Program-made: the position numbers and the translations under genes
Shown here: positions 1 to 64,000 of the stretch, one piece after another
How positions within the stretch are numbered: position 1 is the stretch's first letter
Layout: each line of letters starts with the position of its first letter
The notes under the pieces: generated by a model
Databases searched by the model: none
The model's input: the letters and a program-made list of their open reading frames with translations, nothing else
What the model was told of the DNA's origin: nothing
Origin: Sphyrna mokarran
Lineage: Eukaryota
Assembly: GCA_024679065.1 (NCBI GenBank)
Contig: JAGIQG010000008.1
Coordinates: 97,154,001 to 97,218,000, forward strand
Length of the DNA stretch: 64,000 bases
Reading direction: 5' to 3'

Positions 1-242
1 ACCTGGGTCCTAGGTTCGATTCCTGACTTGGGTCACTGCCTGTGCAGAGTCTGAATATTCTCCCCATGTCTGTGTGGGCTTCCTCATTGTGCTTTGATTT
101 CCTCCCCACAGTCTGAAAGACAGGCTGGTTAGGTTCGTTGGCCATTTTAAATTCTCCCTCTGTGAACCTAAACAGGGATTTTCACAGTGATTTCATTGCT
201 GTGTTAATGTAAGCCTACTTGTGACATTAATAAATAAACTTA
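1..242 (+). repeat. HE1-like tRNA-derived SINE
   Basis: B box ggttcgattcc; core ttctccccatgtctgtgtggg..ttcctcc; taataaataaac tail. Confidence 0.8.
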
Positions 243-1067
243 AACTTTAAACCTTTTTTAAAAAATTATTCTGTGTTTGCCAACTAGAAAAGTAGAATTT
301 ATCTATCCTAGTGCAACTGCCATTCTTAACACCTTGGTTAGATAATCCCTCAACCTTTAAATTCAAGGGAGTACAAACCAGGTTAGTACAGACAAATCTC
401 TACTTAAACCTTTTGCCTTTGTATCATTCTGATGATCTAACTGAACCCCTTACAAAATCAATTTACTTTCCCTGAGATTCAGCACTCAAAACTGAACACG
501 TTATCCATATTGGTTTTGACCATGGTCTACAATGAAGCATCATTGCCAAAGTAATCAGAAAACTTTCCCTCAGTAACACATTGACAATCGAAATGCTTTG
601 TAGTCTGTCTGGTTTAATACATGGTACTAGGGCTAATTGAGGAAATAAAACTCTGCAGTTCTCCTCCTTAAACTAAAATTTAGACCTTTGAAATTCCTTA
701 ATACAATTTCAGACTTGTGGTTGGAGTGGCTTGTATTTAGAGACATGTCCGCCTGGTATCTAGCCATATGATGGCATGGGACGTGGATTTAGTGAAAGTA
801 TCCTTCCATGATTTATAATTTATCTTTACATGTACGTTCAGTCTGTTTTCAGAGGTTTGAAGCAAACAGTTGCTGAGATGAGGATTAGATGCAAATAATT
901 AAGCTGTAAAATAAACACAGAACAGTTGTTGTCACTCATCTTTGCGTGAGGCAAAATAATGAATGCACTATTTTTCCCCACGTCATTATATCATTTTACT
1001 TGGCTTAAGCAAAATCAAATACTCCACTCCACTACAAAGTGGAGCACATCCTGCAGCCTTTGCTGGA

Positions 1068-2000
1068 CTAGATGCATTATGAAGGGTATAGATAGAGCGA
1101 ACAGTGGGAAGCTTTTTCCCAGGTTGGATGCGAAAATCATGAGGGGTCAAGGTGAAAGGGGCAAGGTATAATTCAGATTTTAGAGGGAAGCTTTTCACAC
1201 AGAGAGTTGTGGGGGCCTGGAATGTGCTGCCAAGTAGGGTGGTGGAGGCAGACACGTTAGGGTTGTTTAAGGCTTATCTAGATAGGCACATGAGCAGACT
1301 AGAGATGGAGAGATACAGAAGAATGATCTAGTTGACAATCACGGGCCTCAGGACGTTCCTGGGAATTAATAGATTCGTATCGGCCGTCCAACAAATTTTA
1401 TGGCTCGCCTGTCTCTTACGTTGGAGCTATTGAGGATCTTTTATTAATGCCTGCATAGGCTGTTGTATGTTTATTGATGTCTCTTTACATCCACAGGCAA
1501 TTTGGTCCACCTTGTTGGCCAACAAGGGGCATACACATGGTGGGTCATGCAAGGGCTGCTCTTGGATGTTGCTCCAAGAGTTGCCCAGTGCTTCACATCA
1601 TTAGTGTACGCTTAAGTTGAACCAATTGATGGGCAACACGACAGCTCAGTGACTATCACTGTTGTGCAGTTACAGGGACCCGGCTCGGATCTCCGGCTTG
1701 GGTTGATGTCTGTGGGAGTTCGCACAGTCTCCCCATGCTTGCTCTGGTTTCCTCCCGCGACCCAAAAATGTGCTTTTAGGCTAATGGGTGTTAATAAATT
1801 GTCCCTAAATTGGATCTCCCTTAATCTGGCGCAAATACAATTCCTTAAATTTGCACCCCTTTATTGTGGAGTCCACAAGATGTAGACAAAAGTCTTAGGT
1901 AGAAGAAGGATTGGAATGAGACACTCACTGAGTGTTAAAATGCGCGGCGCTGGCTTGTGGAGATGAAGGGCCTGTTTCTTGTGCTGTGTTGTTCTTTGTT
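1068..2000 (+). mobile_element. CR1-type LINE 3' fragment with a long 3' UTR
   Basis: IMKGIDR..LFP.. and FTQRVVGAWN-type ORF2 end; SINE-like segment; tail gaagggcctgtttcttgtgctgt. Confidence 0.75.
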
Positions 2001-2136
2001 TTTGCCTCTCTGTGAAGGGAAAGCCTGCCATTTCCCTTGTCATGTGATCTGGACTTGACAATGCCAGGTACAATTTTTGCCAGATGTTTATTGAATTCCG
2101 TTCATTTCTTACTGTCTACTGTCTGTTGAGAAAGCA

Positions 2137-4849
2137 TGAGGTACAGATGCCGGCGTTGGATTAGGGTGGTAAGAACTCAGTAAGAATTTAGCAACACCAA
2201 TTTATAATCCACCCGATTTATTTGATAGTAAAAAAGCGAGCTTTCGACTCTTGTGTCTTCTTCAGGCAAATGCAGTGTTCTGGTGTGCAATAGCACACGT
2301 CAGCACAGACAGTCAGAGATTGCTGATTAGAATGCGAATCCTTACATCTAACCTGCTATTGAAGTGTTAAAGTGGCGAACAATGTGTGTGAAGGGAATGC
2401 TGAGCATTGTTGGAGAATTGTGTATTTTCTCCAGACAGCACAGTAAGTGAGGTTTTTTGCTAACCCAGGCAAGTTACGGGGGTTACAGATAGTGTGTCAT
2501 GAAGCCAAGATCCCTGTTAAGACCGTCCTCATGTGTGCGGAGCTTGGCTATCAGTCTCTGCTCAGCGACTCTGCGCTGTCGTGTATCACGAAAGCCCCCT
2601 TGAAGAACATTTACCCGCAGGTCGGAGGCCGAATGCCCATGACTGCTGAAGTGTTCGCCCACAGGAAGGGAACTGTTTTGCCTGGTGATTGCTGAGCGAT
2701 GCTCGTTCATCTGCTGTCGTAGTGTCTGCATGATCTCCCCAATATACCATGCTTCGGGACATCCTTTCTTGCAACGTATTAGGTAGACGACGTTGGCTGA
2801 GTTGCAAGTGTACGTACCGTGTACCTGGTGAATGGTATCCTCACGTTTGATGATGTCGTCCATGTCTATGATCTGGCATGTCTTGCAGAGGTTGCTGTGG
2901 CAGGGTTGTGTGGTATTGTGGTTACTGTTCTCCTGAAGGTTGGGTAGTTTGCTGTGAACAATGATCTGTTTGAGGTTGTGCGGTTGTCTGAAAGCAAGAA
3001 GTGGGGTGGGTGGGGATGGCCCTAGCGAGATGTTCATCGTCATCAATGATATGTTGAAGATTCTGGAGAAGATGTTGTAGCTTCTCTGCTCCAAGGAAGT
3101 ACTGGACAACAAAGGGTACTCTGTCCACCGTGTCCCGTGTTCATCTTCTGAGGAGGTCAGTGCGGTTTATCGTTGTGGCACGTTGGAACTGTCGATCGAT
3201 GAGTTGAGCGCCATATCCTGTTCTCACGAGGGCATCCTTCAGCGTCTGGAGGTGTCTGTCACGATCCTCCTCATCTGAGCAAATTCTGTGTATACGGAGG
3301 GCTTGTCCATAGGGAATGGCTTCTTTAACGTGTCTAGGGTGGAAGCTGGAGAAGTGGAGCATTGTGAGGTTGTCTGTCGGTTTGCGGTACAGTGAGGTGC
3401 TGAGGTGACCGTCCTTGATGGAGATGCGTGTGTCCAAGAATGCAACTGATTCTGGAGAATAGTCCATGGTGAGTCTGATGGTGGGATGGAACTTGTTGAT
3501 ATCATCATACAGTTGTTTCAATGATTGTTCACCATATGATGATATCAACAAGTTCCATCCCACCATCAGACTCACCATGGACTATTCTCCAGAATCAGTT
3601 GTATTCTTGGACACACGCATCTCCATCAAGGACGGTCACCTCAGCACCTCACTGTACCGCAAACCGACAGACAACCTCACAATGCTCCACTTCTCCAGCT
3701 TCCACCCTAGACACGTTAAAGAAGCCATTCCCTATGGACAAGCCCTCCGTATACACAGAATTTGCTCAGATGAGGAGGATCGTGACAGACACCTCCAGAC
3801 GCTGAAGGATGCCCTCGTGAGAACAGGATATGGCGCTCGACTCATCGATCGACAGTTCTGACGTGCCACAACGATAAACCGCACTGACCTCCTCAGAAGA
3901 CGAACACGGGACATGGTGGACAGAGTACCCTTTGTTGTCCAGTACTTCCCCGGAGCGGAGAAGCTACGACATCTTCTCCGGAATCTTCAACATATCATTG
4001 ATGACGATGAACATCTCGCTAGGGCCATCCCCACCCACCCCACTTCTTGCTTTCAGACAACCACACAACCTCAAACAGATCATTGTTCGCAGCAAACTAC
4101 CCAACCTTCAGGAGAACAGTGACCACAATGCCACACAACCCTGCCACAGCAACCTCTGCAAGACATGCCGGATCATAGACATGGACGACATCATCAAACG
4201 TGAGGATACCATTCACCAGGTACACGGTACGTACACTTGCAACTCAGCCAACGTCGTCTACCTAATACGTTGCAAGAAAGGATGTCCCGAAGCATGGTAT
4301 ATTGGGGAGACCATGCAGACATTACGACAGCAGATGAATGAGCATCGCTCAGCAATCACCAGGCAAAACAGTTCCCTTCCTGTGGGCGAACACTTCAGCA
4401 GTCATGGGCATTCGGCCTCCGACCTGCGGGTAAATGTTCTTCAAGGGGGCTTTCGTGATACACGACAGCGCAGAGTCGCTGAGCAGAGACTGATAGCCAA
4501 GCTCCGCACACATGAGGACGGTCTTAACAGGGATCTTGGCTTCATGACACACTATCTGTAACCCCCGTAACTTGCCTGGGTTAGCAAAAAACCTCACTTA
4601 CTGTGCTGTCTGGAGAAAATACACAATTCTCCAACAATGCTCAGCATTCCCTTCACACACATTGTTCGCCACTTTAACACTTGAATAGCAGGTTAGATGT
4701 AAGGATTCGCATTCTAATCAGCAATCTCTGACTGTCTGTGCTGATGTGTGCTATTGCAGACCTGAAGAAGACACAAGAGTCGAAAGGTCGCTTTTTTACT
4801 ATCAAATAAATCGGTTGGATTATAAATTGGTGTTGCTAAATTCTTACTG
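2137..4849. mobile_element. Penelope-like retroelement: two 5'-truncated copies in inverted (head-to-head) orientation, RT C-terminus plus GIY-YIG endonuclease
   Basis: Near-identical 209-aa ORFs at 2483-3112(-) and 3932-4561(+) with NVVYLIRC..YIGET..R..EH; RT C-terminal FLDTRI/LYRKPTD/HP..K.AIPYGQALRI; TSD TGTTGAGAAAGCA at 2124-2136 and 4850-4862. Confidence 0.92.
2233..2270 (-). ncRNA. Putative minimal hammerhead ribozyme in the Penelope terminal repeat (mirror copy at 4762-4795, + strand)
   Basis: CTGAAGA-aGAC acaaga GTC-GAAA-GC tc GC-TT matches the CUGAnGA / stem II / GAAA / short stem III pattern; stem I is uncertain. Confidence 0.5.
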
Positions 4850-5079
4850 TGTTGAGAAAGCAACCACCTTTTGCATTTAAGCACCTCGTTTTTATGTATT
4901 TTAGCAAGTATCTGTCATCAAGAATTCTGCTCAGAATGATTGTAAATATATTAAAACATGATATCTTGTGCACCATTACCTCTGGAGTTACTCCATCTAT
5001 CCTGGGCACAATCTTTTCCTCATCTATATGTTGCTTAAGTAATGCCATGTCTTTGTCTACGTGTATACTGATGACAACC

Positions 5080-6215
5080 AGCTGTACACTGCCATCACTT
5101 CTCTGAACTCCTACACTGTCGCTGTCAGCATGCTTGTCTCACATCTAGTCAGGGATAGGCTGCAGTTTGTTCAAATTGGACATTAGTAAAACAATGCGGT
5201 GGTACATTTACCTCAATTGGATCTTTTTTACACTTTCTTCTGTTTCGGGTTGAATCAGACTGTTCATAATTGCAGTATCTTATTCTAATCTCAGCTGAAC
5301 TTTGGACCCATATCTCTTCATTCCAAAGACTGCCTGCTTCCACAACTGTAATATTCTCAATCTCTAGCTAGATGTCATTTGTTTTCAAAAGCCTCAACCA
5401 TGCTTTTGTCAATTTCCATACTCAACTATTCTAAAAATACTCTTTATCCGCTCACAGTTCATTGAAAGCTCTGTTGTCCAGAATCCAACTTTTTAAAAAA
5501 TTCATTCTTGGGATCTGGGCACTACTGGCTGGCCAGCATTTATTGCCCATCCCTGGTTGCCCATGGAGGGTAGTTGAGAGTCGAACCACACTGCTGTGGC
5601 TCTGGAGTCACGTGTATGCCAGACCAGGTAAGGATGGCAGATTTCCTTCCCTAAAGGGCGTTAGTGAACCAGATGGATTTTTCCGACAATCGACGGTGGT
5701 TTCATGGTTATCAGTAGATTCTTAATTCCAACTTTTTAAAATTTGAATTCAAATTTCACCATTGCCAAGGTCCTCAGAACATTAGCTGAGTTTCCTGGTT
5801 AATATTTAGCAGTAATACCACTTGGCCATCACCTCCTCTACCACCAAATCCAGATGATTAATTACTCTTATGCTTACCAACCTACTTTGGTCCTTGGCTC
5901 TCCAAAACCCTTAATTTACAATTCCTGTTCATCAGACCCTTCACAGAGTTACCCCTTTAGATAATCCTTCCAATTTTGCCCTTGTGCAGTCACCACTCTT
6001 TTTGCCCTACTGTTGGCTACTGAATCTTCAGTTCTTTAAGCCCTTACTTCTAGAATGTGCTTCCACACCTTCCTTGTGCTTTCTCACCTTTTAAATAGCT
6101 TGCTAAAACCTACTTTTTCTGTTCACCCTATCAAATATTTCCTCTTTGTCTTGGATTAAATTTTGATTGTGCTACTGTGAAGCACTTGGAATGCTTACTG
6201 TTTTGAAAGTGTGAC
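5080..6215 (+). mobile_element. Decayed L2-type LINE 3' part, interrupted by a SINE
   Basis: gatgacaaccagctgtac (DDxQLY-like); 3' tail ctgtgaagcacttggaatg. Confidence 0.45.
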
Positions 6216-6231
6216 ATAATTTTGGTTTGCA

Positions 6232-6515
6232 CTAGGTTAGCTTTACAGCACTAGAGACCAAGTTTGATAACTGCCTTGTGTGACTGTGTGTAGTTTGCAC
6301 ATTCTCCCCTTGTCTGCATGGATTTCTTCCAACAATCCAAAACATGCAGGTTAGGTGGATTGCTAAGCTAAATCAGCCTTATTGTTTAAAGATGGTAGAT
6401 TAGTGGGGTAAATACATCGGGTTAAAGGCATAAGACTTGGGTACGGTATTCTGTCAGAGAGTCAGTGCAGACTCAATGGGCTGAATGGTCTCCTTTTACA
6501 CTATAGGGATTATGT
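6232..6515 (+). repeat. HE1-like SINE with a CR1-like tail
   Basis: tttgcacattctcccc..ggttaggtggattg..tgggctgaatggtctcct. Confidence 0.7.
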
Positions 6516-6945
6516 GATAAATGCTAGATGTTGTTAGGATGGCTGAAGTGACAAAGTGCTTTGCTCATGAGTATTATGTGCAAGACTAAATATTAAAGAT
6601 GCATAGCATCGTTATCAAGTTCTTCATTTAAAAAATGGGTTAAAGGGATGTGGGGAGGTGAATTTGAGACCAGGAAGAGATCAACCATGATCTGATTGAA
6701 TGGTGGGATAGGCTTAAAGGGCTAAATTGCCTACTTCTACTCCTAATTCCTATATTCTTTTGTGAATATTAGGAAATCTCCCAATGAAGTTGTTTAGTCA
6801 GTTAAAGGAATGATATGTGTGTTTATGAAAGGAATAACTTCAGCATCACTGACTTACAACAATTGAACAAGTGATCATTTTGACTTTGTTTTGCTCTACT
6901 ATTATGAATTTTATATACTGATAACTTTGGTCTTAATTTTTGCAG

Positions 6946-7308
6946 AGCAAGGTGACCTGATTGTGTCAATGAATTCAAGAACTGAGAAAGCTATCGTAAA
7001 TAAAGATGTGCTTCTCGAATGCCGAGTATCTGGTTACACGACAGAAATTGATCTTAAAAATGTGGGAGTCCAGTGGTTCTACCAAAGATTTGGTGCTCCC
7101 GATACGCAAAGAAGAGAGGTATATCAGTTCACTAGTGGAAAGCATACGCCGTATAGAAAAGGAGCAGTAATATTTGATGATGAGCTGAAGAAAGGAATTG
7201 CTTCCCTTTTTCTTCCAAGCGTGCAGTTTGCTGAAGAAGGAGATTACACTTGTGTTGTTTTTATAACCCCAGATACTGGAAGTGGAAAATCATCAATGAC
7301 TGTTTCAG
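6946..7308 (+). CDS. Gene A IgV exon (B7-H6-like)
   Basis: tttgcag|AGCAAG...TCAG|gtagga; [47 protein letters not shown] with both Cys, the Trp and DYTC. Confidence 0.93.
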
Positions 7309-10300
7309 GTAGGAGTCACTAACAATGATTTCTTTCTTTGCTCGTGTAATCTGTTGAATTGCGACTGTGTTAAAGTTAGTACTAGGTCAGCCAAGAGTAG
7401 TCAATAATGTAGTACACACACTAGCGTGATATCCAAAATCCAGCAGCTCTGGGATTGAGACTATGGGATTTCAGGCTTTCCTGGGCAAATAGTCAAACCA
7501 CAAGCAGCTCAGTAAAGACTTTTAGTTGGTAGACTAGAGGTAGCCTGGAAATGCATGTCAGTAACCAAGAAGGTAGTGGTCAGAAATGGGGACAATCATT
7601 CTTTCTGGGTGACTCTTAAATGGCAATACATTTAGACCTATAGTGCTTTGAAAGTAGGGCCAACTTAAGGAGAAAAACTTGATTCCTTATGAAATTTCGT
7701 TAGGGAATTGTAAAGCTGGATGCTAACTGTTGTTTAGTTGCTGGAAGATTTACAAAACAATTGTGGTGTGCGAGTGACACATAGCACTGCGTGGCTACCA
7801 ATGTTGATTGAAATGTGCAATTTTGGCAAGCTGAGGTGGTGCCGCAATCATCAAATGTGTTCTGCTTTCATGTTAATAGATCTATTGAAATGTGTGATTG
7901 AAAAGAATAGAGTATTCTCTATTAGAGTATAAGGAGAGATTGCAAGAAGTTAGCCATGAACCAAAGATCTATTCAATGTCACCACCAAGTCTCCTAAAAT
8001 ATCAATTCCAATCAGAAAGGTACTGTTTACAATTGGAAAACATTTTTTTTTAAGTAAACTGGAGCATATTGTCAGAAACAGATCGCTGTCATTGTCATAA
8101 AGGAGACTTGCTTTGCAGAGCAATTGGATTGCAAAAGACTTTGACTATTTCTCTGGCTTTGACAGTACTAACTTGGACTTAATTGCTGATGGTTTAAAAT
8201 TTGAAGCCTGTTTTCAAAAGATTAAACATTTGGTTAATATTGTTGCTGTGTACCTTTTTGTATGTGAAATATACAGTTTTCAAATATAGTGATCTGATCG
8301 TCACAAGTTTGGCAAACACCAAAATTCGTTTGGACAACATTGATCCACTAGAATCACGGAACTTATTTTTGTTTGAAAAAGTACTTCAACTTACTAATTA
8401 GACAGAACAAAACTATTGCATCAGCACTAACAAAAATGCCACACTTTTAATTGGATCAGATCTTTTGCTGTTTGAATGCTAAAAATGGAACTTGAATTAT
8501 TTGTATGGATATTTGAGAAACCCATGTTGAACCAATACAATGCAACCCTCACATATATAGATGCAGCTGTTACATGTTGTGAACATCTGTCTTTCCCTCC
8601 TCCCCTCTGCATCGCCACCACCCTCAGATTTGGTACCATCATCCTGAAGCTAAATGCACTCCTCAGTATACTCAGCCAATGTGTTGAATTTCTTCGAGTG
8701 AGACGGAACTTGTTTTTGGCTAGAATGAAGACCGCCTTATACGAAAGCATACAGCAAAATTTTATCAGGGCCTAGATGGTCTGCACAGTTATTTTCAATT
8801 ATGCAAGAAGTTTAGAGAGAATTTTTGAGAGTTCTCAACTCTCCCAGGCGATTCCATGAATTTGTGTGAATGGGCATTTATATATAGTAATACGCAAGGC
8901 ACCGTAATTGGATAAGATTGGCTGATGGGCTACTGGGGTTTTTCTGTCCAAAATTATTCATATGTCAACATGCTCAGTTCTAAAATCAAGGTAGCATTTC
9001 AAATTTGGTGTGTTCTTTCATTAAGTTTATTTAGCAAAAATATTAGTGTACCAGCAGGCTACCCATATTGTTGATTTAGAGGAATTTTAATACAGGGGAA
9101 AGAGGTACACAAGATCTTCCAAAGGAATTGAGATCAAGTAGCCAAGTAATTGTGTTTTCCTTTATGCATGGAAAATAAAACAACTTCTTACTGCAAGTTA
9201 GAAAAATGTTATCCCCGTATATAATGGTTGCATGTAAATAGTTAAATTGAGCATAGCATGGAAAGAGAAAACTCGTTAATTAACAGCAACATACTGTGCA
9301 CTGTTATACTGCATTATTTTTCTTTGAATAAAACAGTGAAATGGGAGCATTCTGAAATATTGGTTTTCTTAGGGTAGAGACACCTAAATATCCTATACTT
9401 TGTCCATGTACTACTTTTTCCCACACATTGCATTTCCCTCCTTTTGTGAGGAAAGGACATTTTAACTTTTTTATTTCAATGTGAGCAGTCATTACATGGT
9501 CATATTATGTGAAAGAGTGAAAAAAGATTGAACATTTGTTATATTGATTTTCACAGCCCTACCAAAGGTGAGCTTATCCTCAACTGCAATCACAATTGAG
9601 AATGGTACAGAGAAGTCAGTGAAATGTGTCAGTTCTGGTTTTTATCCTGTCTCAATTGAGCTGAATTGGAAACAGAAAACAAAAGATGGGGAGCAAATCC
9701 TTTCAAAACACATCTGTACAGAATCCCCAGTTAAAAACGTTGATGGGACCTACAATGTTTCTAGTCACTTGAGGTTGCGTCCAACTCTTCAAGACAGTGG
9801 CAATGTTTATGTATGCTACGTAAACCACCGATCACTTAATGAAGCTTTGCAATTGAAGACCCAACTGACTGTCGAAGGTAAGTTAAATATTTTTAAGTAC
9901 TTGCACATGAAGTATGCTTTGTATTAAAAAAATCAGATACAAAATGAATTTGTATCAAAATGTACATTTAAGTTTAATATATTAATTAGAGACTCTTCTA
10001 CATTTTGGGTTGAATGATGCTGGTGAAAATGGCAAATGGAAATTTCAGATGAATGTAATAAGTATTTATTGTCTTAATTTCAGGCGGAAGAGTTTTTTTG
10101 TTCATGTATTCTAAACTGAAACATCAATGCCCCGATTGTTTTGGGTTCCTATCAGAGTTACTAATCTGAATTAAATGACCCCTGTTGAAGGTTTGTGCTT
10201 GAGTTATTTAAGAAAGACTTAGATGGGCACATGAACAGAATGGGAATGGAGGGGTATAGAAAACTGATTTAAAATAGGGACCATGAGCCTTGGGAGTCCC

Positions 10301-13300
10301 AGGGAACTGTGTAAATAGATGATGATATTGATGTACTTGTTTTTATTCTACAGGTGCTTTGGTTCACCTTGTTGTCTAACAAGGGGCATACACGCGATGG
10401 GTCATGAGAGGGCTGCTCTTGGATTTTTCGAGAGTATCCTAGTGCTTCACGTCGTTAGTGTATGCTTGATCTGGACCATTTGATGGGCAACATGACAGCT
10501 CAATGACTATCGCTGTGCTGTGCAGATACATGGATTTGGGCCTGTGCGCAAACTCCCACAGACATTCTCCCCGTGCTGCGTAGGTTTTCTCCAGGTGCTT
10601 CAGTTTCCTCCCACATCCCAAAAATGTGCTCTTAGGCTAATTGGCAAAACAAATTTTCCCTAAATTGTTTCAAATTTTGTTTTTTAATCCATAGATCTAT
10701 AAACATAAACAGGGATCACGGGTAGAGGTGGGAATATCGGGGTGGTGGCGCGGGCTCGTTGGGCCGAAGGGCCTGTTTCCCGTGCTGTTTTATTCTTTGT
10801 TCTGAAGTTTGATGGCAGTATGGAGTCTGATGAAAGTTCTCCATAACTAAACAGTCTATCCAAACTGAGTGTCAACTTTGTATCAGCAATGGCTGCTTTA
10901 CTGATGCGTTAGATGATAACTAGAACGTGTGGAACTTTCTGAACAAACTTGATGAGGGGAAAAAAACATAAGTGTGCAGAGCAGTTCAATAATTCTGATT
11001 ATATTGATTTACAGAAAAGATTTGTGTTTTATTGTTGCTGGTAATCAAAGTGACTTTTATTTGTGAGGTGTGTGCATTGTTTATACTCAGAGCGAATTGT
11101 CTAAGTTTAAATAATTTCCAGCAGCAAGTGTTTGTAAATTTAAAAATTATTTACTGTCTTACTCTTACCCTGAGTTTTAACACAATGGCTGGAGTTCTGT
11201 GGCCTCCCATCAATGGATTTCTCTGGAGCGAAATGTGGCACGATGTTAGCTAGCACAGGACCAGTTGGTCCTACTGCTGTCAATGGGATTTCCCCATTGT
11301 CCCCACTCAGTGTCGCCAGGAAACCTGTGGTTTTGTTGTGTGCCTGATGTTCATAATGGTTTATTTGTCAGGCATACAACCTGAGAAATTCCACATAGTT
11401 TCCAGCCCCTCAGTGTACGGTGACTGAAAGGCCCTAGAGAACAGTCTTTTCCCATTGTGTGTGTGCAATGGCCGATCCAAGCTCATGGTCCTGGGCCTTA
11501 GAATGTGCAGCCTGCAATACTTGATAAGGACCACTCTTTGCCCTGAAAGGTAGGTTGTTTTGGGCAGACCAATGAGGGCCTTTCACCAAGTTGATGGTCT
11601 TGCACTTGTGTGTGCGTTGCTGAAAACAGGCTACAGAATAGTGGTCTTCAACTGGTGTGCTACAGAGGCATGTTGATGTGCCATCAGAACTCTAAGTGTG
11701 CCTTGAGGGTTTGTACAAAGGTAATGAAAATCAATGTAAACCAAATGTATTATTTCATCTTAAATAATATTCAATCTAACAAAATTACAAGTTGTAAAAC
11801 TGATCAAAATTTATCATAAAATACTTAAAAAATGAGAAACTGGTTTTTCAATTCTAGAATGTGAGCATTCTAAATGCAGGTGGCCAAATGGTGAAATTGA
11901 GATGCCGTGATAGTTTTTACTAGTCACCGTAGAAACCAAGCAATGCCGTTTGTATCCTTTTTTTTTGTTGATGGTAAAACAAGACAAAAAAAAGCTATAA
12001 AACACACAGCAAAATTAGTCATATCTGCTGGATCAATTTTATATCCCTTGATCTAAGGAGTAATGGATCAGTTTGATTCCTTTGCTTATTCAGTTCATAA
12101 AGCAAAAAGATGAAATTCAGGCATCTGAATTGAATGCTGTGAGAGGAACAGATTTAGGACTATGAATAGTTAGAAATAGTTGAGTTGAGCAGATTCTGAA
12201 AATGTGCCTATGCTCACTGTTGAAGATAGTATATTCTCCAAAACATAAATGCATTTGATTCTCATTCAGCTTGTTGTATGCACTATGTTATGAACCTCTC
12301 CGGTAAGACTGTAACCATAGTAAATATGATGTTTATGAACAATTGATCCTACTGAAAAAATTGGGTATGCAGTAGGATTGTTTGTCTCGTTGAAGTGTGC
12401 CATGTTATTGAAAAAGTTGGGAACCACTGCCATAGAGCACCAAGTCCTGTGTGATGGAACTGCTTGGAAAAAAGCTCTGCATAAATCACTGTATCTTTCT
12501 CTGGGCCTTTGCAGAGGCCCATTCTGCAAGAAAGTAGAGTGACAATCTCTTTTCCCCATCACAGCCTTGGTCTTTTCAAATGTGCTTTCTCATGGTGATT
12601 ATCATCAGAATAACTTCTGCTGTTACTTTTAAACAGATGCTAAGTGATTGGTCATGTGTTGTCAAGCTGAACTTAATTTCATTCTTAATATCGTTCGTAC
12701 TGAACTTGGATTTCATTCTTAGGTGTAACTTTAATGTTAATCATATAGCTGTGATATTCTGTGACTTGTATTTCGGTGTTCTCAGTTCCCCAGCCTGGGA
12801 AAACAATTCTGTGTCTACCCTGTCAAGTTCTCTTTGAATCTTGTATGTTTTAATAAGATCATCTTTCATTCTTTTAAACTCCAATGAATATAGGTTCAAT
12901 TTCTTAGGCTTTCATCATCTCTCATGTGGTTCCAGACCAGTGAACCTTTGCTGTACTATCTCCATTTTTATATCTTTGCATAAATTTGGAGACCAAAACT
13001 GCACACAGTTTTCCAGGTGGATTCTCACCAAAGCATAATACAGAAATGGCAAACCTTCTTTATTATTGTATTCCAATCCCTCTACGATAAAGATCAACGT
13101 ACAATTTGTCTTTTTATGCATTAATTGCCAGGAAATCCGGTCTGAAAACTTGACTGTGCATCTGGAGACATGCACAGTCAAGTTTTTGGTCAGAGCTTGA
13201 TACTGACAAATTTTGATAAAATTCTATCTTTTGCCTTGAAAGATAACAAAATAGCCTAAATGGTTAAAACAAGGCAAAGCCTTTAGTCCAAGTGTATGCC

Positions 13301-16300
13301 TATGAATAATCTCTTGATTTTTATAAGACACCTGGATCCCTTGCTGTAGGATCAATATGGAAGGCAAAGTTGTAAGCACTGCTGCCTCACAGTTCTAGGG
13401 ACATAGGTTTGAATCTGAGCTTAGGTTACTGTCAGTGCAGATCTGCACATTCTCCCTGTGTCTGTGTGGATTTCCTCCAGATGCTCCAGTTTCCTCCCAC
13501 AGTCCAAAAGACATGCTGGTTAGGTGCATTGGCTATGCTAAATTCTTCCTTGCTATACCGGTGATTGGTGATTGGGGAATTTACATAGTAACTTCATTGC
13601 AGTGTTAGTGTAAGCCTATTTGTGACAATAAATAAACTTAAAGCATGTGGCTCTAGAAATGTGGAAAATAAAATCAATGTTGGCTCATTTTGGAAGCCCA
13701 AATGGTGAAAATGTCTGCAAATTTCTCTTATATCTGTTAAATTTCAGTAATGAAAGTATGTTCATTTAACAATATAAAAGTTACATGTTGAATTTTAAAG
13801 AAGCAGCTGTCACTAGGAAGAGCTATGTTTTCTGCTAGAGGGCAGCAGAGTGGTTACCACTGCCGCCTCTCAGCGCCAGGGACCCAGGCTTGATTCCCGG
13901 TTTGGGTCACTGTCTGTGTGGATTCTGCGTGTTCTCCCCTTGTCTGTGTAGATTTTCTCCAGGTGCTCCAGTTTCCTCCTGCAGTCTAAAGATGTGCAGG
14001 TTAGATGCATTGTCCATGCTAAATTCCCGTTCAGTGTATCCGAACAGGTGCTGGAATGTGACGACTGGGGGATTTTCACACTAATTTCACTGCAGTGTTA
14101 ATGTAAGCCTACTTGTGACTAATAAATAAATTTCAACTGTTGTTTTGCCAAGGGCAGGAGCAGTTCATTCTCAAATGCGCACAGTTGGGTCAGTTTCCAT
14201 TTTTATTTTGAACAAATCCTTGTGATCATAAGATCCCAACTCTATTTTCAAACAGGCTTATTTAAAAAAAGTTGCTATCTTTTCTTCAAGTTTGCCCAAG
14301 CTTACGTTTTGAAACAGTTAGAATTTGATCTTTTAACATTTTCTAGGAATTTTCTCACCCAAAATAAATTTTTTGGTGCAACCAAGATTTTAAAACTAAA
14401 ACAGTTAAAAAGACAGCACTGTAACCATACAGACCAACTGTAGAAAAGAACTAGAATCTTTCAAAAATCTCTTGTTTCCATTTTTTCTCCTTTTAAAACA
14501 GTTTTCAAAGGATGTTCAGTGCTTATCCAAAGTTGAAAGGATAAACCAGTAAAACGTGTCTTTAATTTGAATGTTACCAGTTCTCCTTTAGCTGTGGTGC
14601 AAATGCTTTGAAAAATTCAAATTAGATTTTGAATCTGCTCTTGCTCCTCTCTTAAGCCTTGCTGGATCCACTCATGGGCAGCATGTTGGTTAGCACCGCT
14701 GCCTCACAGGGAATCACGTTCAATTCCTGGCTTGGGTCATTGTCTGTGTGGAATCTACACATTCACCTGAACAGGTGCTGGAATGTGGGATTTTCATGGT
14801 GACTTCATTGCAGTGTTAATGTAAGCCTACTTGTGACACTAATAAATAAAGTTCCACAGGATAACGCAATGTCTCTCGTAATTGCACATTCATTTGATGA
14901 TTTTCCTCTATTTCCCTCAGAACCAGCATCAGATACGGTGATCGTTTTGCTGAACACCACCAATCTGTAGCTCTAAATTTCCTATTGCTTGTTACTTTCT
15001 TTCTCCATTCTCTTTCACATTGACCTTCCTGTTTCCAAACGTCTGTATCATTCTAGTGGAGCTCAAGATCAGTTCCAGGTACAGCACTTTACCTTTCCAT
15101 TTAGTACTCTTCGATCTTTTAATTTTAATATTGACTTTATAAACTTGGCTGAAATTTTGTCTCTGGTAGAAGCTAATGGTGATTTGACGCATTTGTGCTA
15201 TCAGCTTACAACTTGCTGTCATAGAGCAGCCTACATCTTGCTTTTATTCTTTTCCCAAGTTCTAGGGTTGCAGGACTTTACTGAACTTTGTCAGTTTTCT
15301 GTGCTGTAATTCTGTCTGCCTAATCTCCCGCAGAACTATAACATCCTACAGTGCCAATACAGCATCCTATCCAGGCTTTCCTGTCTACCCTTTCCTGTAA
15401 CCCTGTGCGTTTACCATGGCCAATCCACCTAATCTGCATATGTTTGAACTGTGGGAGGAAATTGAAGGAAACCCTGGAGACACCGGGTGAATGTGTGGAT
15501 TTTGCACAGTCACCCAAGGTTGAAATCCAACCCGGATCTCTGGTGCTAAGAGCCCTATCCCTGTAACCCCATGTATTTACTTTGTTAATCCACTTGACGC
15601 TAAAGGGCAATTTAGCATGGCCAATCAACCTAACCTGCACTTCTTTGGAATGTGGGAGGAAACCAGAGCACCCACAAGAACATATGCACATTTGGTAAAA
15701 CATGCAGACTCTGCACAGGCAGTCACCTGTTGACTTGTGGATCCAGACTGGCTTGCCTGCAGAAAGCAGAGAATGGTTGTAGATGGGTCTTTTTCTGCAT
15801 GGAGGTCAGTCACCAGTGCAGTGCCCCAGGGATCTATTCTGGGACCCTTGCTGTTTGTAATTTTCATAAATGACCTGGATGAGGAACTGGAGGGAGGGGT
15901 TGGTAAGTTTGCTGATGACACGAAGGTTGGTGCTAGATAGTTTGGAGGAATGTCAGAGATTGCAGCGTGACATAGATAGGATACAAGGCTGGGTGAAGAA
16001 GTGGCACATGGACTTCAATCCGGATAAATGTGTAGTGATCCATTTTGGCAGGTCAAATGGGATGAAGGAGTATAATATCAAGGGTAAGACTCTTAGCAGT
16101 GTAGAGGATCAGAAGGACCTTAGCGTCCGGGTCCATAGAACTCTTAAATCAGCCTCGCAAGTAGAGGATGTGGTTAAAAAGGCATATGATGTACTCACCT
16201 TCATCAATCGAGGGATTGCGTTTAGGAATCGGGAGATAATGCTGCAAACTTTATAAGACCCTAGTCAGACCTCTCTTGGACTACTGTGCTTAGTTCTGGT

Positions 16301-19300
16301 CGCCACTTTACAGGAAGATTGTGGAAGCTATTGAAAGGGTGCAGAGGAGATTTACAAGGATGTTACCTGGATTGGGTGGCATGCCTTACGAGGATAGGTT
16401 GAGGGAGCTCGGTCTTTTCTCCTTAGAGAGACGAAGGATGATAGAAGTGTATAAGATGTTGAGAAGTATAGACCGGGTGGATTCTCAGAGGCTTATTCCA
16501 AGGGCTGGAATGGTTGCTACGAGAGGTCACAGGTTTAAGGTGTTGGGGAATATGTACAAAGGAGATATCAGGGATAAGTTTTTCACTTGGGGTGGTGGGT
16601 GAGTGGAATCGGCTGCTGTCAGTGGTGGTGGAGGCAAATTCAATAGGGTCTTTCAAGAGACTTCTGGATAAGTACATGGAACTTAATAGAATTGAGGGTT
16701 ATAGGTAAGACCAGTAGGAAAGGATATCATCAGCACAACTTGTGGGCCGAAGGGCCTGTTTGTGCTGTAATTTTTTTCTATGTTGTAGAATTGAGCCCGA
16801 GGCCCTGGCACAGAGGCAGCAGCGCAAATCACTCTGCCGCCCCAATCATAAATCATAGAACTGGATTGCAACATTAAATAAAGAATGTGACAAATGAACA
16901 GCTTTAAAAGAAACATCTAAAAATGCAACAAAAGGAAACCCAAGATACATATGTAAAGAAACATGCCCACGTTTGATTTCATTAATAGTGCTAACCATTG
17001 TGCCACCGTTGCCTTAGTTGTTTAAATATACTCTGTGATGTATATTCCTTGTTATATCCATATCTTGGATATCCTCCTATCCTCTCAGATCCAGGGGCCA
17101 GGGTTCAATTCCAACCTCAGATGACTGTCTATGCAGAGTCTATATGTTTTCCCCAAATCCACATGTGTTCTTGCGGGTGCTCTGGTTTCCTCCCACACTC
17201 CAAAGAAGTGTGGGTTAGGTTGATTGGCCGTGCTAAATTGCCCTTTAGTGTCAGGTGGATTAACAGGCTAAATACATGGGGTAATAGGGATAAGGCCAAG
17301 GTAGGATTATTGTTGGTGCAGTCTCAATGAGCCGAATAGCCTCTTTTTGCACTATAGGCATTCTATGATCTTTTGAACTTAGGATTTGTTAATGAGTTTG
17401 GCAGCTCTTTAAAAATGTTTTCCCCATTCCATCTAATTGTGAAAATAGCTGTGCCTACTTTTATTTTGATCCCAGCATCCAAAAAAAACTTTTGTTTTTC
17501 TCTCCACAGATATCACCTGACTAGCAGAATACTTGTATTTCCTGTTTCCAATTTCTAGTATCTGTTTTCTTTTCATTATGATTTACTCTTGTGCCATGTA
17601 AATGAGCTGAGAAAGCTACATTATAGTAACATTTTCATTTCACGTAAGTATTGTGAAGATGTTTTTCAAAACTTTTAAGTTAAAATTTATTTATTATTCA
17701 CAAGTAAGCTTGCATTCATACTGCAATGAAGTTACTGAGAAAATCCCCTAGTCGCCAACTTTGGGTACACAGAATTTAGCATGGTCAATTCACCCAACCT
17801 GTGCATTGTTTGGACTGTGGGAGGAAACTGGAGCGCCTGGAGGAAACATATGCGTGCGCAAGTAGAATGTGCAAACTCCACGCAGACAGTAACCCAAGCT
17901 GGGAATCAAACCTGTGCCATTGTAATTCTGGAACTCGAGTAAAATTGAGGAATGCTGTAATATTGCAAAGACTGATTAACTTACACTTCTAAAAAGTTAA
18001 TGTTAATCAGATCGCTAAGCAACCTTTGTGAAATGTTAAAAATTCTCCATTAACTTGCTATCCACTTATAGTGTTTTACATAAGCCATTGCATTGGAATA
18101 AATCTCAATTAGCAGATATTGCTCCATTTTGCTATTTGCCATTGAAACAAATGTTTATTTTATCTACAGAGCCAGAGGTGGTCGTACCAGTGGGGATAAT
18201 AATACTATGTGTATTTCTGAGCGTATGGATATGTGTAGGGATCATTAGCGCTGGACTTCTTGTATATTTGAAGTACCGAAAAGGTAAAACAGCTTTCAAA
18301 TTACTTGACAGGAAGTATAAATTGACAGATTATTCTTGCTCTGTACTGTGATGGTTCATCTCTGTTGAAGATTTTAGCCCACAGCTTCATAGCTCCTCAG
18401 TGTGGGTTTTTGGAGGTAGCACAAAGATGTGCTGGGGAACCCCCTCTGGGAAATTTTCAATAAAGGTTGACCTGGCAATTGTCCAGAAACACTAAATTGC
18501 CCTGGGCAATTGGGCTGGAACCCAGTCTGATGAAACAATTTTAATTGCTAACTTTGGTTCTGCCAGTGTTATGCTAAAAGTTACTCTGAAACAGTTATAA
18601 GAAATAACTTCAGCGCAATCATTTTAAATGCCCAGACCCTGCACAGGATTCCCAACTCCGCTAACCATACCCAAGTGTTTTACCACACTTCTTTGAAATT
18701 CATACTATTTAATTTCTTCTGGAAAAATAGTCATGGGTCTATATGCCAGAAGCTGATGAAAATCATGCAGCTAACTGGTACTGATACATCTGGAGAAACT
18801 CGGTGCACTACACACAAATTCAACTTAAAGTCACATCAGTTCGAAAACAAGGCTTTGGGAGAAGTGGAGGTTTTCAGTAAAAACTTCAATAAAGTCATTA
18901 AAAGACTTGAATTTAAATAATATTGAAATAATGTATGTAATTAAAAAGATTTATACATCTTGTTTAAACCTTTACTTTATAATTGGATGCAAAACTATTT
19001 TACAAATTATTTTGAGTTATTTGTGGGAACTTAGTTTCCAGATTTCACAGAATGACTTGGTTACATCAACACAACCAATTTAAATCTGGGTAAAGCAATA
19101 ATATAGTGATAGCAGGAAGTCAAAAGGGCAGGTTTGCACATGGAAGTTTTTTAAAACATAATTTGGATCTCTTATGATGTTGCTGCAAGTGTGTTCTGAT
19201 TTCTTCTGCTTTGTTTTTGATTTGATTGTGCTGATCTGTGTTAGTCCACCATACTCTGCCTGTCTTTTGCACACATCATGTGTGTCTATTTTACCATCTC

Positions 19301-22300
19301 CCTCCCTTCTTTTGACTCTCATCATGGTGGTTGCCTGCTCTTTTTATGTCCACTGATCTTCCTCCCAGATCTGTGTTCTGTTTGGGTTAAGCATCTTCTT
19401 TGCTGATGTTGCTCACTATAATGAGGAATGCTGGTTTCTTTCGTGCATTACTGACCTCTGCTGTTTTGTTTAGTTGCTGCTATCTGTCCTTGTGTCCTGA
19501 TGTTTCAGTAATTTTGCCTTACTTTCATACTTGGTGTGTCATTTGTCTCTCTCTCTATATTTTATATATATATATGAAATATACACCTCTTTATTTTAAC
19601 CTGGGGATGCTAATCATTTTAGTCAAGGCAAGTTTGTTTCATGTCCCTATTTGATTTCATTTTGGCTAAATATTAATCTTCCTGTTTTATTATTGTTACT
19701 ATTTATTTCAGTAATAATGGTCAGTCATAGGATGGATTTGTGCTGTTATTTGTTTGAAATGATAGACCCTGTGATAAAGAATGGATAAAGTGCTAAATAT
19801 TTTTTTTTAAAGTCCCTCCGAAAGTTTCAGACATCAACAAACCTCCACGAATTGTACATTTGCAAGAAGCACTTTTGAATTGTCAGATTTCTGGGTATAA
19901 GCCTGAGAATATTTCTGTTAAGTGGTTTCTACAACGAAAAGACAAGAAATCAAATGTGATTTTTCAATGGACCCATACCCCAAGCAACACGCAGGATGCT
20001 CCTTCAGATGTCTGCCAGCATCTTATTTCAATGTGTGAAACTCAACATGATGAACACAATGAATCCTTCAAATTTGAGGTGCCTGCAGTTGACAGCAACA
20101 AAGATGGTAGCTCCAGTGTCAATTGCAAAGCCATGTTCTGGCCTGACGTGTATAAGGATGATGGAGCTATTCTTCGGGTTCAAGTTGATCATAGTGCTCT
20201 TGGAACGCCTATAATTAAGGAAATCAAGCTGAAAGTTGATGGAAGTAAGTATAAATCCCTCAGTGAATTTGATTTTGTTTAATTGGTTGTTACTTTTTGT
20301 GTACCAACCAATGATGTCAAGCGAACAGAACTAAAGAAATCTTGTTTATGAAGTGCATCTTTTTTTTTGTTTGACACAGATTTAAACTACCTTTTCAAGG
20401 ATAATATGGATAAAATGATCCACAGTTACACATAGTGGAAAACATGTCACCAGAATATTAAGCCACAAATTGCTGTGTCCATTAGTCCTGTAAATTTTAC
20501 ACTTCCTCCTTCAATTCCACAGCCCCTGTGTTTAGAATTAACTTTATGTTAGGTGCAATTGTGGAATAAATGCAACAGTGTTGCAACATTTGGAGAGCGG
20601 ATACTTTATTGTTTCTCATAGGCATGAGCTAAAGAACATTTTTCAAAAAAAAAATTCAAACTTTTGGGACAAAACAAGAACAATGGAGTAAAGGCATAAC
20701 CATATGTTTTAGAGGAAAATAGTTTTTTTTCAGAACTAGGGAATATTATCTACATATTGGATGCTGTAAGAATAATTTGCTTTAATCTCTGATACTTTTA
20801 AGAATGATGATAATTATTGTACATATTGCAGATAAATGCAATCCAATTGGACAAAAGTCCAGTTCTTGTGTTCCTGAGATAAGTTATAAAGTTATTTTTC
20901 TTTACAAAATTGAATCTTGATGCTACACAGATCTTAAATTTGCCTTCAACTTTCTCAATAATTTCCTAGAGAATCATAGTGGTATGTTTCTCATCACATA
21001 GAATTGCAACAACTATTTTTTCTTAAATTATTGATTTTAATGATGTGGAGATGCTGCCATTGGACTAGGGTGCAACAGTAAGAAGTCTCACAACACCAGG
21101 TTAAAGTCCAGCAGGTTTATATGGAATCCTGAGCTTTTGGCTGCGCTGCTCCTCCTTCAGGTGAGTGATGATGAAGAAGCAGTGATCCAAAAGCTCTCGA
21201 TTACAAATAAACCTGATGGACTTTAACCTGGTGTGGTGAGCTTATTGATTTTAATCATAAAAAATCAACAGATCGTTTAATTTATTGTTTTACCTATGCT
21301 CGAAACAATAATGATAGCAACATAAAACTAGTTCCTCAAACCAAAAGCATCATGCAGTTGTAGCTACATCACACAGTTTATTTAGTGCACAGTGATGTGT
21401 TTTGTTAAAATGATTATTTGAAACCATAAAGTACAACCTAATTAACTTTTAATTCCCATATTTAAAAATATGCCTGTTACTTCAGCAAGCGAGACAAATT
21501 CCCTAAGAGTGATATTTCTCCTGATAGTTATAAAGTTCAGTAAATTTCAGCATTAAATACTTGTGAATGCTAACATTCTTTAACATTTCTGAATTGAATT
21601 GAGGTAAAAAGTCAACAACTTGGAGACCACAATTTTAAGGCAGTTTGAGCATATTTTTTAAATGATAATTACCACATTTTCTGGAATAATTTCTGAAGAT
21701 GCCATTTTAAAACCTGAAAATCTAAGTTCTTGATTTTAAGCAAATAAGTTACTCAATGAAACATTATTTTGTTTTTTATCTCTTTGATTTGTCTTTTTCC
21801 TGACTTTTTAAGGCTTTTTTTAAAATGTTAATTCCATTAAATCGAAAAACATTGGGAGCTGACAATAAGACATTAATCAGCCACATGTGGTTCTGGGGCA
21901 AATCTCCAATTTAGATAGAGGAAGTACTTGTGCAAATTTTATGTCCCAGTGTCATTTATGCCCAAGGTTTAATGGAAGCATATTTAAACAAGCATCAGGC
22001 ATAATTCTGTAACTTTTATGCTAGATTTGCTCATTTCCTTCTTCTGAACTGATGAGAATAAGAACAAGATACAAGCAAAGGGCTTTTGGTTGCAGATAGG
22101 ACCATTTTTGATTCCATGTTTGGGAATGTTTAATTTTGAATTTTAGGCCAATTTCTAGGAGCCCCCACTCTATAATATTTGTAAGGTTTGAACTGATCAT
22201 CTTACATGTGCTATTTGTTTTGAATGAACTGACAGACAAAATAAATTATGACCAGGGATCAGTGGGAACCAGATCATTAAGTTCACTATGGCATACAATC

Positions 22301-25300
22301 TCGCAAATGATCAGTTCTAGGATTATATCATCTATAAAAAGGGAAGTTGCAGACACCTTACAACATGCATATGGCAGTCTAGTGGGAGACCAAGTCAACA
22401 GTCCACTCAATGTTTATACCCACTCTTCATTCCTGTATCAAATCTAAAATCAATCTCCTTTTGTACTGGATTACATAGCACAGCTTCCCAATGTTGCGAG
22501 ACAGACCTTCATTTTGCAAAGTGGGGTGAATGGGGGAACACATTGGTGGCTGACCTATGGCCAAACTAAAACCTCATTCCATTTGAAGTAAATGACTGTA
22601 ATTATGCTGTAATGGATTATTGAATAAACCATTAGAAGTGGTTCACAATGATTTATTTGTACGCTGTGAATTGAGTGCCGTGCAGAGGTATGGATTTATG
22701 TGAGAGTCAGTGAATGTAATGTTGAGAGAGAACTTGGCATAGATGAGCAAGGCAATGCTTTCTGAGTCAGAGGTTTACAGCATGGAAACAGGCCCTTTTG
22801 GCCCACCTTGTCCAATCTGCTCATTTTTTTAAATCCCTAAACTAATCCCAATTGCCCGCATTTGGCCCATATCCCTCTATACCCATCTTGACTTGGAACC
22901 TTAGGTTATAGATATATAGTATTGTTGGGATCGCTTAGCTCATGACACTCTTTGAAGTCTTCACCCACATTTGTTCTTGGATCCTACAGATTAACTCTTG
23001 CTTTTTTTTAACCTCTGCCTACACTAGTAAAGTTTAACCAGTGATTTTTGAACATTTGAGCCTAAAAACTGGACAGTTGCATTTTTTTTTATTAATTTGT
23101 TCATGAGATGTAGGCTTTGCTGTCTGGGCAAGAATTTATTGCCCTGAGGGCATTTAAGAATCTTTGCCATGAATTTGGAGTCACAAGAAGGCCAAACTAG
23201 TAAGGACAATAGATTTCCTTCCCTAAAGGGCATTACGGAATCAGACAGGTTTTTAAGGCAATCAGCAATAGTTTTGTAGTCATCGTTAGACTTTTAATTC
23301 TAGACTTTTATTGAATTCAGATTTTACCATCCATGGTGGTGAGATTTGAACCCAGGTCCCCAGTGCAATTATACTGGTCTTTGGGTTATTAATCCAGTGA
23401 AAATGCTTCTATGCCACTGCCTCCTCTTTCAGACGATCTTCCATAGTTACATTTTTTTTGAATAAGACTGAAGTTTTTAAAATTATATTCCAAGTATTTC
23501 TGGCCTTGTCAAATGCTACAATTCTGCCAACATGCAGTTTGAACTTGCTAGCACGAGGGGACACAACTTTAAATTAAGGGGTATGAGTTATAGGACGGAT
23601 ATCAGAGGTAGGTTCTTTACTCAAAGAGTGATTAGGGAGTGGAATGCCCTGCCTGCAGCTGTTGTAGATGCGCCAAGTTTGGTGGCGTTTAAGAGGTTAG
23701 TTGATAAGTATATGGATGAGAAGGGAATGGTTTAGTTAGGAGGGGCATTGCTTTTTATTTTGGTCGGCACAACATCGAAGGCCGAAGGGCCTGTTCTGTG
23801 CTGTATTGTTCTATGTTCTATGTTCTATGTTCTATGAATCTTGCGCTGCAAAATTAACAACTTTTCATTATCAGCATTGCAGAAGTGCCTGTTATATCTT
23901 TTAATAGGCTATATTCATAAACATTCAGGTCTAAAGTAGTCTATATTTGACACATTCTGAGAACTTTTAAAACATTCTATTTTTCCTTTGTTTTTAAAAA
24001 AAGTTGAACCGAGGATAACTGATATAGTGATACCTCCTTGTATCGTTCATGAAGAAGTGCTGGCTGTGACCTGCCCAATTAATGGATTTAAACCCCGACC
24101 ACTGGCTATCACCTGGTATAAACAGAAGGATAATATAACAAAAGAAATTGTGAAACTTGAACCAGAGGGAGCAGAGTTCATTGAAGGAAGCAAACCAGAG
24201 CAGCCCAAATATGCTCACCATATAACTGAGCTGGAATATGAAGACAAGACATACAGTGTTGCCAGCGTTCTGCATTTTATACCAACCATTGAGGAAGACC
24301 ACAAAGCAATGTATATTTGTGAAGTAAAACATCCAGCCACAGCTGCAAAAATATATAAAGCGATTACCTTAAATGTAAAAGGTATTGTCAGCATTTCTCC
24401 ATTTTAGTTAAGATGCTTTTCTACAAATTTAGCTACATTACTTAAGTTCTCTTAAAATCATCATTGAATCAATAATTAAAATGCATTTCTGAAGACATCA
24501 AAACATTATTGGATTGGATAAGTAATTGATTAGCAGTAAGATTGATTACTTAATATTGATGGTTTTCCAAATCCAGGACTAACTGCCCCTTAAGATGTGG
24601 CAAGGTTTCTAAGATCTTGGATAAGGTGATGGGTGGAATAACCTGGAACAGTGCAACATTTCATTCTGGGAGTGAGAAGGAGATTAGTTATAATGTGAAG
24701 AACTTCTCGCAGATTACCTTCCTGCACTAAAGTAATCAAGTGAAGAAAGGAAAATTGTCACCAAGGGTTTCTGGATATTGAATATAATGGATCCTTTTTA
24801 TATTGATTTTAATTTATTGAATTTCTGTTTAAATTTGGAGCTAATCTGTTTTAGTTTCAAATTATGCTGAATTTTACTTTGAAATTAGGCTGACTTTGTA
24901 GCAGGAGTTACTTTCTCTGTCTTTTCTGGCACAGTAGTTAGTACTGTTGCCTCAGTGCCAGGGACCTTGGTTTGATTCCACCTTGGGTGACAGTGTGGAG
25001 GTTGCACATTCTCCCTGTGTCTGTGTAGGTTCTGTCTGAGTGCTTTAGTTTCTTCCAACAGTCCAAAGATGTACAGGTTAGGTGAATTGGCCATGCCCCT
25101 TAAGAGCCCAAATGTGTGTTGATTAGGTGGATTAACCAAAGTAAATACACAGTGTGAAGTGGATAGGGCAGGAGGGGAGAGCCTGCTCTTTTGGAGAGTT
25201 GGTGCAAACTCAATGGGCAGAATGGCCTCTTTCTGCACTGTTGTGGTTCTTCGGTTATTTGCACCTTCCTAGTCTCCAATTCCCTTTGTGAATATTGTGG

Positions 25301-28300
25301 TGTCCGTATTGAAGAAAAGATGCTTGATAAATGCTTAATCAGAATAAGTCAGGTGTAGATATTGAGAAGATAAGGAGAATTTGAAAGAACAAAAGAAGTT
25401 GGAAACAGGAACTGAAGGAGGGAATTTCAAAGCATGCAGACCAGGACTGTGAAGTTAGTCAGGGTACATTTCAGAAAAGATCAGGAGCAATAGCTAATGG
25501 GCCTATCCAGGGTTAGAATGGGTAGTCGCCTTCTGTTTTTATTTTGCTTTTTGCGTTCTTTGCAGATGCATAATTAAAGTTATACATTTGTATCAAAGTT
25601 ACAAAATTGAACTTGGTTTCTGTTTAACAGTTAGTTATTATTTGTATCCTTTTAAATGATTCAATCTAAAATCAGTTTGAAAAATTGTTGTGATCTATTT
25701 CACTATTTATTGCTGTCAAAGTTTCACAATTTATTTTCTCATTTTTCCCCAGCTATCCCAAAATGTGATAACATAAAACTGTCACCAGAAGTTCCAATAG
25801 TAGATGAACATACGTATGCATCATGTAGAATATATTCCTTCTTTCCAAAAAATCTTGAAGTTATTTGGAAAAAGGATGACGTTGTACTGGAGAAAATGAA
25901 TGCTGATTCTGAAGCAGTGTTCGGAAGGGATGGTCTTTTGTATTTTACGAGTTTTTTGAAATTCATTCCTGTTAGGGAAGATTTTGGGAAGACATTAACT
26001 TGTGAATTCCAACATGAAAGTATCAAAGAATGCAAAAAAACTACTTGTTCATTGGCTCCAATGAGTAAGAAAAATGTTTTATATTTGCTAATGTACTATG
26101 TTCAAATATTCTAATGTTCACCTTAGAACACCAACACCATATATGGTGGATTTTGTTAACCTTTTTCAAACAAAAACTTGGTGAAACATATAAGATACTG
26201 GGTTCATGACCTGTATTTAACCCCTAGATTGTGTTTCAATTTTGGCCAGATTAATGAAATGAACATATACTTTCCCCTATTGGGAAAGTTCAGCCAGTTT
26301 TCAGTTGACATTAGTGTAAAATTAGCCCTTAAAATGATTCATTACAAAATCGGAAATCTAGCCGGAAATGCCAGAATGAACATCATAGAAAGCAGGAAAA
26401 TACATACTGCCCACTACAATGTGAGACAGATTGAATGAGGTTTGCTCAGTAGCTGGCTTTATTAGGCTTGGGAATATTTGATGTTGACACAGGAGGCTAA
26501 GTTGGAAAAATCAATTTCATCCTTTGCACTTTTATTTTAGTATACTGTCATTTCAAAATTAACACACCTGAAACCTCTCTGTATTCAGACTCTGTGCTCT
26601 CCATCTATCATTGTATCATCAGCAAATGTAGCTACAATACAATTGGTCCCTTGATCTGAGTCATTAATAGAGATTGCAAATGCAGCATTGATCCATGTAG
26701 CACCCCACTGATTTCAATTTGCCAGCTTAAAACTAACCCATTTTTACAACTCTGCTTTCTGTCTGTCTCTGCTCGTGCTGATGTATTGGCTCTAACAAAA
26801 TGAGCTTTGCTCTTGTGTGGTAGCCTTTTACGTGTCACTTTGTTGAATACTTTTTGAAAATCCAAATGCACCACATCTGCTCATCTCCTTATCCACCCTC
26901 TTCCATGCACTGTCAAAATAATCTAATAAATTTATTGAACACAATTTCCCTTTCATAGAATTATGTTGAATCTGCTTTTTTTAATCTCCTGCTACAACTT
27001 TTCTTAATAATGTTAGACTAACTGAACAATCATTTCCTTTTCTCTGCTTTCCTCATTTCTTGAATTAGGGGTTCCTCCAATTCATTGGGACTTTTCCAGG
27101 GGCAGAATTTTAAGCTCGTGTACCCTGCCCCCAAACCCTAGGTGGGTTCTGAGGTCGGGTGAATATGAAATTGCATAGATTTGATTCCCTTTGGAATTCT
27201 GCTTTCCTGTCCTTACCTAGATGCAATTTTACAGTGGGCCAGGCAGTCTTGGTGGAAGGTCTGTCTTTCCCCTATTAGGGGTCCTAACTGGCCACTTAAT
27301 GCCCCATCAAATTTGGGGCCCCCTCCCCTCTGGGTTTTGCAAGTTCCGATCCTTCCCCCCCAACCCCTGCGACTTACCACAAGAACACTCCCCGGACTTA
27401 GTTCCAGGTAGGGCATTGCAGTAACTCTTCTGGCCATTGCGGCGCTGTGCCTGAAGATTTAAAGAGCTATCAGATTGGCCAAGGCCTTCTGAGGGTGAAT
27501 GGAATTCTCTCAAATTGTCAATTGGACTTCCAGTGAGCATGAAAAGGTAATGGGCTTCGAGAGTTGGTGGGAACATGTTATACACTAACTCTCAGGATGT
27601 TGAGCCCTGAGCGCTCCCATCCTGATCATTCTGTCTCAGAATGTAGAGAATTTTGGAAGATTATCATCCATGCATCCATTATCGCTGTAGCCATATTTTT
27701 AAGAGCCTAGGTTGCAGGTCCAGAGGACTTATTAGCCTTTAATCCCATCAATTTGCTTAGCACTTTTTCCAGCAGCAACAATTATTTTAAATTCCTCCTT
27801 TTGTTTTGCCTCCAAATTTTCTCCTATTATTAGTTTACTCATCATGTCTTATTCCATGAAGACCAACATAAAATATTTGTTCAGTCTGCCATTTTCTCAT
27901 TTTTTATTAATAATTCCCCATCTCATTCTCCAAGGGATCAACATTTGTTTTAGCCATGGATGAGATCATTAATTAATCCTGTCTAATACATATTGCTAGA
28001 TCGTAAAATAGATCATTCCCTGGTTTACTATATAGTTTTCTAATAAACTGTCTGGAATAGGCTTGTATGAAATCCTGAAGGCTGTCTTTGCCAATTTGAA
28101 TTGTCCAGTCTATGTGAAGATCAAAGTTGCCCATGATCATTGCAGGACTTTTGTTTTTGCAATTCCTTATTATGTTTTGTCTTGATCTATACTCCTGTCC
28201 TACAATATAGTTCATGTTAACCAGCACCTGAGGAGAGACAAAAATGCCTCTGAAGTAGAGGGAGTAAAAAAGTACCTCTGAAATTAAAGGGGAAGAGTAA

Positions 28301-29364
28301 GTGTATTTGTGACCTATGGCTAGCCACAGAGTGAGTATTAGAAAGAACCCCTTGTTAGGATGTAGATGTGTGAGGAAAAGGAAAAATGACTGTGAACTGA
28401 AGAGATTTGTACTGTCAATTAGATTTTACTGTTATTCATTAGTGTCATGTAAGAAATGTATATTTTGTGTCATTTCTACAACAGAGATACTGGAACTCCT
28501 CTGATTTATGGTTTGAGTTTGTTCACTCCCGTCATTTAAAGCTCCATCTGCAGCTACTGTGGGCCTAAACTCTTGAATTCCCTTTTTCAATCTCACTACC
28601 CATCTTATTTGCTTTAAATGCTCCTTTAAACCCTATCTCTTTAATCAGTCTGTCTGAATATCTCATGTTACTTGGTGTCAAGTTTTATTTAACAATGTTC
28701 TTGTAGTGCTTCAGGGTACATTGTATGATGTGGAAGCTGTTACATAAATATTAAGTTGTTGTGATCATAGTATTAACATGCTTGATACTTTCCTTTCCGT
28801 TATTGTGCAATGTAAAATATGGTTTATAATATAATTTGTCATAATATAAACATTTGTTCACTAAATAGAAGTGGTATGGTAGAATTTGATCAAAATTTGA
28901 GATTTAGTGTAACCTCATCCTATAGCCAAATGTTTGTGACAAATAACTTTACTGGCTTTCTTTAAATTTTATTTTCTGTCAGTTATTGAAACAACTTGCA
29001 AGATATTACTCCATTTAACTTTTTGTTTGTATTGTCACAGTATCTCCTCCATTAGTAAGATACATAGGATGCGAACCAGAATTCCCAGAGGTAGGAGAAG
29101 AGGCAGTGATTGTATGCCGAGTATATGGCTTCTTTCCAAAGGAAATAACATTCATGTGGTTCAAAGATGATGAAAGAACAGATGATGCACAAATTACTTC
29201 TACTGATCCCCAATTGGGTGGAATGACTGGCTTCTTCTGCTGTGAAAGCCGATGGAAATTGTTAATTAAGCCAGAATACAATAAGATGGAATTCAAGGTT
29301 GAGATTCTTCATTTCCCAACCTCACACAGGCCTTCAAGGGCGTGTTTCACCATGCAACTTAAAG
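6946..29364 (+). CDS. NCR3LG1: Gene A: B7-H6/NCR3LG1-like type I membrane protein, V-C1-TM-(C1-like)x4; join(6946..7308,9557..9877,18170..18283,19813..20244,24004..24381,25753..26064,29041..29364); leader exon and stop-containing exon not securely located
   Basis: Seven open exons, each AG...GT bounded, phase 1/1 and a multiple of 3 long (748 codons in total). The V and C1 domains match human B7-H6 motifs as I recall them (FRPGA/GDASLRLP/YRCEVVVTP; CESSGFYP/KNMDGTFNVTS). Symbol indicates family, not proven orthology. Confidence 0.85.
9557..9877 (+). CDS. Gene A extracellular IgC1 exon
   Basis: tcacag|CCCTA...GAAG|gtaagt; [32 protein letters not shown]; sequons NGT and NVS. Confidence 0.93.
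10195..10800 (+). mobile_element. CR1 3' end / long 3' UTR copy
   Basis: Closely matches about 34893-35425. Confidence 0.75.
12815..13110 (-). mobile_element. Decayed CR1 ORF2 fragment
   Basis: [16 protein letters not shown] motif in ORF 12915-13181. Confidence 0.7.
13365..14850 (+). repeat. Cluster of three HE1-like SINEs (about 13365-13640, 13840-14130, 14675-14850)
   Basis: Repeated gcactgctgcctcacag..ttgggtcactgtctgtgtgg..gtaagcctacttgtgac..aataaataaa. Confidence 0.8.
15330..15730 (-). repeat. Two HE1-like SINE fragments
   Basis: tgtgggaggaaa..ggagcacc reverse-complement core, twice. Confidence 0.72.
15735..16780 (+). mobile_element. CR1-type LINE 3' part (RT C-terminus), frameshifted
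   Basis: [40 protein letters not shown]; tail gggccgaagggcctgtttgtgctgt. Confidence 0.92.
17085..17915. repeat. HE1-like SINEs (about 17085-17370 +; about 17680-17915 -)
   Basis: B box ggttcaattcc and conserved core. Confidence 0.72.
18170..18283 (+). CDS. Gene A transmembrane exon ([38 protein letters not shown])
   Basis: tctacag|AG...AAAG|gtaaaa; 114 nt; long uncharged hydrophobic run, acidic before and KYRK after. Confidence 0.88.
19813..20244 (+). CDS. Gene A post-TM C1-like domain D1 (long internal loop, lacks second Cys)
   Basis: ttaaag|TCCCT...GGAA|gtaagt; [42 protein letters not shown]. Confidence 0.88.
21041..21241. mobile_element. Penelope-terminus-derived mini-palindrome
   Basis: Inverted arms ctcacaacaccaggttaaagtccagcaggtttat / ataaacctgatggactttaacctggtgtggtgag; TSD TTATTGATTTTAAT at 21028-21041 and 21242-21255. 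Confidence 0.8.
23545..23835 (+). mobile_element. CR1 3' end with (TTCTATG)n tail
   Basis: [22 protein letters not shown]; tandem ttctatg. Confidence 0.88.
24004..24381 (+). CDS. Gene A post-TM C1-like domain D2
   Basis: aaaag|TTGAA...AAAG|gtattg; [23 protein letters not shown]. Confidence 0.9.
24925..25245 (+). repeat. HE1-like SINE
   Basis: ggcacagtagttagtactgttgcctca..ggtttgattcc..gcacattctccc. Confidence 0.75.
25753..26064 (+). CDS. Gene A post-TM C1-like domain D3
   Basis: ccccag|CTATC...ATGA|gtaaga; [28 protein letters not shown]. Confidence 0.9.
26600..28200 (-). mobile_element. Old CR1 fragments interrupted by a GC-richer insertion (about 27100-27630)
   Basis: [11 protein letters not shown] and [11 protein letters not shown] (endonuclease-like) remnants. 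Confidence 0.6.
29041..29364 (+). CDS. Gene A post-TM C1-like domain D4 (lacks second Cys)
   Basis: tcacag|TATCT...AAAG|gtatga; [27 protein letters not shown]. Confidence 0.88.
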
Positions 29365-29648
29365 GTATGAATTTAGTGCATATTTTCTCTATACTTGATT
29401 TGATTTGTCACATGTATTAATATACAGTGGAAAGTATTGTTTCTTGCACACTTTACAGACAAAGCACATCTTTGTAACATTGGCTGTAACTTCTGAGCTC
29501 CCTAGCATTAGATTTTGTGTGTGTATGTGTAGTGGTGGGGGGGCATGGAGAAAGAGAGAGAGAGAGGAGAAACCATTTAAAAATAAGATTTAAATCTCAA
29601 AATTCATGTATTCTTGTTTCATTGTAACACCTGGCATTCGGGGAAACC

Positions 29649-29727
29649 AGTAAGAATTTAGCAACACCAATTTTTAATCCAACCGATTTATTTGATAGTA
29701 AAATTGCGAGCTTTCAACACTCTTGTG
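29649..29727 (-). mobile_element. Short terminal fragment of the same Penelope family as 2137-4849
   Basis: Close match to 2178-2257; TSD TCGGGGAAACC at 29638-29648 and 29728-29738. Confidence 0.85.
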
Positions 29728-31510
29728 TCGGGGAAACCTACAGTGTACTCCCTGCAAGGCCACTATATCTTTGCTAAGCTGTGGTGTCCAGACTGAACAT
29801 GGCCCTTTAGTTGTGAGCAAATCACATCTGTGGATATATGTACGTGTGGATCATTCCATGGTTCCCCCCTCTGAACTCTCCTAAATAGCACAATGACACA
29901 TGCAATCTTCAATCTCGAGGAAACTTATCGGAATTGAGTGGACTTTGTAAGGTTAAGATGAAGGAAGTGCCAGTGTGAACTAAATTGTTTGAGCAGGATG
30001 TTCTGTAATGGATCAACATATTACCTTTGTCATAGAGCTTTACAGCACAGAAAGGGGACCTTCAGCCCATCGTGTCTGTGCCAGCTGTCATTTGTGTTTG
30101 ATAGTGATTCAGTCCACACCACATTACACAAGTGTCCCTCTGAAGCCATGCCAGGCAGATTGACCAGAATTAACCTTGACTTCAACCTATGAATTGGCTT
30201 GAACAATTGCTACAGCACATAGACAGTGAACAGGATTGCAACAAAGAATTTGAAAAAGTGAAAATAGATTGAAAAGCAATTTGACAAAAAGATGCACCTT
30301 GCAGAATACCAAGCAGGTAATCAAGCCATGATAATTCATTATGGGTAAGAACAAGTACTGTTTTGAACACAAATGGAAGGGACCATACCATGAAATGGAG
30401 AAGTTGAACCTAGCAGTTTATCTTATTGAAGTACTTGACAAAGCTATTGGAAAATGTACCAAAGTAGTATCCTAACAGCTGAAAACAATAAAACTAAATA
30501 TGTCTTGTCTTACAGGCCATTGAAAGGTGGTATAAACTGTGGACCCTGCCAGATTATCAATCCAGCTGTGCCTGATTACTGTTTATGTTAAAGAAGACTT
30601 TATTGCACAAGTCTCAGACCTGATACCACATTTTCTTCTTAACTCAAACTTGTGGATATACCTGGGACCAAAAAGAACCTAACTGTGTTATGATGGCCAC
30701 TGAGGAATTGGATTTCCTGTATATTCAGCTTACGAAGGGAAAGGTGAATTCTATATAACAATGACCTCCAAGAATGTCTATATAGTAATCTGACTTGCCT
30801 GATTGATTCAGGTAGCTTTTGCTTGAGCCCCACCCTGTCAGCACAGATGTGGACATGCATTTTGTGCAGTCTGTACAATATCTGCAGTTAGGCATCATTG
30901 TTGGTTATGGTGTGAAGGAACACTTACCTGAGTACATCAGCGGATCTGGATAAGAGATTTTCCTCGTTGCCTGAACATCTGATGGAACTGATGCACGGGA
31001 TTAATTCCTTCAGCTGACTTTCATGTATTGCAACAATGGAATGCAGAAGTTAAAGAAAAATTACCTGAGGTTGGAGGTCCGAGACATTGGTTAACTTTAG
31101 TCTGAACATTAAGATAGCACCTTGGATTTAAGTGGTATCACATACTTTGGTTGCGATTCAATAATTATTGTAAATGGTTTGATTGTTCCAGTCAGATATG
31201 TGAAGAGAATATATGACTGCCCTCTTGGGATCACATAAATTCAGATTAAATATAGATTTTGAGAGGAATCAGTATCAATAATCTTCCCTGTGGTGGGATT
31301 GTAAGATTTTGATGAATATAAGAATTTTAGGATTTTATATTAATTAGGACAGATGTTTTGGGATCTCATTCACCATGTTTTAAATAGACGAGCTTAAGTT
31401 TGTGCCTGCTGAATGGAGATAATTATAGTTCTGTTACATAAGAATGGGTCTACTGACCAGCAAGGAAGTAGACCAATAGTCACTACCAGAATCAGTGTGA
31501 AACACACATC

Positions 31511-31637
31511 ATGATGTGGAGTTGCCAACATTGGACTGGGATAGGCACAGTAAATAGTCTCACAACACCAGATTAAAGTCCAACAGGTTATTTGGTAGCA
31601 CGCACTTTTGGAGCATTTCCCCTTCATCAGGTGAGTG
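31511..31637 (-). mobile_element. Penelope-terminus-derived fragment with a decayed hammerhead-like core
   Basis: tgatgtggagttgcc...cagtaaatagtctcacaacaccag...ccttcatcaggtgag, similar to 21041-21165. Confidence 0.7.
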
Positions 31638-32219
31638 CTAAATCCTATGTTGTTCCAATAGCAGCATCGGGGCTTTTTAAAATTAAAGTGCCTCAAAAAC
31701 CTATACGCATTAAGTGCCAGATTTGAAAGAAAGGAACTTTGTTGAATGGAAGTGGACTTGGAAATCTTCTGAAACTAATCTCTGCCCTGCACTAGGCAGG
31801 CTCCTAAGTGCAATTTGGCTGTTCAGTGCAGAAAAGGTCTTATGGCCCAGTTAGAGGGGTCTATCCAGAAGATTAAAAGAAGCCTGAAGATTAGCAGAGG
31901 TCTGGGAGACATCATGGTGGACAGAAGTCCCACCAGGGACTGGGCACTTCCCAATTCTGCAAAGTAAAACATCTAGTTCGTGGCATTGCATATGTTAATT
32001 TTTCTTCTACATGGCATATCCAATCAAGTCCTAGCTCCCAATGTATCAGGTCATGTCCTTGATGTCATCCAAGGATAATTATTGTATGAGATCAAATGTC
32101 AATTCTGATCATGCTGGAATGTTTCTAATAATTATTGCTTGTAAAAAAAAAAGTTTAATGTATATTACTTGAGTCATTTTTTTTATTTATTATGGTGAAA
32201 TGCAACCAAATGGGGGGGG

Positions 32220-32545
32220 ACAGCGGCCTCCTGATATTGTCACTCAACTAGTAATTCAAAGGCCCAGGATGTTGCTCTGGGGTCCCAGGTTCGAATCCCA
32301 CTATGGCAGCTGCTGGAATTTGAATTCAATAAAAATCTAAGTAAACATTTAATAATGACCATAAAACCACTGTCAATTGCCATAAAAGCTTGTCTGGTTC
32401 ACTATGCCCTTTATGGAAGGAAATCTGCATTCCTTACCTTATCTGGCCTGCATGTGACTCCAGATCCATGGCAATACAGTTGACTGTTAAGGGATGGCCA
32501 ATAAATATTGGCCCAGGCAGCAACAGCTGCATCCCATGGACAAAT
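32220..32545 (+). repeat. Second tRNA-headed SINE family (other copies about 5495-5840 -, 23095-23425 -, 42800-43000 +, 44220-44500 +, and 48367-48404 plus 49286-49492 +)
   Basis: B box ggttcgaatcc; shared core tctggttcacta..tttagggaaggaaatctgc..ccttacc. Confidence 0.72.
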
Positions 32546-33285
32546 TTTTAAAAATTACAATTTAAAATTGGCTGTAGGTGCAATCGCATTTCTGACTGCA
32601 CCCATGGACTTTGGAACTTAATTATTGCCTTATGCAATAATTTGTGTTAATCATTAGATGCTCGAGATTCACCAACTTGAAAATTTGTAGTCAGAATTCA
32701 GCACAATGGCAGGCATTAAAAATTTTCTTCCCTCCTTCCGTTGTTTCCTTTTAGTCACCCATGTTTATTCAGCATGCGTCAGAAAATGCTCCACCTCAAT
32801 TTAATGCTCTCTTTGAATGCTGACTCAAAATAAATTATCTATTATATCTGTAAAAGTTTTTTAAGAGTCGTAAATGCTGAAAGGAAGAAATTGAAACAAA
32901 AAATGATGGGAATACATCTGCACTTCTTTCAGACACTGATCAGTCTATTGTACATTTCCATTATTTTCAGTATTAATTATGTGAATGCTTTACTATTGCC
33001 CAGCTTAAATACCACTACTTAATGTTGCAGTCCTTCCCATATCATGTTTATAAACTGGTGAATTGCTATTGGAGCTTAATTTTCTACTATACACGCAAGA
33101 GTAAATATGAAATTGTAAAGTTTGTAAATGATTATCTGTAATTAAACTAGTGATCGTATCACAATGAGCTGAAATATAAATGTGATAAATTGATGTGTAA
33201 TAAAGTATTTCTCACTAAATTCTAAATATTAAATTTGTTTCATTATTAGTATACTTTCTTGACAACTGTTTCTTTTTGCCTCCAG

Positions 33286-33320
33286 AGCCACTTCAGAGAT
33301 ATAATTATAATTGTCTTTAG
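33286..33320 (+). CDS. Candidate terminal coding exon of gene A (EPLQRYNYNCL*)
   Basis: Strong acceptor ctgtttctttttgcctccag; a phase-1 join gives a short tail ending in TAG; no independent support. Confidence 0.3.
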
Positions 33321-33889
33321 AAGCACCAAATGTTGGATAAACTTGTTCTTCTCATGTATTTTATCTGCGTCCTATTCATGGTAGTGTTGCTTTTCCTAAA
33401 ATAAGCAGTCAAAAGTGAACACTATTACACTTATGGTTTATACAATGCCTTGCATTAATTTTGCCTCCTTTGCTTTTCATCCAGTGTCTATTTATAAGTG
33501 CTTTCCTGGTTTCTTATTAGCATCTTTTTAATTTTTGGCTTTCAAAATAACAATTTATACATCTGATTACTTTAAATTCTCCATTTCTTAATCCCTTTTA
33601 AAGTTTTATAAATCAGAATATATTTCTTCATATTTCTGATTATATTACTTATGCAATCTGCCAACGGGATCTATTTGCTCTTCCTCATCTGCCTGTTACC
33701 TCCTGACAACATCATCCAAAGTCAAACTTCACATGTAGCACAGCTCTACCTCACTAATGCTTTGAATCCCTCCATTGCCTGTGTCATTAGATTGCATATC
33801 CTAACATCCAGTCCTGGAGGGATTACCATTCCCTCATGTAGAATGTTGGGAAAACCAAAGTAGTCCTCTTATGCCCCCTCTCCAATAGA

Positions 33890-35425
33890 GAAGGATTTCA
33901 GTAAGGCGTTTGACAAAGTCCCTCATGGGAGGTTAGTTGAAAAGGTCAAGGCTCATGGGATACAAGGACAGGTAGCTAGATGGATGAGTAACTGGCATGG
34001 TAATAGGAGATAGACAGTAATAGCGGAAGGGTGTTTTTCTAGCTGGAGGTTGGTCACTAGTGGTGTGCCACAGGGCTTGGTACTGGAACTTCTATTTGTA
34101 ATATATATATTGGAAGAGGGAATAGGTGGAGTGATCAGCAAGTTTGCAGACTATACAAAGATGGCTGGACTTGCAGATAGTGAGGAGCATTGTCAGGTGA
34201 TGCAGCAAGACATAGGCTGGTAGCTTGGGCAGATAGATGGCAGATGGAATTTGATCCTGATAAATTCGAGGTGATGCATTTTGGGAGAAAGAATGTAGCG
34301 GGGAGGTATATGATAAAGGGTAGACCTATTAAGAGTATAGAAACACAGAGGGACCTGGGGGTACAGGTGCACAAGTCTCTGAAGGTGGCAGAGCAGGTGG
34401 AGAAGGTTGTGAAGAAAGCATATAGTATGCTAGCCTTTATAGGAAGGGGTATAGAGTACAAGAGCTGGCCTTAATGTTGCAGTTGTATAAATGTTGGTTA
34501 GACCTCATTTGGAATACTGCATCCAGTTCTGGTTGTGTTACTACTGGAAGGATGTGGAGACTCTGGAGAGAGTGCAGAGGAGATTTACCAGGATGCTGCC
34601 TGGTATGGAAGGTCTGAGTTACAAGGAGAGGTTAGGCAAATTGGGGCTATTTTCCTTAGAAAGACGTAGGCTTAGAGGAGATCTAATAGAGGTGTACAAG
34701 ATTATGAGGGGTATAGATAGAGTAAACAGGGTTAAGCTTTTTCCTAAGATGGACTCGAATAGCACAAGGGATCACAGGCTTAGGGTGAGGGGGGTAAGGT
34801 ATAATTTGGATGCTAGAGGGAGTTTTTTCACACAAAAGGTGGTGGGGGTATGGAATGCGCTGCCAAGTAAAGTGGTGGAGGCAGGCACTCTGGAGTTATT
34901 TAAGAAATACTTAGACACATGAACAGAATGGGAATGGAGGGGTATAGAAAACTGATTTAAAATCGGGATCATGAGCTTTGGGAGTTGCTGGGAAGTGTGT
35001 AAATAGATGATATTGATGTACTTGTTTTTATCCTACAGGTGCTTTGGTCCACCTTGTTGTCTAACAAGGGGCATACATTCACGCCGTTAGTGTACGCTTG
35101 ACCTGGACCGTTGATGGGCAACACAACAGCTCAGTGACTATCGCTGTGCTGTGCAGATATATGGATTTTGGGCCTGTGTCTTTGGGAGTTTGTGCATTCT
35201 CCTCGTGCTTGCATGGGTTTTCTCCGGGTGCTCCGGTTTCCTCCCACATCCCAAAAATATGTTCTTGGGCTAATCGGCAAAACAAATTCTCCCTAAATTG
35301 TCTCAAATTTGGTTTTTAATCCATAGATCTATAAACATTGGGATCATGGGTAGAGGTGGGAACAGTGGGGTGGTGGCGCGGGCTCGTTGGGCTGAAGGGC
35401 CTGTTTTCCGTGCTTCTTTGTTCTT
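33890..35425 (+). mobile_element. CR1-type LINE 3' part with a long 3' UTR
   Basis: [11 protein letters not shown]; [44 protein letters not shown]. Confidence 0.93.
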
Positions 35426-35829
35426 TGAAACCAAAATGCTTTTCCACTGATTCCATCCCATCTCCAGAAACCAGACTGAATCATATTTGAACCTTTGTGC
35501 CTTATTTATCTGGCTTTGAGCTTCTGAACCCATTTCAACTCCATGGAAAATCTAACCCTGTCTCAGTCCATCAACTGCTGAGCTTCATTTTGTGTCAGTG
35601 CCACACATGGACTTAGGTTAACCAGGAGAGATTGGAATAACTATGTAGGACTGTCAATGAATTTCATGTGATTCCAAAAATCTGCTGCTATAAACCTGTT
35701 CTTCACTAGTCCCCGTCACATTTCATTTGTATATTTTCTAACCTGTTTAACTGCTGGTTCCCAATATCTTCAATTTAAAATATTCCCATTGAACAGGTCA
35801 TATCTCTTCATGTTGACTGTTCCCTATCA

Positions 35830-37097
35830 ACATAGAACAGTACAGCACAGTACAGACTCTTTGGCCCTCAATGTTGTGCTGAGCTATGTCTGAACCCAAG
35901 ATCAAGCTATCCCACTCCGTTTTGTTTTGGTGTGCTCCATTTGCCTATCCAATAAGCACTTGAAAGTTCCTAAAGTGTCTGATTCCATTATCACAGCAGG
36001 CAGTACATTCCACACCCCAACCACTCTGAGTAAAGAATTTACCTCAGACATCCTTCCCATAATCTCCCATTGTGAACCTTATAGTTATATCTCCTAGTAA
36101 CAGCTACATCCACTTGAGAAAATAGTCTCTGTGTCCAATTTATCTATCCCCCTTATCATCTTAAACCTCTATTAAGTTGTCTCTCATCCTCCTCCACTCT
36201 AAAGAGAAAAGCCCCAGCTCCCTCGACCTTTCTTCATAAGACCTACTCTCCAAACTAGAGGCAACATCCTGGTAAATCTCCTCTGCACTCTCTCCAATGC
36301 TTCCACATCCTCCTTATAGTGAGGTGACCAGAACTGCACATAATATTCCAAATGTGGTCTCACCAAGGTTCTGTATAGTTGCAGCATAACCCCACGACTC
36401 TTAAACTCAAACCCCCATTAATAAATGTTTACACACTACAAGCTTTCTTCACGGCTCTATACACTTGAGTGGCAATCTTCAGAGAGCTGTGGATATAAAC
36501 CCCAAGATCTCTCTATTCCTTCACATTTCCCCAGAATCCTGCCATTGACCCTGTAATCCACCTTCAAGTTTGTCCTACCAAAATGAATCATCTCACACTT
36601 ATCAGGGTTATACTCCATCTACTACCTTTCGGTCCAGTTCTGTATCCTGTCAATATCTCTTTGCAGCCTATATGAGCCCTCCATCTCATCCGCTATCCCA
36701 TCAATCTTGGTGTCATCAGCAAACTTACTAACCCACCCTTCAGCCCCCTCTTCCAAGTCAATGATAAAAATCACAAATAACACTAACCCCAGTGGCACAC
36801 CGCTGGTAACTGGCTTCCAGTCTGAAATTTTTCCCTCCGCTACCACACTCTGTCTTCTACAAGACATGATGTAGAGATGCCAGGTGTTATCAGACTTCTT
36901 ACTGTGTTCTACAAGACAGCCAGTTATTTATCCTATCAGCCAAATTTCCTTCTATCCCACACTTCCTCACTTTCTTCATGAGCCTACCATGGGGAACCTT
37001 ATCAAACTCCTTACTAAAATCCATGTATATATCAATTGCTCTATCTTCATCTACACATTTAGTTACCTCCTCAAAGAAGGCAATCAAATTTGTGAGG
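35830..37097 (-). mobile_element. CR1-type LINE 3' part
   Basis: [21 protein letters not shown] and LVRPHLEYYVQFWSPH in minus-strand ORFs. Confidence 0.92.
36867..36906. mobile_element. 40-bp insertion made of both Penelope-type termini, inside a CR1
   Basis: TGATGTAGAGATGCC + AGGTGTTATCAGACTTCTTACTGTG; TSD TTCTACAAGACA at 36855-36866 and 36907-36918. Confidence 0.8.
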
Positions 37098-37782
37098 CCT
37101 TATCCTCCCCCCCCCCATCCTGAACTCTGTACCTCCAGACAACCCCAACGTGACCCACACCTAAGCTCAGCAACCCTAGACTACCCCTATCTCCCAAACA
37201 ATGCTATTAATATAATGATGGTATCACGAACATAGTAATGAGTTGGAAATAATTCTATTCATTCTAAGTGTTTCTGTCCTTCTAAGTATTGAAGCAGGGA
37301 GACGAAATTGTGAAAGCCCCTCACCTGAAAAGCTTTTTCTTTGCAAGATTAATCATTTGCCAATCTGAATGTTTCTAAGTTGCCTACTCATTCACTTGTG
37401 CAGAATACTTCTCCACTGTCTTAGTTGCAGTGTATTCCATTTCTGCTATTTGCCTACCAACATGCTTCCTACATCACGTTTTTGTCACCCGTTCACCAAA
37501 CTAAGCGTTTCTCAGCATGTCTCACACTCTGGTGTTTCACCTTGACACTTACCTGTCCAAAGTGCTTGCTGATCCACCTATTTGCAATTCTTTTAGGGTT
37601 GTCCAACCCAAATGCATTCCATTGAGTTCTTTGGTTTTTATCCATACTTGGGATCTAAACATTGGTGTTAAGATGAGCATTGGTTTTCTAATTACTCTTG
37701 AAAAACATGGTACTGAGCCATCTTCTTGAACTGTGGCAGTCCATGTGGTGTGGGTACATCAACAGCACTACTGAGGCGGGAC

Positions 37783-37886
37783 CAAAAACAGAAAATGCTT
37801 AAAAAGATTGCAGCAGGTTCAACAGCATCTGTGGAGAGAGAATAGAGCCAACACTTCAAGTCTGGATGACCTTTCGTCAGCGCTCT
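37783..37886 (-). repeat. Short interspersed repeat, probably a Penelope-type terminus of a second family (related copy about 41932-42030, + strand)
   Basis: Minus strand CTGACGA-aagGTC atcca GACtt-GAAG...tctctccacagatgctg...cattttctgtttt. Confidence 0.5.
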
Positions 37887-39439
37887 GTAATCCACAGCTT
37901 TTTATTTATTGAGGAGGGAGTTCTGATACTTTGACCTGTTGTCAGTGAAGGAACAGCAATATAATTGCAAGTTGGGATGCTGTTGGCTTGGAGGGAAATT
38001 TGCAGGTGAATTTCCATGCATCTGCTGCTCTTGTCCTTCTAAGTGTTAGAGTTTGCAGGCTTGGAAGAAGCTGTTGAAGGAAGCTTGGTGAGATGCTGCA
38101 GCCTATCTTTTAGATGTTACTTGCTGCAGTCACTGTGCAGCGTGCAACATGTCTTCAAGAAGAGCAAGTTGGCCATACCATGTTGTCTACAAACAATGCT
38201 GCCAAGACTTGCTGCTGTACACGCAGCTCAGTGTTGGTGTGGTTTGCTGGCTTGTGCTACAATTAATTGGAACAGTAACTTCGTGTGATGCGCATCTCGA
38301 TCAGAATAGATGCAGGCAGGTCAAGAATCACCATCACCATATCCAAAAATCAGATTATCCAGATGCTAGCTCAATATCATCCAACCTCATCTTATGCAAC
38401 AACACAAGATCATCCAGTGTTTGAAAGATTAGGAGCAATTAATACATGTTTAAAACAAAATGCAAAATCTTCATTACATGTTTTTTTGGTATGTAGAAAT
38501 AAACAAAGCTGCTACAACAGAATAACTTTATTTGCTGATCAAATACAGAACTGTGGATTTGTCAAAAGAGATACAAGTATTTTCTTTTTAAAAGCTGACA
38601 TTGTAAGTAAAACATGAATATACAGGGAAATTCTTGACAATTAAATTTCTCAAATCGTACTCACTAAAAATCCTAAATGTTTAACATTGATTACAAAGAA
38701 CAAAGAACAATACAGCACAGGAAACAGGCCCTCAGCTCTACAAGCCCGCACCTCCCATTTTAAGACTCAGTGAATCCCTTATGCCAATCCTTTTTCTACC
38801 TACAACTTTTTACAATAAGGCCATGTCAATCAAAATTCTTTGGATTGTGAAATCCCGCATCAGGTTAAAAAAATCAATAAAATAGTAATATGCGTTCCCA
38901 TACATAGAATATACAGTGTAGAATAGGAAATGCAGCATCAAAACAGTGGTGGGCATTCATTTTGGCCAGGTGGGGGGGGGGGCAGGTAGAGCCAGCTATG
39001 TGGACCATGAAACATTTTGTTGATCACTGCCCATGTACAGAGTTGCCACAATCCACTGATTTCCGCCTGCATAGGTTTATTTTCCTGCCAGTATGACTGA
39101 AGTGATGCATATGTAAAGCAAAAGCAAGTGAAATGTGATGCTTGCTGTTAACATTTTGCTTTTTTTTCCCCATTTGATGATAATTCTATTAATACACGAT
39201 TAAACATTTTTCATAATATAGTTATGAAATAATTGGCACATATTAAATGTATTTAATCTTATTAATGAGATCATGGTTAGTGAACAAGCCTGACTTCAAT
39301 CTTGCAACCACTGAGACAGAGGATGTTGTGGCCCACTCATAGTCTAGGCTGTCCATCATTATGTTTAAGTGAATAAAGCTCACATTTGATTTCTGAATTC
39401 ACATGAGATTGTTAATTGAAAACCTCTGGCAAATGTATG

Positions 39440-39890
39440 TAAATAACATAAAGACTATTTGGCCCTTCAAGCCGGTACTGCCATTCAACATGAATGAAGC
39501 AATTCCACTTTCCTGAAAACTCCCTACAGCTTTCCACTTTCTGAGGCTAAAAGCTGATCTATCTATATCTATCTCATTTGGCCTTGAGTACATTCAATGG
39601 TTGAGTATCCATAACCCTCTGGAATTGAGAATGCCAAAGGTGCACAACCCTCCGAAATGAAAACACTTTTCCTAACCTGAGTCTGAAATGATTGTCCTCC
39701 TTATTATAAGAATGTGCTCCCGTGTTCTAGATTCCCCATCCAAGGGGAACAACCTCTCAGAGTTTATCTTAGAATTGTTTCTGTTTCAACGAGACTGCAT
39801 CTTATTCTTCTAGACTCCAGCAATACAAGTCTAATTGAGTCAACCGCACCTCACAAGGCCATCTTCTCATTTCAGGGACAATTCTATTGA
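39440..39890 (-). mobile_element. Decayed CR1 3' fragment
   Basis: tattggcccttcaagcc tail and gtgttctagattcccc, similar to other CR1 ends. Confidence 0.55.
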
Positions 39891-41189
39891 ACCTAGGAAA
39901 AGATAGTACTAACTTGGGGAAAAGGGGAGAAGAAAAAAAAGAAAAAAATGAGGAATGTTTCTGTCAAAGGGAAAATTATGGTTAGCACACGGAGTGAACT
40001 TCCATGTTCTTCTTTGAGGAGTCACAGAATCTTTTATGTCTAATCAAGACAGCAAGTGGGGCCACCACTTCATATGTCATATATATGACAGCATTCTGAA
40101 CATTTAAGAAGAGTGAGAGCCACCTCTAGGTCAAGGCTGAGAAGTGTTTCTGAATTATCTTTCCAACTGTGCAGAGACCGAAGCAGAAATAGAAATATCT
40201 ATTCTTTCACTCATTTGTTAAAAAAAATTAGTTAACAAAATGTTTTGTCAAATTATAGAAGTTGGTAAATATATCTTCCAAATTTAAAACCGATGTTAAT
40301 ATTCTTCTGCTTTGTAAATATACACAGAAAAAACAGAGCCTTCAAATAAAAGAAACTGACTCCAGTCTAAAGCTGATACAACAATCTTGTTATAAATTTT
40401 GCTTACTTGTTTGAAGTGATAATGAGAAGAATAAAATATTAGGAGTGGGGGGAGGAATTCTGTAACCCTACACTGCCAGATATACATGTTGCAATGACAG
40501 AGAGTTGGATTTTCAATAACAGTATTTGTAGAAAATCTCAGCACCTCAGAATCTGCCAAATTTATCAGTCTGGTTTTTCCGTTTAAAAAAAGATAAAATG
40601 CATCTGTTTAAGAGACTTTGTACAATACAGCATATTTATTTCTCAAATTAATAGCCATGGGATGAAAACAAAACCTCTTGGACTTTCATACGTGTTTCCA
40701 GCTAATAAATCAAGTAAGTTACTCAATCACTAGAAACCAAAGGACAAAATACGAAGAATTTTACCTCATGTTCCAAACAATTAAGCTGAAACTGACAACA
40801 GAAAGCTGTCCAGTTAACTCTTTTATTGACAGTAGGAAGAGGTGACCAAGAAGGTCGATGCTAACTTAGTTCACAGGAAATGGCTGTAATCTTGAAGAGA
40901 TGGCTGTAATCTCTCAATGTTCCCAAGAATTTTACCTCTTATCTCAACGGTGCTTTCCTGCAAGTGCACAGGCATTATCCTCCACTGATTTCCTTCACTT
41001 CCTATAATCACAGCACCAGTCCATCTTTCTCCAAACATGCACTTACTTACTTACTCATGTAACACTATAACTATTCAGTCAGAACAAGCATGTTCTGATT
41101 ATCGCACTTAATCCTGCAGGAAGAAGTTCTACACAAATTGGGCAGAAGATGGTGACTAAAGACACTGGAGGCTACCTGCATATCTTTAC

Positions 41190-41902
41190 CCCACACAAAG
41201 AGAACTTGTCGAACATTACAGGAAGGGGGCTGATCTTGAAGAGTGACAACACAGGAAATGACTGTGTCCTGCCATTCTTACTCTAAGCACCCAGCACAAT
41301 AATGTATAGAGGTCACCTTAGCATTTAATTCACTATCTCCTCTCTTCCCTCACTTACGTCCCTTGTCCTTCTCTCTTGTGCAGTAATTCTGTTTTCACAA
41401 ACAGTGCATTTGAAGGCCTTCCTCAATGCTCATTCTTTCAATTTTGATATAAGTAGGGAATTAGAAACATGGGGAAAATCCATTTATCATTTAATTTTTA
41501 ATTGTTCTCTGCTTTTTATTTCTTTATTGTCTTTATTTTTCTTTCCCCCTATTTTGTCCCCCTTTTCTTACCCTTTTCCCCTCTTTTTCTCAATATTACA
41601 TCCTCCCACCCATCTCCCCCCTCCTCCTAACAACTTCATCTGTCACAATTTACCCTCTGGTTTCAGTTTCTCTGCTGTTTGGCCATTCACACTTCCTGTT
41701 GCCTCTATGGACTGCCATTAACAACCTTTCCTTTGTTTTTATAGGTATGACTCGTCTTTCATTCCCTCACCCTCCAGTATCACTATCTCCCACACAAAGA
41801 GAACTTGTCGAACATTACAGGAAGGGGGCTGATCTTGAAGAGTGACAACACAGGAAATGACACTGTGTCCTGCCATTCCCACTCTAAGCACCCAGCACAA
41901 TA
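41190..41902 (+). repeat. About 112-bp direct repeat (41190-41301 and 41789-41902)
   Basis: cccacacaaagagaacttgtcgaacattacaggaagggggctgatcttgaagagtgacaacacagg... present twice. Confidence 0.9.
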
Positions 41903-42269
41903 TGCTTTAATATGCTTTATGTATTGTCTTTTAGCTTTGACAAAGCATCGTCTGGATTCAAAACATCAGCTCTTTTCTCTCTTTACAGATGCTGCTAGAC
42001 CTGTTGAGATTTTTCAGCGTTTTCTTTTTTTGTTCCATTAATCATTTAGCTATCTGTATTGTTGAGTGTCATATCTTACAAAGACACAGGATAAATGTCT
42101 TATTGATTAGAAAAATTTACATGATAAAATGTGTTACTGATTAGAAAAAGATAAATGATGAAATTTCATTCACCAATGGAATACGTGACGCAAAATAAAA
42201 ACAATGGTGTTGCTTCCATCTTTCACATCAAAATCACAGTGAGCGGCTTCCTACTCCTGAAATACCAAG

Positions 42270-42563
42270 TCAACTTAATTTCAGCTGGAAGAATCTGCAA
42301 ATTGGGTCCATCTCAGTAATCACATCAAGTTGGAGTTTAGAATTGTCATCCTCTTGCTTTAGTACATAAGTTAAATAAGCGATGAAGCCTATATCAGTTA
42401 TAAACGGTGTATTAGTAATGCAACTCATATCTTCAACAGGGTAAACATGGCTGTACCAAGTGATGTGGGTGTTTTCTGCAGTGAATCCTGTAACTGTGCA
42501 GGAAACCATCACAGGCTGGCCAGCTTTAGGTTATTCTGTCTTACAAGTAATTTGTGGCACGTC
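42270..42563 (-). pseudogene. Degenerate sixth C1-like exon of gene B with an in-frame TAA
   Basis: tttccag|GAC: DVPQITCKTE*PKAGQPVMVSCTVTGFTAENTHITWY...; TAA at 42531-42533; phase-0 acceptor unlike the other exons; no second Cys. Confidence 0.65.
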
Positions 42564-43839
42564 CTGGAAATAAAATTAACAACAATAAAACTCTTAAAAA
42601 TATGACAAAGATATGGATTTAATTGTATTAAAAAAACAAGGAAAATTCTAGCAGTTAGACTCTGCACTTTTACACTAAGATCCTTTTTATTTGAGTCTCA
42701 ACTGCTTCTGATATTGTACAAGAAGTGAGGCATTTGTCACTAAGTCCCGAATGAATTACAAGCCTTGAAGAGAATTTTAGCAGGACAACTGCCAGAGACA
42801 GTCTGATGACCGTGAAACCATTATTGATTGTCAGAAAATCCCAACTGGTTCACTAAAGTCCTTTAGGGAAGAAAATCTGCCACCCTTACCTCGCTGTGCC
42901 TAAATGTGCCTCTAGAGCCACAGCAATGTAGTGGATTCTCAACTGCTCTCTGAACAAGGGCGACCAGGACAACCCGCCATCAATGCCCACGTCCCAAAAA
43001 TCAATAAAAATAAAATCATGGAGTCCTGCGGCCAACTACAAGCTCCACACCACCTGAGATGGAGCCTCCACTGCCCAGATCGATCATGCCTCCTACCTCC
43101 ATTGATCACAGGCAAAGTGGCAGAAGACCCCTCTCGCTCCCCACCGATCGCATCTGCAAAGTGGTAGCAGACCTTCTTTCTTCCTCCCTCCCGTGCCAAT
43201 CGGATCTACTGAGTGGCAGAGGGCCTGCCCTACCCCCAAATCCTTCAGGTGCTGCACTCCATAGGCTCCACCCTGGCAGGTGCCCATTGGTCATTGCCCA
43301 GGTGCCAGATTGGTACTGCCCAAGGTGCACTCCCTTGCCCTCAGCTTCCCTGGGGTGGAGGTGGGGGCTCAATTCATGAGACCTGTTATTTTCCTCACCT
43401 ACAAGAATCTCTCCAAGCGAGGCCTGTAAACACAAGCGAGCCCAGACAATTCAGCAATGGGCTTGTTAAACAAATGTATATTAAGATTTAAATGAGCTTA
43501 AATTTATTAAGCCTCTCACCCATTTCTGGTGAGAGGCGAACCTCAAGGGAAATCTGGCTCTTGTAAGAGCACAAGAGCCGAGTAATCAGGCATGATCCTG
43601 ATTTTTCAGCTCTTGTGTGATTTCACTTCTCTCTCCATCAATGGGCAGGAAAAGCTGGTAAAATTCCACCCAGTGTCAAATTGATGGGTAAACTGGAGTC
43701 CACACTGTGATTCACTTTTGAACATTTGAATAGGGGATAATCTACCGAATGCCGTGAGAATAGTCAGCAGTTCCTTTATAGTTATTTCAACTGCTATCTT
43801 GGAGACCTGGTGTGTCAGACTGGAGAGGAATGTTTACTT

Positions 43840-44130
43840 TACTTTGTTTATTTATTAGTCATAAGTAGGCTTACATTACCACTGTAATGAAGTTACTCTG
43901 AAAATCCCCTACTCCAACATCTGTTCGGGTATACACTGAGGGAGAATTTAGCATGGCAAATGCACCTAACCAGCACAATTTTGGACCATGGGAGGAAACT
44001 AGAGTACCTGGGGGAAATCCACGCAGACACAGGGAGAATGTGCAAACATCATACAGACCGTGACCCAAGCCGGGAATTGAACCAGGATCCCTGATGCTGC
44101 GAGGTAGCAGTGCTAACCATTGTGCCACCG
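43840..44130 (-). repeat. HE1-like SINE
   Basis: Minus strand ggtggcacaatggttagcactgct (A box), ggttcaattcc (B box). Confidence 0.82.
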
Positions 44131-45382
44131 TATTTATCTCACTGTAACCACTTCCATGCACAAAGATAGCCCCTTTCTAGGCCATGACCAAGCTACATTT
44201 AGGTGATGGTCCTGAATGGGGAGTGGTAATGTATTGTTACTGAAAAATCCAGAGCTCCAGGGCAAACCTGGGTTCAAATCCCATCATGATACATGGTGAA
44301 ATTTGAATTTAATTCTAAAAAATTGGAATTAATAATGATAATAAAACGATTGCTGATGTCCTTTAGAAAAGGAAATCTGCCATCCTTACCTGGTCTGGCC
44401 TATTCCAGATCCTCAGCAACGTGATTCATTTGGAAATGGAGGGTAATTAGGATTGGGCAATAAATGCTGCTTGCCCAGCCAGCAAAACCTATATCTCATG
44501 AATTAAAATATATGCCCTCCTACTGGATAAAGACAAGTGCAGGCTCTCAGACAGCTGACAGCAGATCAACTTGTCTTACTTGACAAAATGACACAAGATC
44601 CAATCAACTCATATGAGCTTGTCACGTAGATAGCACCTAGGAAAATCACGAGCTATGTGCACACACAATATTTACATTTTGATTTAAAATAAAGTTGCAC
44701 TAAAGATATATTGAATTGGATTTGATTAGATAGCATGAAGAAAAACTATTAGTTGACGTACTCAGGGAAAAGTTTGTGCAATGACCAGATGTGGCAGTTT
44801 TATCTTAACATGGTAGAAATATGCTCTGCAGCTAGGAAATCATTGAGCTCTATTTTATCCCTATGCCTAGGCTGCTGCTTCAATAAATCCAAGTGTGAGC
44901 TACTAATGGGTAGATGTCAAGAGCTTCCAGTGCAATCTCACCAGCCTGATTTCCCTTTCCTATCCTTCTAGGGAACGTACGAATTAGAAATGTAAGTCCT
45001 GTCTTGTCTGAAGGCAAATGGCAGAAAATGAGTCATTAGGAACGGGAAACAAAAATACTAAATTACTGAAGAAATAAGGATTTTGCAAAGCTTTAATTAT
45101 ATTTGGGTTTGGTTCTTTAAATGTGTTTTTTTTTAAAACATCTTTTGCCCAGCAACCCTCAATGAGCATCTTTACAACTTTATAAAATCAGGCAAAAATG
45201 ATGGAAACTAGAATGCAGAATGTCATCATATCATTACTGCCTTATACTTCTACCACAATGGGAAGCAGATCTAAAAAGGACTATCTGTTTATTCCGTATA
45301 ATAACCTGAAATGCTACACTGATCCATTATGGATTACAACAAACACGCACAAAACAGGAACTTCTCAAAGTGAATACTTCAC

Positions 45383-45430
45383 CTTCATCATTTCCTAGGT
45401 TTTCATAAGCTGCATCTTCACTGTCAACAC
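45383..45430 (-). CDS. Gene B small cytoplasmic exon [16 protein letters not shown] (may instead read through to the stop at 45327)
   Basis: tttctctgtttag acceptor, phase 1 and in frame with D5; donor GAAG|gtgaag, or GAA|gtattc with exon end 45378. Confidence 0.6.
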
Positions 45431-48400
45431 CTAAACAGAGAAATTTAGTTAAATACATAGAAATGTTTATTTTGTTTGACACGTTAGGAGTATTAAGTAA
45501 CCCATTCAATTGTATTGAAAGAAGCTGAATTTACCGAAAAATACTCCCAGCCGTAAAAAAAAATGTTTATCCAATATGAAGTTTCATTGTCATATAAACA
45601 TGTAAATGAGTACTTCTAAGTGCAACAAAACCATCAATATTGCAATTATAACAATTGTATTGAAATCCTTTATTTTGAATTCAATCCCATGAAACAACAC
45701 CCACCTTTAAGGAGTAATTTGAAAATTTTCTCTCGAATTTCTTTCGTTTCTATATGAATCACTTCACATCTGATCAAACTCTCATGATCATTCTCATTTG
45801 CTTTAAATTTAATGCTTGTGACTGATGAAAAGAGACCATCATTAGCAATCACAGGACAAGGATTGCTAACTTGTCCTGAACAAGGTTTCCCATTTTTAAA
45901 CCACTTCACTTGGACAACTTCAGGAGCATAGCTTTTCAATGAGATACTGAATGTTACAAGCTGATTAGCTTCAGGGACTGGTGGATCAGCTTCAATAGAA
46001 GACAAGGTAGGAGAATGAGCTGAAAAACAAATTAAAATTGTCATGAACGTTTCCTATTGAAGCAAATGAATTAATCTTATCTTCTAGTCTGAATTATACA
46101 CATATTAATAAATATGCATGAACTTGCTAAAAGAAAATTATTGTAATATCTTCTATGGATGTACAGTTTAAATTAGGTACAGAAAAGATTATTTTGAGAA
46201 TAGTACTGATCTGGAGGAGTACTTTGGTGTACCATTTTACTGCAATATGTTGTAACAGATACCCATAGGTGTCAAAGGGACATTCCAGACAATAAAGGTC
46301 ATTGAATTAATATTCAGGCAAGAAGCTGTATCACACAAAAGAAAAATGTCAAAATCCTATTTAACAGATTTGTTGTGAAAGTTTGATATTTTAAACAAGC
46401 TGAAGAACTGATGTTTTAAGGCAGAAAGAAGTTCAGAACTTGCAAGATTCATTTAATGGGAATGTAATATTTTACAGTGAATATAACTGCCTTAAATCAA
46501 ATATCCTTCAAGTAACTTAAATTGAAGTTTTTTTCTCCAATGTATCAAATTCTAATTACTTATTTAATGTAAAATGGCTCATAATAAATGTGTTCTTCTC
46601 CAAATTTTCTCATATCTAGTTGGATTAAAGTTAAAATTAAGTTTATTTATTGGTCACAAGTAAGGCTTACATTAACACTGGAATGAAGTTATTGTGAAAT
46701 TCCCCTATTCCGGTCAATGCACCTAATCAGCATGCTTTTCAGAAGTGGGAGGCAACCAGAGCACTTGGATGAAACCCACGCAGACACGGGGGTGAACATC
46801 CACATAGGCAGTGATCCAAGCCGGGAATCGAACCTGCGTTCCTGGCACTGTGAAGCAGCAGTGCTAACCACTGCACTACCATGCTGCCCCCACTTATTTG
46901 TGTGTGGCCTAAGGCATTCACTTAAATCACAAATATTTAAAAGTGAAGTGGAACTTTTCAAACTTGTAAATAGAAGGATCAGGATAAAACCTACCTGGAA
47001 GTGTTAGAGATGTCTGTTTTACAATTGGAGCTTTTAGCTGCACATGATTCACGTGGAAGTAAAATACTCCATTGAAATCTTGTGCAGTTGGTTTTATTTG
47101 CAAGTGGGAAGTCAACCGAAAACATCCTCTTTCATCCTTCACAGGTCCTTTAATTGTGATCCCTTTGACTATCTGGCCTTGTTTATTATGCCAAGCTGTT
47201 TCAATAGTTTGTGGGTAAAAGTTGGAGATGCTGCAGCTCAAAACAAGATCTGAACCATATACGGCTTCCGGTGGATCAAATTTGATATCTTCAACAGATG
47301 GAATTCCTATAAAAAATAGCATGAAACTACAATTGACTACTGTACCAAATAGTCATCAGGTTGAAGTGTCAAAAAGGAGATTCAAAAGATGGCTTTTTCT
47401 CCCAAATGTGCAATTTTTATACAAGCCATAGACTTTTATACAAGAGCAATCATCAGATTTACCATTGTGCAATTTAGGCTTACAACTTGAAAAAATTCTT
47501 ACTTACAGAACATTCATGCTGCTAATTTGATAATTGCAATTATGTTGGAATAGCACAATTTGGGACCAATTCTACCACTGAAAGCAAAGGTCACAAGCAA
47601 AGCAGGAATGTAAGTGACATGGCACGATTTCTGAAGGCACTCTGAAGCAGGTAGCCCATTCCTCCAGTGGCATATTTAAAATTATCTACAAAATAAAGGC
47701 AATGCCAGCATCCTGTTACAGGCAACCATGGTTGGCTCCTGTCATCCTGGGAACCAATGGAAACATAGCCCTGAGTGGAGGGTGCCCTCAGTGTGAAGCC
47801 CAATAAGTGAAGCTGGGTGGGAAAGGGTCCTTAAGTGGCTATTTAAGGAATTATTCAGGGGCAAGTGTCATCAGAGGCCCAGTCTGCCCCATCGCAAAAC
47901 TGCCTGCACTCTCTCCCATCTCAAAATCTGCCAGCAAGATGTCTGGGTGGGAGAGAATTCAGGTTGGAAGCTCTCACAGCTGAGCTTTATTTGTTGATTT
48001 AACCTGAGGATTACCACATCTCAGGCAAAGGGCAAGGTTGAGAAGGCAGGCATTGATGAATAACCTCAACTGGTCAGGGAATTGAACCTGTGTTGTTGGT
48101 ATCATTCTGATCATGAACTAACCATCCAGCCAACTGGGCTAACTGATTCCCCGATGGTCCCTATACTCTTTCAGCAAATAAAGCATCCAAAACAGATTAG
48201 CTCAGAAGTATTTGAAAAAGACTGGTGCAGCCACTGTCCAGAGATGGTAAATGATGTTTTTTTTTGGTACCTTTATTTCTAATCAAAAAAGCCAATTAAA
48301 TTAAGACAACCATGGACCCCAATGAAGGACAAACAAGATCCAAGTTGACAAGACTTTGCATTGGACGAGTGATGGCCCAGTGGTATTATCGCTAGATTAT

Positions 48401-51400
48401 TTTATTTATTTTTTAGAGCAACACAGCACGGGAAACAGGCCCTTCGGCCCAACGAGCCCGCGCCACCGTCATAACTATATAGTAACAATTCCATTATCCT
48501 ATTCTAATTTTAGGTTATTCCTAATATGGAAGAGTCTCAATGTAGGGACAATTTGTTTCCCAATCAGCCTAAGAGCGAATTTTTGGGATGTGGGAGGAAA
48601 CCGGAGCGCCCGGAGAAAAGCCACGCAACCACGGGGAGAACGCGCAAACTCCCGCAGAACCGGCCCAATTCCAAGTGTCTGCACAGCTACAGCGATAGTC
48701 ACTGAGCTGTCATGGTGCCCTTCAGATGGTCCAGATAAAGCACTCATTTACGACATGAAGCACCAGGCAACCCATGAATCAACATCCAAGAGCTGTCCTC
48801 GCACCACCTGCCGAATGCATGCTCCTTGTTGGTCAAGTATGGACCGAATTACCTGTGGAAAAAAAAGCCATAGTTAAACAGTCCTACTATATCCCTTATC
48901 TGCATACCGCTCATGTGGCTGTCCAAGAGACCCTTAAACAGCCCTAGCGTGCCTGCTCCCACCACCTTACTCGGCAGTGCATTCCACACCCCCACTACCC
49001 TTTGTGTGAAAAACTGCCCTCTAATATTCATCTTATACATAGCCCCCCTCACCCTAAGGCCATGACCCCTCGTCCTATCCATTTCTGAAGGTGGAAAAAG
49101 TTTACCACCATTTACTCTATCTATACCCCTTATAATCTTATACACCTCTTAGATCCCCTCTAAGCCGACGTCTTTCAAGGGAAAACAACCCCAGTCTATT
49201 TAATCGTTCCTCATAAGACAGTCCTTCCATACCAGGCAGCATCCTGGTAAACCTCCTCTGCACTCTCTCCAAGGACTCCACGTCCAGAAACTTAGCTAAT
49301 GTTTTGGAGTTTCAAGTTTGAATCCCACCAAGGCTGATGGTGGAATTTGAATTCAATTAAAACTAAAATCTGGAATTAAGAATCTACTGATGACCACAAA
49401 ACCATTGTTAATTGTTAGAAAAAACCTATCTGGTTCACTAATGTCCTTTAGGGAAGGAAATCTGCCTTCCTTATTCGATCTGATCTACATGTGACAAACA
49501 AGATCCAAGGTGACATGATGAGACGTTACATCCCCCTCCCGGGCTTGATCTAACGTTTCATCTTAGCCAAAAGGCCAAGGTGGCTTTGCAAAATTGCATC
49601 ACATAAGGTCTTGATTTAACCTCATTGGCTATTCTGATCCTTAACTTGGCTTAAGCGAACCATGATCACAGGCATCAGTCCACCCCTAGTGCAATGGACT
49701 AGCCTTTCCCTAGCCTCATCACGGGTTTCACCCCTATCAGATTTTAAGTATTTTTCCTTCTGAGAATACTCCCAAGACTGTGGCACATTTACGGGGGTCC
49801 ATACAGAAGTAAATAATCTTAAGATTGATGTATCTTATAAGGGAATTCTTTGAGAGAAAAAGTAAACCAGTGTGCATAATATATGTAGTTAATCGTACTC
49901 GCTTTAATTTCTTCAATACAATAAAACTGGTTCTTTTTTTTAGAAAATGAAATTTTGTGACATAGTTCTATTGGTTAGAATGTGTTCAGATTTCTCTTTC
50001 AAAGGTAGCAGTCTCAGAAGTGATTATAATGGCTGTTATCTTTGTTTAAACAGCCTCTATTAAAACATGTCACGTTCATGAATTTGGAACATATCTGTCC
50101 ATTTCCAAATAAGAAACAAGTTTTGTGGCTGACAGTTAGGTTCAAAGGAGAGTTGCATGCAGATGAGTGGAGGATGAGTGTGATTGGTACGTGGATGCAG
50201 ATAAAAAGGAAAAAAAAAACAGATACAGAAAGAGGGACACGAGCGATTTTTTGTGTGGAGAAGAAGCAAATTACACCAAGGAAAAGATCTATTTTTCCTG
50301 TTTCACAGGATAAAGGAGATGGGATCTCTTCAGAGGTACTTGCAAACTTCTAAGAGTGTCCAAAGTCTGGAAAGCTGCGTAAATAGCTTTGGGATGCTTA
50401 AGTACTGAATGTTTTCCCACAAGTGGCCAAACTGCACAGTGTTATAAATTGTCAGATGAAAGGAAACTCTGAAATCTGGAAACTACACCATCAGGACTGT
50501 TAAGACCAGAGAGCGTTCATAGACATATGAGTTTGTGCTGCTATTCATGAAACATGAAGGTGAAAGCTGTTGTTAGATAGGACTCCTATTTTGTGGAACT
50601 GTGTAGCTCTGCAATGTCACTTTTATGAGGGCTGGGGAGGGGAGGGGGGAGGGGGGGCAGGAGGAGGGGGAGGAGGAGGAGAAGGAGTGAAAATCAATGC
50701 TTGTAGTTGTGCAAGATCTGGGGGAGGTGGGATTATGTGGCCTCGCTTGAAATTCCCACCCAAGGTCAATGGAGATTTTCATTGTTGGAATCCTGCTGGC
50801 TCCAAATCTGTGGTGGGGGAGGCAGTAGGTTACGGCAATACTGTCTAAAGTAAAATGTACCTTTAAGTCATATCATTTACTTATTAATTAATGTGCACTT
50901 TTTGTTGGCTTTCATTCATGATAAAGAGAAAGCTCCAAAAATATAATCATGAGTCATTTTCTCATTTGATTTTCATCCAGTAAGCATAGTTATTTTGGTT
51001 TGTGGTAATGGTTGCTTACCCAGTTGATCGAGCACCCAGCTGTCTTCCAATGGCTCTTTTAGGCTTTCATGTTCTACTCTGCACGTGTATGTCTTTCCAA
51101 CATCAGCCCTGGTCGGTACACTCTTCACACTACTTGTCAAGTAATAGAGTCCATCATGTCCCATAGTTGGCTTTTCAGATCCTTGTGTCATTGCTTCACC
51201 GCTTTTGAGCCAAGTAACTTTGATGTTCTTGGGGTAGAAAGAATGTATTCGACAGGATAAAGTCATAGGTTTTTCTGCAATTATTTCTTCTGCACATGTT
51301 ATCTTGTCCAGTTTTGGAGGGGCTGAATAAGAAACAGGAGAAACAAACTTAGTGTAGATTTTAACAGAGATAGATTAGAGATACTGGGTCTGGATTCTAC

Positions 51401-54400
51401 CCTATCTCAGCCAATGGCCAGAAATTTAATCCATTGTGTTCTGAAAATTCAGAATGGGGCTAAGTGTAAAATAAAAAGTTACACAATAACCTCATTATCA
51501 GAAATATCATGCTCAGGACTCTTCACTCATTTAAAACGTTGAAAATACTACATACCAGTAATGTGTAGAGTTATTTCTTTCATCGCCACACTATTAGTGC
51601 ATCTATGTTGTACCTCACAGATATACTTTGTGAGCTGGTCTTCAAGTACATCTGGTGTAATAATTAGGATACTGGTGATGCCATATGATTCATCTTTATA
51701 CTTAATCTCATTTATTTGATGTTTATACTTGTGTATCATCCCATCGTCAGCATCAAAAATTGTTCTGTTGTCCTGATCCAAATGAACAATTTTTTTCAAC
51801 CCACCATCCATCCTCACTTGTTGCCATTGTATCATTAATGGTCTTGGTTTAAAGCCATTGACTGAACAAGTCAAGGCCACAGGTTCATTATGATGAGCTT
51901 GAAGCGGCGCCACAACATCTGAAACTTTTGGTGGGACTTTGGGAATAAAAAACAAAACAGAAAATAGTCAATGACTTAATCCAAAACAACTTTCAGCATT
52001 AATAAGAGTGAGAAAATACTATTTCACAGTGGATTTCTCCATAATTTGGAGACTACAGATGGCAGAACTGCTTTATTACAATTAAGCACATGAAATTTCA
52101 TATATTCAAAGACACAAGTTAACAAAATAAATCCAGACTGCATTCAAAAAGCATTAATAATAATGTTCATGATTTACCTCCTCTCACATCCAGTGTTACA
52201 GATTTCACAGCAGGTTGTGCAAAGGTTTTATGCTGAACGTGGAAAATTAATTCGGCCTCATTATCTCTGAATACATCAGGATACATTTTGATACTGCCTT
52301 GTACTTTGAAGGTTCCATCTCCATTATCATAAAATACTGGCTGCAACTGCTGAAAGGATGGGTCTTCTTCATTGCCATTGATAAGAGGCTGCACTTTATA
52401 GGTTGTATCTCTGGGCGCTGAACTGGTTCTGTGCTCCTGGCTGTGCCATTCAAAAATCTTTTCTTTTTTATCTTCCCTCCTCTTTACAAATAAATAAATT
52501 GCAATGTTCCGAGGTTTAAATCTAAGAATTTGGTAACTGACGATGGTTTCTTCTAAATGGTACATGATGGGAGGTTTGCAGGTAATTTCTGGGGGAACTA
52601 ATAAAACAAAATAAAACTTAATTTAAACACTCATTTGTTGACTCTTATTTTCTTGCTAGGCCACAGGCTGAATGAAGTATATATAGAAGACATTATACTT
52701 TGTGTATCTACACAGTGAGAAGTCTTACAACACCAGGTTAATGTCCAACCGATTCATCTAGAATCACAAGCTTTCAGAGAACTGCTCCTTCATCAGGTGA
52801 GTGGTACTCAAGCTCGTCATTCCAAATAAACCTGTTGGACTTTAACTGGTGTTGTGAGATTTCCAATCCAATGCTGGCATCTTCACATCATATCTACGCA
52901 GTACAGGGATCTCAGTTAGGCTGTGCTACTTTATTACAGCCCTTCTCCGTAAGTCATTTCAGCCAAAGACGACCAAAGGCATGCAAATTGCAGTCAGTGG
53001 GAATCAAATTTCTGTAACCTTTTTGTGCTCATTCAAAAAGATAGGTGCTAAAGCTGGCCCCAGGCACAAAATTGGCTATGGCTCAAGATCAAGTTAATCA
53101 CCACATCCAACCTCTGCTATTACCAGTCATTTGTTTGGCTTCAAGGAAGATCTTAAAATTAAGAATAAATAGAAACTCAACATGTCCTGCAACATCTGTG
53201 GAGGGAGTGTCAATGCCTCAGGTCAGTAATCTCTCCAAATCAGCCAGATCTGCTGAGAATTTCCAGCATTTTAATGTTTCTACTTCCAGCATCCACAGGA
53301 TATTGTTTTTCTTTTAAAATTAACCTTATTTTGGCACAAGAATACAATAGTCACATTTTAAAAGTTTTGAATTGTATTTTTATTTTAATTTAATAAGAGG
53401 GAGATCAATATTAGTAGAGAAATGGTACTAGGAATTTTGAAGATAGTGAAGGTGGATAAATCCCCGGGGCCTGATAATCTCCAGAGTACTTAAGGAAATG
53501 GCTCTAGACATAATGGATGCATTAGTGGTCATCTTTCAGGACTCTACAGTCCCTGCAGATTGGAGGGTAGCAAATGTCACTCCAATATTCAAAAAGGGAG
53601 GTAAAGAGAAAACAAGGAATTATAGACCATAAGCTTAACACCAGTGGGGGGAAAATTCTTGAATCCATTATCAAGAACTTTATAGTACAGCATTTAGAAA
53701 GCAGTGATGGGATCAGACAGAGTCAGCGTGGATTTATGAAGGAGAAATCATCTTGACAAATCTGTTGGAATTCTTTGAAGATGCAACTAGTAGTGTTGAC
53801 AAGGGAGAACCAGTAGATGTAGTATATTTGGACTTTCATAAAGCGTTTGACAAAGTCCCACACAAGAGATTATCTTGCAAGATTAAAACACATGGGATTA
53901 GAGGAAGTGTATTGAGATGGATAGAAAACTGGTTGGGAAAGAGAGAACAAAGAGTAGGGATTATGGTTGCTTTTCAAACTGGTAGGCAGTAATTAGTGGG
54001 GTGCCACAGGGATCAATGCTGGGACCCCAGCTTTCACAATATATATTAATGATTTGGATGAGGGAACAAAATGTAACATGTCAAAGTTTGCAGATGATAC
54101 CAAGTTGGGTGGGAGGGTGAACTATGACAAAGATGCAGAGATCCTTCAGAACGATCTGGACAAGTTGAGTGAGTGGGCTAATCAATGGCAGATACAGTAT
54201 AATTTGGATAAGTGTGAGGTTATTCACCTTGGAAGTAAAAACAAAAAGCCAGATTACTATCTGAATGACTGTAAATTGGGAGAAGGGATATGCAGCGGAC
54301 CTAGGTATCTTTGTGCACCAGTCACTAAATATAAGCATGCAGGTGCAGGATACGGTAAAGTAGGCAAATGGCATATTGTCCTTCATTGCAAGAGATTTTG

Positions 54401-57400
54401 AATGCAGGAGCAGAGATGTGTTGTTGCAGCTATACAGGGCCTTGGTGAGGCCACACCTGAAATATTGTGTGCAGTTTTGGTGTCCTTTCCTGAGGAAGGA
54501 TGTTCCTGCTCTCAGGGAGCGCAGTGAAGGTTTACCAGCCTGATATTGGGGATGGTAGCACTGAGGTACGAAGACAGATTGACTAGGTTAGGATTGTTTT
54601 CGCTGGAGTACAGATGAATGAGGTGGGGTTTCATCGAGACTTATAAAATTCTAACAGGTCTAGACAGGATAGATGCAGGGAGGGTGTTTCCCTGTTAATG
54701 GGGAGTCTAGAACCAGGGGTCATAGTCAAAGGATTCAGGATGGAGGTGAGGAGACATTTCTTTATCCAAAGAGTGGTGAGCCTATGGAATTCATTACTAC
54801 AAGAAGAAGTTGATGCCAAAACATTTAATGCATTCAAGAGGTAGCTAGATATAGCACTTGGGGCAAATGGAATGGTTATGGGGAAAAAGTAGGATTAGGC
54901 TACTGAGTTGGATGATCTTAATGAATGATACAGCAACCTTGAAGAGCCAAATGGCCTCCTCTTGCTCCTACATTCTAAGTAAACAATTACTGTAGCACAA
55001 TAAAACTAGCAAACAGTTCTGTATGTTTTAAAAATATTTTTCAATTATTTCAAATCATTTTAGTTGCAGGACACATTAAAAATATATATTTTTTAAAAAT
55101 TCACAGCTAACATGTAATTACATGAACTGCAATAAGTTTCCTGGTTATATCCTGAAATATGAGAGTGATGCTAGAGAACAGAGGATTTACAAATGATATG
55201 CCCTTTATCAATAAAAAGATGCAAGAACATATCCTGCAATTGCAGTCTAATCAGTTCAACCAGAGTGATAAGGAAGTTTTTAGAAATTATTTTCCAAGAC
55301 AAAAATTGATGGATAAATGTGGATTAATTAAGAAAATCACAGAATTGTTTAACTAACTTATTTTGAGGCAAAAACAGAGAGGATTGATGAAAGGAATGGA
55401 GTTGCTGTTGTTATAATGCAGCCAATGAGAACATTGGATCTGTTATAATGTAACCAATGGTAACATGCTGTGAGGGTCAGCTGACCAGGTAGACAATGAT
55501 AGAATGATATGAGCAGTTGGCCCAGTATAAATAAGAAGCAGATGGGAATTGTGAGAAGCTTGTATGGGTTTAGGGAATGGTTTAGTTTGGAGGGGCATTG
55601 CTTTTTATTTTGGTCGGCACAACATCGAAGGCCGAAGGGCCTGTTCTGTGCTGTATTGTTCTATGTTCTATGTTCAGGGTTTGGCCTTAAGTATTACAGT
55701 AATGAAGTTTCTTTATTAAACTTTTCTCTTTGATTTATTTTCTGAAGTTAATTTTTTATTGCTTGCAACTGAAGTACCCCTATTGCTGGATGATCAGTGG
55801 TCGCAGAAGAAAACCCATCATAGCTTGGTGTTTCTTTTGTAAGGCTTGAAATAGTGCTATAAACTCAGGACATGACCAGAAGGTAGAGGCAAATTCACAT
55901 TATTTGATTGTCCCTCTATCTTTTTGGATGCTGAATCATGCCAGCATTGGAAGGCAGAAGTGGAAATGTATGGCCTTAGCTTTGTCACTTCTTGCTAGAA
56001 GTAAGATAAAGAGCAAAGTGTTTGCTGAGTGGATTGCAGATGATAAAAAAAAGGAAGATTAAAGTTCCTGTTACAACATGTAGATATGTTTTACCAAAAA
56101 GATGAAGTTTTGAAGAATTATGAATGGTGGGTGATTTTTGACAGGATTAGAAGATAAAACCAGTCTATGGAGGAATATATTATGGATTTTGATAGGGGCT
56201 ATAACAGGCTAATGAAACTTAATTTGGAGATTCCAGATACGGTTTTAGCCTTTAGGTTATTGGACTATGCAGGTCTTGTTTTAGATGGACAGTCTTCTGG
56301 TAATGACTGAAGTACAATATAAGGGAATAGAGTCCCTCTTTGATCAACTGATAGTATTATTAAAAAAAAGACTTTTTTGGGAAACAATTGTTCTCAGGCA
56401 CTTTTCTCATTTCAGATTGGAATGTTATAGCATCCAGGATAGAGGATTTGATGGTAGCTTGGCTATGTTTTTGATCAAATGGTACAGAAAGTCCCTAAAT
56501 AATCTATTACACTAATAACAGATCTGATATTGAAACTGGATACAACTGCTTTGATAATGAAGATAGAAGATGCCTATGGGAGGGTGATTAAAAGATGTTT
56601 AAATTGAAAAAATGGTAAAGGGATTGTGAATTGTTGTTTCCAATCTGATTTCCCTATATTACAACATAGTGAATTATCCACAAAGAAGAAATCACATCTT
56701 TGAAACCACAAATGAAACAGAATATGTATAAACGTTCAGTGCTGAAGATAAGGATCATGAAGCGTTCAGTCAATGAAAGGATGCAACTGTTATTAGTAGA
56801 GCAGGGAAGACCACTTGAAAGTATAAACATTGGTTGAATGTACAGAATATAGGGGAGGATGTCAGGACCATGGATTGGGAACATGAAGTTCAAAAATGGA
56901 ATGCATAAGAAACACAGTGTCAGTTCCTGTGATCACATTCACCATCGTCTGAAGAGATAGAGAACCTCTCACAACAGGAGGGAAAGATCAAGCAGTGGTA
57001 GTTCAGAATGAGGTATCAAGAAGAATAGGGACATAGCTTGACAAGGTTTCAATGTATGGGTAAGACTACAAATGCTACTAGGAGTAGAAGCTCACATGCT
57101 CATAACGTTTTGGTGGCTTCTAAATTAGATAAAAAAGTTTAAAATGATGTTGAACTGCATAGTTGGAGTGAATTTGGGCTATACATGGAGATATCAGATA
57201 GCAGTGCTGTGAAGTTGCATATGTGAGGTTAAAATATGGTGTTTGACAAATGTAAATAGTGAAAAGAAATGCTAAAACCAAAAGAAATCATATAGCATTT
57301 TCCTTTATTTTTTAAAAAAAGATATCTTTGAGTGGATTTTAAACTTCAGGCTGCAGAAACAATTGTTACAAAGACCTGCATCAAAACCTTGCAGTCAGGG

Positions 57401-60400
57401 TTCTAACCTAAGCAAGACAGGCTTTTGAATTGGACCAATGAATTTAAAGCAAGTAAACAGTGACACAACCAATGGAATTCAAATGTGAGAACTGACAGTC
57501 TCAAGCCACTAATATCACAGGAATGCTGAGGTAATTCCAGGCATATAAATCCAGATGAGAGGGGAAATTGTCAGAATATGCTTGCTATATTTTAGGTCAG
57601 AAGGAGGGTAGGTGAAGCTGGCATGTAAATTCTGCCGTTTCATATGTCTTCACAAAATTGCCACCTAACTACAGGAAAATCAATATCTGGAATCAATACA
57701 AAAGTATTCCAGATGTGAGCATTAGAAGAAAATTAGGAGAAAATTTGTACTTCTAAAAGATGCTTGTTTATATTTTAGTTGACAGTGACTGAATTCTGTA
57801 ATGATTTATTTCATTATTGCAGAGGGAGTCTTGTGCCTGAACAGCATTTATTGGGGTTTTATTCCATTTGTTAATTTGTTTTAAAGTTGTCACCAGCTTT
57901 AAAAAAAAACCTATTAATTGTTCGTTGTCAGATCCTGTTTTAACAAAACTAATAACTTCCTGCTCCCTCACACATACTTGTACAAGATTTCGAAGGAAGG
58001 TATATCCCTTTTGGGTGGTTCCAAGATTGTGCAGAAGGGAAAAATCATCTCCACGTCGTAACAGGGAACAAAGAGTTTGATCTCACAGATGGATTTGCAT
58101 GGAAAAGCTGCTTCTTGATGGAATTTGTAAGACAAAGGCCAGGCTTGTAGCAAAGGGATCTGAAGTAAATTTAGGAGACCAGGAGACCAGAGATTCATCC
58201 ATAGCAGGAAAGGTTATTTTAAGATCTTCTTGGTTCTGTTAGCTACAGGTGCCTATGAATGCAAATCTATCAATGTTAAAGCTGCTTTTTAGTGGGAGCA
58301 TCAGTTTCAGAGAGATATTTTTCTCCATTCTCCCAAAGAGGGAGCTAACACTGAAGGAAACTCTGGAAGTTAGATAGATGTCAGTGTATATATAATCTAG
58401 AGTTTGCATTTTTCCATAAGGCATTTTTGTTAAAGTTAGGCTATTGCCAGTAGAAACCAGGTCTTGTGATGTTTTACTGGCACTGTGGAGGAAAACTTTC
58501 TGGTATCTTTATGATGCATGTCAATGATCATGTTGAAGCTATTGTATTTTCTGTGCTGAGGAAGGAGTTCAAGGCTGGAAGGAAGGCTTCAGGAGCTTCC
58601 AAACATTTTGGGCTGGAAATTGGACAGACTGAGGCAGGTGTCACTTTACGTTAGCAATCTTATTTGCAGAGTCCAATTGCAATTAGTGGTGGTCAGGTTT
58701 CACAAAGGACACAGTGGTTTCTAAGATGGGAAAAGAGGAACTCTGAAGTTTGGACAACTGAATTGCCTACGTAGTCAGACCAGACTGGATGTTAATCTTG
58801 ATGTCTTAGAGTTAAGTACAAAAATGAATCTTCCTATGGTGGAAGACATAATGAGAGCAAACAAAATGTTAGCCCAACTGAAAATGCAAGAGCAAGTTTT
58901 GAGGATCCTACGTTTGAGGGATTTTAGGCACCTGAAACTCATAGATTATAGTTATTCTACACTAATTTATGTGATGGTTTTCAAACCACAATCAGATTAG
59001 ACCTGATTTTACTGGATGGGCTCGAAGGGCAACAGCAGGGAGTGGAACTCTCTCCTTCAGAGATTCAAAATGGATCTGACAAGCCAAACTCTTCTATATT
59101 GTTACCATTTTATCATTTTAAGTTAGTCAAATGGCAGTACTGAACTTTCATGTTGCTGAAAAAGAAATATATTTTTGTTGAAGATTTTCATCTTGCAATC
59201 ATCAGGATAACTTTCCAGCATACCAAATGTAAATGATGAGAGTGCTGATTGGCTGACAAATGGGCTCTCGATTAGTAGAGACATTACCCCACAGAGAATG
59301 CATCAGTTCGTGGCGACTGCCAAGCACGTGGTTGAAATTTAAACCAGGCAATATGACTTTAATTGGTCAAGGTATTGTCCTGAGGAGTGAATTGCTTGAC
59401 ACTTTTTATTTAGCTGAAAAACAGCACAATGTGTGTATTTCTTTGCAAAGACCAGAGCTCTGTGAATTCATAAATATGATGTCAAGATGCAGCATTGGAC
59501 TGGTGTAAACACAGTAAGAGGTGTCTCAACACCAGGTTTAAGTCCAACCAGTTTATTTGATAGTAGTCCCACACTAGTAATCCATGGATAGATTAATGTG
59601 GGATTACTATCAAATAAACTGATTGGACTTAAACCTAATGTTGTAAGACTTCTTACTGTGTTTACCTATTCATATATAGCCTTCAGTACACAGAAAATTG
59701 CTTGTCAGCATGATCCTTAGTACACTGAGGATTATTTAGCAAATGTCCAAACATGGAGTCACATGTAATGTTGGACACTGAGTTTTGTAAGCACACCATA
59801 GTTGGATAAAGTCTGCCTTACCTATTGCAAACAGTTTGCCAATCTTTGTATATATATATAAAACATTGCATTGGCACAGATATTCATATACCACAATACT
59901 CAATTCTGTGATTGGCAGAATGTCTTTTTGACTTGGTGGCAGCATCCTGTTAGTGGTGATTCTAAACTATTATGTGTAAAATGAAGGAATATTTTTTGAA
60001 ACAACTGCACCAATTAATGATGGAGCTTTACATTTGACAAAATAAAAGTTCATTTTCCAGAGACTGAGAAATAGTTTGCAGCCAGGTCGCCCAGAGCTAA
60101 ATCTAACATCCAGGTTACTTTTTCTAACTGCTGGGTACATAAACACAAGGACTATTATGGGAAAAATCTGCAATAAGTAGCCAAGAATGATGAGAACAAA
60201 GGCCACTCAAATACATAGTTACTGCAAATAAAAAGGTTTCACCAGTATATACATTACCTCCTCTGAATTTGTACCAACATAAAATTGCACCGAGAAGCAT
60301 ACATAATGATACAAATAGAAATAGCAATATATTAACTGCTAAATTCTCCTCAGGCTCTGAAGTTTCTGAAAAAGAAATACAGAAGCTTTCAGATTAAAAT

Positions 60401-62674
60401 TACCACAATAAACTGTCATTTGCACAAAATGTTGTCTGATTTGCTTCATTTCTTTTAAATCATAATTTAAGATAATTAAATCATTAAAGAATCTGATATT
60501 ACAGATCTGTGCTGTTAACAAACTCTCTAAACAATAGTCTAGAAATATAGTGGTGCAAAAGGAGTGTGATTAATGTAAATAAGCTGCAATTACCGACGAC
60601 CCAGAGAGGATTTTACTTTGTAATTTCACAGATCAGTTCATTTTCATCCACATTGGAGTGACGAAAACAAGATTTTTAAAAGACAGTTTTAAACAAAGAC
60701 TGCAGCAGGCAAATAGAGGATGGATAGAATCATAGAAGTTTATAGCATGGAAAAGGTCCCTCGGCCCAATTTGTCCATGCTGCTTTTTTTAAACTTCTAA
60801 ACTAATCCTGATTTGCCCACGCTGTCCCTCTATACCCATTGTACCCCTCAACCTCCTACGCTCCAGAGGAAAGAGTCCCAGTCTATCCAGCCTCTCCTTA
60901 ATTCAATCCATCAATTCATCAAGTGCAGGTAGCATCTTAGTAAATCTTTTCTGCACTCTTTCTGGTTTAATAATACCCTTTCTATAACAAGGTGACCAGA
61001 ACTGGACACAGTATTCCAAGTGTGGCCTTAACAATATCTTATGCAACTTCAACAAGACATTCCAACTCCTGTACTCAATGTTCTGAGCGATGAAACCAAG
61101 ATGCCAAATGTCTTCTTCACCACTCTGTCCACCTGTGACTCCATCTTCAAGGAGCTATGAACATGTACCCCAAGATTTTTGTTCTGTAAATCTTCCCAAA
61201 GTTCTACCACTAATTGAGCAGTCAATCCACCAAAATGCATCACCTTGCATTCGTCTAAATTAAACTCCATCTGCCATTTGTCAACCCACTGGCCCAATTG
61301 GAATAAGGAACTATGGTCAACTTAGGCCAGAACTTGCATAGTGACAGAGATCCTTTCTTTCTGATGCAGAAACGTTGCCCCCAAATGTGGCATTTTCATG
61401 CAGGGTGGGGTGGAGTGGGAAGTGGGGGGATGCAGACAGTATCCCAAATTGAACATCCAGGGTTAACTGAAGCAGCTTCCATAATTTTTGGCACATGGGA
61501 TGGGAGAATTGCTTGATGGCCTTTTCGCAGGATTCGTGAACACATGCACTTCTCCTACAGCTGGAGAACAGGCACAGTCAGGAGTGTACTGGAAACTAGT
61601 GGGAAGAGAAATGTATTTTAAATGTGATTATCAGGCCCCACATGGAATTCTCCAGGATAGCATCTCCTAACCCTACCAGAATAGTTCTCCTCTTGTGGAG
61701 AACTAGTGAGACATTGCCAGAGTGAAGGTGGGGGGGGAATTGGCTCCCCCCCCCTCCAGGGGGGTGGGGCAGTGGGGGGGAGGGAGGGTGTGATACCTCC
61801 TGGGCATGGACATCCTGATACTGTCCAAGGGGCAGTGCCAAGAGGATGGGGGCTGGGGATGTGACCTGGAGAGCAAATGGTGGCCCCAATGAGGTCGGGC
61901 TTAAAGGAAGGGGTAGGGCCAAGAGGCGGAGCTTATATTCGGCAGGATCTAATGTCGATCAGTGGGGGTGAAGGGTTCCTGCTGCCACGCTGCATTGGGA
62001 TTGATTGGGACTGGAAGGAGGCTAGTGGTCAGAGAGGGTCTGCCTCATGGGGAGTGGCAGTGTGAATCACTACTGTGGGGAGGGGGTAGTGTGGAGGGTG
62101 GCAGTGCTGGAGATCGAAGCATTCCAGGAAGGGGAGGAGGGGGGCGTCAAATCAAATAAATTAACTCAAATTAACTGAGGGACAAAGTAAAAGAGGCAAC
62201 TCCCCAAAAGGAGGGGGAACAAAGACTTAGGTCAGATGCAAATCCAAGTAGAAATCCAATAGTAATAAATAGGCAACACGCTTAAATGTTTGTAAACTAT
62301 AATAAAAACAGACTGAAAAATCTTTAGCAAAGAAAGGAACGTACCTATCACTCTGAGCGTACTTTCTTGTGAAATGCCATCAGGACGAACTGACCGGTGA
62401 GTCACAAAACATCTGTACACATCTCCATCATCATCCAATGTTGGTACAATTGTTATTTTGCTGGAAACACTGAAGGTTCCATCATTATTGGGAGTGACAG
62501 CTCTGGAACAGACATCTGTTAGGTTTTTTGGTTCCTTAGATCCTTTGTTTGAGATCTTTTGCCAGATGAGTCCATGCTGCTCAGGGTAAAATCCTGTAAC
62601 ATTACAACTCAAGGTTCCCTCAGATCCAATCAAAATCTTGATGTGTTCTCTGGATAAACTGATCACTGGCCGAG
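45383..62674 (-). CDS. Gene B: paralogous B7-H6/NCR3LG1-like protein, [V outside window]-C1-TM-(C1-like)x5-YENL exon; complement join(62345..62674,60258..60365,52178..52597,51556..51936,51020..51322,46995..47306,45705..46019,45383..45430)
   Basis: Open phase-1/1 exons in the same order as gene A; domain-by-domain similarity of C1 and D1-D3 to gene A. Confidence 0.83.
45705..46019 (-). CDS. Gene B post-TM domain D5 (lacks first Cys)
   Basis: tttcag|CTCAT...AAAG|gtgggt; [31 protein letters not shown]. Confidence 0.88.
46640..46892 (-). repeat. HE1-like SINE
   Basis: Minus strand gtggttagcactgctgct..ggttcgattccc. Confidence 0.8.
46995..47306 (-). CDS. Gene B post-TM domain D4 (lacks second Cys)
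   Basis: tttatag|GAATT...CCAG|gtaggt; [19 protein letters not shown]. Confidence 0.88.
48405..49285 (-). mobile_element. CR1 3' part with a long 3' UTR, nested in a SINE
   Basis: [34 protein letters not shown]. Confidence 0.9.
51020..51322 (-). CDS. Gene B post-TM domain D3
   Basis: attcag|CCCCT...CTGG|gtaagc; [28 protein letters not shown], collinear with A-D3. Confidence 0.9.
51556..51936 (-). CDS. Gene B post-TM domain D2
   Basis: cccaaag|TCCCA...ACTG|gtatgt; [24 protein letters not shown], collinear with A-D2. Confidence 0.9.
52178..52597 (-). CDS. Gene B post-TM domain D1 (both canonical Cys and the core Trp replaced)
   Basis: ttattag|TTCCC...GGAG|gtaaat; [43 protein letters not shown], collinear with A-D1. 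Confidence 0.85.
52711..52890. mobile_element. Penelope-terminus-derived mini-palindrome in the intron upstream of gene B D1
   Basis: Arms caacaccaggttaatgtccaac / gttggactttaactggtgttg; TSD TATCTAC[A/G]CAGT at 52705-52716 and 52891-52902. Confidence 0.78.
53400..54978 (+). mobile_element. CR1-type LINE RT region, decayed
   Basis: [32 protein letters not shown]. Confidence 0.92.
55441..58985 (+). mobile_element. Decayed Ty1/copia-type LTR retrotransposon
   Basis: LTR-like TGTTA... segment; gag-like [22 protein letters not shown] (about 56168); RT motifs [15 protein letters not shown] (58135-58158), NVKAAF, MHVND, QTRLDV. Confidence 0.7.
59477..59667. mobile_element. Penelope-terminus-derived mini-palindrome
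   Basis: About 70-bp inverted arms gtaaacacagtaag...tttatttgatagtagtcccaca / tgtgggattactatcaaataaa...cttactgtgtttac; TSD ATTCATA[A/T]ATA at 59466-59476 and 59668-59678. Confidence 0.8.
60258..60365 (-). CDS. Gene B transmembrane exon ([36 protein letters not shown])
   Basis: tttttcag|AAAC...GGAG|gtaatg; 108 nt; an alternative in-frame acceptor would start the exon at 60356 (EPEEN, like gene A EPEVV). Confidence 0.87.
60728..61300 (-). mobile_element. CR1 3' fragment
   Basis: [20 protein letters not shown]; atcatagaagtttatagcatgg tail. Confidence 0.85.
62345..62674 (-). CDS. Gene B extracellular IgC1 exon
   Basis: aatgcag|CTCGG...ATAG|gtacgt; [30 protein letters not shown]. Confidence 0.92.
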
Positions 62675-63639
62675 CTGCATTAAAGATAAATGTGAGAATA
62701 GGTCAGATAGGCTTAAGACATTCCCAAAAAGATCTAAACTCAGATCTAAGTTATTCCATACAACAATGTTCCATAAACAACTTTTTGTCTGTCTTCAGCT
62801 ATTCCAATCGTACAGGTTTCTACAAGATGGTGCACAATTATGCCCAGAGTAAATTAATCTCAAATTTGGATGGAAACATTCCAAATTCATCTGTCACCAA
62901 TAAGGATGGGGAGAAATTGGAGAAGAAGGATAAAACATCTTTAACACATTTCTAAATGAAGGGGAAGAAAAAAATACATGCAGTCTATAAATCATTTCTT
63001 AATATCAAAGGTCATCCCAAGATTTTAACAATCAATTAAGTACTTTTGAAGTGTAATAGTTGTTCATGTAGGAATCATGGCAGTCAATTTTCACATAACC
63101 AGCAAACAATTTGATTAACAATGATCAGAAGATCAGTTTTCTTAAAGGTAAATCTCCCACTCTTAGATGGATTTAAAGGTTGGGACAGCACTATCTCTGT
63201 TGTCCCATCCTTTTTAGTTTAGTATCTCATCTTCAGTTTAGCTTTAGTTTAGTATCTCATTGAGACACCACACCTCAAAGTAGGGAACACCCTCAGTGAT
63301 GCACAATGCAGTATCAGCTTTTAATTATTTGATTCAAGCTCTGGAACGGGGTGCAAAACCACAAACTTCTGACAAAGATAAAAGTGCTCCAAAAGAGTCT
63401 AAATTAATACATAAGATGCTTTGGTGGGAAATACTAAAAAAGGATTTAGATTACTGAAGGAATGCTGGAACTGGGGAGGCCACAGCCAAAAGGATGGTGT
63501 ATTCTGGAAAGGGTCAGTAAAGCCTGGAGGAGGTTACAGGGACATGGAAAGCCAAGATCACAAAGGGTTAATTAAACAATTTAAAATTTAGGAACCATAA
63601 TTTATAATTATTTGTAACACAGTGCATTTTTTTTTGAAA

Positions 63640-63960
63640 TGTAGAGAAGCAAGAGGAGACTATATGGTCTGTCAGGCACCCTCTACCATTTAAAATGATT
63701 ACAGCTGAACCTCCTCTTCAACTTAACTCTTTTACCTACTCCTCGTATCTTTTAGTTCCCTGAGACACCAAAACTCTGTTACCTCAACATATTCAATGAT
63801 TGAGCATCACAACTTTCTGGCATAAGAGAGCTCCAAAGATCCACAACCCCTTTGAATGAAGAAATCTCTCCTCTGTTCTAAATAATTGCCCTCTTACCCT
63901 AAGACTGTACTTTCATGTTCCCAAATCCCCAAACAGAAAGAAAATTCTGTGTCAATTCTG
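63640..63960 (-). mobile_element. Decayed CR1 3' fragment
   Basis: ccacaaccctttgaatgaagaaatctctc resembles the reverse complement of FFTQRVV. Confidence 0.55.
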
Positions 63961-64000
63961 CCAAGCTTAAACAGAGGAGACTACAAAGGGATGAGGGAGA

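Follow-up and report, generated by a model that had tools for sequence, protein, structure and literature searches.

C1-set immunoglobulin (Ig) domains are a hallmark of antibodies, T-cell receptors, MHC molecules, tapasin and B7-H6, and are regarded as confined to extracellular or lumenal parts of proteins. B7-H6 (NCR3LG1) is known as the ligand of NKp30 (NCR3) and is reported to be linked to MHC or NCR3 genes in cold-blooded vertebrates. The tail of mammalian B7-H6 is non-Ig and under 200 residues long; its function is obscure even in humans. Butyrophilins (V-C-TM-B30.2; TM, transmembrane segment) possess a cytosolic B30.2 module that reports the internal state of the cell to lymphocytes. 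Extracellular-type beta-sandwich repeats are present inside the cell in titin, obscurin, filamin and the tail of integrin beta-4, the last a case of such repeats in a receptor tail. We know of no example of a C1-set domain in the cytosol, and a phrase search of the literature for a cytosolic C1-set domain found none. In soluble Fas, an in-frame cassette TM exon is skipped and the secreted chain keeps a normally cytoplasmic domain. Sharks have the non-rearranging genes UrIg and UrIg2, in which a V domain is followed by many C1-type exons (PMC12227049).

The window, a stretch of 64,000 nt from Sphyrna mokarran, contained two genes of the B7-H6 (NCR3LG1) family in convergent orientation, gene A on the + strand and gene B on the - strand, and apart from them only repeats (Table 1). 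Pfam comparison of nine repeat-like open reading frames yielded two sub-threshold RVT_1 matches only. Gene A is arranged as V, C1, TM and four C1-set exons, gene B as C1, TM, five Ig exons, an acidic micro-exon with a YENL motif and a disabled last Ig exon. Splice sites were AG/GT and phase 1 throughout, and in both genes the TM exon is in frame and located between the first C1 exon and D1, the first post-TM Ig exon. All exons named in the initial annotation were recovered with the junctions given there (AG/GT, phase 1-1). Its five post-TM exons of gene B were present as well, but incomplete as a set: the micro-exon and a sixth Ig-like exon had to be added.

Table 1. Exons of gene A and gene B in the window, with profile matches (E-values unless bits are given) and sequence features
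Feature	Position	Strand	Characteristics
Gene A V-set exon	6946..7308	+	Pfam V-set 5.5e-10; phase 1-1
Gene A ectodomain C1-set exon	9557..9877	+	Pfam C1-set 8e-14
Gene A TM exon	18170..18283	+	114 nt; acidic N-flank, hydrophobic core, KYRK
Gene A D1	19813..20244	+	Pfam C1-set 4e-5, 24.3 bits; family D1 profile 5.9e-60
Gene A D2	24004..24381	+	Pfam C1-set 9e-10
Gene A D3	25753..26064	+	Pfam C1-set 6.6e-8; both canonical cysteines retained
Gene A D4	29041..29364	+	Pfam C1-set 3.8e-7; last Ig exon, F-strand cysteine absent
Gene B ectodomain C1-set exon	62345..62674	-	Pfam C1-set 2.2e-10; splice sites
Gene B TM exon	60258..60365	-	108 nt; SEPEE, hydrophobic core, YKFR
Gene B D1	52178..52597	-	Family D1 profile 4.6e-33; both canonical cysteines lost
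Gene B D2	51556..51936	-	Pfam C1-set 2.1e-9; family D2 profile 5.2e-42
Gene B D3	51020..51322	-	Pfam C1-set 5.5e-18; family D3 profile 9.1e-35
Gene B D5-type exon	46995..47306	-	Pfam C1-set 4.1e-9; family D5 profile 5.7e-32 (best)
Gene B D6-type exon	45705..46019	-	Pfam C1-set 7.2e-9; family D6 profile 2.9e-34
Gene B micro-exon	45383..45430	-	48 nt, acidic, YENL motif; AG/GT, phase 1-1
Gene B last (sixth) Ig-like exon	42270..42563	-	In-frame TAA at 42533-42531

Among PDB structures, the V exon of gene A matched human NCR3LG1 best (6yjp_C, 2.3e-12), with CD276 near (3.2e-12); it shared 95 % identity with LOC144498907 of Mustelus asterias. The ectodomain C1 exon retrieved UrIg2 first (1.6e-17) and B7-H6 second (3pv6, 1.3e-15). 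Together with nurse-shark relatives deposited as B7H6, these matches bore out the proposed B7-H6-like identity; the accompanying term receptor was loose wording, B7-H6 being known as a ligand. Gene A has the V-set followed by a C1-set (not C2) ectodomain of B7-H6. Gene B presents the C1 only: family profiles gave no V-type match for it anywhere in the window, and the V exon is placed past the end of the window. Neither a pattern search of positions 1-6945 nor scoring against the leaders of three orthologues (best BLOSUM score 19) revealed a leader exon for gene A, which is located outside the window. An N-terminal signal peptide was seen in orthologues only.

The post-TM exons were assigned to the C1-set with the Pfam gathering score of 21 bits (PF07654). 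Eight of the nine intact exons passed, namely all four of gene A (24.3-39.2 bits) and four of five in gene B (36.3-65.5 bits). The exception, D1 of gene B, had no match to any Pfam family at E<=1. D1 of gene A contains a long insert and lacks the F-strand cysteine, and D3 matched domain 3 of SIRP-alpha best in the PDB (6.6e-7). The fourth post-TM Ig exon of gene B in the initial annotation is of the D5 type; the D4-type exon of the orthologues is absent from gene B, with no D4 profile match on the - strand. The D6-type exon has retained the F-strand cysteine and lost the B-strand cysteine. An acidic Y-x-N-[LI] motif stands at the place equivalent to the micro-exon in six of eight shark genes examined; an acid-flanked tyrosine is also a context favoured by tyrosine sulfation in the secretory pathway. 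The last Ig-like exon of gene B scored 18.2 bits against C1-set, under the gathering score, and shared 50.6 % identity and a common ...LKLS end with the C-terminal domain of Callorhinchus LOC103174895. Its TAA corresponds to a sense codon in orthologues.

At the 3' end of gene A, orthologues stop 2-7 residues past D4. By arithmetic, a transcript contig runs about 1056 nt past D4, and the first AATAAA downstream on the + strand is at 30487; the end could be a read-through or an additional exon. A terminal exon near 33322 was rejected, as it would contribute only a 6-residue tail in phase 1 without an orthologue match.

With the D2 exon of gene A as query, 199 proteins were obtained at E<=1e-3. 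Two hundred proteins, all of 300 aa or more, were fetched, and 129 of these had an ectodomain and a TM ahead of the first D domain. Protein searches extended the V-C1-TM-D1..Dn layout, as the initial annotation had asked, to sharks, bony fish and amphibians: it was found in sharks, rays, chimaera, bichir, coelacanth, lungfish and amphibians including salamander, with position-by-position orthology of D1-D6 across these lineages. The span from chimaera, sharks and rays to bony vertebrates is about 450 million years. The D domains contain alignment columns of invariant Trp, Cys and Pro. Between elasmobranchs and bony vertebrates the identities were 34.8 % for V, 39.8 % for the ectodomain C1, 39.4 % for D2 and 33.1 % for D3; conservation is similar in the post-TM domains and the ectodomain, and highest in D2 and the ectodomain C1. 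Public databases already contain the family, as hundreds of gene models and as two named records from nurse shark. These two are full-length relatives of 980 and 1092 aa, deposited under the name B7H6, which align with the rest of the family and have its V-C1-TM-D layout. For amphibian relatives (1051-1116 aa) NCBI uses the name NCR3LG1, and a protein search aimed at amniote NCR3LG1 returned cartilaginous-fish paralogues only. A description of Ig domains after the TM of B7H6 was not found in the part of the literature that the search covered, and six LOC/UniProt identifiers of the family were not mentioned in the literature searched.

Each gene has one TM exon. In gene A, the TM has a mean Kyte-Doolittle hydropathy of 2.96 over 20 residues. 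The acidic N-flank and basic C-flank claimed for both TMs are there in the sequence, and among 29 relatives the TM flanks had a mean net charge of -0.55 (N-terminal flank) and +2.7 (C-terminal flank). The C side was the more positive in 29 of 29 rows, one of them mislocated, in agreement with the single-pass type I topology proposed at the outset. A six-frame hydrophobicity scan found no other credible TM exon, so that the reported lack of a second TM stands. Candidates for a TM or leader at 28755-28814 (+), 33339-33398 (+) and 45596-45655 (-) were stop-bounded and lacked an orthologue counterpart. Most family proteins scanned for hydrophobicity had one strong TM and none after the array. Since the array follows the only TM and this layout is widely shared, the post-TM C1 domains are probably intracellular.

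Cysteines are distributed differently on the two sides of the TM. V and C1 keep both canonical cysteines, whereas a canonical cysteine is lost in four of seven post-TM domain types: in all lineages compared, D1, D4 and D5 have no F-strand cysteine and D6 has no B-strand cysteine. In the alignment of 29 proteins, only D2 and D3 have after the TM the canonical B-F disulfide pair of the C1-set, both cysteines being retained in 29/29. Non-conserved cysteines amounted to 262 in 18,562 residues after the TM and to 7 in 6,358 before it, counts in which shared ancestry is ignored. This is a 13-fold difference (1.41 versus 0.11 per 100 residues), with the higher density after the TM in each of the 29 proteins; for the exons of the window, the counts were 16/1050 after and 0/333 before the TM. 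The sequence pattern supports post-TM domains that behave as if in a reducing compartment. Cysteine parity per domain was discarded as a topology test in favour of stray-cysteine density, because a third cysteine is conserved in the ectodomain C1 too; post-TM domains were about equally odd and even. N-glycosylation sequons were not depleted, with observed/expected ratios of 1.09 after and 1.15 before the TM. Of 29 proteins, 15 have a sequon at one column of D1, its residues varying, and D5 has two adjacent sequon columns, each occupied in 9 of 24 proteins.

Transcripts connect the TM exon to the array. A contig of run X1, presumed to be RNA (3394 nt, depth 21.5, 0 mismatches), lies on 18168-18279, 19809-20244 and 24004-24159 with GT..AG joints. 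It contains in frame the TM-D1 junction of gene A proposed for checking (18283>19813), and likewise the D1-D2 junction 20244>24004. The 776 nt that precede the TM exon in this contig agree in length with a leader plus V and C1 (92 + 684 nt). Five proteins from skate-like transcript contigs of 3.2-3.6 kb all read V-C1-TM-D1-D6, and both nurse-shark B7H6 records contain the TM. Contigs, X1 included, drop rare isoforms. In three of 13 RefSeq isoform pairs, isoform X2 is without exactly the TM exon; these pairs are from Carcharodon, Cetorhinus and Bombina, thus great white shark, basking shark and a toad. Further TM-less V-C1-D1 models are P0019 and P0072. The precise removal of the TM exon means that the same domains can be secreted, and a form that places them outside the cell probably exists too. 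In the intron just upstream of D1 of gene A (19360-19759) an unexplained depth of 1-3.5 was observed.

We regard it as fairly probable that these B7-H6-family genes encode a V-C1 head outside the cell, a type-I TM and a cytosolic, C1-derived Ig rod with an interaction role. The predicted order is signal peptide, V-C1 ectodomain, one type-I TM helix and a linker-free chain of C1-set-derived Ig domains, D1-D4 in gene A and, in gene B, D1-D3, D5, D6 and then an acidic Y-x-N-L linker. The main mRNA would include the TM exon, and the Ig chain would thereby be synthesised on the cytosolic face, forming a rod fixed directly beneath the membrane; for this species we infer that the TM-including isoform is dominant. 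The rod may be a protein-protein interaction module of the ligand-bearing cell. It may pair chains, as C1 domains usually do, or dock conserved cytosolic partners, for which D2 is the obvious candidate surface. Such a rod would couple the internal state of the cell or its cytoskeleton to how the V-C1 head is presented to NKp30-type receptors. In proteins of the gene B type, a tyrosine motif would in addition serve signalling or endocytosis. A minor secreted form would arise where the TM cassette exon is skipped.

The strongest competitor, in our judgement rather unlikely, reverses these roles: a secreted, TM-skipped V-C1-D1..Dn chain would be functional and the cytosolic array a tolerated by-product. 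The TM-containing mRNA would then supply only membrane-anchored V-C1, and the soluble chain would be comparable to UrIg. The exact skipping in RefSeq isoforms of three species from sharks to toad, the two TM-less models, the conserved sequon columns of D1 and D5, and the intact cysteine pairs of D2 and D3 in 29/29 proteins are in its favour. Secreted chains of V plus C1 are known in sharks from UrIg (PMC12227049). However, the X1 contig shows the TM-containing form, all five skate-like contigs and both nurse-shark records have the TM, and the TM exon is in frame in both genes. Half-cystine domains and free, unconserved cysteines at the post-TM density are unusual for secreted Ig. Moreover, TM skipping in Fas also secretes a cytoplasmic domain; by this precedent, the skipping of a TM exon is no guide to where the domains normally work. 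A very unlikely explanation is that the post-TM frame is transcribed but the protein is not made or kept, its conservation reflecting recent duplication and gene-model bias. The decay of gene B, with the missing D4-type domain and the stop in the last Ig exon, fits this, but positional orthology of D1-D6 over about 450 million years, the invariant Trp, Cys and Pro columns and a D-domain identity equal to that of the ectodomain speak against it. A separate gene or transcript of D exons never joined to the TM exon, which the initial annotation had named as its refutation, has only the little unexplained depth upstream of D1 to recommend it and is exceedingly improbable, given the TM-D1 and D1-D2 joints with 0 mismatches in one X1 contig of gene A and the same order in 129 of 200 database proteins.

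The proposed membrane-anchored form with a cytosolic rod has partial parallels in several known systems. With B7-H6 it has in common an ectodomain of a V-set and a C1-set domain and the single type-I TM, whereas the tail of the shark type consists of 4-7 Ig domains and that of mammals is non-Ig. The closest analogy is to the butyrophilins, with a B7-related ectodomain, one TM and a folded cytosolic beta-sandwich. Their module differs from the C1-set-derived Ig array found here; no exon of gene A or gene B had a Pfam match to SPRY, PRY or B30.2, and the two genes fall outside the butyrophilin family. UrIg and UrIg2 share a V followed by multiple C1 exons, and the ectodomain C1 finds its best PDB match in UrIg2. 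In UrIg2, however, the nine C1 domains all stand before the TM, each with its canonical disulfide, whereas here the TM follows the first C1 and most post-TM domains are without this disulfide. UrIg genes have a VJ-type V domain, and all their C1 domains are N-terminal to the TM, or a TM is missing; neither TM arrangement holds for gene A or gene B. The repeats of titin, obscurin, filamin and integrin beta-4 are of the I-set, filamin or FnIII types, not C1-set. Fas belongs to an unrelated family and is an analogy only, for the logic of the TM cassette exon.

As to the origin of the family, the chances are about even that the B7-H6 of ancestral jawed vertebrates was two-faced, with an NKp30-facing V-C1 outside and a cytosolic rod of 4-7 or more C1-derived domains that was later replaced in mammals by a short unrelated tail. 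The rod could then be an inside-out sensor or a clustering scaffold, comparable to B30.2 of butyrophilins, with a phosphotyrosine docking site Y-x-N-[LI] in one paralogue type. This would be the first case of the C1-set domain type working in the cytosol. A cytosolic array would overturn the rule of strictly extracellular C1-set domains by a family about 450 million years old. B7-H6 would gain an ancestral intracellular module to study and would become the second B7-type ligand, after the butyrophilins, coupled to a folded cytosolic domain. The cDNAs are already public and make the topology directly testable. If it is instead the secreted isoform that works, early vertebrates would have had a soluble multi-C1 B7-H6 made via an unusual TM cassette exon.

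The window consists of AT-rich vertebrate DNA free of N runs and carries two immunoglobulin (Ig) superfamily genes in convergent orientation with repeats between them, the B7-H6-like (NCR3LG1-like) genes A and B. Exons were searched singly, while natural full-length orthologues represented the whole chain. All exon boundaries of both genes had AG/GT sites, and the Ig and transmembrane (TM) exons were phase 1-1. The Pfam C1-set cut-off of 21 bits was exceeded by all four Ig exons behind the TM exon of gene A (D1 to D4) and by four of the five intact ones of gene B; the family D1 profile was built from 29 orthologues, leaving out the exons of the window.

Exons of the two B7-H6-like genes in the window
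Feature	Position	Strand	Profile match
Gene A V	6946-7308	+	Pfam V-set 5.5e-10
Gene A ectodomain C1	9557-9877	+	Pfam C1-set above 21-bit cut-off
Gene A TM	18170-18283	+	
Gene A D1	19813-20244	+	Pfam C1-set above 21 bits
Gene A D2	24004-24381	+	Pfam C1-set above 21 bits
Gene A D3	25753-26064	+	Pfam C1-set above 21 bits
Gene A D4	29041-29364	+	Pfam C1-set above 21 bits
Gene B ectodomain C1	62674-62345	-	Pfam C1-set above 21 bits
Gene B TM	60365-60258	-	
Gene B D1	52597-52178	-	family D1 profile 4.6e-33; Pfam: no match
Gene B D2	51936-51556	-	
Gene B D3	51322-51020	-	
Gene B D5-type exon	47306-46995	-	
Gene B D6-type exon	46019-45705	-	
Gene B acidic micro-exon with YENL, 48 nt	45430-45383	-	
Gene B last Ig-like exon	42563-42270	-	disabled by in-frame TAA

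Both TM-to-D1 junctions of the initial annotation (18283>19813 and 60258>52597) coincided exactly with these exon boundaries, and its five intact post-TM domains in gene B were upheld, the last Ig exon carrying a stop. Family domain profiles in six frames revealed in the window no further Ig exon, no V exon of gene B and no D4-type exon of gene B, including 47307-51019 (-) between its D3 and D5-type exons; a D4-type domain was present in every full-length relative of the gene B type checked by profile. A leader exon of gene A was not found within 1-6945. In gene B the acceptor of the final Ig-like exon is good, yet in the orthologue frame a TAA is located at 42533-42531 (-), a position occupied by a sense codon in the relatives from nurse shark, great white shark and Callorhinchus; in the phase-1 frame a stop follows after seven codons. 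Due to these stop codons the gene B chain terminates soon after the micro-exon. The domain lacks the F-strand cysteine and scored below the Pfam cut-off. Possible explanations are decay of the exon, an allelic TAA or an error in the assembly.

Outside the Ig exons, near-identical ORFs of 209 aa were present as a head-to-head inverted pair (2483-3112 (-), 3932-4561 (+)), adjoined by ORFs of 131-145 aa (3141-3578 (-), 3466-3861 (+)). The arrangement resembles a mobile element present twice in opposite orientation; a Pfam search with the two + strand ORFs yielded no family. Reverse-transcriptase-like fragments were located in introns and between the genes (53753-54401 (+), 15870-16602 (+), 34190-34922 (+), 36622-36867 (-), 61049-61297 (-)), of which only the first two were matched by Pfam RVT_1, below cut-off (3.6e-6, 8.9e-5).

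The TM exon of gene A is joined to the Ig array. A contig of 3394 nt and depth 21.5 from X1, a 2017 run kept as contigs, which was the sole run containing the stretch and is presumed to be of RNA, covered 18168-18279, 19809-20244 and 24004-24159 without mismatches or gaps. The two joints in it, both GT..AG, correspond to 18283>19813 and 20244>24004, bearing out the annotated junction between TM and D1. The additional matched letters 18168-18169 are identical to the last two of the C1 exon, and the 776 nt upstream of the TM exon correspond to V and C1 (684 nt) with a further 92 nt left for leader and 5' UTR. Non-repeat X1 depth in the two introns was confined to a signal at 19360-19759 and about 9 units beyond the contig in the bin 20160-20359. 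The former signal (+ strand, depth ~1-3.5) lies just upstream of D1 and ends before the exon; pre-mRNA, a repeat or an alternative start might account for it. Since the contig continues for ~1056 nt beyond D4, the gene A orthologues end 2-7 residues past D4, and the earliest + strand AATAAA downstream of D4 is at 30487, a read-through of the D4 donor is plausible.

Both genes belong to a known, named family whose sequences are public; a literature search of partial coverage yielded no description of Ig domains behind the TM of B7-H6. A search with the D2 exon alone retrieved 199 proteins at E<=1e-3, of which 105 reached <=1e-10 and 25 reached <=1e-30; those looked up were named 'uncharacterized', 'Ig-like domain-containing', NCR3LG1 or B7H6. 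Relatives occur in many sharks, rays and skates, in Callorhinchus, in bichir, reedfish and sturgeon, in coelacanth and lungfish, in frogs, toads and salamanders, and in one skink. Among 200 fetched proteins of at least 300 aa, 129 had an ectodomain and TM ahead of the first D domain, and a hydrophobicity scan detected no second TM after the array in most matches. Both nurse-shark B7H6 records (980 and 1092 aa, so named by their depositors) are organized as V-C1-TM-D1...D6, the longer with one more final domain. The orthologue of gene A is Mustelus asterias LOC144498907 (81-95% identity per Ig exon, TM 62%); gene B is a divergent paralogue of the 1092-aa type. Some paralogues in Callorhinchus and Chiloscyllium (P0237-P0243, NCBI names 'DDB_G0290685-like' or 'ribosome-binding protein 1-like') have the V-C1-TM head, and a long acidic low-complexity repeat tail replaces the Ig domains.

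An alignment of 29 proteins revealed positional orthology of the D domains from sharks to Ambystoma and Polypterus. Identities between elasmobranchs and bony vertebrates were 34.8% for V, 39.8% for C1 and 27.4% for TM, and 28.6, 39.4, 33.1, 25.9, 32.2 and 31.4% for D1 to D6; thus the array is about as constrained as the V-C1 head. The best solved relative was human B7-H6 for the V exon of gene A, UrIg2 followed by B7-H6 for the ectodomain C1 exon, and SIRP-alpha domain 3, then beta-2-microglobulin and antibody constant domains, for the D3 exon. A third cysteine in the ectodomain C1 (...ICT... context, alignment column 270) is shared by 28 of 29 relatives and the two genes of the window (9557-9877 (+), 62345-62674 (-)) and might form an interchain bond linking B7-H6 chains.

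The initial annotation had proposed a type I topology with the array on the cytoplasmic side. Its single TM with acidic N-flank and basic C-flank was recovered; the cytosolic location is probable. The chains have one strongly hydrophobic segment with a mean flank net charge of -0.55 (N) and +2.7 (C), the C-flank being the more positive in 29/29 rows, with the Lissotriton row mislocated in a truncated model. Signal peptides are present in orthologues, and D1 begins immediately behind the basic stop-transfer residues. Cysteines were lost in every lineage, in the F-strand of D1, D4 and D5 and the B-strand of D6; V and C1 always retain both canonical cysteines. Secreted domains typically avoid free cysteines, cytosolic domains tolerate them. 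Cysteines outside conserved columns amounted to 262 in 18,562 residues post-TM versus 7 in 6,358 pre-TM (1.41 vs 0.11 per 100; Fisher's test 4e-25, inflated by shared ancestry), their density was greater post-TM in all 29 proteins, and the exons of the window had 16/1050 versus 0/333. In six of eight shark genes and in gene B, an acidic Y-x-N-[LI] linker separates D6 from the last domain (16 proteins examined, anchor motif missing from six); in one gene the motif reads YSDL, another no longer has the tyrosine, and the linker of Callorhinchus is acidic without tyrosine. Such a motif could serve SH2 docking or endocytic sorting. Tyrosines flanked by acidic residues are also sites of the sulfation type, as would suit an array functioning outside the cell in a TM-skipped chain.

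This alternative, which we regard as rather unlikely, draws on three of 13 isoform pairs compared that differ by exactly the TM exon (39 residues in Carcharodon and Cetorhinus, 34 in Bombina), predicting from sharks to toads a secreted chain with all domains lumenal. The density of sequons post-TM is not below chance (observed/expected 1.09 vs 1.15 pre-TM), sequon columns are partly conserved in D1 and D5, and D2 and D3 retain both canonical cysteines. Another of the 13 pairs, Hemiscyllium ocellatum X1/X2 (P0197/P0178), skips D1: X2 retains the TM and loses exactly the D1 exon (145 residues), thus the post-TM Ig exons behave as cassettes as well. We consider the chain with the TM to be the main product: the X1 contig, five independent transcript-contig proteins and both nurse-shark B7H6 records all show this form. 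A minor secreted isoform would be compatible with a cytosolic array; soluble Fas, which arises via skipping of a TM exon, offers an analogy. With the TM-containing chain as main product, a cytosolic and functional array appears reasonably likely. It may act as a C1-type pairing or docking rod beneath the membrane, comparable to the B30.2 domain of butyrophilins.
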